A DNA stretch of 64,000 nucleotides, from positions 124,001 to 188,000 of the forward strand of contig CDROCS010001843.1 in NCBI GenBank assembly GCA_977020255.1. Reading direction: 5' to 3'. The notes under the pieces were generated by a model, which saw only the letters and a program-made list of their open reading frames with translations, made no database searches and was not told the origin of the DNA. Positions 1 through 64,000 of this stretch are shown piece after piece (within the stretch, counting starts at the first letter, position 1; each line of letters starts with the position of its first letter). The translations under genes and the position numbers were made by a program. Source of the stretch: Obrimoposthia wandeli (taxonomy: Eukaryota).

Positions 1-927
1 TGGGTCCAAGTCGTCCTATTTTGAAATTACAGAATAAAATATGAAAATTAATGAAGCAATTTTCAACTTTACTCGATATGAAAAGGTTAAACATCAATGA
101 AAATTTGCGTTGTGCCATTACAACATTAAAAATATTACGCACTTTTCCCGTGTCAATCTTTACAGTGTCCTCGACATTTAAAAGCTAACAAACCCGGAAG
201 TCCGAGACACTGAATGAAAGCTCCATTATCTCCTGGGATCTGAACTCCAGTAATTCCTCCTCCGGGGTTATGTCGGTGTAGGTCAGGTACTTTTGTTGTT
301 GTTTCCTATTATGTTCACTGAAACAAGATCAGATAAATTATCGCCATTTATCAGTGTGCAAATGTCTGAGAAGTTTGGGGAAATTGAATGAATAATTTTG
401 AAAATAAAAGAACGCATAAAGTCAACTTTGAATTAAATTACTTTTTACTCTATATTCCTAGCGGGTTAATATTTACTTATAAGAAGTTCATAAGAAAGAT
501 TGCCTTAGAGCATGTACACCGAAAATGGAGATGTTTTTGCGTTAAAAACTTTCACTTATAAAACTTTGAAAACTTTTAGATAATGGGGCCATTCATCTGT
601 TTCTGTACCAAATGATATTGCTCAGCAAGTGACAGTCACTCTCAATAATCAATACTAATGAGAAATTTGAGAAATGAATCTGGTGGAAGTTAAAGAAAAA
701 GCTCCAAATTATGAAAGATAATTGTTACGACCTTAAAATATTCGTGCAGATCAATAAATTCTGATAAAATAATATATTTTATTTACGCTAATATTTAATA
801 AATCTATAATTTATTACTCAAAAGCACTTCCTGGTTTTCATTATTTAAATATAATTCATCATTATATTTGCTATGTTTATAAATGTCAGGAAGATTTGTC
901 AAAATGAACGATTTTTATCCAATGTAT

Positions 928-1143
928 TTTAGCCAAATGAGATGGAACGATAACAGGTCTGTGGTGCCCTTAGATGTCCGGGGCCGCACGCGCGCTACAA
1001 TGGCAGTATCAGTGAGTATTCAATCTTAGCTAGAAATGGCCGGGTAACCTGCTGAAACACTGTCGTATCAGGAATTGTGGATTGCAATTTTTCCACATGA
1101 ACGAGGAATCCCTAGTAAGTGCAAGTCATTAGCTTGCGCTGAT

Positions 1144-1187
<44 letters not shown>
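928..1187 (+). pseudogene. 18S rRNA gene fragment (3' part), isolated pseudogene
   Basis: Contains universal SSU motifs ATAACAGGTCTGTG(G)TGCCCTTAGATGTCCGGGGCCGCACGCGCGCTACA and GATTACGTCCCTGCCCTTTGTACACACCGCCCGTCGCTACTACCGAT; only about 260 nt and flanked by AT-rich non-rDNA. Confidence 0.93.
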
Positions 1188-1855
1188 ACTAAGATACTCT
1201 TTTTCCTATAAACAATCAACTATAAAATAAAAATTATATGTTAACTTGAGACTCCTATAAGAATAAAAATAAGCATGTATGGCCATCAAAAATACGAAGA
1301 AAGTCGTTTAGTATTAGATTTTAGAGAGCATCACATTTAAAAGTTTAAAGTTTTAGTCAAGAAAAGAATATACTACTATAAACAAACACCAAGAATTGTC
1401 AACACTCCAAACTAAATCGCAGCCTTTAAATAATTTTTCAGTGATAAAAGAGGGAGGTTATGGTGTGTATTATAATATTAGAAGATTAGATAAAATCAAC
1501 AAGTAATCGTAAATGCTGAAAACCGGTATATTACATAATATGGGTGTATTCTTTCAAAGATCTCTCAATTGCTCAACAAAATCATTCACTTTTCACTCAG
1601 ATGTGAGATTTGTATTTTATTTTTAAAACTGTCTTCAGCAGATTGAAAACATTGTTTTTCATTGTGTTCTTGAATAAGTTTCTGCCCTTTTATTTTGGAG
1701 ATTAAATTCGAAAGCATAACCACCACCACTCCTCTCAAGAAATTGACGGCTACAATCATCACATACTTTAATTTTCTTTGAGCATTTGAACTAGGCCTGG
1801 TAGAAATAAAGATCAAATAGAACATTCGTAATGTTAGGTTCGAGATAAAGTTAGA

Positions 1856-1922
1856 TGCCGCATGTGGGAATTGAACCACGGGTCTCACAACTTGCACTTG
1901 CGCATCACTGAACTATCGAGAC
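1856..1922 (-). pseudogene. degenerate tRNA-like sequence (tRNA pseudogene or SINE head)
   Basis: Minus strand has A-box-like TAGTTCAGTG and B-box/T-arm GTGGTTCAATTCCCAC ending TGCGGCA; acceptor stem does not pair well. Confidence 0.3.
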
Positions 1923-3431
1923 TCGTAATCCCTCCTGATATTCCAACTAAGAATTACTAAATGGAGATTGTGCGTTGATAATTTGTAAGTAGCTGAAATG
2001 TGTTAAGATTTTATTTTTAAAATATGACAATAAATTAATTTATTTTCGTAACAAACAAAAACGGACAGGTAAAAACATTTAAACTAAAAAATGTGGCATA
2101 TTGCTAAAATAGTAACAAATTCTTGAAAAGTATATTTAGTGTTATTTTTGTTATTTTTAAATAGAACAGCATTCAAAATTTATATATTGTTTCTATTTCC
2201 GAGCGTGAAACCTATGAAGATTTAAATAAGGCTTTATTTAGATGTTTCAGATTTTGGCTTGCTATTTATTATCAAAATTGAGCAAGGGTGTGAATCTCCA
2301 AATTTTAGGAAATTTTGGACACATTTGTTAATTAATTGCTACTTTCAGAAAAGCACTTTCCCACGTATTTACAATCATTTGGATTAATACAGAGTTGAAC
2401 ATAATTCATACATTGCTCTTCTATAATTATATTCTGAAATGACTGGATATTAAACATTTAAATCTTCCTCCGTTTTGTCACGTAAGAAATATCAAAAAAT
2501 ATTTACATTTACAACCCAAACCATTTTCTAAGGCTTGAAGAAGAACTTTTTGGGGTATTTTTCTTTGTCCATAATTTTAAAAAAAATAAAACTGGTTTTG
2601 AATTTAATTTTAAATAAAAATTTCAAAAATATTTATATGTGTAAAATATTTTATTCCGCTACACAGAGCATTGTTGCCAAGAGTGGTAGAGTGCTCAGAT
2701 TATTTTTTCAAAATCTCTATATGTTTTCAATAATGTTTAGCTCTTGAAGATTGTTTATTTTGTTGGATTTTGAAAATTTGTTGGAAACAGGTTTTCAATT
2801 TTCATTATCAAATCTTTTATTTCAAAACAGTCAAATCACAAAAAATTCAATATTATTTTGGGTTTTGTAAAGTTAGAATTTATTAAATATTCTAAATAAC
2901 TTTTGTCAATCTATTTTTCAAAAGAAGTACTTTTAAAGAAATTTAATCATCTATATGCAGAAATGTTTCTGGCAAGATTAATTATCGGTAAAATTTACGT
3001 TCGAACACATTTTGAAACCATTTATAAATGGATGTAATTTTACTTAAAACCTGTGTTTCGAAACTAAATATATGGGAATATGATTTAGTATTTGTTATTT
3101 TCAAAGAAATGTGTACAAGCATACGTGCATATTGAATTTACTTATTTAACCATACGCCTATAATTTTGCACTGACTTTTCAAGTGAAAACTAGAGATCTG
3201 ATTGAAATCAAACCGGTCCACTTTTAAACATAAAATCTTCAGTCTTACCATTGTGAAAATTGAAAGATACATTATCTTAAAGTTGAGTATAAAAACTTAT
3301 AAAGATTTGATTGTGACTCTGACTCTGAAAAGATAGTTCTGTCAAAGAGCGGCTCCATCTTACGATAAAATATTTCTTCTTTATTATTTATTTTAAAGAC
3401 TAATCGAATCAAAACAAATAATACTCTAAAG

Positions 3432-3908
3432 CAGGGTTTCTCAACCTTTTTTCACCACGGCCCCCTTTAGTTTGCAGCAAATTGCTGTGGCCCCCCTCTA
3501 CTATGGACAAAAAGATTACATCGTATACGTATTGTTTTCAATTATACTATTCTGTCATGGAAACATTCAAAAAGATAATCAATGAGAAAACTATATTTAA
3601 AAAATGTTAGTGTGACCCTTGCGCTTGGCGTTTGCCAACAAGTGTAGTGAAATCTGGAGCAATTTCAGAAAGTCGTAAACGGATTTCTGCATTGTCACAC
3701 AACTTGAGATTCATCCGCTGTTTTGCGAACGAATGAAGGATTTTTATTCCATGTCAAACATTTATTTGTGGCACACGTGTGCAGCCATCGAAGTGTTTAA
3801 CCCAGTGAAAACAGGGGTGTTAATTTTTATTTTTGTTTGGCTCGTGTGGCCCCCTGGCAAATTGTGTGGCCCCCCAGGGGGCCCCAGGGCCCCCGTTGAG
3901 AAACCCTG
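3432..3908 (-). mobile_element. non-autonomous hAT (Charlie-like) DNA transposon
   Basis: TIR CAGGGTTTCTCAAC...GTTGAGAAACCCTG; perfect 8-bp TSD CTCTAAAG at 3424-3431 and 3909-3916; internal minus-strand remnant IRLRLSEIAPDFTTLVGKRQAQGSH* resembles a Charlie transposase C-terminus. Confidence 0.9.
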
Positions 3909-4874
3909 CTCTAAAGAATCATTCTATCTAAGATTTACACAATTAAGACAATAGTTCTCATATTTTATGAACCCTCTCTAAATATATATTAAAATCATTT
4001 AAACTAATTAAAAATATGTTTAAAGATTCTAAAATAAAATTAATAATAGTTCCAAAAGGTTGTTTTATTATTTATTTATCAATATGCTTTAAGACAGTTA
4101 GCGTTTTGGGATAGTTTCTCTGTTGATCATGTTTAGGAAATATAAATTCTTAAAAATAAATTCAAATTGAAATATTTGATTTTATATTTAGACTTTACTA
4201 AAATTTCAACAACAGACCACTTACATATTTGTTGTTGTAGCTTTGAGAAGCAAATTGATGGTTTTGATGGCTCGGATTATTTTTCCCACTGGCTGAAGAA
4301 TAAAATATTCAAATAAAATAGGTAAATAAGCAACACTCTTTTGACCCAAAATATTTGTCTATGATTTTAATTTGAACACGGGTAGCAATTACATCATAAC
4401 ATTGTAGATAATCTGAAGTCAGAGTCAACATATTCGGAAAGTCTTTGATAATAGCGTGGCAATTTTCTGTATTTAATTAAATTATACGTATTGATAATCA
4501 AATCGATTCATAATTTATACAAAGTTGTTGAATCACAAATTTATTTACATTGAAATGTTATTTAAAATTGAAATATAGTAATAGAATTCATTTAGCTCTC
4601 CACCATAATCCACCGATATCATAAAGCACATACTATTTTATAAGCATTGAGTATATGTATGAAAAACTGAGGAAGCCCATAGTCAAATCGATATATCTAA
4701 ATATTTTATGTAACTACTGCCATATAATAATTTATATACTAATACAAGTTCTGTAGGTCTAATTAGTTAGATAAAACAGTATCAAAAGCTCTCCAGACGA
4801 TGGTGTACGGTTGTGTGTAATCTCTTTCCTCAATCTCAACGTGTATGGCCGAATCTACTACTTATGACTGATAG

Positions 4875-6049
4875 TCATCTCTCCTTCATCGCAATTGCAA
4901 TTAAAAATAGGTAAAGTTTTCTGGAAAAGAAATTATCACTCACTGTCAGAACTTTAGCCCCAAAAGTGAATCTCTGATCTTCAGGATTGTCTTCTTCTGT
5001 CAGCGTCGTTGGATCAATTTTGTAATTGCTGCCAGTCTTGAGCTCAGCCATGGCGGTGTCAGCCGGATTGGCATGGGCTGCCTTTGGCGCCTGTGGCCCA
5101 CAGCTGCTGATCTTCCTGACCTTGCTGAGGTGCGCCATCAGGACTGCCGTCTCCCGATTCTGGGCCGACTTGGCCTGATCGAGGCGCAATATCCTCCGAG
5201 CTGCTATACGCCGTTGCGCACCCACTGACCTCTCCACCAAGCCGTCCATCATATCCTCCAGACTTGTTCCTTCTCCGCCACTGACTCCTGCTGGCCATCG
5301 CAACCCACTTACACAGGGAATAGCCAACACTACAACAACAGCCAATGTACCCAGCGCTATATTGTAAGAAAGTTCAAAAGTTTATATCAGCATAAATTTA
5401 CTGTTATACTATTATCAAATTATCAAATATTCCAAAAAGACGAAACGACACAGTTACAATGGAACGCTCTCAAGTGATAATCACAGATTAATTTGAAATT
5501 ATAATAAATAAATATTAAGACTTTTGATATTGTTAGAATAGGTGTGTAAATATTTATAGATTGAATCATCGAATACTTGAATAAAGATTTTTTAGACTTA
5601 TTGGATTTCATAAATGCACTAAATTTATTTGAAATATTAAGACATTAAAAACATTTAAAATTTTTATATGGTCCTTTAGGGATTACTTCTGGACAAATTA
5701 CAATTACAATTACAAATATTTTCCTATGTTTTAAATAAGTTTTTTTTTTTTTTTAGGCAATAAAATTTCAAGTGGGGAAACGTCAGAAAATTATAAAGAA
5801 TATCGAATACCGACTGGAAAGGATGTTGTTAAAGGTTAAAAGAAGACTTCTTTGTCCAGACTCACCGAATGCCGTAGCCGACTTGTATGACTCCTCGAGA
5901 TCATCTCCGACCCGACTCAAGGTGCTCGCACTCAGGAAGCCTCGATCAATCTGCTTCTGACGCTCGATATTGTGGTCGGCTGTTGCAGTAGAATCTAACA
6001 ACTTACCGTCAATACCGTAGTAGGGTTGCAGCTTCGCAGTTGTTCTCAT
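4875..6049 (-). CDS. uncharacterised spliced host gene segment, join(6049..5866, 5356..4875), with one hydrophobic stretch
   Basis: Two GC-rich ORFs joined in frame by donor TTCG|GTGAGT (5865) and acceptor ATAG|CG (5357), giving ...KSATAF-ALGTLAVVVVLAIPC...; no family recognised. Confidence 0.4.
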
Positions 6050-7046
6050 CTGGCCGAAATGGAAGGACTAGCAATTGTAATTTACCTGCCCGGAACTGTT
6101 GCTGTGGAGAAGATATTGGTCTGTGAAGTGTGTGACTATGCCACTTCATGCAGTCATAAAAAACACACATACATTGCAAAGGTTTGACGAGAAGTGGCAG
6201 TGATTGTTGAGATAACTGATTTGCTAATGAGCGGCAGCATTGTGAGCTGGTAATTGTTATATCCTAACCATTGACGAGTCCGTGACGCGACTGAGCACCA
6301 GAAAATCACTGAAACGTGACTGATGAGAGGACTAACTATACTGCAATTAACATAATGTGAATCTTGGTAATAGCGTCATCTATTGATATTTTCACAATTA
6401 TCACACGTGTGATGTATTATGAAGTTTCAAAGCTTTGGAAAATATTTCCGCAACAAAATATAGTGGTCATCTTTAAATATAAAAATATCTTTAACATTTT
6501 TGAAGCATGTTAGATGTAAATGTCTTACTTTATACGATTTATAACTATTATATCTCTTAAACATATTCAATGATTGAAACGTTATTACAAATCAAAGAAA
6601 ATCAATTATTTATACTCTATATAAATTTAAATTATCATCAAAATAGAAAAATGCTCAAAATTATTTCACTTACATTATTGATATTTACCAAATCTGAATT
6701 TGTTTTGTTAATAATTACATTTTTCTTCTTCTATTGCTTAGACCATTATGTAAAAAGCAAAATATTGATCAATTTGATTTTTTGTAAATGAAAATATTTG
6801 GTACATCATTAAATTTCATTTAGATTCTACCTTAAATAATAAAAGGTATTTAGATTGCATGATTGACTATAAAACATTTTATTTGCTTCAAGCTGTGGAA
6901 AAGAATTTTTTCTATTTCAATGAACACTACTCTGAATTATTTTTTTACCGTCTTCAGTTGATGTCAAAACCTAAATGATCGTGTTCATATTTCAAATTCT
7001 GATCATTGCGGAGTTCCTATTCTTTCAGTTATCTAGGATGCACTTA

Positions 7047-7392
7047 AGTAGGTGGATGTGTCCGGTCTAATCCACACCCCCTCCCCCCACTGTATTTTAA
7101 AACCGTGCATGTGTGTGGAGCGAAAATTCGTGTATGTGTGTAGGAAAAAAATTAAAAGAAGCAACGAATAGGAGGGGGGCTACCAGTGTCCATTAAAACC
7201 GTGCAGGTGTGTGGAGGGAAATTACGTGTATGTGTGTGGAGTGAAATTTCGTATATATGTGTCTCTCCATGTGTCCCCCACATTTTTTAAAAAAAATTAC
7301 TGTGAAATTTACCATGAAAGTGGTTAGAGAAGACCACAGGAATCCATATTGGACCCGGCGGCTTATCGCAGACGAGATTTCAAATAATATAT
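7047..7392 (+). repeat. family A terminal inverted repeat (about 345 bp) with internal AAAACCGTGCATGTGTGTGGAGTGAAATTTCG repeats
   Basis: Matches 46829-47190 directly, and 51400-51552 and 57740-57819 in reverse complement. Confidence 0.88.
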
Positions 7393-7530
7393 GACTACTA
7401 TTTTTAAGAAAGATTAATAAATTACTAAATGTTAAATATTTAGGTCAGATTTATAAGAGAAAAAAATAGATCTATATAATTTAGAGGAGAAAAACAAAAT
7501 ACGAGTAAAAATTATTTTTCAAAACATTTA

Positions 7531-8055
7531 TTAAACATAAAACAACATATTGGTTTCACTCAAAGTCCAGAGAGGCTGCATTTTCCCGTCACCAGCAAAA
7601 TATCCATTGAGACGTATTGAGATATTCCATAGTTCTTCATCTAGAATTGGAGCAATCAAATATCCTAGATCATCATTAAAATCCAGACTTGGATCAGTTT
7701 CAAGCTGGAAACAATTTCCTTCATATACATAATCAGGAATGTAAAATCCCAAAATATTTTTCAATTGATCAATATCAGATGTTGTTAGATAATAGCTGAA
7801 CTTTCTTCTTTCAATCGTCACAGGATTTGCTAAAGCAATCAGTTGAGCCTTCTTCAAGAATCTGACTTTGTATTTGAAATATTGTTTCACTTCTTCATAC
7901 ATATCCTTATCCAATTCTTCAAACATTTCCGAATCTTCGTCACCGCTTAATATCCGTTGGCAGATAATTGTCTTTGATATGAATGCATTTACTGTGATTT
8001 GTCCTCCAATGGCGCATTCTTTTATACTAATTTCTAACAAAGACATGAATCTCAT
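7531..8055 (-). CDS. Polinton A accessory protein of unknown function
   Basis: 174-aa ORF inside A1; homologous frameshifted copy at 51646-52318. Confidence 0.7.
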   Translation of the reverse strand: MRFMSLLEISIKECAIGGQITVNAFISKTIICQRILSGDEDSEMFEELDKDMYEEVKQYFKYKVRFLKKAQLIALANPVTIERRKFSYYLTTSDIDQLKNILGFYIPDYVYEGNCFQLETDPSLDFNDDLGYLIAPILDEELWNISIRLNGYFAGDGKMQPLWTLSETNMLFYV

Positions 8056-8270
8056 TGGTTAATATAACTAAAACATTGAATTTGATTGGACTACATCCAT
8101 ATTAAAAATCAAATTTGATTGGACTAAATCCATATTAAAAATCAAATTTGATTGGAAGAAATATATCATCCAATTATAATAGGTTTGCAAGATAATAACA
8201 AGACACGTGCAATAAAAAAGCAGGTTCAGACATATATAAAGAAGAATTTACAGAATACAATTTTAGTCTA
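8056..8270. promoter_or_regulatory. divergent promoter with tandem CCAAT boxes at 33-bp spacing and a TATA-like box
   Basis: AATTTGATTGGACTA(C/A)ATCCATATTAAAAATCA repeat gives three ATTGG boxes; CATATATAAAG at about 8230; lies between divergent ATGs at 8055 and 8271. Confidence 0.6.
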
Positions 8271-8772
8271 ATGAAAAACGTAGATATAAATTATAAAGGT
8301 AGAACAGTAGATGATGTTTCGTACTTAACATTCAATGAATGGAAGCCGAAACAATATGTGGAAAAGTTTGACAATTTCACAGTTGTTATTTTTTCCTACA
8401 GGTACCTTTTTTATTTTATTTTCATATTGAATTATATTAGGAAATTGTCGTGTTATGGGATGCAAAATACCAATGCTTGGGTTCAATTTACCATTTGGAA
8501 TTCGAATCACTGCAATACAATCAATCATGATTTCGGCTAATCTTGTGAAACAGATAAATATTTTTAAAACTGCAGAGAAAAAGAAAGAAGAATGCATGTT
8601 TGAACCAGAAATTTTCCCGGCTCTCAGTTATTTGAAGTTTAAACCGCTATGTGTAAATATATTTTCCAGTGGTAAAATTATGATATTGGGATTGAAAAAT
8701 TTTGATTATACAGACATTGTTGATTTGATTTTAGAAAATATATCTTATTACATCTTGTTATCTTTTCTATAA
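8271..8772 (+). CDS. TBP-like (TATA-binding protein fold) gene with a 39-nt intron (8402-8440); +1 frameshift before the intron in this copy
   Basis: Spliced and corrected product has FTVVIFPTGNCRVMGCK and MFEPEIFPALSYLKFKPLCVNIFSSGKIMILGLK, matching the TBP repeat motifs TALIFSSGKMVCTGAK and YEPELFPGLIYRM..IFVSGKVVLTGAK. Confidence 0.8.
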
Positions 8773-8791
8773 ACAAACCCGTTTAAACTTA

Positions 8792-9043
8792 TTGTTTCAA
8801 ATGAAAAATACTATAAATAGAGACAATGAAGTGGATCGTCTTTTCGACGAAATATTTTCTGGAAAAATTAGTGGTAAACAAATTGTATCAGGATTTAAAA
8901 ATAATGAGATAACAAGAGATAACATTGAATTTAGAAATCGTACACAAATAAATAAAATTATAGCCAAATATTCATTAATTAATTTTTGTATTTCATCTAC
9001 AGTAGCTCTAACATTGCACATTTCAATAAGGAAACTTCTATGA
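8792..9043 (+). CDS. small Polinton A protein with C-terminal hydrophobic segment
   Basis: ORF conserved in copy A2 (52935-53216); ends YSLINFCISSTVALTLHISIRKLL. Confidence 0.55.
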   Translation: MFQMKNTINRDNEVDRLFDEIFSGKISGKQIVSGFKNNEITRDNIEFRNRTQINKIIAKYSLINFCISSTVALTLHISIRKLL

Positions 9044-9080
9044 TAATATAAACAATATTAAAAATGAAAGAGTATATGCA

Positions 9081-9569
9081 ATGGAGCTAAATAATAATGC
9101 TGTATTTCAAATAGTTGGTCCCAGTGGAAGTGGAAAGACACATTTCGTATGTAAATTGTTGCAAAACGAATATCTTTTCAAATCTAGTTTCAAAAATATT
9201 TATTGGCATCGTGGTGGAGGAGGGGAAAGCAGATTAATCAAAACAGAAGTTTGCAAGTTGAAGGGAATACAATTTATTGAAGGATTTGATGCAAATTGGT
9301 GTGAAAGATTGAAAAAAGAAGATGTAATAATAATTGATGATTTGTATCAGGAAGCTAACAAGGAATCGGACTTTAATAATTTATTTACGAAGATTGCAAG
9401 ACATCGTGAAGTAACAGTTATATTTATCACTCAAAATCTTTTTCACCAAGGAAGTCACCATAGAACAAGAAACCTTAATGTACATTACTTATTTTTTATT
9501 TAAAAATCCTAGAGATCAAACAGTTGTAGATTTCGTGGCCAGACAGGCGTTTCCCAAAAATAAGAACTT
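9081..9569 (+). pseudogene. Polinton packaging ATPase (A32/FtsK-like), frameshifted and C-terminally deleted
   Basis: Walker A GPSGSGKT, Walker B IIIDD, IFITQNLF..RT..LN motif; breaks at the deletion junction near 9569. Confidence 0.9.
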
Positions 9570-10264
9570 GGATCTGATGTAAAAGCTCTTAAATTTGGTT
9601 TTGACAATGGACATGTAGTAGGTATGATATATTCTCATCTAAATCGTTTAAAAATGTTCCTGATAAAGTAACAAGAGTGTTTTTATTTGAAACGAAACCA
9701 AAGTATGTAGTGGAACTGAAAACGTTTTCAAAAGATTATAAATTAGATAGTGAAGTGAATTTCTGTAAATTAATACAGAAGGAATGTAGTGAATATTTTG
9801 ATAAATGTGTAACATTAAAAAATGGTAAAATAACGTTTACAGTAAAGAGCAATATAATACGAGTTTTATTTGATGATAAACTCGCTAAAAACCTTGGTTT
9901 AAACAGTAATACCTTTGAAACCCATACAATAAAAACCATAAAAGCTAAAAATAAGGCAAAACTTTTAAATGCTGTTAATCATTTATATATTTATACTAAT
10001 TTAATAGAACCAACGCTTGTAGGAGGACAGCGAGTTCCACTTTTGAGAACAATATGGATATCTAAAAATGAAACTAGAGATGGGGACGCTGTCGGTATGT
10101 GTATAGATCAACCAATGTATCTTCCAGTTTCTCTCTTTTCTATAAACAATATTGAAGTAAATATTAGAGATGATTCCGGACAACTAATAGATTTCACGTA
10201 CCTGGCCAAGTCAAGTTTAACAATACATTTAAGAAAACAAAATGGCGAATCCAGCAATAATTGA
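9570..10264 (+). pseudogene. Polinton minor capsid (penton-like, PX) protein, C-terminal part
   Basis: LYIYTNLIEPTLVGGQRVPLLRTI and YLPV...IEVNIRDDSGQLIDF motifs; N-terminus removed by deletion. Confidence 0.8.
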
Positions 10265-10616
10265 AGCTTATAGTCAAAGCCAACAAGGTGGAGAATTACC
10301 ATATTTTGTTGGTAAACAATATGGATCTGGCTGGCTTAGAACATTAGGTAGATTTGCCTTTCCTCTTTTAAAGAGACTCAGGCGATTTATATCAAAATTA
10401 GGAAAGGATTACCTTCATCTAAGTACAATAAACTAATACCAACTTTTAAGAAGCATGCGCTTGATGAACTTGATAATGTTTTACCTGAAGTTGCTAATTT
10501 GATTAGAAAACGTAAATCAAATAAAAGCCAAGGAGGTAGTGGATTTAAAAGTAAAGAGAAGCAAAAAATCAATATAAACAAACGTAAGAATGTTGAAGGA
10601 ACAATATTTGCAAAAT
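10242..10616 (+). pseudogene. conserved small basic Polinton structural protein (QxGG / QYGSG motifs), frameshifted
   Basis: SQQGGELPYFVGKQYGSGWLRTLGRFAFPLLK in the canonical position between the minor and major capsid genes. Confidence 0.65.
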
Positions 10617-11840
10617 GAGTTGCGCCAAAACTGAATTGTGTATTTTTGATAAACCGCTTCCACAAGTAGTTGTAGATAATGCTTCCTTTGAAGAAATATT
10701 TCTAGTTAACTCAGTTTCAGGAACCACTTTAACCAATTTAGAATTTAATATTAATGGTTCCAATAGCGAGTATTTAAATTTGAATGATACTTTGCTTTAT
10801 GTTCAAATAAAAGTATTAAATCGGGATGGTACTAATTTAGATGAAAATGCCGATGTAACACCTGTAAATTATCTCTTTAATTCTTTATTTAATGATGCCA
10901 TTGTTACTCTTAATAATGTCAAAATTGAAGGTGGAAATTCTTCCTATGCTCATAAAGCTTTGATTGAAAGTCTTTTGAATTATAGTACTGATACTCAAAA
11001 TACTAATTTGGCGACCATTGGTTATGATAAAACGGTTGCAACTCGCAAAGAATGGATTGCAGGTTCTAAAGCTTACGAAATGTGTGGGTCTTTGAGATTG
11101 AATTTCTTTGAACAACCGAAATATTTAATTCCCTGTGTTAATGTACATCTTCGTTTGAAATGTAATAAATGGAATTTTTCTTTGATAAGCACGGACGTTT
11201 TAAAACCTAGACTTGATATTTTGGATGCAAAATTGTATGTTCAAAGAGTTAAAACCGAGCAATCAGTTTTAATGGCACATAATATAGGAATGGAAAAAAA
11301 CAATGCTTGTTATCCTATTAGAGAAACTAAACTTATATCTTATTCTTTAGGTACGGGTACACAAGCTTTTAATAAGGATCAAATTTTTGGTGATGTAAGA
11401 TTACCGAAATTCATTTTAATTTCTTTTCAAAAAACTGCAAAGTTTCTAGGAAATTATACGACAGATGCAACTCATTTTGACAATCTTAATGTAGGTTCAG
11501 TGACACTTTCAAGAAATACTGATTATCGTGAAACATATAAAACAGATTTCGAAGGTAACGCTTATGCTTTGGCTTATACCCAATCTATTATTCGGAATTT
11601 GGGTCAACTAGATAAAAATATAAACAATGGTATTTCTTTCACTGAGTTTAAAAGTAGCTGCCTATTCTTCACATTCGTTTTGGCACCAGACTTTGATATA
11701 AACCAATGCCAACTAAGGATGGAAATTTACGACTAGAAATTAAGTTCAATGCAGCTTTAACACATCCTACTACGGTGTTTATTTACGGAGTATTTGATTC
11801 GGAAATACAAATCAATAAAAACAGAACTGTCATATTATAG
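10615..11840 (+). CDS. Polinton major capsid protein (double jelly-roll, PY), frameshift near 11715
   Basis: CAKTELCIF..P.Q..., LEFNINGSNSEYLNLNDTLLYVQIKV N-terminus; shifted C-terminus GNLRLEIKF..LTHPTTVFIYGVFDSEIQINKNRTVIL*. Confidence 0.88.
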
Positions 11841-11841
11841 A

Positions 11842-12230
11842 ATGGAGTAAGACATATTTTAAATTTATATTTATTAATTTTTATTTAGTTCAAAACAAGT
11901 AAAAGAATCAGCAGAGAAGGTCCTGGGTGATAAATTCAATGGAGTTTATCCTATAGATATGATTCCATTTTTTCAATCTGGAGGTTACATTATCAATACT
12001 CATACTTCGAATTTACCAGGAGAACATTGGATAGCTATTTATGTTAGAGAGTGGACAATACATGTATTTGATCCACTTGCAAGGTATTATTCACACAAAC
12101 TTGTTTCAACTATTCAAAAATGACGAAGAAGAGTATTTTACAACAAGATACAATATCAGGATCCTGCGACGAGAAACTGTGGACATTTATGTATTTTATG
12201 GTTATCGTTGCAAAACAATAAGTGTGTTAT
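11842..12230 (+). pseudogene. adenain-type cysteine protease with a 42-nt intron (11847-11888), stop and frameshift
   Basis: ATGGA|GTAAGA...TTTAG|TTCA gives MDSKQVKESAEKVLGDKFNGVYPID; GEHW, FDPL, and Q..NCGHLC in a shifted frame. Confidence 0.85.
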
Positions 12231-12471
12231 AAAAATAAAAATTTTAAATGTTTTATTTTGAATTATTATTTAAATCTCTAAAAATATAAGGGTAAAATAA
12301 TAAAAGACATAAGACAAATTTTTTTAATACATTTATTAATCACAACATCACAATGAGATATGTCAGCAAAGATAAGGTCCATCCTAAAAAATGTATTGAA
12401 ATAACAAATAAGTTAGAGTCTAGGTGCCATAGGGATCTAAAATTTTAAAAAACTAAACTAAAAAAATCAAA

Positions 12472-12672
12472 GTGGTTGGTGGTTGGTGGTTGGTGGTTGG
12501 TGGTTGGTGGTTGGTGGTTGGTGGTTGGTGGTTGGTGGTTGGTGGTTGGTGGTTGGTGGTTGGTGGTTGGTGGTTGGTGGTTGGTGGTTGGTGGTTGGTG
12601 GTTGGTGGTTGGTGGTTGGTGGTTGGTGGTTGGTGGTTGGTGGTTGGTGGTTGGTGGTTGGTGGTTGGTGGT
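12472..12672. repeat. (GGTTGGT)n heptamer tandem array
   Basis: About 28 near-perfect 7-bp units visible directly. Confidence 0.97.
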
Positions 12673-12742
12673 TGTTTGATGTTGTTGTTGGTTGTTGTTT
12701 TTGTTTGTTTGTTTGTTTTTTTGTATTTTTTAAGGGCCTTTT

Positions 12743-15590
12743 TTATTTTACGTAGGTCCAGGTCTCAATCTTCTCCAGCTCCTCGGCTGACAACTTATCC
12801 AGGATCCCAGTTGTATGACTCGAGAATTTAGCCCACGAGGCCGCTGTATGTTCGATGGTTTTCAGGGTTAGTCGGATCTTGATATCCTTGATATCCTTTG
12901 CTTTAAAACCAGCATTTGCAAAGATCCGGTTATTGATTTCAGGCCAGAAGCCGAGGGTCCCGATCCTTAGCGCGTAGAGTTGCACGAGTTTTTCTAGGTG
13001 GCGGGTCTTTAGCATTTCAACGAGCTCCGCGTATTTGGACATAGTTTCAGTGAGCCTCAGATCAAATGACATGTCAGAGTCAAACGGGATCTTGATCTCT
13101 ATCAGCATCACCTTATAGTCAGTCTCGATCGTTATGTCTGGTCATGGTCTGCAGCTGTTTCCGTTATCGTCTACACATAAGTGGGTCAGCTCTTGAGTTA
13201 CCTGTCCTGGATATTTTAGTTCCAAGACCCTTGCAGTTTCCCGGCAGATCATGTCGTGTCTTTGAATTCGTAGTTTTGCTATGAGCTTACAACCAACGAT
13301 TGCATGGCTCATCGACTCTCGCTCCTGGCATCCCTTCCTGCATGGGGCGATCATATCAGTCCTGGGGCCTCGTACCTTCATGCGCCCGCACCTTGCGCGG
13401 TGGATGAAGAACCACCCTCGGTACGTCAGACGGCCCTTCATGATGGCCTGGTTAATGTATGTGTCTGATGTGGCGTTCTTATATATTGGACTCGCTAGCT
13501 TGTCTTCGAGAACCTTGTGACTCTGGCTGAGTTGCACAATGTTATGCATCGCCTTACTTGTGGTCTTGTAGGTCTTGAACTGCATGAGAAAACTGCCTCC
13601 ATGGTCGCTGGTTATGAAAAGATTGAGTGCTTGGTCCTTCTCAATCAGTTCTAGTTTGATATTTAGCTCATTCTGGAATTTCTTGGCCGCGTGGAACAGC
13701 CGCGTCCAAAGTCCCGTATCTTTCATGTTAGTGGCTAGGGTCCCTTCATTAAACCCCTGAACTGCTTCGGAGAAGGTCATTGGCGGATTAGGAAACTTCA
13801 ATTGTTCGGTGAGCTCACGCCTGAATAGGTTCTTTAGGTCCCTGTCGCGTGCATTTGCCATCTTTATCGTCTGGATGATGGACTGGATGTTATATTCGTC
13901 CTCAATCCTTGTCAGCCCAAGACCTCCACGGTCCTTGTTCCCATAGATAACTCCGATAGGGCTGTTGGCTAAGTCTAATCCCGCGATTGGTTTTATGACT
14001 TTCCTTAGGAGTCCTTCGAAGCCCCTTTCGTCTGTTCGGTTGCAGGATAAGCGGGAGTGTACCAGGTTTCCCTGTCTGAATACAAATATCAGCTTTGAGT
14101 GAATGAAGGTATTGTATGCGTCAGTCTTTTGATACGGTCTTAGTTCGCTTTTTGCCACTGCCGTGGTCAGTCGAAGCACTTCAGCCAACAGCTCCTCGCA
14201 ATGTTGCTTGGCGTTTGCAGTCCTGTCGCTGCCAAGGTATCGATATGGCGTGTCCGCAGTTACCTCTGGTATTTTTCCCCCTCTCAACATGAGATTGTCA
14301 GCTAGTTTGTCTTTCCTGTAAGGTATTTGTAGGACACCACACTTGCTGGGCCGGAATGTCAGCTGTAGGGTACTCGCGGTCTTGTCAGCGGTATTGATCA
14401 GGGCCTGGAGTCCTTCTTTGGTGCTAGATATGAGTGCAAGGCCATCGGCGTATGCCAGGGTCCGGATTTCTTCACCTGTTTCAAATCTGTATCCTGAGCC
14501 ATGGCTTTGGTTTGTGGCCTCTATTACCGGATTGATGCTCATATTAAATAAGAGCATCGATAGTGGACACCCTTGTCGCACTCCTCGTTTCATTGGGATC
14601 CGGTTGATTTTTCTGTCACCGCAGACAATGTTGGTCATATTCTGCTTATATACATCTTCAAGCAGTCTGATAGCGGCTGGGGCCACGTTAATTTTTTCCA
14701 GCATTCCCCAAATGAAAGAGACTGGTACCGACCCAAAGGCATCGGCCAGATCTAGGAAGGCGATGTAGGCGCAGCCTTGGTCCCTCTTTCGCAATACTTC
14801 CGAGGTGATCAGGCTAATCACCGTGTTGTGCTCGAAGCACCCCTCGTAGGCACCAAGGGATTTTTGTCGTGGATCCAGTATTTTATTCTTCCAGGCCCAA
14901 TCACTCATCCGTCTTGTGATGATTGACGCAAATATCTTGTAAACGCATGACATGACTGCGATAGGTCGCCAAGCTGTGATGTCATCGTAGCGCTGTTTCC
15001 TAGGGATGAACTTGGTCTTGAAGGTTCGCCAAGAGTCGGGAGTCCGTTGTTCGTCAATGCATGCATTGTATAGGCTGGCCAGTTTGTTACCATTATCGAA
15101 GCTGTGTAACATGTCCTTATATGTTACTTGGTCCGGTCCTGGGGCACTACTAGGTGCTGCTCTCAGCGCTCGAGTCACCTCCTCTGGAGTGATGTGGCTG
15201 ATCTCGAAGGTCTCTGGTGTTTTTTGGAAAAGGTTATCGGGAACTGCATCCCAGTCAATTGGGGTTGGTTCAACGCTCTTGCTTGTGAAGAAACCCCGTA
15301 TATTGTCCTCGTTTGGGCATGCTGTTGTCTCGTCGATAGGGATCTCCGTGATTTGGTCAAATGCTGCTTTTTTTGAGAAGGCGTATAGCTTGTTAATTAC
15401 GATATTCTCCTTGTTCTTGCCGTGGTTCTTTGGCTTGAAACAAGGGGCTTGATCACAATCCAGTTTCCTCAGTAGGCAGGCTGTGGTCACAGCCTTTTCT
15501 ATTGCGTTCACGTCCTTTCTTTCCTGCCGGGGGTTATTGCTCAGCACAATGGCCAAGGGTTCAGATATATCACCTTTCAGATATAAAAAT
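12743..15590 (-). mobile_element. 5'-truncated RLE-type non-LTR retrotransposon (NeSL/R2 superfamily), RT plus zinc knuckle plus restriction-like endonuclease, inactivated
   Basis: RT motifs WRPIAVMS, AFLDLADAFGSV, GVRQGCPLSMLLFN, YADG; CRKGC..ESMSH..GC..RHD; in-frame TGA at 13142-13144 then PDITIE..MLIEIKIPFD..K.KY. Confidence 0.93.
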
Positions 15591-16826
15591 CCTTAGGCAT
15601 GCTATATAACGTATTGTCATCAGGATTCAGTGAACATAATGTCAGATGTTTGCTGTAAGAGAGCTCGGATCGGAACCCATGCAAACATCTATGACACCAC
15701 TTACACCTTATCCTAACCGGTAAGGCTCCATTATCTAAATTTAGAAGACGATCTAAATTGGGAATTGCAGCATAATGGAATTTTTTATTATGTTCGAGCA
15801 AAATTAAGTTGACCTGAGTCCCCTCATTTTTGCTCCTATAAATTACATCTACAAAAGGATTTTTAAAAGGGGTATATTTACTGACACGCTCTCTATGCTC
15901 AGTAATTACATCCCTTTTGAGGATGGCCAACACGCTATACAGAAAGCAAAGGCTATCACTGTTTTGTACGTTAACAATGGAACGTGAAAGTTGAAGAGAT
16001 CTAGGTGAAGGAATGTATGAACTCCCCGAAAGATATATCATGTCAGTGAACTTTGTTAGAACAAAGCTAACATCGTGAATTCTAACTAGAGTCCATCCAC
16101 TACTTAACTCGCTATAATTAGCAATTTTTTCATCCAGGTTTCTTCCAATTTTAGTTACAAAATTATCATAGAAAACAGTTGCTTTATGTGAAATTATCCA
16201 AGTTTTAGTTTCCTCATTGACATTTTTAAAATGCACTGTTGCGCAAAATTGAACCTTAGCCTGTCCTAATTTAGTCACTTCTGATTTTAAAAGATTTTCA
16301 ATATTTGAATCTACACCTACGTTTAATAAAATTTCATTTCCTAATGGCACCTTAACTATAACATATTTCTTATTTAGGTGATACTCTATAGTAGCACCGT
16401 TTTCTCTACGTTTTTTTGGGTGGGACCTTATTAAGAAATTGGTCTCGCCTCTTTCTTCCGTTTGTCGCTGACAAACCTCCCCCTAATTGAACGGGAAGAC
16501 AACTATTTATATTAGCAGTTGACACAAACGCAGCTGAGATTGAAGGTGCTGCTATTGGCGATGCTGTCGATGTTGAGGTAATCGCAGCTGGTGTAGACGA
16601 TGCTGCTGGAATAGATGCTGCCGCAGATGTAGAGGCTACATTTGAAGCTGACCTTGCCGATGAAGAAGCGGCTGTTGTAGAGGTTAGTGCTGCTGAAATA
16701 AATATAATAAAAAATAAATATATTTTTAAAAATTACCTCTAAGGCGTGCTAACATCGATGTAGGCACTCGAGATGGGGGAGGCATAGCTGTCCTATCGGA
16801 TGACGGCTGTATCATAGTACTTCCTG

Positions 16827-16868
<42 letters not shown>

Positions 16869-17492
16869 AAAAATAAAATATATAATTTAAAAATAATAAT
16901 AAAAAAATACCTAATGAAGGCAATCCAAGTTGAGCTGGAATGAAGTCCTCTTCATTGACGAAATCCATCCAGCTGTCGTCCGACATCTCGACGAAATCGG
17001 ATTCCTCGATGGTCTCCAACCATGAGTTATCGCTCCACTGCTCTATCTCGAAATCTGACTGGGATATGTCATTCATCCACTCATTGTTAGACATTTGAGT
17101 GGATGGGTCAGAATCAGGAGCCTGGAGACCAATCGCAGGACCGTAAAATGGTTGATCGACTGCAACTGGAATTAGAGGTGGAGCGGTCTGCGAATCGCGC
17201 ACCAATTGCACGATATCCCTCTTCTTGTTGTTGGCCGTGAAACACGATAGATGAGCTCGATGTTCACCGAAGAAGTCTCGAAACTCCTTCTCCTCCATTG
17301 TTCTGCAGAATGGGCAGACAAAGAAATGAAGCCCGCGAGACTTTGTCCGATAGTATGCAGACATTGTCTCCATGCAGGTCTCTCCTCCATGCGGAGCCGA
17401 AGCACCACAATATGCAGGGAATAGGTTACACATAATCTGAAATAATAAATATTAATAAGGAAATAATAAATATAGATTCTTACCATAGGCAT
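15577..17492 (-). pseudogene. protein-primed PolB N-terminal region with spliced N-terminal extension (introns 17483-17437, 16910-16824, 16736-16693; +1 frameshift near 16415)
   Basis: SGWTL, SGSSYIPSP, IVNVQNSDSLCFLYSVLA, HYAAIPNLDRLL, CHRCL.GF.SE..KH..C are typical of the Polinton pPolB N-terminus; all three introns join in phase; polymerase core absent. Confidence 0.8.
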
Positions 17493-18305
17493 TATTTCAA
17501 ATAGTCGGGGATTTAAATGAAGAAAGTGTTTGCTTATATACTAAAATTTATGCACACATGCTCTTTTCCTATTGGATTAAAAAAATTGAAAAGGATTGTT
17601 TATCTGTTAAATGGTCGAAAAAAATATTTTTTTATTCCTCCAGTCAAAAGAATTAATTGTAATTGAATGAAAATTATGAATTAGAAGAATTGTTTATCTA
17701 CATGTCAAGTAATAATAAGAAAGACTTAAACATTTTTATATGCGCAATGGTCACCATGATTACGATATGGACAGCAAATATTTCGTGGAATTTTTAATAG
17801 ATGATCACGTGAAATATTTAAAGTATTCAACCTCAATTTGGGAAAATATTTTTTTAAAGTCATATACTTATTGCCATCCATTTCATCTAAAACATAAAAA
17901 ATTCTATTTTCTATATCAAAATTAAATTTGATTGTATCGAAAATACATGTTTCACAAAAAGCCTTATGTCCTTCTTTCCATTTTAATAAATGAATATAAT
18001 TAGTTAGATATAAATTAGTAATTTTTTTCTTATAATCTTAACTTTTAAACGGGATATATATTTGAAATATGAAATACAATGGATGAAAAACATCGCATAC
18101 ATCCATAATACATAACTCTTTTATAATATAATCACCATTTTTGTTAATGAAAGCCTCAAAATCTATGATATATTCCTGCATAATTATCTAAATTTGCAGC
18201 AAATCCCGTTGTTTATAACGAAGTACTTTCATGTTAAGATTGGTATATTTTGTCAATTCTCATATGTAATCAATAATCAATAAAGACAAAATAATAATCA
18301 AAATT

Positions 18306-18626
18306 TTATTTTTTTGTAGAAGGACCCTCTTCCGGTTTAATCTGGAGGATTCTCTTTCTTGCTGCTCGCCGAACATCCTCCATCTCTTCTCTTCTTTTTT
18401 CATCCACCTTCCTTTTTTCCAATTCGATCTTATTATTCCACTCCACGATTCGACGGCGTTCTGCTAGCCTCCTATCCTGCATCTCCACCCGATGATTCCA
18501 CTCTCTCGCGACAGCAGTATACAAATTTTGATTGAGGACCCTCTTTCTTAAGTCCCCTTTCTTCTCATTTATTCTGATGTTTGCTTCAATCTTCGTCACC
18601 AGACTCTTCATTTTAATGAATTCCAT
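18306..18626 (-). CDS. small charged protein of Polinton B (weak SERTA-like motif)
   Basis: Intact 106-aa ORF with DLRKRVLNQNL followed by a coiled-coil-like K/R/E tail. Confidence 0.55.
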   Translation of the reverse strand: MEFIKMKSLVTKIEANIRINEKKGDLRKRVLNQNLYTAVAREWNHRVEMQDRRLAERRRIVEWNNKIELEKRKVDEKRREEMEDVRRAARKRILQIKPEEGPSTKK

Positions 18627-18823
18627 TTTTTTAATTATGAAGAGGTTAATAAATTTGAACCTATATATATAAATTTGAGATATTTTTTAATCCAATTAAA
18701 TGATATATTTATCAAATGAGAGTTTAAGAAATCTATAACTTATCATTGCAAATAAATTTAAAGATAGTATTTCTAAATTTAAAATTTAAAAAAAAAAAAA
18801 TATTAAGAAGAAAACATATGAAA

Positions 18824-20583
18824 TTAATTTTTATAAATTATATTTTTAATCATATTTACGAAGTCATCATTGGGATCATCCGGATCGAAATCCCTCCGAA
18901 TAAGTATAATTGGAGAAAGCGGTACTGGTTCCTTCTTCTTTGGCCGACCTGGTTTCTTTTTCGGCTTCACCGGTTGCTTTGTAGAAATTGTCCTTCCCTC
19001 GGGTTTTGGCAATAGTTGCCGCAACATTTTGGGAGGAGGTGCAGCCGATGTTGATGGTCCCGACATATAAGTTATCTTCCTCTTCCGCGGAGCTTTCTTC
19101 TGTTTCTCCTCTTTCTCACACTGAAGCTGGCGTGAGACGGCATCCTGTTGCCCTCGCGAATCTGGAAGCATTGCCGGTGAATCCAGTTCCGCCAGGAATT
19201 CGTCCAATCCAGCTTCATCCCAGGCCCTCTTCAAGTTATGGCTGGTTGTTGGATGAGGAGAAGCAGTCTCCTGCAGGCGTCGTTGACTTGAGGGCGGACT
19301 TATCTCGATCGGTGAGACTGGGATCCTCTCATATAGGATTGGACCGTCGTCCACTGGAGATGGGAGAATCTCCTGCCGTCCAATCACCGCCTCAGAATAA
19401 TGGCCAATTGAGGTTTTACATTTTCTCGAGCGCCTCGTCTTCTTCACCTCTGCCCTCTTCGTCCGTTTCCGCGAGAAAGGAGTAATTTCTCCCCAAGTTT
19501 CCTCAAATATCTGGACGGGTTCCTACAAAATATTAATAAAATTTAAACATATAAATAATTTACCTCAATGATGGGCAGGTTAGCCTGTTTCACCAACTTG
19601 GCCTTCTTCCGAGTGAGGGTTTTGACCCGATGGCGTTGCGGTTTCTTAACTGCCGCTTGCTTCCTATCCACCGGTTGAATAGGCGTCGCCTCTTCGTGGA
19701 TGTTCTCCATCTATGTGAATTATTAAATTTAATATCTAAATAAATTACCTTAAAATTATCTGGAGACGCTAGGTATCGGAGCTGACTCCTTGGCAGCTCC
19801 TGGCTGCATTGACTCGCCAAGTACTGCGGTTCAATCAGCCTCTCCGTCATGGTCACTGACGGTGCCAAATCCAGTTGAAGTTTCGGAAAATGAAATTAAA
19901 AAACATTTAAAATAAATGATGTCTAACTTCATTCGTCGCTTTTATTCTCCTAACAGGAGATTTCGGCCTTTTGAATGGTTCAGGCATTGTATTATCTGCT
20001 TTCGGAGTAGCAGAGGGAGTGAGACCATCCCAATCGTCGGTGAACAGGTGCCACTCGTCCTCGTCCAATTCTGCTACCATCGATTCGTTGGCTCCAGGGG
20101 CTCCGATACTTGGCTGTATCCATTCGTCGATGAATGGAGTCAAGTCCTCCTCCCCATCCGAAGGTACATCATCGGTGACAGCTCCTCGCCTGAGTCTGGT
20201 GCAAGGACTTTCTCCGGTTGAGACAGCGGGATCAATTTCCAGGGGCATTTGATTGCCTCCTCAAAATTGTCGAAGAGATTGGATCTCCCTGCTGCTACTG
20301 CTGAAGTTGCCGGACGATTGGGTTTTGTGTTTTGTCTGGGAGTACAGTCTTCCCAATTCTCTATCGAATCCTGACTAGTCAGATCGATATATTGGGATCT
20401 CTATACCCCACCTCTCACGTCCATTGGTTCTTATCTTGGAGTTGAGCTGGCCAATGAGGCTTCTTCTTGTAACAGGTTCGCTCTTGCCGCCGAAGGGGCG
20501 GGTGGTGTATGTTAGGGTCTTGGGTATGACACGGGTCGTTTACATTTGTAGTTGTGAGAGGTAAAGTGATACTGTAGCGCATG
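18824..20583 (-). pseudogene. multi-exon disordered protein of Polinton B with AT-hook-like motif; 5' part degraded
   Basis: Phase-0 introns 19563-19523, 19748-19711 and 19927-19890 (last has mutated acceptor) link the GC-rich ORFs; KKKPGRPKKK motif; acidic Trp-containing patches. Confidence 0.62.
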
Positions 20584-21429
20584 TTTTTGTAGTTATTTTC
20601 GCGAGAATGGAGCCCGCCCTTAAGTACAAGTGAGTTAATATCTTGTAATATTCGATCATTTTTAACATTTGTATTTTAGTAGTTATTAGTTGAACTTGAA
20701 GTATTCTTTTTTTTTTAAATAAATTATTTATATTTTAAAAATATCAAATAGTACTTGTTAATATGAATTGCTTTGCATTTGAAACTATTTTCGTCATTGT
20801 TTTAATACATTAATTGTAAACAATAAAAAAAACGCGCAATTTTAAAATTTTAATGTAATAAATTTGTTATTTTTTCTAAAGTTACAGTTAGATTATAGAA
20901 TAATGCTATTAGGCTGACGGACATACATCAATGGATTCGATGAATAACTTGTGATAAGATGAATATTTATCAAATTATTAATTATTTTATAATTAACATT
21001 ATGTTTAAAATCAAATTTGTTTAATTAAATCAAAGAAATGATAAAAATTTAGCACAAATTTAAATTTAAAAAATATTTTTATTTTAGAAAATTACAAGTA
21101 CTTTTATTTTTTTACCAGAACCTATTAAAGTATGCATGACCTTAAGGGTGTCTTTGAACTCAATTTTCATAGGCAAATACAACCATGTAATAAAATTATC
21201 ATGTTTGTTCCAAATTTGACCCTTAACTTGTGAACGACCATAAAATTTTTACATGATTAAACTCGTATTATGTTGACGAATACAACCATGTACTTGAAAC
21301 TATGAAATTCTATTTTTTTAACCCTTCATCTATGGACAACCATACCTATATGGATGAATTCGTCTTCTAAAGATGATTCCAACCATGTCTTCAAACCTTG
21401 ATATTTTAAACTTGATTTTGTTTTTTAGC

Positions 21430-22220
21430 CCGACCCTTTGATTTATGGACGACCATACTTTAAGGCTGAATTCACCTTCGAAAGATGATTCCAACCATGT
21501 ACTAAAACCTTGATATTTAAAACTTGATTTTGTTTTTAGCCCGACCCTTTGATTTATGGACGTCCATGACCCTTTAGGTATGTTGGTCGACCATAGATGG
21601 TCATGACCATACCTTCAAACATTCAAGTCCAAACTGAGTCCGACCCTTTGATTTATGGACGACCACAACCCTTTAGGTATGTTGGTCGACCATAGATGGT
21701 CATGACCATACCTTCAAATCTTCAAGTCAAAACTGACCCCAACCCTTCGACCTATGGACGACCACAACCCTTTAGATGTGATGACCAACCATAGTTGACC
21801 TTAATTATACCTTCAAAGTTTCAAGTCAAAACTGACCTTGACCCTTTGACCTATGGACGACCACAACCCCTTGGGTATGTTGGCCGACCATAGTTGACCT
21901 TAATTATACCTTCAAACCTTCAAGTCAAAACTGAGCCCGACCCTTTCACCTATGGACGACCACAACCCCTTGGGTATGTTGGCCGATCATAGATGGTCAT
22001 GACCATACCTTCAAACCTTCAAGTCAAAACTGACCCCGACCCTTTGATTTATGGACGACCACAACCCCTTGGGTATGTTGGTCGACCATAGATGGTCATG
22101 ATCATACCTTCAAACCTTCAAGTCAAAACTGACCCCAACCCTTTGATTTATGGACGACCACAACTTCTTGGGTATGTTGGTCGACCATAGATGGTCACGA
22201 CCATACCTTCAAACCTTCAT
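21430..22220. repeat. subterminal tandem array, 99-bp unit (about 7 copies) preceded by related 111-bp units
   Basis: CCGACCCTTTGATTTATGGACGACC recurs at about 21430, 21541, 21640, 21739, 21838, 21937, 22036 and 22135. Confidence 0.92.
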
Positions 22221-22367
22221 AACCTTTCTGAGCCAGACCCTTATGGTGTGGCAAGACACCTCTATTGTGATGCAACATATACCCTTATTGTGTGACACCC
22301 TTTAACTTGGTGTGCGCACACAGGGGGGGACCCCCCCAGTGGTCTAGACTCCATCAAAGTACCTACT

Positions 22368-23614
22368 AAAGGGTTATAGCTTATGGTTCACACGCAATGT
22401 CAAAACATGAAATGGGGTATTTTATTACTCGAAAAGAATTACTGATAATATACTATTTTTGCAATCACTTTGAGCACTATTTATACGGAAAACAATTTGT
22501 ATTGAGAACAGACCATAGAGCAATAACTTTCATGACCAAAACAAAAAAACCGATAACACCTCAGTTTCAAACATGGATAAACTACCTCAGTAGCCTTGAC
22601 ATAGACCTTTTGTATCGGAAAGGTGAGCTACATACAAATGCAGATGCAATGTCAAGAAGTGAGTGTCAAACTTGTTTACAATGTCAAAGGATACACCTGG
22701 ATCCAAAGTTGGGAAGGCTAAAAACTAAGATTTCGTCTATCGTGAATAAGAATAATTGTTCAGTGTGGCAATCAAATAATGCAGAAATTGAGGAATTAAA
22801 GAAAAATGTAAAATATCAATATAAAAATGGAATAATCCACACGTGAGATGACAAAACGTGGATTCCAGAAGATATGCGAGATAAATTTATAATGAAAAAT
22901 CATGAAGATTTATGCCATGCTGGATTTAGAAAAATCCAAAAATACCTTGAGAATAATTTTGATATGAAAAATATTATGTCCAGAATTAAATACATTGTTC
23001 GGAGCTGTAAAGCATGTCAATTGAGAAAAACATTCACGGGAAGAACAAAAGAAGAGATAAAAAAACGTTATTAGTAAATAACAACAAATAAATAGCACTA
23101 TTAATTATTCAAGTCCATAAATACGAGTTGTGCGATTTAGTGCTAGTAAAGAGAGAATTGAATAATAAAGCAGAAGATAGGTATGAAGGTCCAGTGAAAG
23201 TAATAAAGAATATTCACGAAAGAAGTTATGGGCTGAAATTTGAGAATGGACGTAAGTTGGTAAGAAATGTAGAGTGGCTAAAGCCTTTTAAACAAGGGGG
23301 GATGTGAGGTTGAATATATTGCTTTGTTTGATATGTTATACGAGTATGTTTGTATGCCTGTAAATTATGTATGTATGTCTGTTATTTATATTTGTATTTC
23401 TTATGCTCACTCGAGAATGCTGCTACTCATATAATACTTTATAATCAAGGAATATTCTAGAAACAAAATGGACGTGTTTGTTTTTGTTTTAATATTCTGG
23501 TTTTTGAATATAATTTTGAATTTATGTCTTTTGACGTGATCACTCGTTCCGACAGTAATATAAACCCGTTAGCTGGTTTTATCCTAACTGTATATTTAAT
23601 TCAACGATACTACA
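22368..23614 (+). mobile_element. Ty3/Gypsy LTR retrotransposon 3' fragment (RNase H, integrase remnants, PPT, 3' LTR)
   Basis: IAYGSH..SKHE.Y..RKELL, FVLRTDHRA, YRKG..NADAMSR; H..CHAG...C.ACQ; RYEGP; PPT AAACAAGGGGGGA then TG at 23303; LTR end near TACTACA at 23614 is tentative. Confidence 0.85.
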
Positions 23615-25414
23615 GTTTTTTTATAAACGTCTTGCTTAGAATCCCCATATGGAGACTTCCAAAGTGAGTATTGTAGCGATAGGTCTTATTGATGTCATTA
23701 GCCTACTTAGCTTATCGAATCTAAAGGTTTTTATGCTGTTTAGTTGTGAAAACTATTGTTGTATGATGTGGGTCTATAAACAGCCGGTTAAGCCGAAGGT
23801 AGTATAAATTTAAAAAATATTCTGACTATGCCTAGACTAAGAATTAGCTAGTTAGAAGCTGGACGACTCTAGCTCGACTCCAACCTTCTGATAACAAGAT
23901 ATATCTTGAAATTGGACAATATTTAGTGATTATTAATCGATTTGCTTCGTGATACTCTACTAGGGATGGAGTTATAATAACCTTACACGATTTTTTGGTT
24001 AAAATATATCCATTATTATATACTCGAGTAAACATTTTGTATAACTAATAAAACGACTTCTTAGTGTGGTGACACTCTAAGTTTTATGTGTTCACTACTA
24101 TAAAATTGCACTGATCGAGTTACTCCCAACTGCTGCTTATACTGTAGGTATATCAAATTATTTTCCTATTATTATAATATAATTTTTTCCCAATATTCAG
24201 ATAAAATTTAATTTAAATTCGACTAACAACTCCCAAAATTCAGATTATCCCCTATACCTGATCCTTATGATGTTGTCCAAAATAGTCCATATAGTTGGGT
24301 CCGCACTTGTTTCGTTGGCCAACTCCTAACAATCTGCCGGTTGGAGGTTTTCAGAATCTGCCTTTCGTTTCCAATGAACGGCTTTGTAATCTCTTTCCGC
24401 CGCGAACTGCTTCTGCTGGATAGCTTTTGAAGAAGGAATTAATTTGGAGAAGTAGGTCGGTAGTCTGTGTTGTAATTTGTTTCTGGAGGGGATTTAGAAT
24501 ATGTTGTTTCCATTCTCCAACGATTCCGGTATTTTTGTCAAACTCGTATTTCTATTGTGGGATCCGTCTATCCTTGGTCTCTATCCGATTCCGCTGTGAT
24601 ATATTGTTCGATAATTCCAATATCCTGCCTCAAATCACTTGAAAAAAATTCCACAGATTTCTTCTCCTTTCTGACTTGTCTACAATTTTATATTAAAAAC
24701 TAAATGACTTCAAATTTTCTTAAAAACCTTTTCTTAGGATTCCACTGCACTTGAATTATTGATTTTCTTGCACTTATTATCTGTATGTTAGCCTGGAAAG
24801 CCGGACCAAGCAGTTGAATTTCTGAATGGAATTGACACGGACTGGAGAAGATGAATTATTGAGGAATTTCCGTAGTGAATCTCGAGGTGCTTCTGTTTGG
24901 CCCTAACGATTTCAGTATTCACTGCACGATTTCTAATAGTTAAGTTACCCATTTATTGAAATTGTCGTAGACTAGAGCAGCTGTCTTCTCGTGACTGATA
25001 TGTTTGTTTTTATTTCAATACTGATTGTTCCATTTTCCTGAGCTTATCAGTGGCTCCTTTTATCTTTCTTCTTAGGCCTTTTTTACGCTGTTATCTTTGC
25101 TTACAAACACAATTCATTCAAGGTTTACCAAGGTTTTCACAAATTTGATAATTTTAATTTAAATTAAAAAGGTGATTCAACCATTATAATTAACCTTACT
25201 TATTGATCTCATTTTTTTATTTTTTGCATCCTAACAAATTCACCATTGAAAAAACTGATCCTTAACAATTTATTTTTAAGGACAATTGTAACACTAAAAT
25301 TTCCGGAAAACAATAATTGATTTGAAAATCTGATTATAATATTTTTAAAAATTATTTTGATCGTAACCATAACAAAAAAAGTATACTCATCAGACTGTTG
25401 TCTTGTTGCAACAG

Positions 25415-25416
<2 letters not shown>

Positions 25417-25495
<79 letters not shown>
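25417..25495. repeat. (AT)n microsatellite
   Basis: Visible directly. Confidence 0.97.
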
Positions 25496-25497
<2 letters not shown>

Positions 25498-27012
25498 TCG
25501 GCTACTTGGTTAGGACATGGATATCTGTAGGTGAAATGCTGGAGCTTCAATCTGTTCAAACAAATAACTGCGTTTTGGAAATGATTTAATATACTAATCA
25601 GCTCTTCTCAACGTTTTCAACAACAGTTTGTTACTGAAGATTATCTTACAAACCGGACGAATTGTTTCCCACTCATTTGGAATCAGGAAGTAAGCAACTA
25701 ATGCAAGTATTGGTCTAGAACTGGCTTGATGTAGCGATGGTAATTTTTCCCATTAGATATTCGACCGTAATTCGCTTTCTTTGTGATTCTTAAAAGCTTC
25801 ACACAACAAATATAGAAACTTCATGTATTCTCTTCAGCCAGGATTATAAACATCGGATGCATTCATATTTGGTGATACAAAAGTTGTTCGTATTAAAATA
25901 TTTGTAATTAATCTTATTGTGCGACCAAGAATGCAAGGCTAACATCCTGGCTTCAGAGGAACATCGTAATGGCGACGATAACTTTTTTGTTGTTGTAATT
26001 CTACTTATTTGTTACCTGAATTAACATTAGTGGGGTCACAAATGAACATCTTTATTGACAGCCTTACATCAAACTCATCTATCAGACTAACAAGAGCCGT
26101 TGTGATTACTACTACTCACATGTGACGCTTTATTTGTCGATATGTTTTTGTGTACTCGTTTAGCGACATGAATTGGCTTTGATTTTAGAGACTTCTTTCA
26201 AAATTATCTTCATCCTTTCTAATAGAAACATAACCAAACATGTACTTGAATTCGAATCATCATCTTTTAACATTTTTTTTTGTTTAGATAAGTTTATTTT
26301 TAAGGATCTATTTTTTCAAGTTCAATATCCAATTGTACCTGCAATTTGGTTATAATTTGAAATATTTCTTTGAAAATGTTTACTGCTATGATATATAAAT
26401 TGAGAAAATAAGCATTTTAAAAATTTAAATTAATATAATTTTTTAAAATGAAACGTTCAATGTCCCCTCAAACTTTTGCAAATAAATCAAAACACAAAAC
26501 ACAAATCAAAAAATAAAATTATAATATAAATAAATATAAAATAATTTTTACAAAAATTAAATAGAATATAAAGTTAAACAAATAAAACTAATTGAATTTA
26601 AAATCATTAAATAATTTCTTAAACTGAATAACTCAACAATATATCCACCGTGTTGGTTGTCGTTTTCCATTTATCCTTATTTGGCGAATTGAAGAATTTG
26701 AAAGAAGCATTCCTTTGGTGTTTATTTATGGAGACGAATTTCACAATTTTAGAGCATCAGTTCAATAGCTTGTATAGCATAAACTCAAAATCACATTTTG
26801 GAACAGTTAATTGATTTACGATTTATCATTATTATTACAGTCTTGCATTTGAATAACAATAGCATCAATCAGTGGAAGTGAAATTTGGCTCAGTGAATGA
26901 GTTAAATTTTTTTTCACAAATTATATCAATCGATAATAAGTGCGACGAACTTAATTATTTGATGATGAAATTATTTCTGAAGGATATTTTATTTTGTAAT
27001 TATTTATTGAAT

Positions 27013-27250
27013 TTAGCCTGTTTTATTAGACATGATACTGCGTCGCATCGACTGGTTCATTTTATTCTGCACAGTACTTTTCCGAAACCGCTCCGGCATC
27101 TTCGCCTGGTCCTTTTCCCAATTCCAGTCCACAGTGTCTTTACAAGGACGCTTTCGCACTATGCCCAGAATGAACTTACAGTTTTTGCAGATGTGCATCG
27201 CGTCTTTGCAACAGTTTCCCAATAGAGGACACACAGCACATGGAATCAAG
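27013..27250 (-). CDS. LITAF-domain C-half terminal exon (C1)
   Basis: Acceptor TTTTAG|C; LIPCAVCPLLGNCCKDAMHICKNCKFILG contains the second CxxC knuckle of the LITAF domain. Confidence 0.8.
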
Positions 27251-30200
27251 CTAAAACGAAGATGGAGGATGGTCACCAATTAACAGGATTTTGGTAATAT
27301 ATATTTTGACGACGCTTATCGCAAAAGTATTATGCATCAAGGGACAAGGAGCACCACAAAAATAATAAATGGTTTAAATTTATAAATATTCAAATCAGTT
27401 TAACTTTTAATACTTGTTTTAAATGTAAGTTAATTTCGAGACTTGTCAACAATTTTAAAATCAATCGAATGTTATTTTGTGAGGCATTGTGAGGCATTGA
27501 CACGATACGTTTGAGATACGTAATGTAAGTTATATAATTTTTTCAATGACTAATAATGAATTTTGATATATGTTTTAAAAAATCGATATATTTTTTGATG
27601 ATTTTGTAGTTATTTTTAAATTCACAATAAAATGATAACGTATATTTTTACATTTTTTTCGGATAATGATATTTGATTTTTAACAACAGAATTAATTCTT
27701 TTCTGAAGAAACATTTTTATATTTAGGCAATGACATTAAATCATGTGGACATATCTGTTTTTATTTTATATTTTTAGATCCCAAAAACTGAAATGAAACG
27801 AGTTCAGATAAGTGCTGCACAAAAGCAGATATTATGAAAACAAGAGAAGACTTTATACTTACAAAATTCAAAGCTGTCTGATTTCTTCACATAAAACCCA
27901 CAAGATAAACCGATTAAGGATCAAAGCAAATTTTTGCAATAGAAGAGGACGCAAATACTACTTCAAATTAAATACCTAATGACTTTGGAATTTTTGAGTG
28001 CCCACAAGCAGTTTCATTGAGCACGTCATTGGAAAACAAATCCATGAAGAGTATAATTATTGGACCATTCATTGAGACGAATCCTAGTTGTTATTTGTAC
28101 ATAAGCTGAACGCGTATTGGCCTTTTTGAGATCGGGTGAAAGATTGGGATAAATCTGTGAAAGAAACATTTAGGGTTACTTGACCTCATAAGTCCGTTTG
28201 ATCTATTTTTTGATCCATTACAGGTCACTTTTTGAAATACGGAAATTTTGACAAAATTCAAACAATCGAGACATTTTCTTTTCTTAGTGATGCGCCATTT
28301 AATGTCATACTGATAGGAATGAGGAAAATAAATTATTAACAATTGTGGGTTATGAGTATCAATTTATTGATGATTCGTGTCGTTAATTTCATTTTATCCT
28401 GAATATGATTTTGGTTTAATTTTGGGGTTACAATAGAATATTACAATAGAGTATAATAACTTTTTAATTTCGAGCTGCAATAATTCGAAAATGTTAACTA
28501 GTGTACTTGTTTCTCTATTTCTAATTATTTATTGGTCTGATTCTCATTTGTGCTCGCTTTTGTGATCTTCCGTTCCTAGTTTCAGTACTTGGTTTTGATC
28601 TGCTGGAAGTTATGTTACTTGATTTGATCCGACTGCAATTCCAATATTTGAGTTCCGTCTGACAGTTCATTTTGTTTGCATTGATTATTTGCTGACAATT
28701 ACAGTGTCGAGTTCTTAATCGAAATGATCTTGATTTGCGACTCTTCCGTTCCGATCCAACTCACTTCAATTTCAACAAAAATAGATTTGTGTCAAACTGG
28801 AAATAGGTTTTTCTTATATACCTGCCTACCGACTTCGAACTTGCTCGCCCGCCGGTGGCCAATGGAACCAATGAGGATGGATGTCACTACGCTAGAATTT
28901 GAAGGTCAATTAAATCGACGAGGCCGGATGTTGCTGTGCTAGACTCCGGTGGCCAATTTGTCAAACTGGACCTTAATCAGCTGGATACCGCCGTTGTATA
29001 TGGTGACTTTCACCGATAATTGCGATGTGGATTTCCACCATGCAAACCCGTCGGCCCCTCGAGCTCCGGCTCCAATCTTCTACGGCATCCTTCTACACTT
29101 TCCCCAATTTAGAAACACACTTTCATGACATTGAGAAGGTTCCAAATTTCTTGATTTAATTTAATAATTTTAAATGAGGAGGTTGTTCAGGCAGCATAAA
29201 TGACTATTTCGATAATTTTATTTTGTCTTTCCTCATTCCTAACAATTTGAAGGTATAAAATTAACCTATCTAAGCATTTTGAAACATTCAATAGTCCGTT
29301 AACAAACGTGCTCCTTTAGTTAGAGGTATATTTTCTATATAATCACATATTTCGTGCAATAAGGTACACCGATCAATTTCCTCGACACTTCATTTTTAAT
29401 ATATACTCTATAGAAAAATAATAAATGCTCAATTTATTCTGTCCCATGTTTGCGTGTCGTAAAGTCTATTATATTAGGTAATTAAACAGTTTTCAGGGCA
29501 TCATTTCTTTATGGGTCACCTGATTTAAAGGAATAGTATCGTAAAAAACAATGCAGAAATTTCATAAAATAAGAATCCAACAAATAAGAATGCAATAGCA
29601 AAATTTTCTAAAAATCATCATCTAACATAAATCAATGATACCATGAAAGCTGCTTAGTTGCATACAGTAGGAAGCACACACAAGCAAACACATGGCAGAA
29701 AAATATGGGTACGTGCTATTTTTCTAATGTGGCAAACTAAATGTGAATTAAAATTATACAAATCAAAATAAAATTTGCTTATTTGTAGAACAAATAATTT
29801 TCAAGGTAGAAATGAAATAATTAAAATTAAATATAGAACCAAATTATTAAAAAATAATTAAGGGTAAATATTAAAATTGGGCAGCATAAAAAATAATATA
29901 AATATGGAAATGTTGATTACAACAACTGGGAAATGTTAAATGCACCTACTGCATCAAATCTATGGTTAGAACGATTGAAAAAGTAAATATAAGTCGAATG
30001 CAAAGCCTAGTTGATTGCACAGAAAACTAGACACCAAAATCGCTGCAAAAACTTTGAGAAATGACTTCAGAAAAGCAGGACCAAACAACTGGGACTATAC
30101 GAGGATCCGAAACCAAAACATCTTTACTGCAAGAGTGGCGAATCGCACCAATTTTAACTTAAGTTAGTATAATGATTGAGTCTTCTTATTATAGGATAGT

Positions 30201-30859
30201 TACAGCTTTTAACACTTTTATTAACTTGAGAATCCATATAAAGTTTCTTTTTAAACAGAATTCCCAGATTGATGATAAAATCTTTTCCCTATACCTCATT
30301 GTTATCGATTTTAAAGAAACCTTTTTAACTACACTATAAATCTGAAAGTATTTTTGGATACAAAAACAATGAATTATGCCTTTCCTTCAATTAATTTTCA
30401 GCTTTTATCTTAGTCAAAATTTCAATTTTCCTCAAATTTCAACAAAACAATCAATCAGATATGAAAGAAAGAGTAAAAGTAGCTGTTTCAAAATAAGAAT
30501 TGCTGAAACTAAATGGTAAGCAAAGAATCGTAGGGGGCTGCTCAAAATCGCTGTTGATGAAATTCAAGTATCCTATGCGCTTAGTCTTTGAATTTAGTAG
30601 GCCAAAATAACCACCGTATCATCTACCACCTGTAAACTGCTCTTGTTCAGTTGAGAAGTGTATGTATGTCTAAGGACATGTATAGATTTTTGTGTAGTTT
30701 GAGTAGTACAGGAAGAGGTATGTGAGTGTAGACGGATATAGTTAAAGTAAATACTGTCGCTCCCGAAGAGCGCGATTTTTTGGTAGTTACATTCAACCAT
30801 GTCGGGTGCGAATTTTGGTAGCCTGGAGGGGTGCGTTATTTTAGCTTCGCCGAATAGGG

Positions 30860-30923
30860 GGCTTTAAGACAGGAGGGGTAGGGGAGGGGAATGAATGGAT
30901 TAGACCGGACATATCCACCTACT
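30860..30923 (-). mobile_element. isolated family A-like Polinton terminus
   Basis: GGATTAGACCGGACATATCCACCTACT is the reverse complement of the family A end; similarity fades after about 30-60 bp. Confidence 0.7.
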
Positions 30924-32495
30924 AACGCTGTATTTTCTTTCCAATATGTCTGTACGATAACCTTTGATCATGATAAACCAAAATTTCTCCCTCTTCGAAA
31001 TCCAATAATGCTTCACATTTACCTATCAAATTTTTTTATAATAAATCGTCGTCAATTTAACAAATAATTGTAACTCATTTTTACGGATTCGTTTATTTAC
31101 AAATTTTATTTGTGATACCGTAATGTATCTTCCTAAAATGTTTATTAAATTCTGAATAATAATAAGAATATATATATAAATAATAATCGTAACTCGAATA
31201 AACATACTAAACATCCAGATATTATTATTTTTAATTATATAGGATGTTTACACTTGCATGTGGTATTTACAATAAGACATCAAGTGAATATATTTAATTG
31301 GTTTTCACGGTACCTATACGGCATATTCTACCTATATACACCACTTCACTAAATTCAGTGTTTAAATTTAAATCCGTCCTTTAAGAACACTTTTTCTAAA
31401 ATTATTAAGAAATTATTTTGACTTGTTTAAAACACATTCATAAACATATTAATTTCCTCTAGATTTGTAATTTTTTTCAAAATCACAAACTAATGCAGCC
31501 TAAAAGTTTGCTATTTATGACAAAGCATTTTACGAAAAATGTAACTGTGTTATGAATGAAATTTTAATTAGATAAAGTGAAATTTTATTATTGAAATTTC
31601 CAAATTTTTTTTAATGTAATGTAAATTGAATCTAATTAATTGTATGGAATGATATCCAACAATAATTTGTAATTTATATGAAAACAAACTTTACGAACAA
31701 ATATAAAAACATAGACACAATTAAATTTCAAATTCACAAACATATGTTAATACAAATCGCAAAATAATATCAAGTTATAACTTCCGAAAATATATGGATC
31801 TATGGAATTGGAATACTAATTTATTATCTATATTAAATTATTATTTTATTATTTATTTTCACATTTCGATTTTGATAGATATTCAAATTCTATAACGATA
31901 AATTATTTTATTAGTTTATCATTTTATAAAGATGTGTGGGAATTAGGATTAACTGATTTAAGAAACAGGTCATTTTCTAATGAGCATTATAGAAAGATTT
32001 TCATCAAATTATAATTAAGACATAAAGTAAAAAGTAAAAGAAAATAATAAACTGAATGCAATAATATATTATGTTATCAGAGAATTTAGCCAAAAATAAC
32101 TAAGATAAATTCATAATTAGTATAAAGTAGCACAAATAAATATGATAACATAAATAAAACTTGGAGAAAAAAGTAAACTCAGTTAAAATCAGCAAAGTTT
32201 AAATAAAATGTCTAGTTTGAGCAGAATGGACTTTCATAGAAATTTTGTGAAAATTCTTCTTTGTCATTTCAAAATTGAAGTCTAATCAAATTATATTTTT
32301 GATTTATTGTTACTTTGTTTCGACCTTTTCTTTGAAGCTAGTTCAAACCATCTTGTAGTCAAATTCTTTGGAAGATCACACGAACAGAATAGCCAAAATA
32401 TGCACAAGCTAATTCTATGTTAAATTTTCTCCTAATTCCAAACCGGTTTGTTTACTTGATGCATGTAGTTCTTTGATTTCCGCTTCTTCACTTGA

Positions 32496-32877
32496 TTAAG
32501 AGTCGTCAGACACACTATCTCTTTTGAAAGACATTTTCGACCTTCTTCTTTCCTTGGCACTCTCACTGTGTAGCAGAATTGAGGCTTCTGGAGACTGTCG
32601 AAGATTGACTTCTGGACTTTCATTCGATTTCAGAGCCTTTACTTTCTCATTGTTTTCAGCTATGCTCCGTCGCATGGATGTGCGCATTTTGCTCCTTACG
32701 GAGCTTTTTTCAAAACGAGTCGGCAACTTTATCTGGTCTTGGTCCCAATTCCAATTGACAGAATTTCCACACGGTAGCTTCCTCACGATACCAAGAATAA
32801 ACTTGCATTTGGGGCAGATGTGCATCCGGTCTTTGAAGCAGGTGCTCAATAACGGAAACCAAGCACAGGGAACTAGG
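32496..32877 (-). CDS. LITAF-domain C-half terminal exon (C2)
   Basis: Acceptor TTTCAG|C; LVPCAWFPLLSTCFKDRMHICPKCKFILG. Confidence 0.8.
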
Positions 32878-34499
32878 CTGAAAAGGTTAAGATTGGTCTT
32901 TACTTTGCTGAATAGAACTCATAAAAATTGTAAAATTGATTCCCTTAAATATCTTTTATGTTTTGAAGCACTTAATCTGTCATAAAAAGTCATTGGAAAT
33001 AAAAGTTATCTGACAAAATAAATCATAGCCAAAATATACGTTTGAGATAAATATGTTAAAAAGGATTCTTTGACTTCTTATGTCACACAAATCTGAATGC
33101 ATAATTCAGGGATTGAATGGGCATGTTATACATCTATTGTGTTGAGCACAGGATATATGCGAGCAATAAGGCACATTGTCCAATTGTTAGATTAAGGGAA
33201 AAAATAAATTAAAATAAATAATGCATTATTTATAACAAATATTTTACCTCAAAATATTCAAAGATTAAATATGTTTTTTTTAAATAAATTAAGGCCTTAA
33301 AGGTCATACAAACGAATATAAGAGAATGAAAGTGTAGAAAAAAGGCTTAGGAAGATTGTGGAATTAGTTAGAGATTTAACAACTAGGGAAGTCAATAACT
33401 AGCGAAATAAAATGAGTCAGTCGACTTAATTCGTGAAATTTCACACCGTTCGCGAAATTCTCGATACATCAAGTAATATCCGGACAACAAAGCTCTGCGA
33501 CAGTATCTGACCGACCAACGATTCAGCGAGTCATCACCTCGAGTACACAGTAACTTTGAACACAATAGCAAACCATAAACAGAAAACAACAAGTATACCA
33601 CTAGTTTATCACTAAATGTAACATAAATTTCTACATCATCAACTGAATCTCGGTCCTATTAGCCAAATTCAAATTATGATTTATCAAAAGTTGACTTTTT
33701 TCACAGGTTTTCTGGCAAACAGAAAAAAGGGAAGCTTCAGTATATAGAAAATAATGATAAGAATTTAAAATGTCTTAGTGACTGTAAAATTTTTAATAAA
33801 ATGTTGTTTATTTGCAGTTTGAAGCAATTGTTTTTATTTATTTTTATTACTTATTTTATGTTATAGTATCATTTGTAAAAACAAACAAAAAAGTCAATTA
33901 AATAAAATCTTATTTCATAATTTTCTTCAAAAAATTTCCGAAAATAATGCATGAAAATTTAGAAATCATATTCAAGTTTTATTATTTAATTGTTCATATT
34001 TTTATAAATTTTTAAATTAATTATTAAAGGAATTTTTATAAACTTATACATCAATACTTGTATAAGACGAATAATAAAATTAAAATGATTTAATTTTTGT
34101 TATATTTAAATTTGCAAATAAATTTATTTTAGTTTTCAAATAATTACTATGTACATAATTATTGTTAGAAATCTTCACAAAAAAATAAATATTAAAAAAA
34201 AATAAGGGAGGGCTTTCAACTTGGACACTCAGAATAATATATATATAGATAATGGTAAAATATCAAAGCTTTTCCGTGCGAAGTTAAAATAAGTCTGTAT
34301 TGAGCCAAAAGAAAGTCTAAAAGATATTAAACGAATTAAATTTATTTGATCAAAAATACTACAAAATCTAGATTTTTTTCAGTAAAGTAATTCTTAAATA
34401 TAATGAGGATTATATATATATATATATATATATATATAACTAGTAATTTAAAGAAAATTACTTTTTTGAAAATGATATCAAATGTAAATTACAAATATA

Positions 34500-35000
34500 C
34501 AGTCCACCTCCGATAATCCGAACATGTAAAAACATAAATAGTTTCGGATAGCTATTTTTTTGGATTACGGGGTTTTTTCTGAAAATTAACATGCATAAAT
34601 GCACACATATTCATTCAATTCTTTTCCAGAAAATCATTCGATGTAGTTGGTCTCATGTGTTTTATACGTAATTCTTAGATATTTTCTTTCATTTCAGTCA
34701 AATGATTTTTTAGATTTGGATGAAATCTTACTGAAACTGTTTTTAAATTTAAATAATCGAAAATAACTTCAATTGCATTGTACACATCTTTGATACGAAC
34801 TCCAGCTTTAACAATATCGTCATCATCACAAGTTTATCTAGTTTTAACCGAAGAAATAAGTTGAATAATTTACTTGTCGGTTATGTTGTCACAAGTTTCT
34901 AGATCATTTATATATTTTATGGAATGGATACGAACCATTGAAAATCAAATCAATTTCTTCTTCGATAACGATTTCTTCTGATTCTATAATACCAGTTTTA
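34500..35000 (-). mobile_element. pogo/Tigger-like DNA transposon 3' remnant
   Basis: TA|CAGTCCACCTCCGATAATCCGAAC terminus; degenerate acidic transposase C-terminus on the minus strand; second TIR not found. Confidence 0.5.
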
Positions 35001-36024
35001 TTATTTTAATCGTTACTTAGAGCAACATTTATTATTTTTATGAAATTTTGATATCCTCTGTTCTTATCATATATGGAGAGCGACGGGTATGCTTGATAGA
35101 ATAAACCCGTTTCATCCATTTTAATATAGTGTCTGGATCAATGCCATTTAAGACGTCTAATATTTTCTTTCTTCCAGATTGAACATCTTCAATGGAAGTA
35201 GAATTTGCTTCACCATAAAGAATTCTTTTCAAGAGGTTATGACGACACTTAAAGCAACCACTTGAAAAGGCAACAAAAAATAAGCGCATAAATGAATTTC
35301 GTAATAATTTTAAATTTATTTTTATTTCTTTTTCTTTTTCATATGAATATTATTTAGGTTTCTAATTTTATAATGTAATAATCTTAAAATTAAAATAACA
35401 AAATTTTAATCTGGAAATATAATTTAAGTACCAAGTTATTAATTAAACACACAGATGGAAATAATTAATAGAAACGTTTAAAGAATAACATGGAAAACCA
35501 TCCATGTTATTTATTTTGATAACTTTAAATTCTGACATTTTTTAATTTTTATCCCCAGAGAAAATTTAGCACAAAGTATTCCATATATATTATGGGTTTT
35601 ATTAAAATTAATAATATAGAGATTATTTTATTGTTTCCACAAATGTCAGATTTTTATAACTCTCAAATTAAATTTTATATTATTATCTTTAACAAAATAA
35701 ATAGAACAAACATTTTTAACGCTTGTGTGTAAATACAGACTTATTTTGAGCTCTCACGGACAGCCCTTAGGGAGTTTAACTAAACCATTATCTATCCATA
35801 TAAAAATCATTCGATTATAAGCGGCCAAGTTCGAAACATCCTCTTGTAAGTATGGTTACAATGTAACTTACATAAATTTAATTGGGAATGTCACTACACC
35901 TAATAGCGAGATTACTGTCTCACAAATGTTACTGGAATTATATCTATAACAATTGAATTTATACATTAAGTTCATTTGCAAAGCTTTAATCTTCTTAACT
36001 TTGTTTATGTGGCTAATGATATTT

Positions 36025-39000
36025 AGTAGGAGTAAGTGAGGACTAGCGGCCACCCCTTGAAGTAGGTCAAATTTCTCCCGAGTAGTCATGTTGACATGGT
36101 TTTTTCAGGTCAAGGTCATTCTGTAGGTAAAATTTCTCCGGAGAAGGTCAACTTTCTCCCTTGTAAAAGGAAAATATTAGAAATTTATTAGAATGAATCT
36201 AATAATCAATAAATCGAGGTATATCTATCCATTTCTAACATGTCTATCGTTTCATGAATTTTCTTTCAAAAACCTTTATCCCTAACTTTCAGAGAAATCA
36301 CCAAATACCATAAATTCATATATTACCATACATATTGATTATTGAAAAACTGAAATTATCAATATTATTATCAACATCTAGTGGCTGATAGTAGGAATAA
36401 TGATTTTTCTAATATGTCATTGAGATTTAGAGTATAAAGTGGAGTAATGTAACTAATTATGGAGAAGACTTAGATGTTTTGAAAGTTAAATAGATTATTA
36501 TACAAGCCCACATACAATTCATTTAAACAGATCAATATAATCCAATCAATAAACCATTTGGGGCGGATAAGATATCCTAAATTTCCTTAGCATGTAATTA
36601 ATGTCTCTTCTAGAGCCAGCTAAATATCCTAACTTTCTCTCATATATTGATATACGTCTATTTATTATTCACTTTAGCACCAGTTTAGCCATTTTCCTAT
36701 AATTCGCAATAATTTCTAGCTCATCAATTTCAGAGACTCCTTATTTAGTAAACATTATATATATAGATTATCAAATAATGAAAGAATATTTAGATATAAC
36801 TGATACTTCAACGGTCTTAGATCAATTTCAGAGTTATACTATAAATCAATAATCAAGTATTTCAAAATTACCCTAACAGGTAGACTGCTAATACTCTAAC
36901 CAAAACATACTCTGATTATCTTTACCTAAATTACTGTGACTTAATAGTGGAAGTTGTTAGAGTGAGTTACAGCTACATTATTGATTCAAATCATGTATCC
37001 CATCTTTATGATAGAAATATTGATAAAGATAGACATTTAGGTAATATCATCTTAGAATATTACAAATCTCATATAACAAAATCACTAAATAACGCATAGA
37101 AGAGAAGAATAATATGGAGGTTAAGAAGAGGATAATTTCGTGGTAGTTGAGGGATTAAGTATAAGAAAATTAGCTAATCATCTATGCATAAACCTTAAAT
37201 ATCATACATTTCCTGAAATTATCCTCTAACCATTTAAATATCATAAATTTATATTCTAGAAGCATCTAGCTAATATCTCCTCTGGACCCACATTTTATCT
37301 TCTATGACATTTTCCCTTCTAAAATCCTTCTAAATTATTAATATCTATGCTTAAATTTGCTTCTAAAACCTCTAATTTCTCTTCTGAAACCACCACCTTG
37401 TTAAATCTTTGAAATATCATAAATTTCCAGAACAACTCGTAAAATATCACAAATTTCCTGACACCTCGTAAATTTCTTCTAAGATGGTTTTATGCTTATT
37501 CTTTTAGAATCATCTAAATATCATAAATGGCATGGACATCTAGTTAATTTGTCTTCCAAACCATCTAATATTACAAATCCCATATACATTACATTTATTC
37601 CTTCTCTATACATTTCCTTATTCTAAATCAGCTAATATGATAAACATCATACATACTTATTAATTTCCTCTAAAACTTTCGTAATAATCACTAATATTCC
37701 CTCTAAACCATCTTAATATCACTAAATAATCCATCTCAGGGAATTATCTTCTATAAACACCTTGTTAATTTCCCTCTCTGAACATAAATGAATATATATA
37801 TTTATAATATATATTTCTCTGTATATCTTTAAATTATATTATTTATATCAGTAATTTAAGTAACTAATAAAATGTATTGAATATTATAATTTAATAAATA
37901 TTTCCAATTATATTATAAGTAATTTAAGTAACTAATAAAAATATATAATTAATTTTAAAAATAATTGATTTTCTTTTAAATAATTAATTATGAAAATAAT
38001 CAAAAAATAAATTTGAAAATTCAATATGGCGATTAATTTTTAATAATAATGAATGGATTTCAGATTACAGGTAAGTTTTTATTAATTATCTTTTATTAAA
38101 TAATTTTTAGATGAAGATGATGAAGAAGATGAATATTATATGCTGGATTATGATGAAGACAAGATGAGGACGAGATATTATAATAAAGGTTTGCATTGAT
38201 GAGATAAAGATTAAATGCTAGATTATGATGAAGACAAGATGAATGATTGCGATGAATGATGACGGATTGCAATAATGAAGATAATGAGATGAAGGATGAG
38301 AGATTGTGATAATGGTGAGATGAGGATAAAGGATAGCGATAGTGAAGATAATATGCTTAATTATGATGAAAACATGATGAATGATTGTGATGAAGGATTA
38401 TATTGATGAGATGGTGAGATGAGGATGAGAGATTAGATGGCGGATTATGTTGAAGACAATATGAAGGATTACGATAAAGGATTGTATTGATGAGGTGGAG
38501 GATGAAGATTAGATGCTGAATTATTATGAATGACTGCGTGAAGGATGGCATTGATGAGATGAAGGTGATAATGAAGATGATGAAATGAAGGATGAGGAAT
38601 TGCGATAATGAAGATTAGATGCAGGATTATGATGAAGACAATAGGAAAGATTACGACAAAGGATTGTATGGATGAGATGAAGTATTATGATGAGGATAAG
38701 TTTCCTTTGGATAATATTATAAAACACTAACATTAAATTTTGATAAATATTTGTTACTTGTAAATAAAAGTAATACAAATATTTTAAAGTTTTAAGTTTT
38801 TTGAACTTTTTAAAAATTTAAACTAAAATAATTTTGAATTTTTTTTTTTGAAAATCCGCCAAAAATAATTTTAGGAAAATTTGAATTTGACGTGCAAAAA
38901 TATTGATGCGTTTAAACAAAAATGACCATGACTCGTTTAAACAAAAGAATGACCTTCAAATAATCTTTACCTGAAAATATCATGCCTACTCGGGAGAAAT

Positions 39001-39199
39001 TTGACCTATATAGCCTTCAAATGACCTTGACCTTGAAAAATTATGTCTACTCTGGAAAATTTTGACCCCTAACAGGTATACTCAGGAGAAATTTGACCTA
39101 CAAAATGACCTTGACCAGAAAAAACCATGTCAACATGTCTATTCGGGAGAAATTTGACCTACTTCAGGGGGCTGCCTCTAGTCCTCACTTACTACTACT
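36025..39199. mobile_element. non-autonomous Polinton-type element, family C (3175 bp)
   Basis: About 117-bp imperfect TIRs starting AGTAG(G/T)AGTAAGTGAGGACTAG; perfect 6-bp TSD ATATTT at 36019-36024 and 39200-39205. Confidence 0.85.
38049..38700 (+). pseudogene. degenerate Asp/Glu-rich repetitive gene inside element C with a 40-nt intron (38071-38110)
   Basis: ACAG|GTAAGT...TTTTTAG|ATGAAGATGATGAAG; repeated ATGCTGGATTATGATGAAGACAA units; many stop codons. Confidence 0.4.
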
Positions 39200-42183
39200 A
39201 TATTTAAATAAATATGAAGTAAAAAATGATTTAATTTATTTCTTAAGATTTCTTAAATCCCTGAGAACAGATATTTCATTTGTGATGATGATAAATTGTC
39301 CTTTTCTTTTGAAAAATTTTAATTTTTTTATTTTCCTAGAATTTAACTTTATATGTTTTAATTATTTCAAAATTTTCTAAATTGTTACCTTGATATTCAA
39401 TTTTATATAGCCTTTTCATAACCTACCATTTATAAGTTAATCATATGATCATATCGTGTTTGATTTCATATTAATTTCCATTTCACAATATCGATTGAAC
39501 ATTTTTCTTTCAATTTGATAGTTAAACTAATTTAATATATTAAACCAGTGATTCATAAAACCATGAATCGCGAAGAAACTCTAATAGATCGGTTGTAATT
39601 ATGTTTTTTTATTGTTCCTATATTAACTGCAATAACATTGTATTCATATATATTAACAAACTTAACAAATTGTAAAATTAAATTTTCAAAAATTAATAAT
39701 TTAAAAAATAGGAAAAAATCAAAATATTATTTGTAATAAAATAAATGACTATTGAACTATTTTAAACTATTAATTGTTATTTAGATTCATCTAATTAATA
39801 AAGTACCTCAAAAACCCTAAGTATAGTACGACAAAATATACGATTATCCACGATTATGGGAAGTTATATGGACGTTATAGAGTTATATTGTTATTAAAAA
39901 AAATGGCAAAAAAAATTATAAAAATATGAACAAATAAATGGATTCTTAATTTTGTAATTAAGTGAATAAATTTGGAAATGCATATATTATAAATAAAAGT
40001 GAATCACGATTGTTTAGTTTAGTTTTTGTGAGCCTCTAATTCTCAAATCTTAAAGTATTGTTTAAGGTATTTATTAATTTTGAGTTTGTTCATATTTGAA
40101 TTGTAATATCTGTGTAAGTCTGAACGTTTGAACGAATCTTTTTGCTTGAAATTTGGTGTCATATTCCTTTCTTATGCCTTATTTTCTTTTTCAATATTCT
40201 AACAGATGATGCTCATATCTAAAACGGCCTTGAGTTGCTGTATTAAATTCTTCTTCGAATATTCGAGGCATTTTTCACATTCAGCAGCTACGTTTCAAGA
40301 CAGTAGCATATTTTTGTAATATCTGTAAACTATCTCCATTTAATATTGATAGAAACGTCTGAAAAAAATCGGTATGGTGTACATGCGAGAATACTGGACA
40401 ACAAACTTGCCTTTTTTCTATTGTTTTCCTAAAAATATGAGTATCTAGACCTATTTTATGCTGATTTGAATAAAATCACTTGGATTCGTATAACATTTAC
40501 TTTTCTCGCAAAATACACAAAACTATTCATGCATTACAATTTATTTAAAAATTTACAAACATTATATTTAGTAAAATATTTAATTTTGATGGTCTGATCT
40601 AAACATAAAGTTGAACTTGATGAATCAATTTGTAAAGATAATATCGTATGCCTATCGTAAAATATCATTAAAACTGCATTTTTTTCAAAAAATTTAGTTG
40701 ATTGAAGTGATGAGCATGGCAAATGGTTTCAGCAAATGACATTTATTCAGAAAGATCAGATCAGATAATGCTAGGGGAATTTTGTTAGTCTTTATATAAA
40801 GAAAGTTCGGAAACATTCTACATAAGAGAAATCCGCAAATCAATAAACTATTGTCATAAAAATGCATCTAAATTTGTATGTTTTTCTAAATATTGTATAT
40901 TTTTAAGTAACTTCATACATGTGTTACGTACTATATATGGATAATAATTTAAAAATCGATATTTAAAAAAATAAAAAATCTACATGTGTTAGAATGTTTG
41001 GCTTAGCATATTTGAAATCAGTGTAAAATTCCCCTCTATAAATTTATTGTTATATTTAAAAAGAAAACGTGTTGTTCAGTGTAATGGACATATTTTATAC
41101 CGTTATTTCAATGGATGTGGGGGCGACAAATCGATGAAAGATTATGATGGAGGGTCTAAGTGGTGTATATAAATTCATCCATGACACAAATCAAATTCCT
41201 TTACATTGGAATGTATGTAAATGGAAAGGTTTCCTTTACTTAGGGATGATAGTATTATATAAGGTTAGGATAAAGATTACTGTAGTAAAAATGGTTTCTG
41301 AATTCAATCGTTGTAAGTAAAGTATATGGTCACCCATCAGAGCAAGTGTCCATACTAACAAAATTGAAGGAGGTTATGTGCGAATAAATAAAACGTTTAA
41401 AATAATTAATGGATCAAACAGAGAATTAATAGTTTTTTCAGATTGAAGGCTCATCAGGAATATATGTTTTTGAAAATGTGGTTCTTAAGATTAGTTTTTA
41501 ATATTCATTCAAACTGTAAACTAAGGAATCCATTTTGTATTTTCTCAAATACTTCACAATGCTCAAAAACTTAACAACAATTAGTGTAAACTCATGAATC
41601 CATTTGTTTATTTATTTTGAAAAACCGCGGTTGTGTTATTTTTTGATATAGTTAAACAAAACACTTCGCAGTCTTGTTTACTTAAATTAGGTGCAATTTT
41701 AATTGCAACACAAACATATACGTAAAGTGAGTCTATAGTTTTTGATTAATGCATTTCTTTGGATTTTCTGTATCAATTAATTTACTACAGTAATATTTAA
41801 CATAACCTCATATTATGTGTTCTATTAGATTTCATAGAAAAATGTTCTTAGGCAATATGTTAACGTTACATTAGATATACGAATTAAAATTTAAAGTATG
41901 CTTGGAAACATTTGAATTTTTAAAATTGAATAGAAATCGTAAATATCTGAAGTTAAAAAAGAAAGCATCTGATGTATATACATTTATTGGTTAAGCTTTC
42001 AATGAATATCAGAGTAGTTAAGACAGTATGCATTATGGAGTCTACATGGTTTCATTCTGTTTAGGATTAATTAGTTACAAATTATACTGATTAAGTGTCT
42101 GGTTCGATCACGCTGCAAAAAACAGTTTAAGTAATAGTCATCTTTTTCTTCACGACATCAAATGAGACTCGTAAAGTGAACGT

Positions 42184-42580
42184 TCATTTTTTGGTTTTTG
42201 GCCTGTCACCCGTTTCCAAATCGATACTCTCATCTTCTCCTTCTTCTACTTCTCCTTCTCCTTCTCCTTCTCCTTCTCCCTCTCCTTCTTCGTTTTCTTC
42301 CTTCATTTCGTTATCGTCAACTTGCAAACTTAACTGCGACTGACGGCGATCTTTCTGCTTCTGCTGAATATTGAGAACGGAAATGCGCATTTTGCGCCCA
42401 ATTGTGGTACCTCGGAAGCGTTCCGGCAATTCGGGCTGATCACTCTCCCAGTTCCAATTGACGGAGCGGCCACACGGTTTCTTGCGGACGATACCGAGAA
42501 TGAACTTGCACTGACGACAGATATGCATGACGTCCTTCAGACAGTTGCTCAGTAGCGGGCACCAGAAGCAGGGTATCAGA
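42184..42580 (-). CDS. LITAF-domain C-half terminal exon (C3) with acidic (EG)n tail
   Basis: Branch-like CTAAC and acceptor CTCAG|T; LIPCFWCPLLSNCLKDVMHICRQCKFILG. Confidence 0.8.
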
Positions 42581-45162
42581 CTGAGGGTAAGCGCACGTTA
42601 GGAGGACTGGAACCAGCTACTCACAGATTATAGTGGTGCCGGCTCAAGTACAGATTGTTCGTGACGTTTCTCGACTAAGAAATTGACCACAGTCGAGAAA
42701 ATGTTGCTTTTTTGCTTTTAGAATAGGAAAAACAAAATACTTAGACTTTACTCCAAAAACAGAAAATGAAAAGTTAATTTATGAAAGTTTCAAAAATGCA
42801 GATTGTTTATTCAATGCCGACATGTTAATGACTGAGCAGATAAAATTCAAATTTTTTATTATTTTCTGACCAATTTATCAAAATAAATACAATTAGGAAT
42901 ACAAACTGAAAATTTTAAAATCCATTTAAAACCATACAAAATAAAGTTCTCAAATCGGTATTTAAATTAAAGAATCGAAAAATCGTAAAACATTATTTAG
43001 GAAAGTCCATTAAATATTAAATATCAATTAAAGCCAGAATTGAATTTGAAATGTTTGTAATTATTCAAAAAAGCAGTGCATGAAAAATCAAGTTATTTGA
43101 TAAATTTATTAACATTGAAGAAAAATTCCAATTGCCCTGAGAAATGATATTTACAAAAACTATCACTAAAAAACAAGGCTATGCCAAGTTAAATAGAAAT
43201 TGCTTTCATCTAAAGGCGATTGAAGAAAATAAATACTTCTAAAATGATCTCCTATTTAAAAAGCACTATGAAGAGTTCCTGTGACGTATAGTCCAAGCAT
43301 CAATCATTTGAGTGTCCCATTTAAGTCCAATATAATCTTGAACAATGCCTGATGCCCCAATAAATAGTACGTGATAAATTTTTTGGACATTTTTGAATTA
43401 GTTCATTTACTATTTTAAAAATTTCTTATTGTTTATGAATATCTTAAGGTTTACCTAGAACACCTTCATTTTTCAAAGTATCAATCAAAAGAAAGCATTT
43501 TAACAAAATTATGTCACAAAAACTTTAAATTACAACAATTAATAAACATTAATATGTAAACAATACAGAGCTATTTCCTATACATTTGCAAGGACATACA
43601 TAGCTTTATTCGTCAATGAAGCTGTTAAATTACATTATGAAGTTTAATATATTTTGTTTACACAAACGCATAGAATTCCTATAAGAAATGCGTTGTTAAC
43701 GTAATCACAAATTTTGTCAATTTCCAAATTGATAAAAGATCCAGAATAGGTTTTAAAGTATTCAGGCCCTGAATTTCAGAAGAATTTTCAATGTCAATAG
43801 TAGGAAGCGCATTGACAAAATGTAAAACTCTGGTGCCATATTTAAAAATACTTCAATCCGAAAGTAAAATTTGATTTGTTGAAATAATGTATTCAAACAA
43901 ATGTATTCCATGAGTCATGAGTCGTGGACCACGACAAACATATTTTATTCAAATATTTGACAAATAATTTTCACAATTTCATTTATTCTTATACTTGAAG
44001 CGGAAAACGTAAGCATAAACTAAAAGTTGTATAAAAGTTGAGAAAATTATTAATCTGTACTTGAGCCAAAAGCGAAAATTTCCATATCTAATATTTGTAT
44101 AAAAACTGATTTACTGCAAAACTAATCAATTTGCACTACGTTTTCCTTTTCAAGTACATATGAAAAGAAAGCTTAATTTTAATAAAGTTAGCCTTTTCTA
44201 CACGAATTTTACATTGTAAACGTTTATAGTTCATATTAAACATGGAAATTAAAGCTGTAATTAATCAGAAATTAAAAGATACAATATAATATAAATATAT
44301 TCATCAATTTGAACAACTTAAACTTGTTCAAAATTTTATTTATACAATAATTATGAATTTTAATGGTTCTTATAAGTATGAAAGTTGTTTTGGATAAAAA
44401 TAAACATTATGATCAACTATGATTCCAATATCCATTCCGCCCAATTATTTTCGGAAATCTTAAATAAATAAATAAAAACTGTATTTAATTCTGCTGTACT
44501 TTCAAAACATTAAATCGATAAATAAACAGTTATGAACAAACGATATGTCTTTCTTTTTTAATCATATTTATTAACATTTTAAATACAACTGTCAAATTCA
44601 AAAGTATTAATTTATATTAGAAACAATTTCCCTTAATTTAAACTTTTTTAAAAAAATCTCCGATTTAAATTGTTTAATTATATTTGAAATATTTCCATTA
44701 TCCATTTATTAAATTAAATGTTTGACAAAATTCAATTACTGACAATACCCATTCACAATTATTAGTTGGATTATCGGGAGATTACCAAAACCGATTGCTC
44801 ATTGGTTAAATGTGCGCTTTGCAAGTAGCCAGTAGCTTATTTTCTCCCAAACATAACACCCAAATGTATTTTATTACCATTTCGACAACAGCCAAATTCA
44901 CATTGATTAAAATTATAAATCTAATGGTTACATAATTTATGATAAAATGTCATGACAAAAACTTTGACCATATGTCTATTTAGTTTATTGACTTTTACAT
45001 GATTTGGGATGTTTTTCACTGCAAGCTAAATAACGCTTTTTATTCATAAAGGACTTCAAATCAATATTCTTCTGTTATTGGTTGAAAAACAGCAACTATC
45101 ATTACAAAAATGTGCATTCTCGTATTTATAGCTGGGACTAATAATGAGTCGATTAATTCTAA

Positions 45163-45500
45163 ATGGAAAATAGTAGTTCAAAATGTATAGTTGGGAATTA
45201 TAACTTTAAAGATGAGATTTTACCAGATCAGTTGGAACCTGATGATAGTGCAAATATTATTAATCAAAACAACAGTGCTGACTCCAGTTACGAAGACGAT
45301 GTCCTTGAAGAGAAGATTGTAAATCATGAAAGTAACAAAAGTGAGGATTCAGAAATGGAAGAGTTCATTTAGGAGAGACTGACTCTGACATGGAATGGCA
45401 TGAATATGGATTACACCTAATAAATACACGAGTTATCATTTCAAAGAGCTTCCTTATTATTTAGAATATTTTCTGAATAGTAAATTCTTCAGTTGCTTCT
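45163..45500 (+). pseudogene. possible piggyBac-like transposase N-terminal relic
   Basis: Acidic S/D/E N-terminus followed by W...PYYLEYFL-like segment; heavily degraded. Confidence 0.3.
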
Positions 45501-46828
45501 AGAATTTTTTAACATTGCTACAGTTCCTTATATTCATCTGTTGATTACTGTAAAGATTCGGAGCATAAATTTAATATATTCCATAGGAATGTTTGTTATT
45601 TGAAAAGTTTTTGACCAATCTGCAGTCATCATTATTGTTCCTAAAATGCATTTAGATGCTCACTGCGCCATGCTCGAGAATATCATATAAATTTTTAGCT
45701 TTTGTTAGAGAATACATTGTTTGATAATAATGAAGCTTCATTAAATGTTTACTTGTACTAGCAATTTTCTTCAATTTAAATACAATTCTGACGTTTTTTT
45801 GTAAAATTGTAATATTAAACAGTAGAGAATTTTCAAAATCAAAACTTGGTGTAATAATCGCATGCGTAATAGTCAGCATTGTAGCTAAATCAGTAGCTAG
45901 GTATTTTCTTATTAAATAAATCTTTTTTATATGACTGTCTCATAGCTATTTCATTAATAATATTTTCCATTTCAGAAAATGTGATTTCTTAGTTTAGGTT
46001 TTGGAAGACAAATAAGTTTGAACATTTTTAGATTTCAGAAAATGTTTAAAATTGGATTTCATCAAGTATTTAACTAAATTATTCCATTTTCTGTAATATA
46101 CAAATCGTATTTGCGTATAAAGAAGTTTGGACACTTCAGGGTAGAATAGGGTGATTTAATTTCATTTGCTAACAAAATTAGTGTCTTCAAAATGGCCTTA
46201 CATGCCTTAGACAATTAGTTTTGCTGCAATTTTCTAAGCCAATCTTCCACTTTCACTTATTCTTTCAAAGATTCCGTAGGATGACTTAAGTCTTTGAACA
46301 TAAACAATTTTTCATGATAAATATGATTTTCAAAACAAAAAAAACTTGAGAAACTGTTATATCAATCAAGTAAAATACATATTTGTTGGTTTGTTATCAA
46401 TTTTACTATTTCATTGCTAAAGTTTTACTGACAAATATTTGACATGGAATAGAAATATGAGCAGAATAACAAATGATTTCATTTAATTAACATATAAATA
46501 TCAAAATTACAAAATACATGCTTCATAAGCTTCATTTTTACTTTTTTGTCAGCATGTTTTTTCATGACATAGAATTTTAAAAAAAATTAAAAGAAACATT
46601 GGTAAATATCTCAAAATTTTCAAAAAATATACCATAAATACTGTCCATTTTTAAACAATCAGAACTTCCTAATCCGGAAACATTTGGACCTGACAAGCGC
46701 TGGATTTGAGGGTTCTTTAACTTAGGCTCCAGTATAAAACTTAAAATTTGCACCCTTTGTTTCTTCAAATCATAAATGGTAAAAGTACCAACACCATACA
46801 ACTAACTCCAAAGTTTCATTGAAACCCT

Positions 46829-49800
46829 AGTAGGTGGATATGTCCGGTCTAATCCACACCCATCTCCCCACTGTCCTTTAAAACCGTGCATGTGTGTGGA
46901 GTGAAATTTCGTGTATGTGTGTAGGAAAAAAATTAAAAGAAGTTACGAATAGGGGAGGGGGTACCGCTGTCCTTTAAAACCGTGCATGTGTGTGGAGTGA
47001 AATTTCGTGTATCTGTGTGGAGTGAAATTTTGTGTATGTGTGTCTCCAAATGGGGAAGGGGGGAGAGGTTCCCCCCACATTTTTAAAAAAAATTTTACTT
47101 TAAAATTTATCTCGAAAGTGGTTAGAGAAGACAGCGGGAATCCATATTGGACTCGAGGGCTCATCGCAGACGAGATTTCAAATAATATATTACTTTGTAT
47201 TTTCTGACGATTCTTATGTGCCAGCGCGTCAATAAAGTTTTCATGGTTTCTTATATGGTAGATGCACTAATTGGATTTCTCTTCAACATATTTAAACTAT
47301 TCCTCCGTGTAATAAAGATATAATTTGAAGAGAGTATATAATGATCAATAATGGGGAGTTTATTACGGACAATTATACGGATAATTAGAGAGATTACTAT
47401 GATCAATTAGTCAATTTACGATCAAGAGTATATTATTAATGTTAATATGCATCTTTAACTAAGAATTTTATTAAATTTCAAAATGATTCATTAAATCTAA
47501 AATGTTATCTACTTTCTTTTAAAAAAGTTTTGATTTGTAAAAGAATCTGTAAAAGTATTATTACTAGAAAATGATTAGTTTACATTTCTATTTTTTGTTT
47601 CAAATAATATTGTTTGAAGATTAGCTTATTTAAGGAAATTAATCTATGTAATTAATTAAATTATCACTAGTAAACATCGGATATCAATACCATATTGGAA
47701 CATTTTGTTTAGAAATTATTACATCAGGACTAGAAATGGATTAAATTATATTATCTCTTTCGATTCATTTAAACCTAAAATTATTATTTTTCAAGTATCA
47801 TTTATTGATATAATTTATTCAATAATGTTTAGAGTATGTATTTATCTCAGTCATAATTTATTCATATTACTATATTCTCAAAAAATAATTTTTCATTGAT
47901 CGATATATCAAACAAGAAAATTCTTACAAAACTCTACAAGCTTATTGATTCATTGATGTTATCAATATTATGGAAACTTATTTTCAAAAATCAACAACCA
48001 GTCGATTTATTACTTCAAATAAATCGGTCTAGTAAAGAAATTATACATAAAAGGTTCTATAAGAGAAATTAACAAGATGCATGAGATTTGTTACATTTAG
48101 ATGAGATATGACATGGGTGTTTATAAGGTTTAAGAATAAAAAATAATGAATAGAGTTTTAGAAGAGAAACTCATGATTTGTTCAAAAGGTTCTCTAGAAG
48201 AGTAATTAATACATAGAAGATTAAAGATAATAAAATAAGTAGCGGTTCAGAGGAGAAATTAACGATACGAGGTATCAAAAGAAAAAATATAGCCTAGATT
48301 GGATTATGAAGTGAAATTGATGTGATTTATTTAAGAGATTTAGGAATGGAATTTAGGAAGTTTATTACATAGAAAAGGAAATTTACGAGGTATTTAGAAG
48401 GTTATAGAAGAAATATTAATGCATAGAATGGTTATAAAAGACAAATTGAAAAAGTGTTCAAGAGGTTTCAGAAGATATATTATATATTTGAAGGGTTTAG
48501 AAAAGATTTAGGAGGAATGTTTAGAGGTATCAGAAAATATAGCCTTAAAATGCGTTTAGAGAAGTATTTAAAAGGAGTATTTAGGAAGTTTCAGAAAAAA
48601 GAAATTAAAATTGGTTCATAGGGGAAATTAAAGGGTTCCAAAGAGAATTTAACCGAGGAGTTCAGAAGAGAAAATATAACCTTACAGGAGATAAAAGGAG
48701 GATTTAACGGATATATCAAGAGGTTTCAGAAGAGGAAATATAACTTAAATTGGTTCAGAGGAGAATTTATATGGGGAGGTTTCAGAAGAAATTAAAGGAA
48801 TTTAGAGGGAGATTTAACAGGGAGTTCAAGAGGTTTCAGAAGAAGAAATTAGATGAATTTAGAGGGAAATTTAACGGGGAGTTCAGGAGATTTCAGAAGA
48901 AATTAGATGAATTTAGAGGGAAATTTAACGATGATGTTTAGATGGTTCAGATTAAAGCTTTGAAGGGTTTAGAAAATATTTAGCAGGGATGTTTAGGAGG
49001 TTTTGGTAAATATAGCCTAGATAGCTAGATTGAATAAAAATAAAAGCGATGTATATAAGGTTAGTAGGATTCAAAAGAAAAAAATATAGGATATATTTTA
49101 CTTTGAAAGGAAATTTAATGTGAGTTAGAAGATATTTTGGTGGTTTAGAAGGGAAATAAGACTAATGTTCTAAAACTGTAGTGAAATCGTATTTTATCAA
49201 ATTCCTGTCATTTAAGATTATGATATAAGCGATCATATTGAATTTCAGCTTTATACTGCTTCAAAGCGAGTTATACCAAAAATTAATCATAAGTATTTTA
49301 CTCATATTTCGGTAATAACGAAGACAATTTTTACAAAAGCAGAGATATTATTCAAACTTTTACCATCTTCTTGTATATTTTTTGCATATATTTTGGAAAA
49401 TTATGTTAGAATTAGAATTAGAGTATTAGAAGTTAGAGGTTAGATATTGAGTAATAACGATTAGTGGGCATATTCCCAATTATTGATTTTATAGTTGAAA
49501 ATAATCAATGATGTTGTAAATAGCTGCTTATAAGTCAATAGGTATTAAGGAAAACTTAAAAAAACAACTTCTGAGTATTGATAAAGTCATCATATTTTTA
49601 TAAAAAATCAGGTAAAATCTTTATGATTACTATTAATAGTTTTGGTTCATATAAATGGATTCTATCTTCATTAGACATTAAAAATACTTTTAATCAATTA
49701 ATATTAAGACATTGAACGAAAATTAACGATTTCATTAATACATAGTAAATAAGTTATTTTCAAAGATAGTTTTATCGAAGTCATCAATATTATCGTTCCA

Positions 49801-50819
49801 AAGCCAATATTTTATCTATTCCTTCTACATTCCTTCAATTAAAATCAAAGCTAGGTATGCTATTTTTTTAAAAGATAATGTTTGAAGTATTTTATTGAAA
49901 TTTAGATGCAATAATGAAGAATAGTGTTAAAGAATTGATATATGTGAGGAAATTATGAATTATACATGGTTTGTTTGACATCTTGTTTGAAATAATTATG
50001 AATAGACATTATAATGACTTATGGTCAAAACGTTGACTGTTTATATACAACTAAAATCTGATTGGATAAATACAATTTACGTATGTTAATGATTAAAAAT
50101 ACGTATTTGATTAAGCAAAGTTGTATTAAGCGCTGCAATACTGCGTTTAGCTTTAACAAGATTCCATGCAGAATTATTCTTTAAATCTATATTAAAAATA
50201 TTAGTATTAAGATAGTGTTTATAAGACAAAGTTACTTAAAATATTTAATTACAATATATCCACCAACAAACAATAAAAAACTCTTCTCCCAGAAAAAGCT
50301 TCTCTTCTTTTCTTTCATCTCTTCTTTCTTCTTATTATAGCCCAGAATGAGAAAATTGAATGCCTTATTGTGAATTATTCTTCGTACATGCTCCTCCAGA
50401 GGTAGATCCGATGCTTCGATGAGTCTCAGAACATTTTCTTCAATAAGATTTTTCGAGATGAAACTCTTCACCGCCCGATCAATATCTTGCTTGAAATAAT
50501 TGCGAGTAGACATGATAATGAAGTAGGAGTGAAAAGTAAACAGTTTATATACTATACAACTAAAATCTGATTAGATGATAGGAGAATCATAAGAAATTCA
50601 ATTTTTGTATGATAATGATTAAAATTACGTATTTGATTAAGCAAATTTGCATTAGGTGTAGCAATACTATGTTTAACTTTAACAAGATTCCATTCAGTTT
50701 AAACACTCATTGAAAGAGATAAAAATGCAATAATAATACAAACAGCATGTAAACCTCCATAATGACCACATACTAAAACTTTCCCACCATTTTGATGGTT
50801 TCCTTAATAATATTATTAT
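46829..50819. mobile_element. Polinton family A arm: full TIR (46829-47190) followed by a different subterminal interior, running into the gap
   Basis: TIR matches 7047-7392 up to CAAATAATATAT then diverges; interior has purine-rich repeats and duplicated CCAAT-containing promoter-like blocks; membership of the interior is inferred. Confidence 0.65.
50232..50513 (-). CDS. small protein with C-terminal hydrophobic segment, probably Polinton A accessory
   Basis: Intact 93-aa ORF with biased but coding-like composition, downstream of a duplicated promoter-like block. Confidence 0.45.
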   Translation of the reverse strand: MSTRNYFKQDIDRAVKSFISKNLIEENVLRLIEASDLPLEEHVRRIIHNKAFNFLILGYNKKKEEMKEKKRSFFWEKSFLLFVGGYIVIKYFK

Positions 50820-51397
50820 NNNNNNNNNNNNNNNNNNNNNNNNNNNNNNNNNNNNNNNNNNNNNNNNNNNNNNNNNNNNNNNNNNNNNNNNNNNNNNNNN
50901 NNNNNNNNNNNNNNNNNNNNNNNNNNNNNNNNNNNNNNNNNNNNNNNNNNNNNNNNNNNNNNNNNNNNNNNNNNNNNNNNNNNNNNNNNNNNNNNNNNNN
51001 NNNNNNNNNNNNNNNNNNNNNNNNNNNNNNNNNNNNNNNNNNNNNNNNNNNNNNNNNNNNNNNNNNNNNNNNNNNNNNNNNNNNNNNNNNNNNNNNNNNN
51101 NNNNNNNNNNNNNNNNNNNNNNNNNNNNNNNNNNNNNNNNNNNNNNNNNNNNNNNNNNNNNNNNNNNNNNNNNNNNNNNNNNNNNNNNNNNNNNNNNNNN
51201 NNNNNNNNNNNNNNNNNNNNNNNNNNNNNNNNNNNNNNNNNNNNNNNNNNNNNNNNNNNNNNNNNNNNNNNNNNNNNNNNNNNNNNNNNNNNNNNNNNNN
51301 NNNNNNNNNNNNNNNNNNNNNNNNNNNNNNNNNNNNNNNNNNNNNNNNNNNNNNNNNNNNNNNNNNNNNNNNNNNNNNNNNNNNNNNNNNNNNNNNN
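50820..51397. other. assembly gap (N run)
   Basis: Run of N characters. Confidence 1.
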
Positions 51398-51552
51398 TTT
51401 CTAGGGGGTACCCCCCCTTGTCCTTTAAAACCGTGCATGTGTGTGGAGTGAAATTTCACTCCACACACCTACACGAAATTTCACTCCACACACATGCACG
51501 GTTTTAAAGGACAAGAGAGGGGTGTGGATTAGACCGGACACATCCACCTACT
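51398..51552 (-). repeat. family A terminus (reverse orientation) containing a 40-bp perfect inverted repeat
   Basis: Ends ...CCGGACACATCCACCTACT at 51552; inverted arms 51417-51456 and 51476-51515. Confidence 0.85.
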
Positions 51553-51645
51553 ATTACTACATGTTAAATATTTAGGTCAGATTTATAAGAGAAAAATTAG
51601 ATAACTATATAATTTAGAGGAGTATAAACAAAATACGAGTCAAAA

Positions 51646-52318
51646 TTATTTTTCAAAACATTTATTAAACATAAAAAAATATATATTGGCTTCACTCAAA
51701 GTCCAAAGAGGCTGCATTTTCACGTCATCAGCAAAATATCCATTGAGACTTATTGAGATATTCCATAGTTCTTCATCTAGAATTGGAGCAATCAAATATC
51801 CTAGATCATCTTTAAAATCCAGACTGGGATCAAATTCAAGCTGGAAACAATTTTCTTCATATACATTATCAGGAATGTAAAATCCCAAAATATTTTTCAA
51901 TTGATCAATATAAGATGTTGTTAAAATTTCGATGAGATATTTATTCTCCACTTTTGATATTTTCACAGGATTCATAACTCGTATAATTTGATGCCTCTTT
52001 AATATATTACATAGTTTTTCTTTTGAAATTATTTCTGGATAATAAAAATTTCCTACACATCTCAGAAGAGAATCCATTCTAAAATAAGAAAACTGAGCCT
52101 TCTTCAAGAATCTGACTTTGTGTTTGAAATATTGTTTCACTTCTTCATACATATCCTTATCCGATTCTTCAAACATTTCTATATCTTCATCATCGCTTAA
52201 TACCAGTTGGCTATCGTCCCTCGTTGATAATTGTCTTTGATATGAATGCATTTACTGTGATTTGTCCTCCAATGGCGCATTCTTTTATACTAATTTCTAA
52301 CAAAGACATGAATCTCAT
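51646..52318 (-). pseudogene. second copy of the unknown Polinton A accessory gene
   Basis: Homologous to 7531-8055, with a longer middle segment and a 5' frameshift. Confidence 0.7.
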
Positions 52319-52500
52319 TGGTTAATATAACTAAAGCATTGAATTTGATTGGACTAAATCCTTATTAAAAATCAAATTTGATTGGAAGAAATATATCATC
52401 CAATTATAATAGGTTTGCAAGATAATTACAAGAAACGTGCAATAAAAAAGCAGTTTCAGACATATATAAAGTAGATTTTACAGAATACAATTTTAGTCTA

Positions 52501-52915
52501 ATGAAAAACGTAGATATAAATTATAAAGGTAGAACAGAAGATGATGTTTCGTACTTACCATTCAATGAATGGAAGCCGAGACAATATGTGGAAAAGTTTG
52601 ACAATTTCACAGTTGTTATTTTTCCTACAGGTCAGTATTTTATTTTATTTTCATATTGAATTATTTTAGGAAATTGTCGTGTTATGAGATGCAAAATACC
52701 AATGCTTGGGTTCAATTTACCATTTGGAATTCGAATCACTGCAATACAATCAATCACGATTTCGGATAATCTTGGGAAACTGATAAATAATTTTAAAACT
52801 GCTGAGAAAATGAAAGAAGAATGCATGTTTGAACCAGAAAAATTTTGATTATCCAGACATTGTTGATTTGATTTTAGAAAATATATCTTATTACATCTTG
52901 TTATCTTTTCTATAA
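52501..52915 (+). pseudogene. second copy of the TBP-like gene (intron 52631-52669; second repeat core deleted)
   Basis: In-frame splice CCT ACA G|GA AAT; deletion after GAACCAGAA with GAAA(A)ATTTT microhomology. Confidence 0.78.
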
Positions 52916-53253
52916 ACAAACCCGTTTAAACTTATTGTTTCAAATGAATAATACTATAAATAGAGACAATGAAGTGGATCGTCTTGTCGACGAAATATTT
53001 TCTGGAAAAATTAGGGGTAAAGAAATTTTATCAGAATTAAAAAATAATGATATAACAAGAGATAACATTGAAATATTGGTAAGATCATACGTTATTCGAG
53101 AATTTAGAAATCGTTCACAAATAAATAAAATTATAGCCAAATATTCAATTATTAATTTTTGTATTTCATCTACAATAGCTCTAACATTGTACATTTCAAT
53201 AAGGAAACTTCTATGATAATATAAACAATATTAAAAATGAAAGAGTATATGCA

Positions 53254-53898
53254 ATGTAGCTAAATAATAATGCTGTATTTTAAATAGTTGGCCCTAGTGG
53301 AAGTTGAAAGACACATTTCGTCTGTAAATTGTTGCAAAATGAATCTATTTTCAAATCTAGTTTCAAAAATATTTATTGGCATCATGGTGGAGGAGGGGAA
53401 AGCGGGTTAACCAAAACAGAAGTTTGCAAGTTGAAGGGTATACAATTTATTGAAGGATTTGATGCAAATTGGTGTGAAAGATTGAAAAAAGAAGATGTAA
53501 TAATAATTGATGATTTGTATGAGGCTAACAAGGAATCGGACTTTAATAATTTATTTACAAAGATTGCAAGACATCGTGAAGTAACAGTTATATTTATCAC
53601 TCAAAATCTTTTTCACCAAGGAGGTCACCATAGAACAAGAAATCTTAATGTACATTACTTAGTTTTATTTAAAAATCCTAGAGATCAAACAGTTGTTAAT
53701 TTCGTGGCCAGACAGGCGTTTCCCCAAAATAAGAACTTTCTAGTTGATTCATTCCACGATGCTGCTAAACAAGCACATATGTATATATTTATTGACTTTA
53801 CACAAGCTTGCCCAGATGATTTACGTGTTTTAACATACATATTTAATTCTAAGGGAGTAACTGTTTATAAACAAATAGAGAACAATTATAAAAAATAA
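53254..53898 (+). pseudogene. Polinton packaging ATPase, full length but with three early nonsense codons
   Basis: Same motifs as 9081; TAG, TAA and TGA (the last in Walker A) relative to copy A1. Confidence 0.9.
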
Positions 53899-54077
53899 AT
53901 TCGCAATGCCTTTTACAAAGTTGATAGTAAAACGTAAAGTAAAATCTAAGAAATAAAAAAAATTGAATCATTAAGAAAAAAGAAGTAAAAAATTTTAAAA
54001 AATATGTAGTTAGAAATAAAAAAAAACTTAAATGGCTTCGAATATAAACAATATTCAAATTGAACCTTTTTATTAAA

Positions 54078-54407
54078 ATGAAGAAATTACAAAGAAGCAT
54101 ACCTTATTTTAAAGCTTTAGTCAAAGCCTCTTCTCATAAGAGAATGCTTATTATTAAAGCATTTCCATCCTTTGTTGTAGATGATTTATTGGAAGTTTTG
54201 TATAATATAGTTTTGGGTCGAGTAAAAGTTGGAAAACGGAAAAATATATTAAAGAAATATAGAAAAACTCTTCTAGATATTGCTAATGTAAAAAGTAAAA
54301 AAAGGAAACGAAATATTATTACTAAACAGAATGGTGGTTTCATAGAAGCTGTTATTTCAGTTGATGCTTCAATTATCAGTAGTATTATAGCTGCGACACG
54401 TTCATAA
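54078..54407 (+). CDS. conserved small basic Polinton protein with QNGGF motif
   Basis: DDLLEVLYNIVLG..LKKYRKTL..KQNGGF; canonical position between ATPase and integrase. Confidence 0.7.
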   Translation: MKKLQRSIPYFKALVKASSHKRMLIIKAFPSFVVDDLLEVLYNIVLGRVKVGKRKNILKKYRKTLLDIANVKSKKRKRNIITKQNGGFIEAVISVDASIISSIIAATRS

Positions 54408-54493
54408 ACAATTATTTATAAAATCAGCTAAAGATATGGGTGCTAGCCCTTCTTTACTTAAACGTAAATTGTCTTTCTATTCAAATTGTTGTA

Positions 54494-55519
54494 ATGGAGA
54501 AGATATGGTTCAATCCAAAAGATCCAATTGGCTACACAGGAGTTTCAAAATTAGCAAAAAGAACAAAACAAAATTACAAGAAAACGCAGAAATGGCTGAG
54601 CGACCAGTTAGCCTACAGTCTAAACAAGCCGACGAGAAGAAGGTTTCCAACTAGAGCTTACAAAACCAGCAGTCCTAATAATTTATGGCAAATGGATTTG
54701 ATGGAGATGATCCCATATTCTTCCATTAATAAGGGATATCGATATATTTTAACATGTATTGATGTATTTAGCAGGTTTGCTCGTGCAATTCCCGTTAAAG
54801 CAAAGTCTTCAATAGCTATCCTTGAAGCCATTAAAGAAATATTAAAAGAGGACATTCCACAAAATGTGCATACTGATTTAGGAAAAGAATTTTATAATAA
54901 GCAAGTTCAATCTTTATTTAAACAAAATAATATAAATCACTACTCTGTGTTTTCACAGTACAAAGCAGCAGTAGTAGAAAGATTTAATCGTACTTTAAGA
55001 GATCGAATAACAAAGCATTTCACAAAAGGAAATAAAAAATGGATCCAAGTTTTACCTCAAATAATACATGCATATAATCACTCTGAACATAGAGGTCTCA
55101 AGGGAATGAGACCTGTTGATGTTACTAATAAAAACTCTATGGACATTTGGATGAACATAAATAAAAAAGATAAAATTAAAAAAGCTAAATATAAGAAAAA
55201 CGAATATGTTCGAATTTCGAAAATTAGCTCTACTCCATTTATTAAAAACTTTGATCAGAATTGGAGCGATGAAATATTTTGTATAAGTAAAATTGATCAA
55301 AAGAGTAATCCAATAATGTATACTATTAAAGATGCTGACAATAATATCGTTCACGGTAAATTTTACGAGCAAGAACTACAAGTAATATCAAATAAACCTA
55401 GCGTTTTCTGTATTCAAAAAATATTAAAATCTAAGGGTACAGGTAAACATAAACAATACTTTGTTAAATGGCATAGTTATTCAGACCCAACTTGGATATC
55501 AGTATCTAATATAATATGA
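54494..55519 (+). CDS. Polinton retroviral-like (rve) integrase with C-terminal chromodomain-like region
   Basis: DDE triad WQMDL / VHTDLGKEF / VVERFNRTL; C-terminal KILKSKG..QYFVKW; ORF open. Confidence 0.93.
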   Translation: MEKIWFNPKDPIGYTGVSKLAKRTKQNYKKTQKWLSDQLAYSLNKPTRRRFPTRAYKTSSPNNLWQMDLMEMIPYSSINKGYRYILTCIDVFSRFARAIPVKAKSSIAILEAIKEILKEDIPQNVHTDLGKEFYNKQVQSLFKQNNINHYSVFSQYKAAVVERFNRTLRDRITKHFTKGNKKWIQVLPQIIHAYNHSEHRGLKGMRPVDVTNKNSMDIWMNINKKDKIKKAKYKKNEYVRISKISSTPFIKNFDQNWSDEIFCISKIDQKSNPIMYTIKDADNNIVHGKFYEQELQVISNKPSVFCIQKILKSKGTGKHKQYFVKWHSYSDPTWISVSNII

Positions 55520-56563
55520 ATTCTATGTATATGGTATGTATATGTCCGAAGACTCAACCAGATAATGACGCTAGTAGCTTTATTATCGATTGGGAAAATT
55601 CTATAAATCTCCAAGGAGAATGGGAAGCGGCTTTAACAGAATTTTCTTTTTATTATTCTCCAATTACTATCAAAAAAACTCACATATTTCGTTTACAAAA
55701 GAAGTTGATCATGAAAAAACAACTGAAGTTGTGATCGTGTTTGATAGTAAAGGACAATTCTATTACAATTGTATAGATAAAGAAGTGAAAGTAATATTTG
55801 AAAATAATAACATTCAGATTTAAAAATCGATTAAAATATCTTCAAGTTATTAAAATAAACTTTGAATCTAAAAAAGAAGCTCTTCAATTCAGTTTTGATA
55901 GTGAACAAACAGTAGCTCGTAATAAACGGGATATAGCCTCATCTAAATCGTTTAAAAATGTTCCTGATACAGTAACAAAAGTGTTTTTAGTTGAAACGAG
56001 ACCAAAGTATGTAGTGGAACTGAAAACGTTTTCAAAAGATTATAAAATAGATAGTGAAGTGAATTTCTGTAAATTAATACAGAAGGAATGTAGTGAATAT
56101 TTGGATAAATGTGTAATATTAAATGGTAAATTAACGTTTACGGTAAAGAGCAACATAAAACGGGTTTTATTTGATGATAAACTAACTAAAAACCTTGATT
56201 TAAATAGATATACCTTTGAAACCCATACAATAAAAACCATAAAAGCTAAAAATAAGGCAAAACCTTTAAATGTCATTAATCATTTATATATTATACTAAT
56301 TTAATAGAATCAACGCTTGTAGGAGGACAATGAGTTCCACTTTTGAGAACAATATGGATTTCTCAAAATGAAACTGAAGATTGGACGTTGTCGGTATGTG
56401 TATAGATCAACCAATGTATCTTCCAGTTGCTCTCTTTTCTATAAACAAAATTGAAGTAAATATTAGAGATAATCCCGGACAACTAATAGATTTCACGTAC
56501 GGGGCCAAGACAAGTTTAACAATACATTTAAGAAAACAAAATGGTGAATCCAGCGATAATTGA
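55516..56563 (+). pseudogene. Polinton minor capsid (PX), frameshifted
   Basis: N-terminal ..LQGEWEAALTEF motif and C-terminal motifs as in copy A1, split over three frames. Confidence 0.8.
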
Positions 56564-56915
56564 GGCTTATAGTCAAAGCCAGCAAGGTGGAGAATTACCA
56601 TATTTTGTTGGTAAACAATATGGATCTGGCTGGCTTAGAACATTAGGTAGATTTGTTTTTTTTACTTTTAAGGAGACTCGGGCGGTTTATATCAAAATTA
56701 GGAAAGGATTACCTTTCATCTAATGACAATAAACTAATACCAACTTTTAAGAAGCATGCGCTTGATGAACTTAATAATGTTTTACCTGAAGTTGCTAATT
56801 TGATTAGAAAAGGTAAATCAAATAAAAGCTAAGGAGGAAGTGGATTTAAACGTAAAAAGAAGCAAAGAATTAATATAAACAAACGTAAGAAAGTTGAAGG
56901 AACAATATTTGCAAA

Positions 56916-57650
56916 ATGAATTGCGCCAAAATTGAATTGTGTATTTTTGATAAACCACTTCCACAAGTAGTTGTAGATAATGCTTCCTTTGAAGAAATAT
57001 TTCTAGTTAACTCAGTTTCAGGAACCACTTTAACCGATTTAGAATTTAATATTAATGGATCCAATAGCGAGTATTTAGATTTGAATGATACTTTGCTTTA
57101 TGTTCAAATAAAAGTATTAAATCGGGATAGTACTAATTTAGAGAAAAATGCAGATGTAACACCTGTAAATTATATCTTTAATTCTTTATTTAGTGATGCC
57201 ATTGTTACTCTTAATAATGTCAAAATTGAAGGTGGAAATTCTTCATATGCTCATAAGGCTTTGATTGAAAGTCTTTTGAATTATAGTACTGATACTCAAA
57301 AAACTAATTTGGCAACCATTGGTTATGACGAAACGGTTGCAACTCGTAAAGAATGGATTGCGGGTTCTAAAGCTTACGAAATGTGTGGGTCTTTGAGATT
57401 GTATTTCTTTTGACAACCGAAATATTTAATTCCCGGTGTTAATGTACATCTTCGTTTGAAACGTAATAAATGGAATTTTTCTTTGATAAGCACAGACGTT
57501 CTAAACCTAGACTTGATATTTTGGATGCAAAATTGTATGTCCGAAGAGTTAAAACCGAGCAATCAGTTTTAATGGCTCATAATATAGGAATGGAAAAAAA
57601 CAATGCTTGTTATCCTATTAGAGAAACTAAACTTATATCCTATTCTTTAG
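56916..57650 (+). pseudogene. Polinton major capsid protein, truncated
   Basis: Near-identical to the first two-thirds of 10615-11840; homology stops at TATTCTTTAG (57650). Confidence 0.88.
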
Positions 57651-58329
57651 GCCTCTCAGGACCTTCCTCACGTTTTTGGGAGCACTTTGAGATTTTCAAT
57701 TTTAAAGGGGTTAATTAATTTTTTTGAGTGCTGGGTGGGGGGTAGAAAATTTCACTCCACACACATGCGCGGTTTTAAAGGACAGGGGGTGTGGATTAGA
57801 CCGGACACATCCACCTACTGCCCCTATATCCATTATTTCATTAATTCTCGATTTTCCATCCATTACAATGATGTAAGATTGTGGATTTTGATACTGTAAA
57901 CAGATTCTACATCTTTGGTTGTTGATTGAAAGTATTGGGAAAATGAAAATTGACTATTTTTAAATATATCTCAGACAACTAAAAAATAATATTATGAAAA
58001 GTAATACTACATAAGATAAACATGTTTGGTAACGTATCAGTTCGTATTTTCAAATAAAACATATTCGAGTTAAAACCTTTTTAAAATATTAAAAATAAAG
58101 TTTTATGAAAGTAAAAATGAAATAGCAAATGCAATGGAGTTTGAAATCTTAATTATTTGGGATTTACTGGATTTAGGAGACCATGTTGTAGTGATAATTA
58201 AAATGTATCTAGTTATGTAATCAGAAGCCGGAAATACCATACTGAGATAATTTGTTTAGAAAGTCATACATAAATGAATAAATCTTCTGTTTGTAAAATC
58301 TGACTCTTTGAATTAACTCTACGATGAAA

Positions 58330-59150
58330 AACGATACCTGGCCATCATGTCAAAATAAAAGTATTGACAAGAAATCAATCAAGGAAAAATATTCCGGAGT
58401 ATCTTCCAAAAGAAACTGAAATTATGTTGCATTAAAACATAAGAAGATAAGATGGGACGAGTTCAAAGGAAGGTGAGAAGTGGATAAAAAAGAGATGGTT
58501 GACGCAAATGATCTTACTATTTGCTGTAGTCAGATGAAGTGGCATTATATTTTGACAGGATGCAAGTGAAACGGTAAATTTAAAAATTGAAGCCAAAAAT
58601 GGCTTGAAGAAAATTTATTAGAAAATAAATCCATTGTTGATAAAGTATGCGAACTCGCAAATGTGAAACAAGTAGAAGGCGAATGTTTCTCAGCATTTAT
58701 CATTTCAGTTAGAAAACTCATTATGCCATAATGGAAAGCAATGGTAGCAAAGATGAGCTGACTGATGCTTTTATTGAAATCGCAGAGGTCAAAAGAAGAA
58801 CTAGAGGCTTAAGGTTTATAGCGAAATTGAGAAAAAGAAAACCGAGATCGTACAAGTCCATAATACATATGCTAATTCTTTAAAAAAGAATACAACCGTC
58901 CTTATGGCTCAAGCAATACGAAGAAAAACTCAGTGCTAGTATCAGTATACCCCAAAGAAAGAAGATGTGTTAATGAAGAAATATACACATAAATAGGAAT
59001 GGACAAAACAAAAATAATATCACAAATGGTGAGATTTTCCTTAAAACAAACGGCTAAAAGGAAATATAACTTATCCAAAGGACTACCTGTAACACAAAGT
59101 GAAGAACTTCAGCCAGGAGCATGTTTTTGTTGTGGTAAAAAAAAGATAAT
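58330..59150 (+). pseudogene. degraded LTR-retrotransposon gag-like relic
   Basis: Fragmented coding-like sequence ending in GACFCCGKK, a partial zinc knuckle. Confidence 0.4.
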
Positions 59151-59548
59151 TTTTTGAAAAATGTATTTCAGATGAATTAAAAAGGATTATCCGTACCTTA
59201 ATTATTCGAAAAATGTTGCAATCCTAAAATTATAAAAACTCCATAAACACGTGTACAAACAAGGATTCGTCTTTTTACTACATTTTAATTTTAATGTTTA
59301 TAATTTTATTATAACATACCAGAATCATATATAGTTTGGAGAAACTACTGTCAATTGAAGTGCCTATCTAAGTTATATATATATATATATCTACTGAGTA
59401 GTTTATTACATTTGCTTCTCATAAAGTATTAAATCGAGCATGCAATTAAGAGCATTTTAATGGAAGTATGGTATACATCTGATGTATATCGTCCTTAGTT
59501 GAAGACAGTGTAAACTGTGAAGGAATAATTTCCCAAGAAACCACTCAC

Positions 59549-59684
59549 CATACCATCAGCAAGCCCACCACAGCGGCAACGGTCATCGGACCCATCTTGT
59601 ACTGGACTTCAGTTTCACCCTTGTGGCCACATCGTGGGCAAGTGATCTCAATGGCGTGACCTTTCTTCACTCTATCCATTTGTT
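59549..59684 (-). CDS. LITAF-domain N-half exon
   Basis: Acceptor ATACAG|AA, donor TG|GTGAGT; AIEITCPRCGHKGETEVQYKMGPMTVAAVVGLLMV is the first CxxC plus the hydrophobic segment. Confidence 0.82.
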
Positions 59685-61390
59685 CTGTATAAAAACTTTC
59701 ATAAATCACGGGTATACATTTTATAAAAAGACATTCTACTGAAGGAGATGTCATTACTTAGGAAATTATAAAATTTCAACCATATTTTTTGTGCAAAAAC
59801 AAAAAATTGCATTATACATATAAAAGTTTATTAAAAATCTGTTCGGGCATGAAAACCACTCATCGGTAGTAACGGAAAATGAAAATAGCTGTCAAGTTTG
59901 ATAACAGTAAGATTACAACTTGACTTGATTTGAAATTAAAAGATTTTTTTTATTGATTAGTTTCTGGTCAGGCCTAAATATTTTAAGATTTATTTAGTGA
60001 AAATGATGCCTGTGATTATGTCTTGTAATAAGAATTCTCATAATAAAGTACAATGGTGACTTTTGAGGTCTTGGTTATTGTGCCAAACAAAGCAAAGGAG
60101 TCTGTGTTAAGTATACTTTTGTATATTTATGTTATGATAAAAAGCAAAACATATTAAAGTTAATAATTATTTGTAATACGTTTTTGATTTTTTTTGTAAA
60201 TATTAATTAAATTAATATTGTTAGAATAGAAAAGTTTAAAATAAATAATAAAATGAATATAGAAATAGGCAAGGAATAACCTCTAAATGAAGATTATAAA
60301 TTTTAGAAAATTAAATTAATTCAAATAAATTAAATTACAAAACTTACTTAATTTAGGACCTTGAAAAAGTCATAAAAATGTGTTTATAAGTAAAAGAAAA
60401 AGTGTTAAAAAAAGCCGTAGAAGAATTAAAAAAAGAAGCGAGAAAAAGTGTTCTGAGGAAAATTTTGCGAAAATTCACACTAGTGAAGTTATGAAATCTG
60501 CATAAAATTCACATTAAGTGAAAGTTTCACATCCACAACGAGATTACAAATTACAGTCAGCGACTGTAAACATCCGGTCTTTAGTCAAGCGAAATTCATT
60601 CGTTCACCTGGCATATCACATCGACTGCCGATCACCCCAGCGATATCCAGCCTCGGGTTCTAACCACCGGATCAGTTATAACCTACATCCGGTATCGTCT
60701 ATCGGATATTGTCAGGCCAGTTCACAGGATTCCAGTCAAGTACATAAAGGACGATACTTACCATTTTAAGCACAATTTAAATAGTTACAAATAAATTGAA
60801 TACGAAGAATTAGAAGAAGATTGATTGTAAGCAGAACTAGAAGAGTTGAAACATAATTTAGAAACATATATGTGGACCATTGACGACCATACTTCCAATA
60901 TTTTGTTTAAAAAATTATAAAATCTGACTTGAAGATAGCTTGATGGAGTAGAAATATTTGAACATATCATCAAATTGTATGTATGGTTTTGTATATTTCA
61001 ATATCTGCAACATATATTTGTGTATATGTTTATATTCAAAATTATCTTTATTACTAGAATTGTTACCTTCGAATCATGCGCGTGGAAACCTGGTGTTCTC
61101 TACAGGGAAGTGTACAAATCTCGGAAAACGGTCACCTTACACAACGCACCAATCTTGTTCAGAGGTTACCAGCTGTGAAATGAATGAAGAACTTCGACTT
61201 TCTCATTGGAGCCATGATTGTCTAAATCCCAGATTTTCAAGCCCAGAAACAGGGATAGACTTATGCACTAGTAGAACTATACGCAAGTACATACAGCAGT
61301 TTCTTTAGAAAATTCAAAATTAATGTTGACTAAATCATTACTGGCACGGTTCATTTTCATTAAATAATTATTTAATTAGTTTATACTTAC

Positions 61391-61794
61391 CATTAGTTAG
61401 GACCATTGGCTTGTATACTTTTGGTTGCTCAGCTGTTTCAGCTTCCGCAACGACTGATGGTTCCTTTTCTTCTTCAACTTCCTCTTCTTCCTCCTCTTCC
61501 GGCTCTTCAATATCGGGCTCTGTTTCAGGCTTTGGTGGTGGAGGTGGTGGAGGTGGTGGTGGTGGAGGTGGTGGTGGAGGTGGTGGTGGTGGAGGTGGTG
61601 GTTTACCAACTTTAGTTTTCGGTGGGGGTACTTTGGCCGCTACAGAGCGTTGCGGTGGTTTCTTATTTGCCGCCTTTGGAACGGAAATAGGCATTTTCTT
61701 GACAGTTAACATGGGGAATTTATTCAGATCATCTTTCTGGTCGATAGGAACCACCTCAGCGAAATAGTGTCGATCTCCGCGGCAACATTGACAT
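61391..61794 (-). CDS. proline-rich/acidic exon upstream of the LITAF domain
   Basis: Acceptor TTCAG|A and donor AATG|GTAAGT (phase 1) join exon 59684 in frame; polyproline tract is typical of LITAF-family N-termini. Confidence 0.72.
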
Positions 61795-62649
61795 CTGAAC
61801 GAAATCAAATTGTTCAATTGTACATTATTCAATTCAACTGTATCATATGCGATGATTAAGTCAAATGACCTTATTAAACTCAAATTTACGAGGTCTGAAA
61901 TATGTATTTTATGGAGGACATAAATGCACTTTTTAAAAAGCTCCCTAGACACTAAAAGATATTTTTGATTTTACATAGGGTAGTTTTCATGTAAGCGAAA
62001 TAATATGTTAGAGATATAAAAATACAAAAATTCTATTTAGCTTTCGGCCATTTTGGACCATATCAAATTGTGTTATTTTAGGGTGTTCAAACCTTGCTAA
62101 TAACTCGAGTTTACGGGGTTAATCCCACAATTGATAAATATGTTTTAAAGATAGTACAAATTCAATAATACGATTATGCAAAGTATATAAGTGAAAGCTG
62201 CCATTAGACAAAAACGGAAAGACTCGTAAGACATATCGATAAAGTGTTATTTTAGAAAAAAAGAAAAAATTCACCCACACATGTTAGATATTAAAAATCT
62301 GAATTAGCAAACGAATGAGTTCTACCTTAATAAATGTACCTTACAAGTTTCTGCTTCATAGGATTTGAAGAACAGTTTTCCGATGAAAGAAATAATTAAA
62401 ATATTTTTTCTAAAGCTTACACTTGCAGAGTTATCAAATCAATTGCTTATATAGTTTCTAGTTGTCATGTGTGGTGGGGTGTGATAGACAGACCTTGGCA
62501 TGGAATGTAGCCACCTCGACAATAAATGTTAATTTAGCAGATTTTAGATTAATTAATAAAAAAAATTTCCAAGCCAGAGTTGCATCAAATTCCCTTTTAT
62601 GGTTTTAGAATAAAATAAACAAATGCAAAACAAAACTGTGAACTGTTTC

Positions 62650-63160
62650 TGTCATTGTGTCAAATATTCCAGAAGAGGAAAAAGCAGACGGTAAAAGGAG
62701 TGGTATTGTACCGATGCGAACTAATACATTAATAGCGATGGTCAAGTTGATTTAATCAACTTCCGTACTGTTTCGGATTGTAAGATCACTTTACGAAATT
62801 TGTACAACTACGGCCTTCAGAGTCTAAGAGAGGTGCTGAAGTCACAGTTCAGTTCGTATCTATCTTCAGCATTTTGGAGTTAAAGTAATTTTGAAGAGCG
62901 ACAATGGCAGAGAATTTGTTTCTGGTGAAGTTGGCAATTTGAAGCAAATAGTTCATAGTCGTCCAAGACACCATCGGGCTCAGGGTAGCGCTGAAAGATC
63001 CAACGTTGACATTCAAGATATGCTCAATGTATGAATGGAATGAAACAACTCAAAACGTTCGTTAATCGATTGCTCATTCGTACAGTTTTAGAAACATACC
63101 GCATTGAATAGTGGAATAAAAACCAGTCCGTATGAAGCTCTTTTTGGTCAGCTTGCAAAA
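62650..63160 (+). pseudogene. Ginger2/KRBA2-SCAND3-like integrase (transposase) relic
   Basis: GQVDLIN, DHFTKFVQLRP, ILKSDNGREF, SRPRHHRAQGSAERSN, SPYEALFG across several frames. Confidence 0.72.
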
Positions 63161-64000
63161 GTTGGCCTCCTCGCTTTATCTACTAGTTCACAACAATAAT
63201 TTGATAAAAAGTGAAATATTTAGCAGTCTAAAACTGAGGATCCAGTGAAAGTAGCATATATATATATATATATATATGGCAGATTAATGACACTTTATTT
63301 TAAAATATCCGTATGTAAAAGAAAACTGCTCCCTCTTGAAGATGTCACAGTAAATCCATCAAAAAGCCTGAGAAAAATCATAATGCAAAGAGCAATGTCA
63401 CTGGAGGTCAAAATTTTAGTCTGCAATTGTAGTTTTGGAGAACAATGAAAAACCAAAACTGAATGGTGTACCAGACATTGTCTTAACTCATTGACTTGTA
63501 GTAATAAATTGTGATGTATTCATATGGCATTTATTCATGCATATTAAAACTATTTAGTTAAAAAATGGCTTATAATTTGAATTTGTTTTTCATAAAGAAC
63601 CACTTAGGAATTATGCCTATTTCCGTTTACATTTTTACATCTACAAAACTGGTTCTCATGGATTAACTAATGATTTTAATCTAACATGTAAAAGTAATGA
63701 CCATTTGAAAATTCTTTGGGATATTAAAATACTCCAAAATCAGTTAATGTTTTCATTGACTTTGTTTTGCTGTTCACATAAACTAAGCATGCTTACAGAG
63801 TTCTTTAATATTATTTTCCACTTGTGACAAAGAGCTACCAGTCTACTTTCGTAGATTTCCATAACACTGCTGAACAAAAAAATAAAGTTTTACGGAGTTT
63901 TTTTTCTACCCTTAATTCAAAAATAATATTCTTTTTTATATCACATACCATTTTTTTTAAACAGCAAATTACAAATTCCAAATAAGTCTAGATGTATTAC

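Follow-up and report, generated by a model that had tools for sequence, protein, structure and literature searches.

Polintons of Obrimoposthia wandeli carry a gene for a miniature TATA-binding protein (mini-TBP) that serves, at a probability of roughly 70%, as the element's own late-promoter factor: it is predicted to bind a YATAAACR box that stands ahead of the packaging gene and the putative capsid genes, bringing in host TFIIB and RNA polymerase II (Pol II). A role in switching on late genes appears likely because the packaging gene and most putative capsid genes stand behind a common TATAAAC box, and it is from such patterns that we infer binding, recruitment and timing. Profile search, structural model and fold comparison confirm the product as a two-lobed TBP whose N-lobe lacks both helices, and the gene is a stable component of a wide Polinton clade under purifying selection.

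The window analyzed here, a stretch of 64,000 nucleotides, holds the gene in two Polinton copies, A1 and A2 (Table 1), and a third TBP fragment lies just past its end. A sequence-only reading of this DNA had proposed that removal of an intron and one extra T yields a protein with two TBP-like repeats; the gene, the quoted motifs, the intron and the frameshift in the T run all hold up, but repeat 1 is not a full one (no Pfam match in the profile search, both helices lost). Exon 1 measures 131 nt in the window copy versus 130 nt in 26 of 30 copies compared from the same genome. The natural unbroken open reading frame at 8431–8769 scores 42.8 bits on PF00352 (E 4.8e-11; curated cut-off 22.9 bits) and matches 35 solved TBP sequences at E<1e-5, archaeal as well as eukaryotic chains, which is far beyond chance. 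As the same reading had noted, copy A2 lacks the extra T and is in frame through exon 1, and an 86-nt deletion in its exon 2 takes out the repeat 2 core. There is no need to rebuild the gene from the two copies in the window, as that reading had done, because 16 of 30 copies fetched from the organism's own genome (G000, 1.35 Gb) have both exons unbroken and GT-AG intron ends. A 15.4-kb relative (G000:C628) is bounded by terminal inverted repeats (TIRs). At the DNA level a search of this genome gave 2,858 first-look candidates, and all 40 that were scored are 95–100% identical, one of them being the window copy.

Table 1. Features of the two Polinton copies in the window (positions count from its first letter)
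Feature	Position	Strand	Remarks
Left terminal inverted repeat, Polinton copy A1	7047–7141		starts AGTAG
Single-stranded-DNA-binding (SSB) gene remnant	7534–8058	-	T7 gp2.5/Enc34/ASFV CP312R fold; head-to-head with TBP gene; family alignment, model, Z 8.4/8.4/7.8/7.2; internal deletion in window copy
Canonical TATA box TATATAAAG of TBP gene	8233–8241	+	from sequence; CCAAT/ATTGG words further upstream
Mini-TBP exon 1	8271–8401	+	ATG at 8271; frameshifted in window copy in T run 8389–8394
Phase-1 GT-AG intron, 39 nt	8402–8440	+	splits Gly codon after strand S4 of N-lobe
Mini-TBP exon 2	8441–8772	+	N-lobe end, short linker, full C-lobe with FEPEIFP stirrup; PF00352 E 4.8e-11
TATAAACA box	8768–8775	+	overlaps TBP stop codon; 32 nt before next ATG (8801)
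TATAAACA box	9047–9054	+	33 nt before ATPase ATG (9081)
A32-like packaging ATPase	9081–9567	+	Pox_A32 E 9e-07; cut by ~2.1 kb deletion that also takes integrase
ATAAAC box	10574–10579	+	41 nt before putative major capsid ATG
Putative major capsid gene	10615–11831	+	named from size and position; 56% to metagenome homologue
Adenain-like maturation protease	11884–12222	+	homologues match Peptidase_C5
Non-LTR retrotransposon	12472–15588	-	RVT_1 E 3e-26; occupies place of most of polymerase gene
N-terminal remnant of protein-primed polymerase B	15589–16482	-	homologue matches PF03175 E 1e-18
Conserved ~150-aa ORF, no family found	17732–18216	-	own ATAAAC box at 18216–18211
Second mini-TBP copy (A2)	52501–52915	+	intron 52631–52669; 86-nt exon 2 deletion; ends in ATAAAC box at 52912
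Copy A2 downstream block	53221–57820	+	boxes 53221, 54044, 56875; ATPase, small ORF, rve integrase (E 8.5e-14), putative capsid fragments, right TIR 57739–57820

Four observations support the intron: its length varies between 35 and 40 nt across the 30 copies while exon lengths are mostly fixed; indels are in excess within it (19 events in 38 intron nt versus 14 in 462 exon nt, a contrast that T runs inflate); an intronless sister family in the same genome, whose protein P0001 is 51% identical to exon 2 of the mini-TBP, reads straight through the exon junction; and in two other families of this genome a GT-AG intron interrupts that very codon. From this sequence pattern we infer splicing. Four unlabelled runs over 7400–9600 cover genes and spacer alike, with no intron-skipping joint among the 15 listed of 440. 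Since most relatives are intronless, the intron is likely a later gain.

The elements share with Polintons/Mavericks (adintoviruses) their TIRs, a 6-bp target-site duplication (GGCATG in the 15.4-kb relative) and core genes confirmed by Pfam, namely a protein-primed polymerase (pPolB, PF03175), an rve integrase, an A32 ATPase and an adenain protease. Their gene order runs TIR, SSB, TBP, small ORF, ATPase, small ORF, integrase, putative minor and major capsid genes and protease, with pPolB on the opposite strand. The searches gave no match to double- or single-jelly-roll capsid proteins; conserved ORFs of fitting size and place are present, and the capsid labels are based on size and position. 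Copy A1 in the window is dead through the 2.1-kb deletion and the non-LTR insertion, and no right TIR of this copy was found within the window. The inserted element combines a reverse transcriptase with a downstream endonuclease-like ORF and adjoins a GGTGGTTGGT-type tandem repeat (~12470–12700), and a 99-nt tandem array followed by an LTR-retroelement RNase H fragment (21405–22332 and 22370–22846) takes up the place in which the Polinton should have its right end. Extra TIR copies at 46829–46922, 51414–51553 and 57739–57820, with a hairpin-like pair near 51411–51521, suggest nested insertions.

The neighbor of the TBP gene had been a candidate partner transcription factor and was dropped, its family model folding like T7 gp2.5, Enc34 SSB and ASFV CP312R (Z 7.2–8.4); PF00382 matches near polymerase fragments look like exons of host TFIIB rather than part of the element. 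Among metagenome elements, SSB genes (L068, L063, L064 and others) have an apparent short AT-rich GT-AG intron at the 5' end. Accessory genes of TBP-bearing elements include a BIR/IAP gene (L055:640–1452), an E2 ubiquitin-conjugating enzyme (L084:225–722) and a KilA-N gene (L108:7037–8002), and the polymerase at L068:9125–12568 bears an Endonuclease_7 (HNH-like) insert reminiscent of pPolB2, the polymerase with an HNH domain in Polintons of nematodes and oomycetes. In PMC8502044 (Starrett et al.) TBP is not among the accessory genes of sections 3.1–3.2 and the readable Fig. S2 labels, and its sole main-text mention there is in the legend to Fig. 5, which uses it as a label for MELD viruses whose PolB is adintovirus-like. 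Two such labels occur in the preprint 10.1101/697771, and another Polinton subgroup carries VLTF3 instead, according to the sections available from PMC11131425. Searched with TBP and TATA terms, the accessible portions of 10.1101/2023.08.22.554363, PMC11071308, PMC11131425, PMC12220804 and 10.64898/2026.06.19.733378 hold nothing relevant, and a literature search with incomplete coverage of subscription journals gave no account of a Polinton TBP family or a TATAAAC late box.

The TBP family reaches well beyond the window. In a PF00352 search of the O. wandeli genome (19,768 candidates, 150 scored) the best ten matches are host TBP/TRF-like genes, and 20 further scored matches that were read are all of the element type and fall into at least 4 families. 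Among the host genes, a TBP and a paralogue lie divergently adjacent on contig C238, C968 holds one that has an intron, and two divergent copies are intronless (L031–L040). A search with P0001 yielded 43 proteins among 50 candidates at 32–61% identity, and a family profile search 62 clusters at E<1e-30. Polinton core genes are also matched at 32 of 74 metagenome TBP loci, most of the others being short, and dN/dS is 0.04–0.33 in 10 of 12 pairs (the other two are saturated). In the Atlas, PF00352 clusters alone are named for TBP and nothing is named for SSB; IMG/VR returned one unrelated full-length viral TBP for the TBP alignment and 0, 1 and 0 loci for the ATPase and capsid queries, and the phage collection gave no match.

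These data bear on whether the gene is an ordinary host TBP paralogue, recently captured and passively carried, the case that had been named as refuting an element-encoded factor. Such a capture would fit with the spliceosomal intron that several families in the genome possess. Against it, identity to host TBP is 29% over 65 aa versus up to 61% to metagenome relatives, most relatives have no intron, and dN/dS is low. A branch with 100/99 support sets the family apart from all other rows in a 36-row tree, and the proposed phylogeny with host TBP rejects a common clade (AU p=0.008, with long branches and with host rows that are partial exons). A quick 111-row tree agrees; it omits the rows made of host exons, 13 partial rows and, of the short rows taken from the database, two thirds. 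With several families in one genome and metagenome loci next to Polinton genes, capture by a single lineage fails as an explanation, and we regard passive carriage of a host paralogue as hardly credible.

The TBP identity proposed from sequence is borne out by profile, model and fold. PF00352 is matched by 34 of 34 family members, and the predicted model of P0001 (pLDDT 94.4) aligns over all 144 residues with human TBP (Z 13.6, rmsd 2.4), the top Foldseek matches in the PDB all being TBP. This model has only strands in residues 1–75 and both helices in the C-lobe, so that the protein departs from the canonical layout, in which both repeats are complete and carry H1 as well as H2 helices; the N-lobe spans comprise 38 and 22 residues versus 47 and 34, the H2 span being the 22 versus 34.

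Residue changes were read from an alignment of 166 rows (84 short members, 52 long ones, 17 cellular or other, and 13 partial rows set aside), using yeast numbering with an offset that we take to be correct. The short members keep F116 (83 of 84), F190 (84), F207 (84), N69 (81) and P191 (77), and with E186 and E188 (82 of 84 each) their sequences retain the acidic C-terminal TFIIB stirrup. Replaced are V71N (79), V122R (83), T124M (84), N159S (79), V161T (68), I194R (75, with S rather than R in the window family), V203C (79) and L205N (84). The F99 column holds Phe in 1 of 84, which leaves three of the four intercalating phenylalanines, and N159, Ser in those 79 members, is one of the two central asparagines. 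The changed positions presumably include all three of the classic altered-specificity mutant TBPm3, I194, V203 and L205. Because many long members keep the N-lobe helices yet already share R122/M124/N205, the new DNA face likely arose before the helices were lost. Most of the replaced positions are TBP-DNA contacts, and the herpesvirus protein ORF24 also makes V122, T124, V161 and L205 polar (both as given in Table 1 of PMC12529657); the stirrup glutamates contact TFIIB, according to the relevant part of PMC10005294.

Set beside cellular TBP and TRF proteins of eukaryotes and archaea, the mini-TBP shares the two-lobed saddle, N69, F116, F190, P191, F207 and the YEPELFP stirrup, but it differs in the missing N-lobe H1 and H2, the loss of F99, eight changed DNA-facing or nearby positions and the lack of an N-terminal extension. 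By sequence and model it belongs to PF00352 but lacks the N-lobe helices and the full Phe/Asn set of a canonical cellular TBP. TBPs of nucleocytoviruses (Heterosigma akashiwo virus, mimivirids, ASFV B263R) have the same fold (Foldseek E 1e-8 to 1e-4) but are larger (about 190–500 aa) and 20% or less identical to it. These proteins work with a viral RNA polymerase, and no such polymerase was found in the TBP-bearing Polintons.

The closest functional analogy is to the vTBP of beta- and gammaherpesviruses, represented by KSHV ORF24. As described in the accessible parts of PMC12529657, this system likewise relies on a protein of viral TBP fold whose DNA face is more polar; the gene class of that protein has host-type promoters, and its late genes, with a minimal variant TATA box (TATTWAA), are transcribed by host Pol II. 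The same source gives ORF24 as a protein of 752 aa that binds Pol II itself, lacks the TFIIB glutamates, has all four phenylalanines and needs five partner proteins, in contrast to the about 145–153 aa, retained stirrup, three phenylalanines and TATAAAC box of the mini-TBP. No counterpart of the five partner factors was identified in the elements, and sequence kinship to ORF24 is not shown, the fold matches being weak (Foldseek E 3e-3 and worse). By analogy, the mini-TBP may work like a herpesvirus vTBP, and length, stirrup and box set it apart from membership in that group.

The box itself was recognized as a recurring YATAAACR upstream of homologous starts. Among 47 non-redundant elements (3 from the O. 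wandeli genome and 44 from metagenomes; L119, L123, L124 and two own-genome regions were left out), ATAAAC lies 20–55 nt before 72 of 271 starts versus 8.2 expected, the top value of all hexamers, although such counts overstate independence because the elements are related. ATAAAT precedes 28 starts, ATAAAA 17 and ATAAAG 7. Nearly all ATAAAC occurrences are on the sense strand (91, of which 49 sit at -40 to -31), with an antisense total of 4. Boxes precede 17/17 ATPase genes, 10/12 small PW-like ORFs, 6/9 putative major capsid genes and 6/8 of the 150-aa ORFs, four “late” classes that were chosen after the data had been seen. They are scarce before the TBP gene (1/38) and SSB (1/16), and a canonical TATA stands before 19/38 TBP genes. 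Integrase (2/9), protease (1/5), PZ-like (1/7) and minor capsid genes (5/11) are rarely boxed, with uncertain start choice, and would need read-through or other promoters. The earlier proposal that the elements' own TBP drives late capsid genes gains an independent line of support from the box before ATPase and capsid genes, with binding and timing still at the level of prediction; its other suggestion, competition with host TFIID, gives no account of the TATAAAC box. As candidate explanations of the motif, a poly(A) signal was rejected with A preceding in 5 of 84 cases, and a mere stop codon with 13 of 84; 28 of 84 boxes lie inside an upstream ORF.

A protein that binds the box could equally well hold its genes silent, as a dead complex on packaging and capsid genes while the element is integrated. 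Such a repressor would explain the box and its co-occurrence with TBP just as well, and the lost N-lobe surfaces could block a full initiation complex. However, the glutamates that contact TFIIB are kept, few boxed genes (10/46) have a canonical TATA that could be repressed, and the box sits at the usual TATA distance, so that we think repression improbable. Still more doubtful is a non-transcriptional role as a DNA-bending protein in replication or packaging, with the box unrelated: the TBP gene often adjoins SSB, but the box goes with gene starts and keeps to a single strand, and the TFIIB stirrup is conserved.

Comparison with other elements speaks to whether box and protein belong together. 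The genome also holds a Polinton (GC 27%) that is bounded by TIRs but belongs to a different family; a profile search finds no TBP in it, and a box precedes 0/13 of its starts. Two degraded relatives show the box before 1/9 and 0/16, this TBP-less control being one family. That Polinton (G000:C2184, 1279–16329; L222–L223) has TIRs of 406 bp, a polymerase ORF of 1498 aa and, ahead of the integrase, a PLA2-like ORF, and long A/T runs precede its starts. Seven elements whose full-length TBP lacks the residue signature have ATAAAC before 1/70 starts and TAAGA before 17/70 versus 5.3 expected, a weaker enrichment (p 1e-5, uncorrected over 1,024 pentamers) in a lineage that also differs in host and GC content. 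Metagenome Polintons of this kind (L125–L135) combine a full-length, differently altered TBP with a PC4 gene and have RTAAGA near gene starts, a motif resembling TAAG, the baculovirus late element. A distant ATPase query found TBP-bearing families only, with TBP within 1.5 kb in 29/30 and the box in 29/30 (near-copies).

The strongest of the competing readings is that of a decoy or dominant negative, in which the mini-TBP dampens host transcription by sequestering TFIIB or by sitting on host TATA boxes, and TATAAAC serves host TBP or a host paralogue as a weak TATA. The retention of the TFIIB stirrup despite the loss of the N-lobe helices, the presence of several TBP-like genes in the host, and TBP-DNA structures that contain a C(-25) TATA variant (PDB 1qn3, from its title) would all suit a decoy. 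That host TBP, or one of at least 3 further host TBP-like genes, might read the box counts against a late factor as well. However, a decoy accounts neither for the near-invariant new DNA-facing residues nor for a box that is missing from the TBP-less Polinton of the same host and changes with the type of TBP. We therefore consider it unlikely, if a shade more plausible than repression.

As a late-promoter factor, the mini-TBP would act in a simple sequence of steps. Host TFIID would transcribe the TBP gene early from its ordinary TATA/CCAAT promoter, and the viral TBP would then bind TATAAAC. The N-lobe of TBP reads the 3' half of the box, and its altered face (V71N, V122R, T124M, F99 lost) may read the C that replaces A/T at position 7, while the intact E186/E188 stirrup would recruit TFIIB. 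Helix H2 of TBP is the binding surface for Mot1/BTAF1, TAF1-TAND2 and Brf1; its loss would remove that surface and might allow the protein to escape host TBP control and to serve Pol II only.

More tentatively, and leaning slightly against a proposal this strong, we suggest that a single viral TBP of ~145 residues suffices, with no other viral factors, to redirect host TFIIB and Pol II to a private promoter and thus to form an autonomous early-to-late cascade. Lineages with co-evolved pairs of TBP and box (R122/M124/N205 with TATAAAC; full-length TBP with RTAAGA) would then form an orthogonal series that also shows stepwise erosion of the N-lobe. The family is so abundant in the O. wandeli genome that leaky expression could touch host promoters containing TATAAAC. 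A TBP with a matching 8-bp box offers a simple handle on the timing of capsid genes in animal Polintons and on the question of a genuine viral programme in these elements. The changed positions, including the TBPm3 trio, make these elements a natural experiment in TBP specificity and, if the late-promoter reading is true, this viral TBP system would be smaller than any described so far, a case of convergence on the late transcription of herpesviruses that likely acts via TFIIB.

Follow-up and report, generated by a model that had tools for sequence, protein, structure and literature searches.

Genes of the Polinton/Maverick elements found in the window (the whole stretch of 64,000 nucleotides analysed) are interrupted by short AT-rich segments that are very probably true spliceosomal GT-AG mini-introns, belonging to the gene structure of the elements themselves. 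The anatomy of the sequence, the gaps in alignments with homologues and the logic of the reading frames are the observations on which this reading is based. Indeed, removal of the segments restores colinearity with homologues for the TBP-like gene (two copies) and the protease gene, and opens the frame at five junctions of family B. Besides the protease, a second core gene is concerned: judged from its sequence, the region with the three introns at 16400-17490 is the 5' part of a gene for the protein-primed polymerase.

Polinton elements of the window and their intron-like segments

The elements are presented in Table 1; every copy is degraded. AGT-type terminal inverted repeats, the end motif of which we take to be a mark of Polinton/Maverick termini, were found in both orientations for family A, at both ends of family C and at one end only of family B. 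The 6-bp target-site duplication is perfect for family C, family A has no matching pair and family B is single-ended. Joining families A and B into one element was considered and rejected, the termini being different with no inverted match between them. The first-pass annotation had counted three Polinton families; three terminus types are indeed present, with the reservation that the third family (C) is defined by its termini and target-site duplication only, no core gene being recognised in this element. The two family A copies are 90-94% identical, copy 1 lacking the integrase segment and the right terminus. The integrase (54422-55516; Pfam rve, E 8.5e-14) was found in family A only, and the polymerase, as its N-terminal part, in family B only, being absent from the A copies and from C. 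The packaging ATPase (9030-9500) matched Pox_A32 (E 9e-07). Position and size make 10615..11840 the probable major capsid gene; it had no Pfam or PDB match, and its single-sequence model reached a pLDDT of 28. Thus, the elements share with known Polintons/Mavericks (eupolintoviruses, adintoviruses) the inverted termini, the 6-bp duplication (family C), the rve integrase, the A32-type ATPase, the adenain-like protease and the N-terminus of a protein-primed polymerase, and differ from them by the introns in protease and polymerase and by the TBP-like gene of family A.

Table 1. Elements, genes and intron-like segments located in the window.
Feature	Position	Strand	Remark
Family A copy 1: left terminus, TBP-like gene, small ORF, A32-type ATPase, putative minor and major capsid genes, protease	7047..12260	+	
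TBP-like gene, two exons	8271..8772	+	Pfam TBP; frame break beside donor in copy 1
39-nt GT-AG intron, phase 1, copy 1	8402..8440	+	in first TBP repeat
Probable major capsid gene	10615..11840	+	size and gene order; frame break near 11720
Adenain-like maturation protease	11842..12261	+	profile, and Pfam on homologues
42-nt GT-AG intron, phase 2, in codon 2	11847..11888	+	same position inferred in four relatives
Non-LTR retroelement, RT ORF, 7-nt repeat tail	12472..15592	-	between families A and B; truncates polymerase gene
Protein-primed polymerase, 5' part	15580..17492	-	Cys/His domain, low-complexity linker, N-terminal domain
44-nt GT-AG intron	16693..16736	-	alternative acceptor 3 nt further; retention closes frame
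87-nt GT-AG intron with AT microsatellite	16824..16910	-	read-through in frame, stop-free
47-nt GT-AG intron, phase 0, near polymerase start	17437..17483	-	coding support weak
Low-complexity gene, four predicted exons	18824..20260	-	frame logic
41-nt GT-AG intron, phase 0	19523..19563	-	
38-nt GT-AG intron, phase 0	19711..19748	-	
38-nt intron-like segment, GT donor, non-canonical acceptor	19890..19927	-	frame only
Family B end	21322..22367	-	AGTAG-type terminus at 22367, abuts Gypsy-like pol fragment, then 99-nt tandem repeats
Family C non-autonomous element, 130-nt inverted termini	36025..39199	.	perfect 6-bp target duplication
40-nt GT-AG intron candidate	38071..38110	+	before decayed acidic repeat frame
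Family A copy 2, ending inside capsid gene at right terminus	51553..57819	+	uninterrupted rve integrase ORF
Same 39-nt TBP-like intron, copy 2	52631..52669	+	in-frame stop inside

All ten AT-rich mini-intron segments proposed in the first-pass annotation were confirmed in place with the lengths given there (A+T 84-97%). Nine start with GT and end with YAG; the tenth, 19927-19890, for which a mutated acceptor had been announced, starts with GT and does end with CAT. The GT..AG motif alone is weak evidence in a window of 31% GC. A blind motif scan gave 15 distinct donors, where two sets of 30 block shuffles averaged 7.0 and 11.7 (maxima 12 and 19), the higher mean and maximum being those of the 100-nt set; when the scan was restricted to flanks of at least 28% GC, 9 donors were found and the shuffles averaged 2.4 and 3.1 (maxima 5 and 8). 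A count inside the 100-nt shuffle range in an AT-rich genome, the microsatellite in one segment, the missing AG in another and the decay of the copies are what would be seen if the segments were AT-rich insertions or slippage products resembling introns by chance. Set against this are the exact homology gaps, the exact start spacing and the signature common to divergent relatives (see below), as well as the edges of the AT islands and the frame linkage in family B. In the family B coding blocks, 7 AT islands were found blind and 4 of them have both splice signals at their edges, whereas 4 or more such islands occurred in 43 of 20000 null sets. Each of six family B exons tested has exactly one stop-free frame among three, and at all five junctions leading from an upstream coding exon to a tested exon the intron length links the open frames, which we estimate would happen by chance at about (1/3)^5. 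Chance resemblance in decaying copies is therefore extremely improbable.

No branch-point consensus stood out among the segments; a TTAAT-like word, of a kind to be expected often in AT-rich DNA, is present in 6 of 9. No such segment was seen in the integrase, ATPase and capsid ORFs, no host mini-intron was verified within the window, and the one recognised host gene there (LITAF-like) has long introns.

Probable introns of the TBP-like and protease genes

The homologue search with the TBP-like protein gave 6 matches. The four closest full-length homologues (P0001-P0004) all align through copy 2 with an exact gap of 13 residues; since this corresponds to the 39 nt of the intron, it is a stronger test than the motif. 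The remaining 2 matches are less clean over exon 1. Together with the in-frame stop, the gap bears out the 39-nt intron claimed for this gene. The intron is more diverged between the two copies than its exons (5/39 nt compared with 11/291 nt), with both ends kept. A PDB search with the TBP-like read-through returned only spurious matches to designed repeats.

The second gene of family A to be interrupted is the protease. A profile built from its homologues matches adenain 1avp (E 5.7e-09) and Peptidase_C5 was found on four homologues; the claim that a core virion gene contains a mini-intron is thus upheld. A search for homologues of longer length with exon 2 gave no match. Exon 1 amounts to 5 coding nt only, its ATG lying 1 nt past the stop of the upstream gene, and copy 1 also has an in-frame stop at 12121-12123. 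The read-through contains three stops within the intron. Such introns mislead ORF-based annotation, as remarked earlier. Translation of an unspliced message would end immediately and a start at the next Met would leave out 25 N-terminal residues, so that full-length protease needs splicing. The spliced form has its Met four residues ahead of the conserved Gln column, as do 86 of 149 homologues; this is the spacing expected if, as had been suggested, splicing restores an MDxxQ start.

Twelve pattern matches in bacterial and archaeal genomes reduced to two loci, L001 and L002. At L001, the upstream stop and the protease are equally tightly coupled without an intron, and the ORF upstream of the protease resembles the C-terminus of the capsid candidate. 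L001 is a distant intronless relative.

Probable introns of family B

The family B polymerase gene is truncated, with a frame break near 16410 and an internal deletion. Its best homologue, P0157 (41%), bears PF03175, and in both P0157 and P0158 the two polymerase domains are joined in one protein. The homologue linkers vary greatly in length, so that the 16736 and 16910 junctions are not exactly placeable from them; an ESM Atlas search with polymerase exon 2 gave no usable match. In the 18824..20260 gene, for which a Pfam search found no match, three phase-0 introns connect the only open frames. For three segments of the whole set the support is weaker, since 17483-17437 has an in-frame Met after it, the acceptor of 19927-19890 is non-canonical, and 38071-38110 in family C, a candidate with perfect splice signals, lies within a decayed repeat frame.

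We also compared the introns with one another. An alternative is that an intron-generating transposon (introner) inserted them once the elements were integrated. This has a precedent in the Polinton-like proviruses of dinoflagellates, where, in the available part of PMC12166617, spliceosomal introns are described as repeat families, mostly post-integration, with about 25% in coding regions. Here, 35 of 36 pairs were at the shuffle level; the sole nominally alike pair, two neighbouring polymerase introns, had a score reached in 1 of 200 shuffles, which is nonsignificant after 36 tests. No family of mutually similar intron copies was thus found among the 36 pairs of the window. Moreover, unlike the dinoflagellate introners, these mutually unrelated introns include one position common to divergent elements (the protease position, which recurs at 45-52% identity), and the TBP intron is common to two copies. 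An introner origin is accordingly highly improbable.

Apparent inheritance and possible role of the protease intron

Among the 13 best protease matches, a contrast picked after the data were seen, 4 lack the expected Met and have, where the window protease has its intron junction, a leader resembling a read-through intron (P0007, P0010, P0011 and P0019, 45-52% identical to the window protease). In all four, the residue pair at this junction is compatible with YAG and the leader is rich in F/Y/L/I/N, a combination absent from the other 145 aligned protease rows. For P0010 and P0011 there is in addition a compatible ATG exon 1 with a GT donor, giving introns of 37 and 47 nt as deduced from back-translated protein rather than read as DNA; of 6469 background windows, 139 have the ATG-exon/GT-donor motif, and none of the other non-Met rows does. 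Another 5 of the 13 start at a plain Met, and these rows are therefore intronless or transcript-derived. In a tree of 59 rows (quick search), one group of 12 contains all four signature relatives, the window protein and 4 of the 6 late-starting matches; its SH-aLRT is 88 only and three members are without the signature. The protease intron thus looks inherited within a Polinton lineage and not a local accident. Being apparently common to relatives about 50% identical, it would be older than the copies in the present genome.

The introns could instead have arrived with captured host genes, the shared protease position reflecting parallel gains near the start codon. The TBP-like and 18824..20260 genes could be cargo, the tree support is modest with intronless rows inside the group, and nematode Mavericks carry cargo genes (wasp proteases, krma kinases) with spliceosomal introns inherited with the element, their core genes being called intronless in the accessible part of 10.1101/2022.07.12.499685. 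That cargo is host-derived and sits in a separate region, whereas protease and polymerase are core genes; all six TBP-like homologues are continuous through the junction, so this family is not generally interrupted there; and codon and phase are identical in five sequences that group together. We regard arrival with cargo as unlikely.

If the mini-introns belong to the elements, host polymerase II would transcribe the latter in the nucleus and the host spliceosome would remove the 38-47-nt introns via intron definition. The elements being copied from DNA to DNA, an intron once gained would pass to all descendants; the protease intron probably stems from a single gain in the ancestor of a Polinton lineage and has been kept over about 50% protein divergence.

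Its role is likely neutral persistence or a general boost of expression and export. Splicing of the protease (and polymerase) introns as a regulated switch, limiting particle maturation to certain cells or to late infection, would account for a conserved position at which retention destroys the protease frame, and planarian Polintons are de-silenced during differentiation, via chromatin not splicing according to the available portion of PMC8532177. The near-consensus splice sites suggest constitutive splicing instead, and such a switch, including the gating by cell type suggested in the first-pass annotation, seems quite unlikely. The wider proposal of an animal Polinton lineage whose protease and polymerase depend on host splicing via ancient mini-introns, with the codon-2 intron as a late-stage or cell-type maturation switch, and which is under-counted because surveys call genes without introns, is judged unlikely.

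Core genes of vertebrate Mavericks are reported intronless in the portion of PMC8097293 at hand, a trait violated here by protease and polymerase. In the literature covered by our search, with Repbase, subscription papers such as the original descriptions of 2006-2007 and supplements outside it, the protease and polymerase genes of Polintons are nowhere described as having spliceosomal introns, and the apparent sharing of the protease intron by distant relatives seems to be new. Adomaviruses and adenoviruses, which are also nuclear DNA viruses, have an adenain protease and late genes spliced by the host spliceosome; the acceptors described for marbled eel adomavirus in the accessible part of 10.1101/341131 are upstream of start codons, whereas here the mini-intron splits the coding sequence at codon 2. 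Flatworm micro-introns are of the same length class (in Opisthorchis a peak at 37 bp, 5'-biased and clustered, as far as PMC6530080 was available), but reside in host, not viral, genes. For Schmidtea mediterranea, the part of PMC13594981 available gives a short peak of 45-85 bp, and 8 of the 10 window segments are below 45.

A core-gene intron kept over such divergence would imply long reliance on transcription in the nucleus and on splicing by the host spliceosome. It may also serve as a marker for a Polinton clade and as an instance of a DNA virus gaining an intron. Junction reads would offer a simple way to see if, and in which parts of an animal, Polinton virion genes are expressed, a matter relevant to particle formation by animal Polintons. 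Surveys of endogenous viruses assume intron-free genes, as stated in the accessible text of PMC10120064, or ignore introns (10.1101/2025.04.19.649669, in the part available); with such gene calling, intact elements of this lineage would score as broken. Mis-started proteases seem to be already present in public protein sets.

Intron-like segments and the elements that carry them

All ten segments proposed as mini-introns by the first-pass annotation were present, and nine of them have GT..YAG ends; the remaining one, 19927-19890, already noted as having a mutated acceptor, ends in AT and lacks a canonical acceptor. The window is AT-rich (31% GC), and a splice-motif scan of it gave 15 donors, compared with shuffle means of 7.0 and 11.7. 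Because the motif by itself is not decisive in such AT-rich DNA, homology and frame tests were applied.

The segments had been assigned to genes of three Polinton families. Pieces of three elements, each with its own AGTAG-type ends, are indeed found, but no recognisable gene was found in family C (36025-39199), whose segment has textbook splice signals followed only by a decayed repeat frame. Family A encodes a TBP-like protein, an A32 ATPase, an rve integrase and an adenain-like protease, and family B the 5' part of a protein-primed polymerase. Every element copy in the window is degraded.

Features of the window, with coordinates and strand
Feature	Coordinates	Strand	Remarks
18S rRNA gene	near 940-1190	+	isolated 3' fragment, Rfam SSU eukarya match
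Family A termini	7047; 46829		
Family A termini, reversed	30923; 51552; 57819		
First family A ORF, internal segment	7788-7843; 51924-52093	-	unrelated between copies, in frame in both
TBP-like gene	8271-8772; 52501-52850	+	small, two-repeat
TBP-like intron	8402-8440; 52631-52669	+	39 nt
Protease intron	11847-11888	+	42 nt
Non-LTR retroelement	12472-15592	-	RT ORF, 29-copy 7-nt tail; joins family A protease end to truncated family B polymerase
Polymerase domains	17436-17218; 16392-15595		the first is a Cys/His domain
Polymerase intron	17483-17437		
Polymerase introns	16910-16824; 16736-16693	-	similar over ~30 nt, perhaps by local duplication
Broken ORF	17726-18232	-	upstream of family B polymerase
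Introns of family B gene of unknown function	19563-19523; 19748-19711; 19927-19890		
Family B repeats	21322-22242		just inside terminus; ~7 99-nt tandem repeats and two 112-nt repeats
Family B terminus	22367		single; adjoins Gypsy-like pol fragment
Family C	36025-39199		130-nt inverted ends, perfect 6-bp duplication
Family C segment	38071-38110		
LITAF-like host gene	61790-61390; 59680-59548; 42586; 32882; 27255	-	

Probable introns of the TBP-like and polymerase genes

For the TBP-like gene, six homologues were found (identity 46-52%; 119-190 aa). Aligned with copy 2, the four closest form a single block with a 13-residue gap that corresponds exactly to the 39 nt; the segment contains a stop. 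All six homologues read through the junction uninterrupted and are therefore intronless or transcript-derived. The intron is present in both family A copies with its ends kept, and the copies differ at 5 of 39 positions in the intron and at 11 of 291 positions in the stretches of exon used for comparison. As to the protein, it may help recruit the host transcription machinery. A literature search on TBP in Polintons returned only an unrelated review; the accessible text of the adintovirus paper has a single mention of TBP, in a figure legend of the section on non-animal datasets (PMC8502044).

In two homologues of the family B polymerase (P0157 and P0158) both domains listed in the table occur together in one protein, and three of the introns therefore lie in a second core gene, the polymerase, which the first-pass annotation had not named. 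Six family B exons were tested, and each is open in a single frame of the three; at each of the five junctions that follow an upstream coding exon, the intron length brings the open frames together. Frame restoration was thus confirmed at these junctions, but coding does not depend on the intron at 17483; there is an additional frame break near 16410. When AT islands were searched blind in the GC-richer coding blocks of family B, four of the seven found had both splice signals at their edges, a number reached in 43 of 20000 null trials.

The probable protease intron and related proteases

The 42-nt segment had been said to interrupt a core virion gene and to restore its start when spliced. The gene is indeed that of the adenain-like protease, for which 1565 relatives were found among cluster representatives; of the best 150, 149 were aligned, one row of 1415 residues being left out. 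Met stands four residues ahead of a conserved Gln column in 86 of the 149 rows (another residue in 51, a gap in 12), and the spliced window gene has this same spacing. Without splicing, the frame meets a stop in codon 3, and no further Met comes before residue 24 of exon 2. The spliced ATG lies 1 nt past the stop of the upstream gene; the same tight coupling, with no intron, is seen at L001, a distant locus from a scan of bacterial and archaeal genomes, where the upstream ORF resembles the capsid candidate of the window. L001:1-806 lies on a 963-bp contig of a metagenome-assembled bacterial genome and encodes a capsid-like C-terminus together with a Polinton-type protease that has no intron; this contig is probably a mis-binned viral fragment.

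Five of the 13 best protease matches have a plain Met start. Four others, P0007, P0010, P0011 and P0019 (identity 52, 45, 48 and 49%), have no start Met; their second codon position is occupied by Ser with Phe or Asn in front of it, as would suit a YAG acceptor. This residue pair was absent from all other rows among the 149 aligned matches. The leaders of the four consist of 73-92% F/Y/L/I/N/K, and the longer ones, in P0010 and P0011, include residue motifs that could encode an ATG exon with GT directly after it; the putative introns would then measure 37 and 47 nt. Motifs of this kind were present in 139 of 6469 background windows and in none of the other non-Met rows. A quick tree, built from 59 rows, places the four proteins, the window protein and four of the six late-starting matches in one 12-row group (SH-aLRT 88), which includes three rows without the signature; none of the remaining 47 rows has it. 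In these four the intron is inferred from protein sequence, and one mini-intron is apparently conserved across a Polinton lineage.

Probable splicing, known systems and surroundings

Very probably the segments are major-class introns of the ordinary kind, which the host spliceosome excises; a full-length protease would then require splicing. The elements would be transcribed in the nucleus by host polymerase II, each short intron would be recognised across its own length, and the introns would be inherited through DNA-to-DNA copying of the element. Dinoflagellate elements are described as containing introners (PMC12166617), and the same origin could be proposed here; only one of 36 pairs of introns was nominally alike, and this lack of a repeat family argues against introners. 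The suggestion that the introns regulate expression by cell type is improbable.

According to the accessible passages of the respective papers, introns are absent from intact vertebrate Mavericks (PMC8097293), and a nematode Maverick has introns in cargo genes and intronless core genes (10.1101/2022.07.12.499685). In contrast, the elements of the window have them in the protease and polymerase. Passages of other papers report that protist surveys presume intron-free genes (PMC10120064), that a 2026 pan-eukaryote survey ignored introns and reported Polinton-type insertions in flatworms (10.1101/2025.04.19.649669), that cryptophyte elements contain group I introns (PMC12220804), that splicing of adomavirus late genes takes place upstream of the start codons (10.1101/341131) and that micro-introns are common in flatworms (PMC6530080; PMC13594981). 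No passage on splicing was found in the accessible text of PMC8502044, and a word search of that of PMC10748475, PMC11296320, 10.64898/2026.10.13.758929 and 10.64898/2026.07.28.741278 found no mention of spliceosomal introns in core genes. A literature search, with Repbase, subscription papers and supplements outside its scope, gave no report of such introns in Polinton protease or polymerase genes. Mini-introns in the core genes of these Polintons are a genuine feature.

The LITAF-like host gene apparently combines a single first-half exon with three alternative second-half exons, and Polinton pieces are located within long introns of this gene. Behind the family A left terminus at 46829 come 4.3 kb of unrelated, AT-rich sequence containing repeats of 54-60 nt, an assembly gap of 578 nt and a right terminus that resembles a hairpin; this stretch, 46829-51552, is possibly a nested derivative or an artefact of scaffolding. 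The broken ORF at 17726-18232 gave no Pfam match in the part tested and carries an acidic motif, presumably DEDD-nuclease-like. We take the 18S fragment to resemble flatworm 18S.

Follow-up and report, generated by a model that had tools for sequence, protein, structure and literature searches.

A LITAF-family gene of Obrimoposthia wandeli with one N-half exon and three homologous candidate terminal exons

The minus strand of the DNA analysed here, a 64,000-nt window of contig CDROCS010001843.1 (124,001-188,000) whose numbering is used for all positions below, carries what is probably best read as a single LITAF-family gene with constant 5' exons and three homologous alternative terminal exons, C1, C2 and C3. 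Mutually exclusive use of these last exons is the most parsimonious reading of their arrangement, from which we infer the splicing itself, its exclusivity and the regulation of the choice among C1, C2 and C3. The constant part would consist of a proline-rich and acidic exon followed by the N-half of the LITAF domain, and the C exons would be copies of the last exon made by tandem duplication long ago. An earlier note on this DNA had placed one N-half exon at 59684-59549 and C-half exons beginning at 42580, 32877 and 27250; all four were found there on the minus strand, and the predictions of its interpretation that can be checked on the sequence (complementary Pfam halves, exon counts, phases, separate stop codons and selection) hold.

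The upstream coding exon (61391-61712, minus strand) encodes a run of 24 Pro within a proline-rich stretch and then an acidic stretch. It has no Pfam match, and a word search limited to hits of 0.55-1.75x the query length found no relatives of its frame. Its first in-frame ATG lies at 61712 and its donor, AATG/GTAAGT (slashes mark exon borders), is in phase 1. Since the frame stays open beyond 61712 to an acceptor-like ttcag/ at 61795/61794, the true 5' end may lie elsewhere than at 61712. The LITAF N-half exon (59549-59684, minus strand) matches Pfam PF10601 with 29.1 bits, against a whole-domain cut-off of 23.8, over positions 4-36 of the 70 in the profile. It extends from the acceptor ...atacag/AA to the donor ...GGTATG/GTGAGT, and the phase-2 donor TG/GTGAGT described previously is indeed read at 59549. 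It codes for QMDRVKKGHAIEITCPRCGHKGETEVQYKMGPMTVAAVVGLLMV, with the two bases TG left over; in this sequence the CPRC of the first CxxC knuckle is followed by a beta-hairpin stretch and then by the opening portion of a hydrophobic segment. The initial AA of this exon and the G of the upstream exon form a Glu codon (G/AA). Because the upstream exon ends in phase 1, skipping of the N-half exon would shift the frame, and only the N-half exon feeds the C exons in frame.

All three C exons, also on the minus strand, are preceded by a pyrimidine tract and AG. As had been proposed, each opens with a single base followed by L(I/V)PC: T at 42580 in C1, C at 32877 in C2 and C at 27250 in C3, and TG plus T or C is a Cys codon at every join. 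After this base C1 (42184-42580) has 131 codons and a stop (42186-42184), C2 (32496-32877) has 126 codons and a stop (32498-32496), and C3 (27013-27250) has 78 codons and a stop (27015-27013). Each matches positions 41-68 of the 70 in PF10601, with 20.9, 22.4 and 21.5 bits, respectively, each C-half alone falling just below the whole-domain cut-off; the two halves of the domain are thus complementary. The three exons have a common reading, L(I/V)PC...KD.MHIC..CKFILGIVRK.PC...V.WNW(E/D).DQ...P.RF, in which the KDxxHxCxxC said to complete the domain appears as an invariant KD.MHIC..C. The shared motif PC..V.WNWE.DQ..P.RF reported earlier stood for C1 and C3 and had to be amended for C2, which has WNWD. 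In C1 the rest of the hydrophobic segment precedes KDVMHICRQC, after which come the shared extension and an acidic (GE)n tail (pI 4.5). In C2, KDRMHICPKC and the extension are followed by a basic Ser-rich tail (pI 10.2), and in C3, KDAMHICKNC and the extension by a short basic one (pI 12), so that the tails differ as claimed. The C-exon half of the membrane hairpin has 2, 3 or 4 cysteines. The alignment of C1, C2 and C3 has 37 invariant columns, and tblastn among the three C-halves gave E values of 1e-27 to 1e-32 with no other such matches in the 64 kb; their similarity is far beyond chance.

In all three cases an in-frame stop lies 6-14 codons upstream of the acceptor with no ATG between, and therefore no C exon can be translated alone. 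AATAAA hexamers occur 7-200 nt downstream of each stop (at 41988 for C1, at 32308 for C2, at 27008 and 26993 for C3), and they carry little weight because in DNA this AT-rich (30% GC) one is expected by chance about every 270 nt. The C exons stand out as GC islands of 45-52% GC inside introns of 26-30% GC. Sequential splicing from C1 to C2 to C3 was considered and rejected: the donor-like CGAG/GTACCA in C1 is in phase 1 and the donor-like TCC/GTAAGG in C2 is in phase 0, and both mismatch the phase-2 acceptors. Structure prediction of the C-half alone was uninformative (mean pLDDT 45). A short-word BLAST for docking/selector RNA pairing at the C exons returned complementarity of at most 13-16 nt (E at least 0.03), which is noise level, and revealed neither a docking site nor an upstream motif common to the exons; such pairing is not required by terminal exons.

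Read by eye across both exons, the central hydrophobic segment is MTVAAVVGLLMV, then Cys, then L(I/V)PC..(C/F)PLL. Like canonical LITAF and CDIP1 (PMC5142333, PMC5095921), the predicted products have a CxxC, a hydrophobic segment of about 22-25 residues of the membrane-inserted kind and an HxCxxC, as well as a proline-rich N-terminal region. Human LITAF binds one zinc and inserts monotopically into the membrane (PMC5142333, PMC5095921). The conserved ligands suggest that zinc binding and membrane insertion would apply here as well. The domain is not at the extreme C-terminus, since in all three exons 45-98 residues follow the last CxxC. Human LITAF ends within about 5-7 residues of its last CxxC, and an extreme C-terminal position of the domain is typical of the family without strictly defining it. 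Every C-half instead runs on for about 35-40 conserved residues, the extension PC..V.WNW[ED].DQ...P.RF..KM..S, and then into the variable tail. In a profile search with the three C-halves against 1.84 billion representative proteins the extension had no detectable relative. The sole match of this search was an ordinary double-LITAF protein (P0001, the product of a distant LITAF gene at locus L001 of another animal assembly), aligned over the LITAF part only, whose domain, unlike the one described here, ends the protein within about 5-7 residues of the last CxxC. The P0001 gene is interrupted at the corresponding point of its domain, likewise by a phase-2 intron, and the boundary between N-half and C-half is therefore an old, genuine exon border. 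No orthologue with the extension and no annotated isoform was found in the protein libraries, a word search with the C1 frame (hits limited to 0.55-1.75x the query length) gave no relatives, and no related loci were found in metagenomes.

The absence of a second N-half exon, as previously asserted, was borne out in the sequenced letters by tblastn and by a motif scan, which recovered only 59684-59549. The tblastn search of the 64 kb with the N-half, the check that had been suggested, was carried to E 50 and gave the self-match and noise, the next match having E 3.8. A looser scan of the whole window for a CxxC followed by a hydrophobic run had the true N-half as its single credible match; the sole other match within the C1-C3 interval, at 31213, is AT-rich and has neither hairpin spacer nor donor. 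The GC islands at 28773-29164, 30684-30982, 33397-33593, 46776-47103 and 60505-60785 were rejected as exons, as they hold no suitable frames. Apart from the exons, the GC islands in the introns are dispersed repeats without coding features; in a local BLAST repeat comparison that omitted 31700-32000, those at 30684-30982 and 46776-47103 matched a Polinton-end repeat.

Purifying selection has acted on all three C exons since the old duplication. Pairwise identity is 33-55% at third codon positions versus 70-85% at first and second positions, and codons with a single difference gave synonymous:nonsynonymous counts of 17:5, 27:1 and 15:8. Changes assigned to one exon were 9:3 in C1, 3:1 in C2 and 8:5 in C3, where about 0.2 synonymous is expected under neutrality, and none of 5000 neutral simulations retained the observed amino-acid identity without a stop. 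It is unlikely that only one or two of the C exons are used today and that the rest are recently silenced duplicates which have not yet decayed, given that synonymous sites are saturated and yet the proteins remain 63-66% identical, and that none of the three has lost a zinc ligand, its acceptor AG, its phase or its open frame. A dead copy would need to have died very recently relative to the age of the duplication. Such a history would fit the small lineage-specific counts for C2 (3 synonymous to 1 nonsynonymous) and the search of sequencing runs with C1 and its 3' region, in which no RNA run contained the gene. The RNA runs listed contain just 4-6% of the C1 words, probably from a simple repeat; the query words are largely present in two runs of unspecified kind, with fractions of 0.94 in X22 and 0.93 in X23.

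Tandem paralogous genes, each with an N-half of its own, are in our view quite improbable; the missing N-halves would have to lie in the assembly gap, have diverged beyond detection or have been lost by mis-scaffolding. The gap, 578 N of estimated size (50820-51397), does interrupt the intron leading from the N-half exon to C1 and parts two contigs, one with the upstream exon and the N-half and the other with C1-C3. Unique sequence flanks it on the left, and on the right it abuts the left, repeat-rich end of a Polinton-derived insert. More than 8 kb separate the gap from the N-half exon and likewise from C1, so that it is not crossed by any reading frame; continuity across it cannot be demonstrated, and the gene model thus depends on the scaffold join. 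There is physical room in the gap for a hidden exon of 136 nt, but an N-half there could serve C1 at most, and the known N-half at 59.6 kb would then lack a partner C-half in 51.4-59.5 kb, so that sharing would still be needed. The stretch from C1 through C2 to C3 (42.6 to 27.0 kb) is moreover continuous sequence without an N-half-like frame, and N-halves duplicated together with the C-halves would be expected to be about 60% identical and easily found. Very improbable, in our estimate, is that the C exons are separate transcription units joined by trans-splicing to one shared 5' region, the arrangement known from Drosophila mod(mdg4) and lola. The long introns (17, 9.3 and 5.2 kb) do contain transposon insertions, among them the Polinton-derived insert (51450-57820, plus strand) inside the N-half-to-C1 intron, and the present evidence fits joining in cis and in trans alike. 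On the other hand, all exons are collinear on one strand and explained by ordinary cis-splicing, the sequence upstream of C2 and C3 showed neither a promoter nor a leader exon, and trans-splicing is rare for such gene architectures. The Polinton insert itself, with an A32-like ATPase fragment, an rve integrase with chromodomain and capsid-like ORFs, is outside the coding capacity of the gene and is 88-93% identical to another Polinton copy in the window (about 7047-11351).

In the preferred model of a single gene with alternative last exons, the donor at 59549 would be joined in each mature mRNA to exactly one acceptor, 42580, 32877 or 27250, and each join would create the Cys codon and one complete zinc-ribbon/membrane-hairpin domain, in which the first knuckle, CxxC, is constant and the second, HxCxxC, varies. 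Since every terminal exon brings a stop codon and presumably also a cleavage/polyadenylation site of its own, no special device for exclusivity would be needed. The choice would be a competition between use of a proximal exon and onward splicing to a distal one, as in other alternative-last-exon genes. The three products would have the zinc ligands and the conserved extension in common and would differ in that half of the membrane-inserted segment which the C exon encodes (its cysteine count included), in the residues within the knuckle and in their cytosolic tails. On balance we lean slightly towards the further view that one zinc site is built combinatorially here, the constant first knuckle being combined with one second knuckle out of three that diverged in the distant past, each with its own half-hairpin and tail.

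Terminal exons that are homologous and mutually exclusive are well established, pipe and PGRP-LC being examples reviewed in PMC9013439. As in Drosophila pipe, constant 5' exons would be joined here to one of several tandem homologous 3' terminal exons, each completing the same domain and having its own stop and 3' end (the 3' ends here being predicted). Pipe is a sulfotransferase with more alternatives, whose isoform use is shown by transcripts. Our three exons are known from sequence, and they would exchange half a membrane hairpin together with one of the two knuckles that form a single zinc site. In PGRP-LC whole extracellular PGRP domains are swapped, unlike the half-domain predicted here. 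Drosophila PGRP-LC likewise has a common 5' part and alternative homologous 3' regions, and the choice is reportedly made through competing RNA structures (PMC9013439); no competing structure was detectable in our case. Internal mutually exclusive exons, such as the Dscam exon 4 and 6 clusters, and tandem-duplicated exon substitutions (PMC9741552, PMC8373072) resemble the C exons in tandem exon duplication with length and phase kept and in replacing a portion of a fold, not an entire domain. Those alternatives are internal and need a "one and only one" mechanism, whereas those described here are terminal, and exclusivity would follow from termination. We found no report in the literature of alternative C-halves for any LITAF gene.

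Gene finders may drop two of the C exons of such a gene or call them fragments, which is a warning for annotation. LITAF proteins have been studied as invertebrate immune-response genes. They are endosomal adaptors (PMC5095921), and if the model is true one promoter would yield three membrane adaptors differing in membrane behaviour or partners. It would also define a LITAF subfamily with a conserved post-domain extension of no known relative and give the first isoform switching inside a LITAF zinc ribbon. If transcripts confirm it, the gene would be a natural experiment on the LITAF fold, in which one N-terminal knuckle and half-hairpin is set against three long-diverged C-terminal halves; the 37 invariant columns would then mark what zinc binding and membrane insertion need, with the other positions free to tune function, and LITAF proteins would join the short list of genes diversified by homologous terminal exons.

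An open frame on the minus strand (exon 1, 61712-61391) is proline-rich and then acidic in composition, includes a run of 24 prolines and ends in phase 1 at AATG/GTAAGT. The next exon (N-half, 59684-59549, minus strand) encodes QMDRVKKGHAIEITCPRCGHKGETEVQYKMGPMTVAAVVGLLMV; its leading AA completes a Glu codon (G/AA) across the join with exon 1, and it ends in phase 2 at TG/GTGAGT. Three paralogous exons follow on the same strand, each preceded by a pyrimidine tract and AG. C1 starts at 42580 with T, reads LIPCFWCPLLSNCLKDVMHICRQCKFILGIVRK... and reaches its own stop after 131 codons; C2 starts at 32877 with C, reads LVPCAWFPLLSTCFKDRMHICPKCKFILGIVRK... and stops after 126 codons; C3 starts at 27250 with C, reads LIPCAVCPLLGNCCKDAMHICKNCKFILGIVRK... 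and stops after 78 codons. On rereading the sequence, all the exon coordinates of the earlier note were correct, as was its claim of an in-frame Cys at each join, where the phase-2 TG of the N-half exon is completed by T (C1) or C (C2 and C3). The WNWE motif that it described as shared is present in C1 and C3, and C2 has WNWD. The gene also contains two coding microsatellites, whose lengths probably differ from one individual to another: (CCA/CCT)n at 61510-61600 encodes the run of 24 prolines in exon 1, and (GAAGGA)n at 42230-42290 encodes the (EG)n stretch of the C1 tail.

The N-half exon matches the Pfam family zf-LITAF-like (PF10601) over profile positions 4-36 of 70 with 29.1 bits, above the cut-off, and C1, C2 and C3, scored as single exons, each match positions 41-68 with 20.9-22.4 bits. 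As these matches are complementary and do not overlap, one N-half and one C-half add up to exactly one domain. LITAF domains are zinc ribbons with a hydrophobic, membrane-inserting segment between the two knuckles (PMC5142333, PMC5095921). In the gene of P0001, a distant double-LITAF protein of another animal (L001:14661-16106, assembly GCA_019343175.1), a phase-2 intron interrupts the domain at the corresponding position (...ILIV TT/gtaag ... cag/T FPLAW); the exon border seen here is therefore old and genuine. After the domain, C1, C2 and C3 share the extension PC..V.WNW(E/D).DQ...P.RF..KM..S (42355-42480 in C1, 32652-32780 in C2, 27016-27150 in C3). No relatives of it were detectable in an exhaustive profile search of 1.84 billion representative proteins, and it is an orphan module on a very common domain. 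Word searches, the exhaustive profile search and a metagenome scan found no orthologue or annotated isoform. Structure prediction for the C-half by itself was not informative (pLDDT 45).

If the C-half exons belonged to tandem paralogues, each should have its own N-half. In a tblastn search of the entire window, the N-half found only itself (next match, E 3.8), and C1, C2 and C3 matched only one another, at E 1e-27 to 1e-32. Had N-halves been duplicated along with the C-halves, they would be expected to show similar conservation, about 60% identity, and would have been detected. A permissive motif scan (CxxC, then a hydrophobic run) recovered the true N-half exon; its sole other match within the C1-C3 interval, at 31213, was rejected as AT-rich junk without a donor. 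Six-frame translation of the intronic GC-rich islands showed no N-half frame, and two of these islands (30684-30982 and 46776-47103) match a dispersed repeat. The earlier note had likewise seen no second N-half between the C-half exons.

An assembly gap (50820-51397), which could hide a 136-nt exon, interrupts the 17-kb intron that separates the N-half exon from C1. Only scaffolding ties the contig carrying exon 1 and the N-half to that of C1-C3, and continuity across the gap is not demonstrable. The gap is more than 8 kb from both exons and no frame crosses it; the sequence on its left is unique, and on its right (51398-51553) palindromic subrepeats form the end of a Polinton-derived insert. 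The orphan halves on either side match in strand, order and phase, which argues for a correct join. Even with these caveats, sharing of the N-half is still needed: no N-half occurs in the continuous sequence from C1 to C3, nor does 51.4-59.5 kb offer a separate C-half for the known N-half.

The Polinton-derived insert (about 51450-57820) carries an A32-like ATPase, an rve integrase with chromodomain and capsid-like frames, and is 88-93% identical over about 4 kb to a first copy at about 7047-11351. The intronic copy is rearranged, ends at the point matching 11351 of the first copy and includes about 2.1 kb of additional sequence (53738-55852) with the integrase at 54422-55516. A GC-rich palindromic subrepeat, about 50-100 nt long, is characteristic of the Polinton ends (7047-7262, 51398-51553, 57747-57819) and also stands alone in LITAF introns (46828-47043, 30896-30924), suggestive of the spread of solo ends or of a small derived element. 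A tandem repeat adjoining the first copy (12448-12828) is open in several frames on both strands, with units PPTTNHQ (minus) and GGWWLVV (plus). Retroelement fragments with an RT/RNase H-like frame and integrase-like frames flank the LITAF gene (22370-22843 and 62891-63199).

The three C-half exons are 60-67% identical in nucleotides and 63-66% in amino acids. Third codon positions are near saturation (33-55% identical), with first and second positions at 70-85%. Codons differing by a single base gave synonymous to nonsynonymous ratios of 17:5, 27:1 and 15:8. Where two exons had a codon in common and the third differed, the change was synonymous in 9 of 12 cases for C1, 3 of 4 for C2 and 8 of 13 for C3, against a neutral expectation of about 0.2. 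Neutral change was simulated 5000 times at the observed nucleotide divergence, and no run preserved the observed protein identity together with an open frame. All three have thus been maintained as coding sequence since an old duplication. The invariant CKFILGIVRK block differs synonymously among them, arguing against recent gene conversion.

The C-half frames are open for only 6-14 codons upstream of the acceptor, behind a stop and with no ATG, so that none can be translated alone. Exon 1 ends in phase 1, and its direct join to any C exon would shift the frame. Onward splicing from donor-like sites inside C1 and C2 was rejected, the phase being wrong for the next acceptor. Judged from reading frames, the only compatible use is the N-half exon joined to one C exon.

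The best available interpretation, probably correct, is a LITAF gene in which the N-half exon would be spliced to one of three alternative homologous terminal exons. Exclusivity would come from each exon's own stop and 3' end, and in the choice between them, use of the proximal exon would compete with splicing to a more distal one. Among the acceptor tracts, that of C1, the most proximal, has the lowest U content (0.27; C2 0.36, C3 0.41); a weaker proximal acceptor would be in keeping with regulated alternative last exons more generally. AATAAA hexamers are found downstream of each stop, but such hexamers arise frequently by chance at this AT content. Complementarity of the docking/selector type did not rise above noise. 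Two sequencing runs of unknown kind (X22, X23), perhaps from the source sample, contain 0.93-0.94 of the query words; no RNA run containing the gene was found, those listed sharing 4-6% of words, probably simple repeat. The three predicted proteins would be distinguished by the second half of their membrane hairpin (3, 2 or 4 cysteines), by the two residues inside the knuckle (RQ in C1, PK in C2, KN in C3) and by their tails, which would be acidic with (GE)n in C1 (pI 4.5), basic and Ser-rich in C2 (pI 10.2) and short and basic in C3 (pI 12).

Swapping part of a fold through internal duplicated exons is familiar (PMC9741552, PMC8373072). Homologous mutually exclusive terminal exons are known from Drosophila pipe and the PGRP-LC 3' regions, among others (PMC9013439), and our literature searches found no report of alternative homologous terminal exons in the LITAF family. 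The LITAF locus probably adds another case; its particular feature would be a putative single zinc site built from one constant and one variable knuckle.
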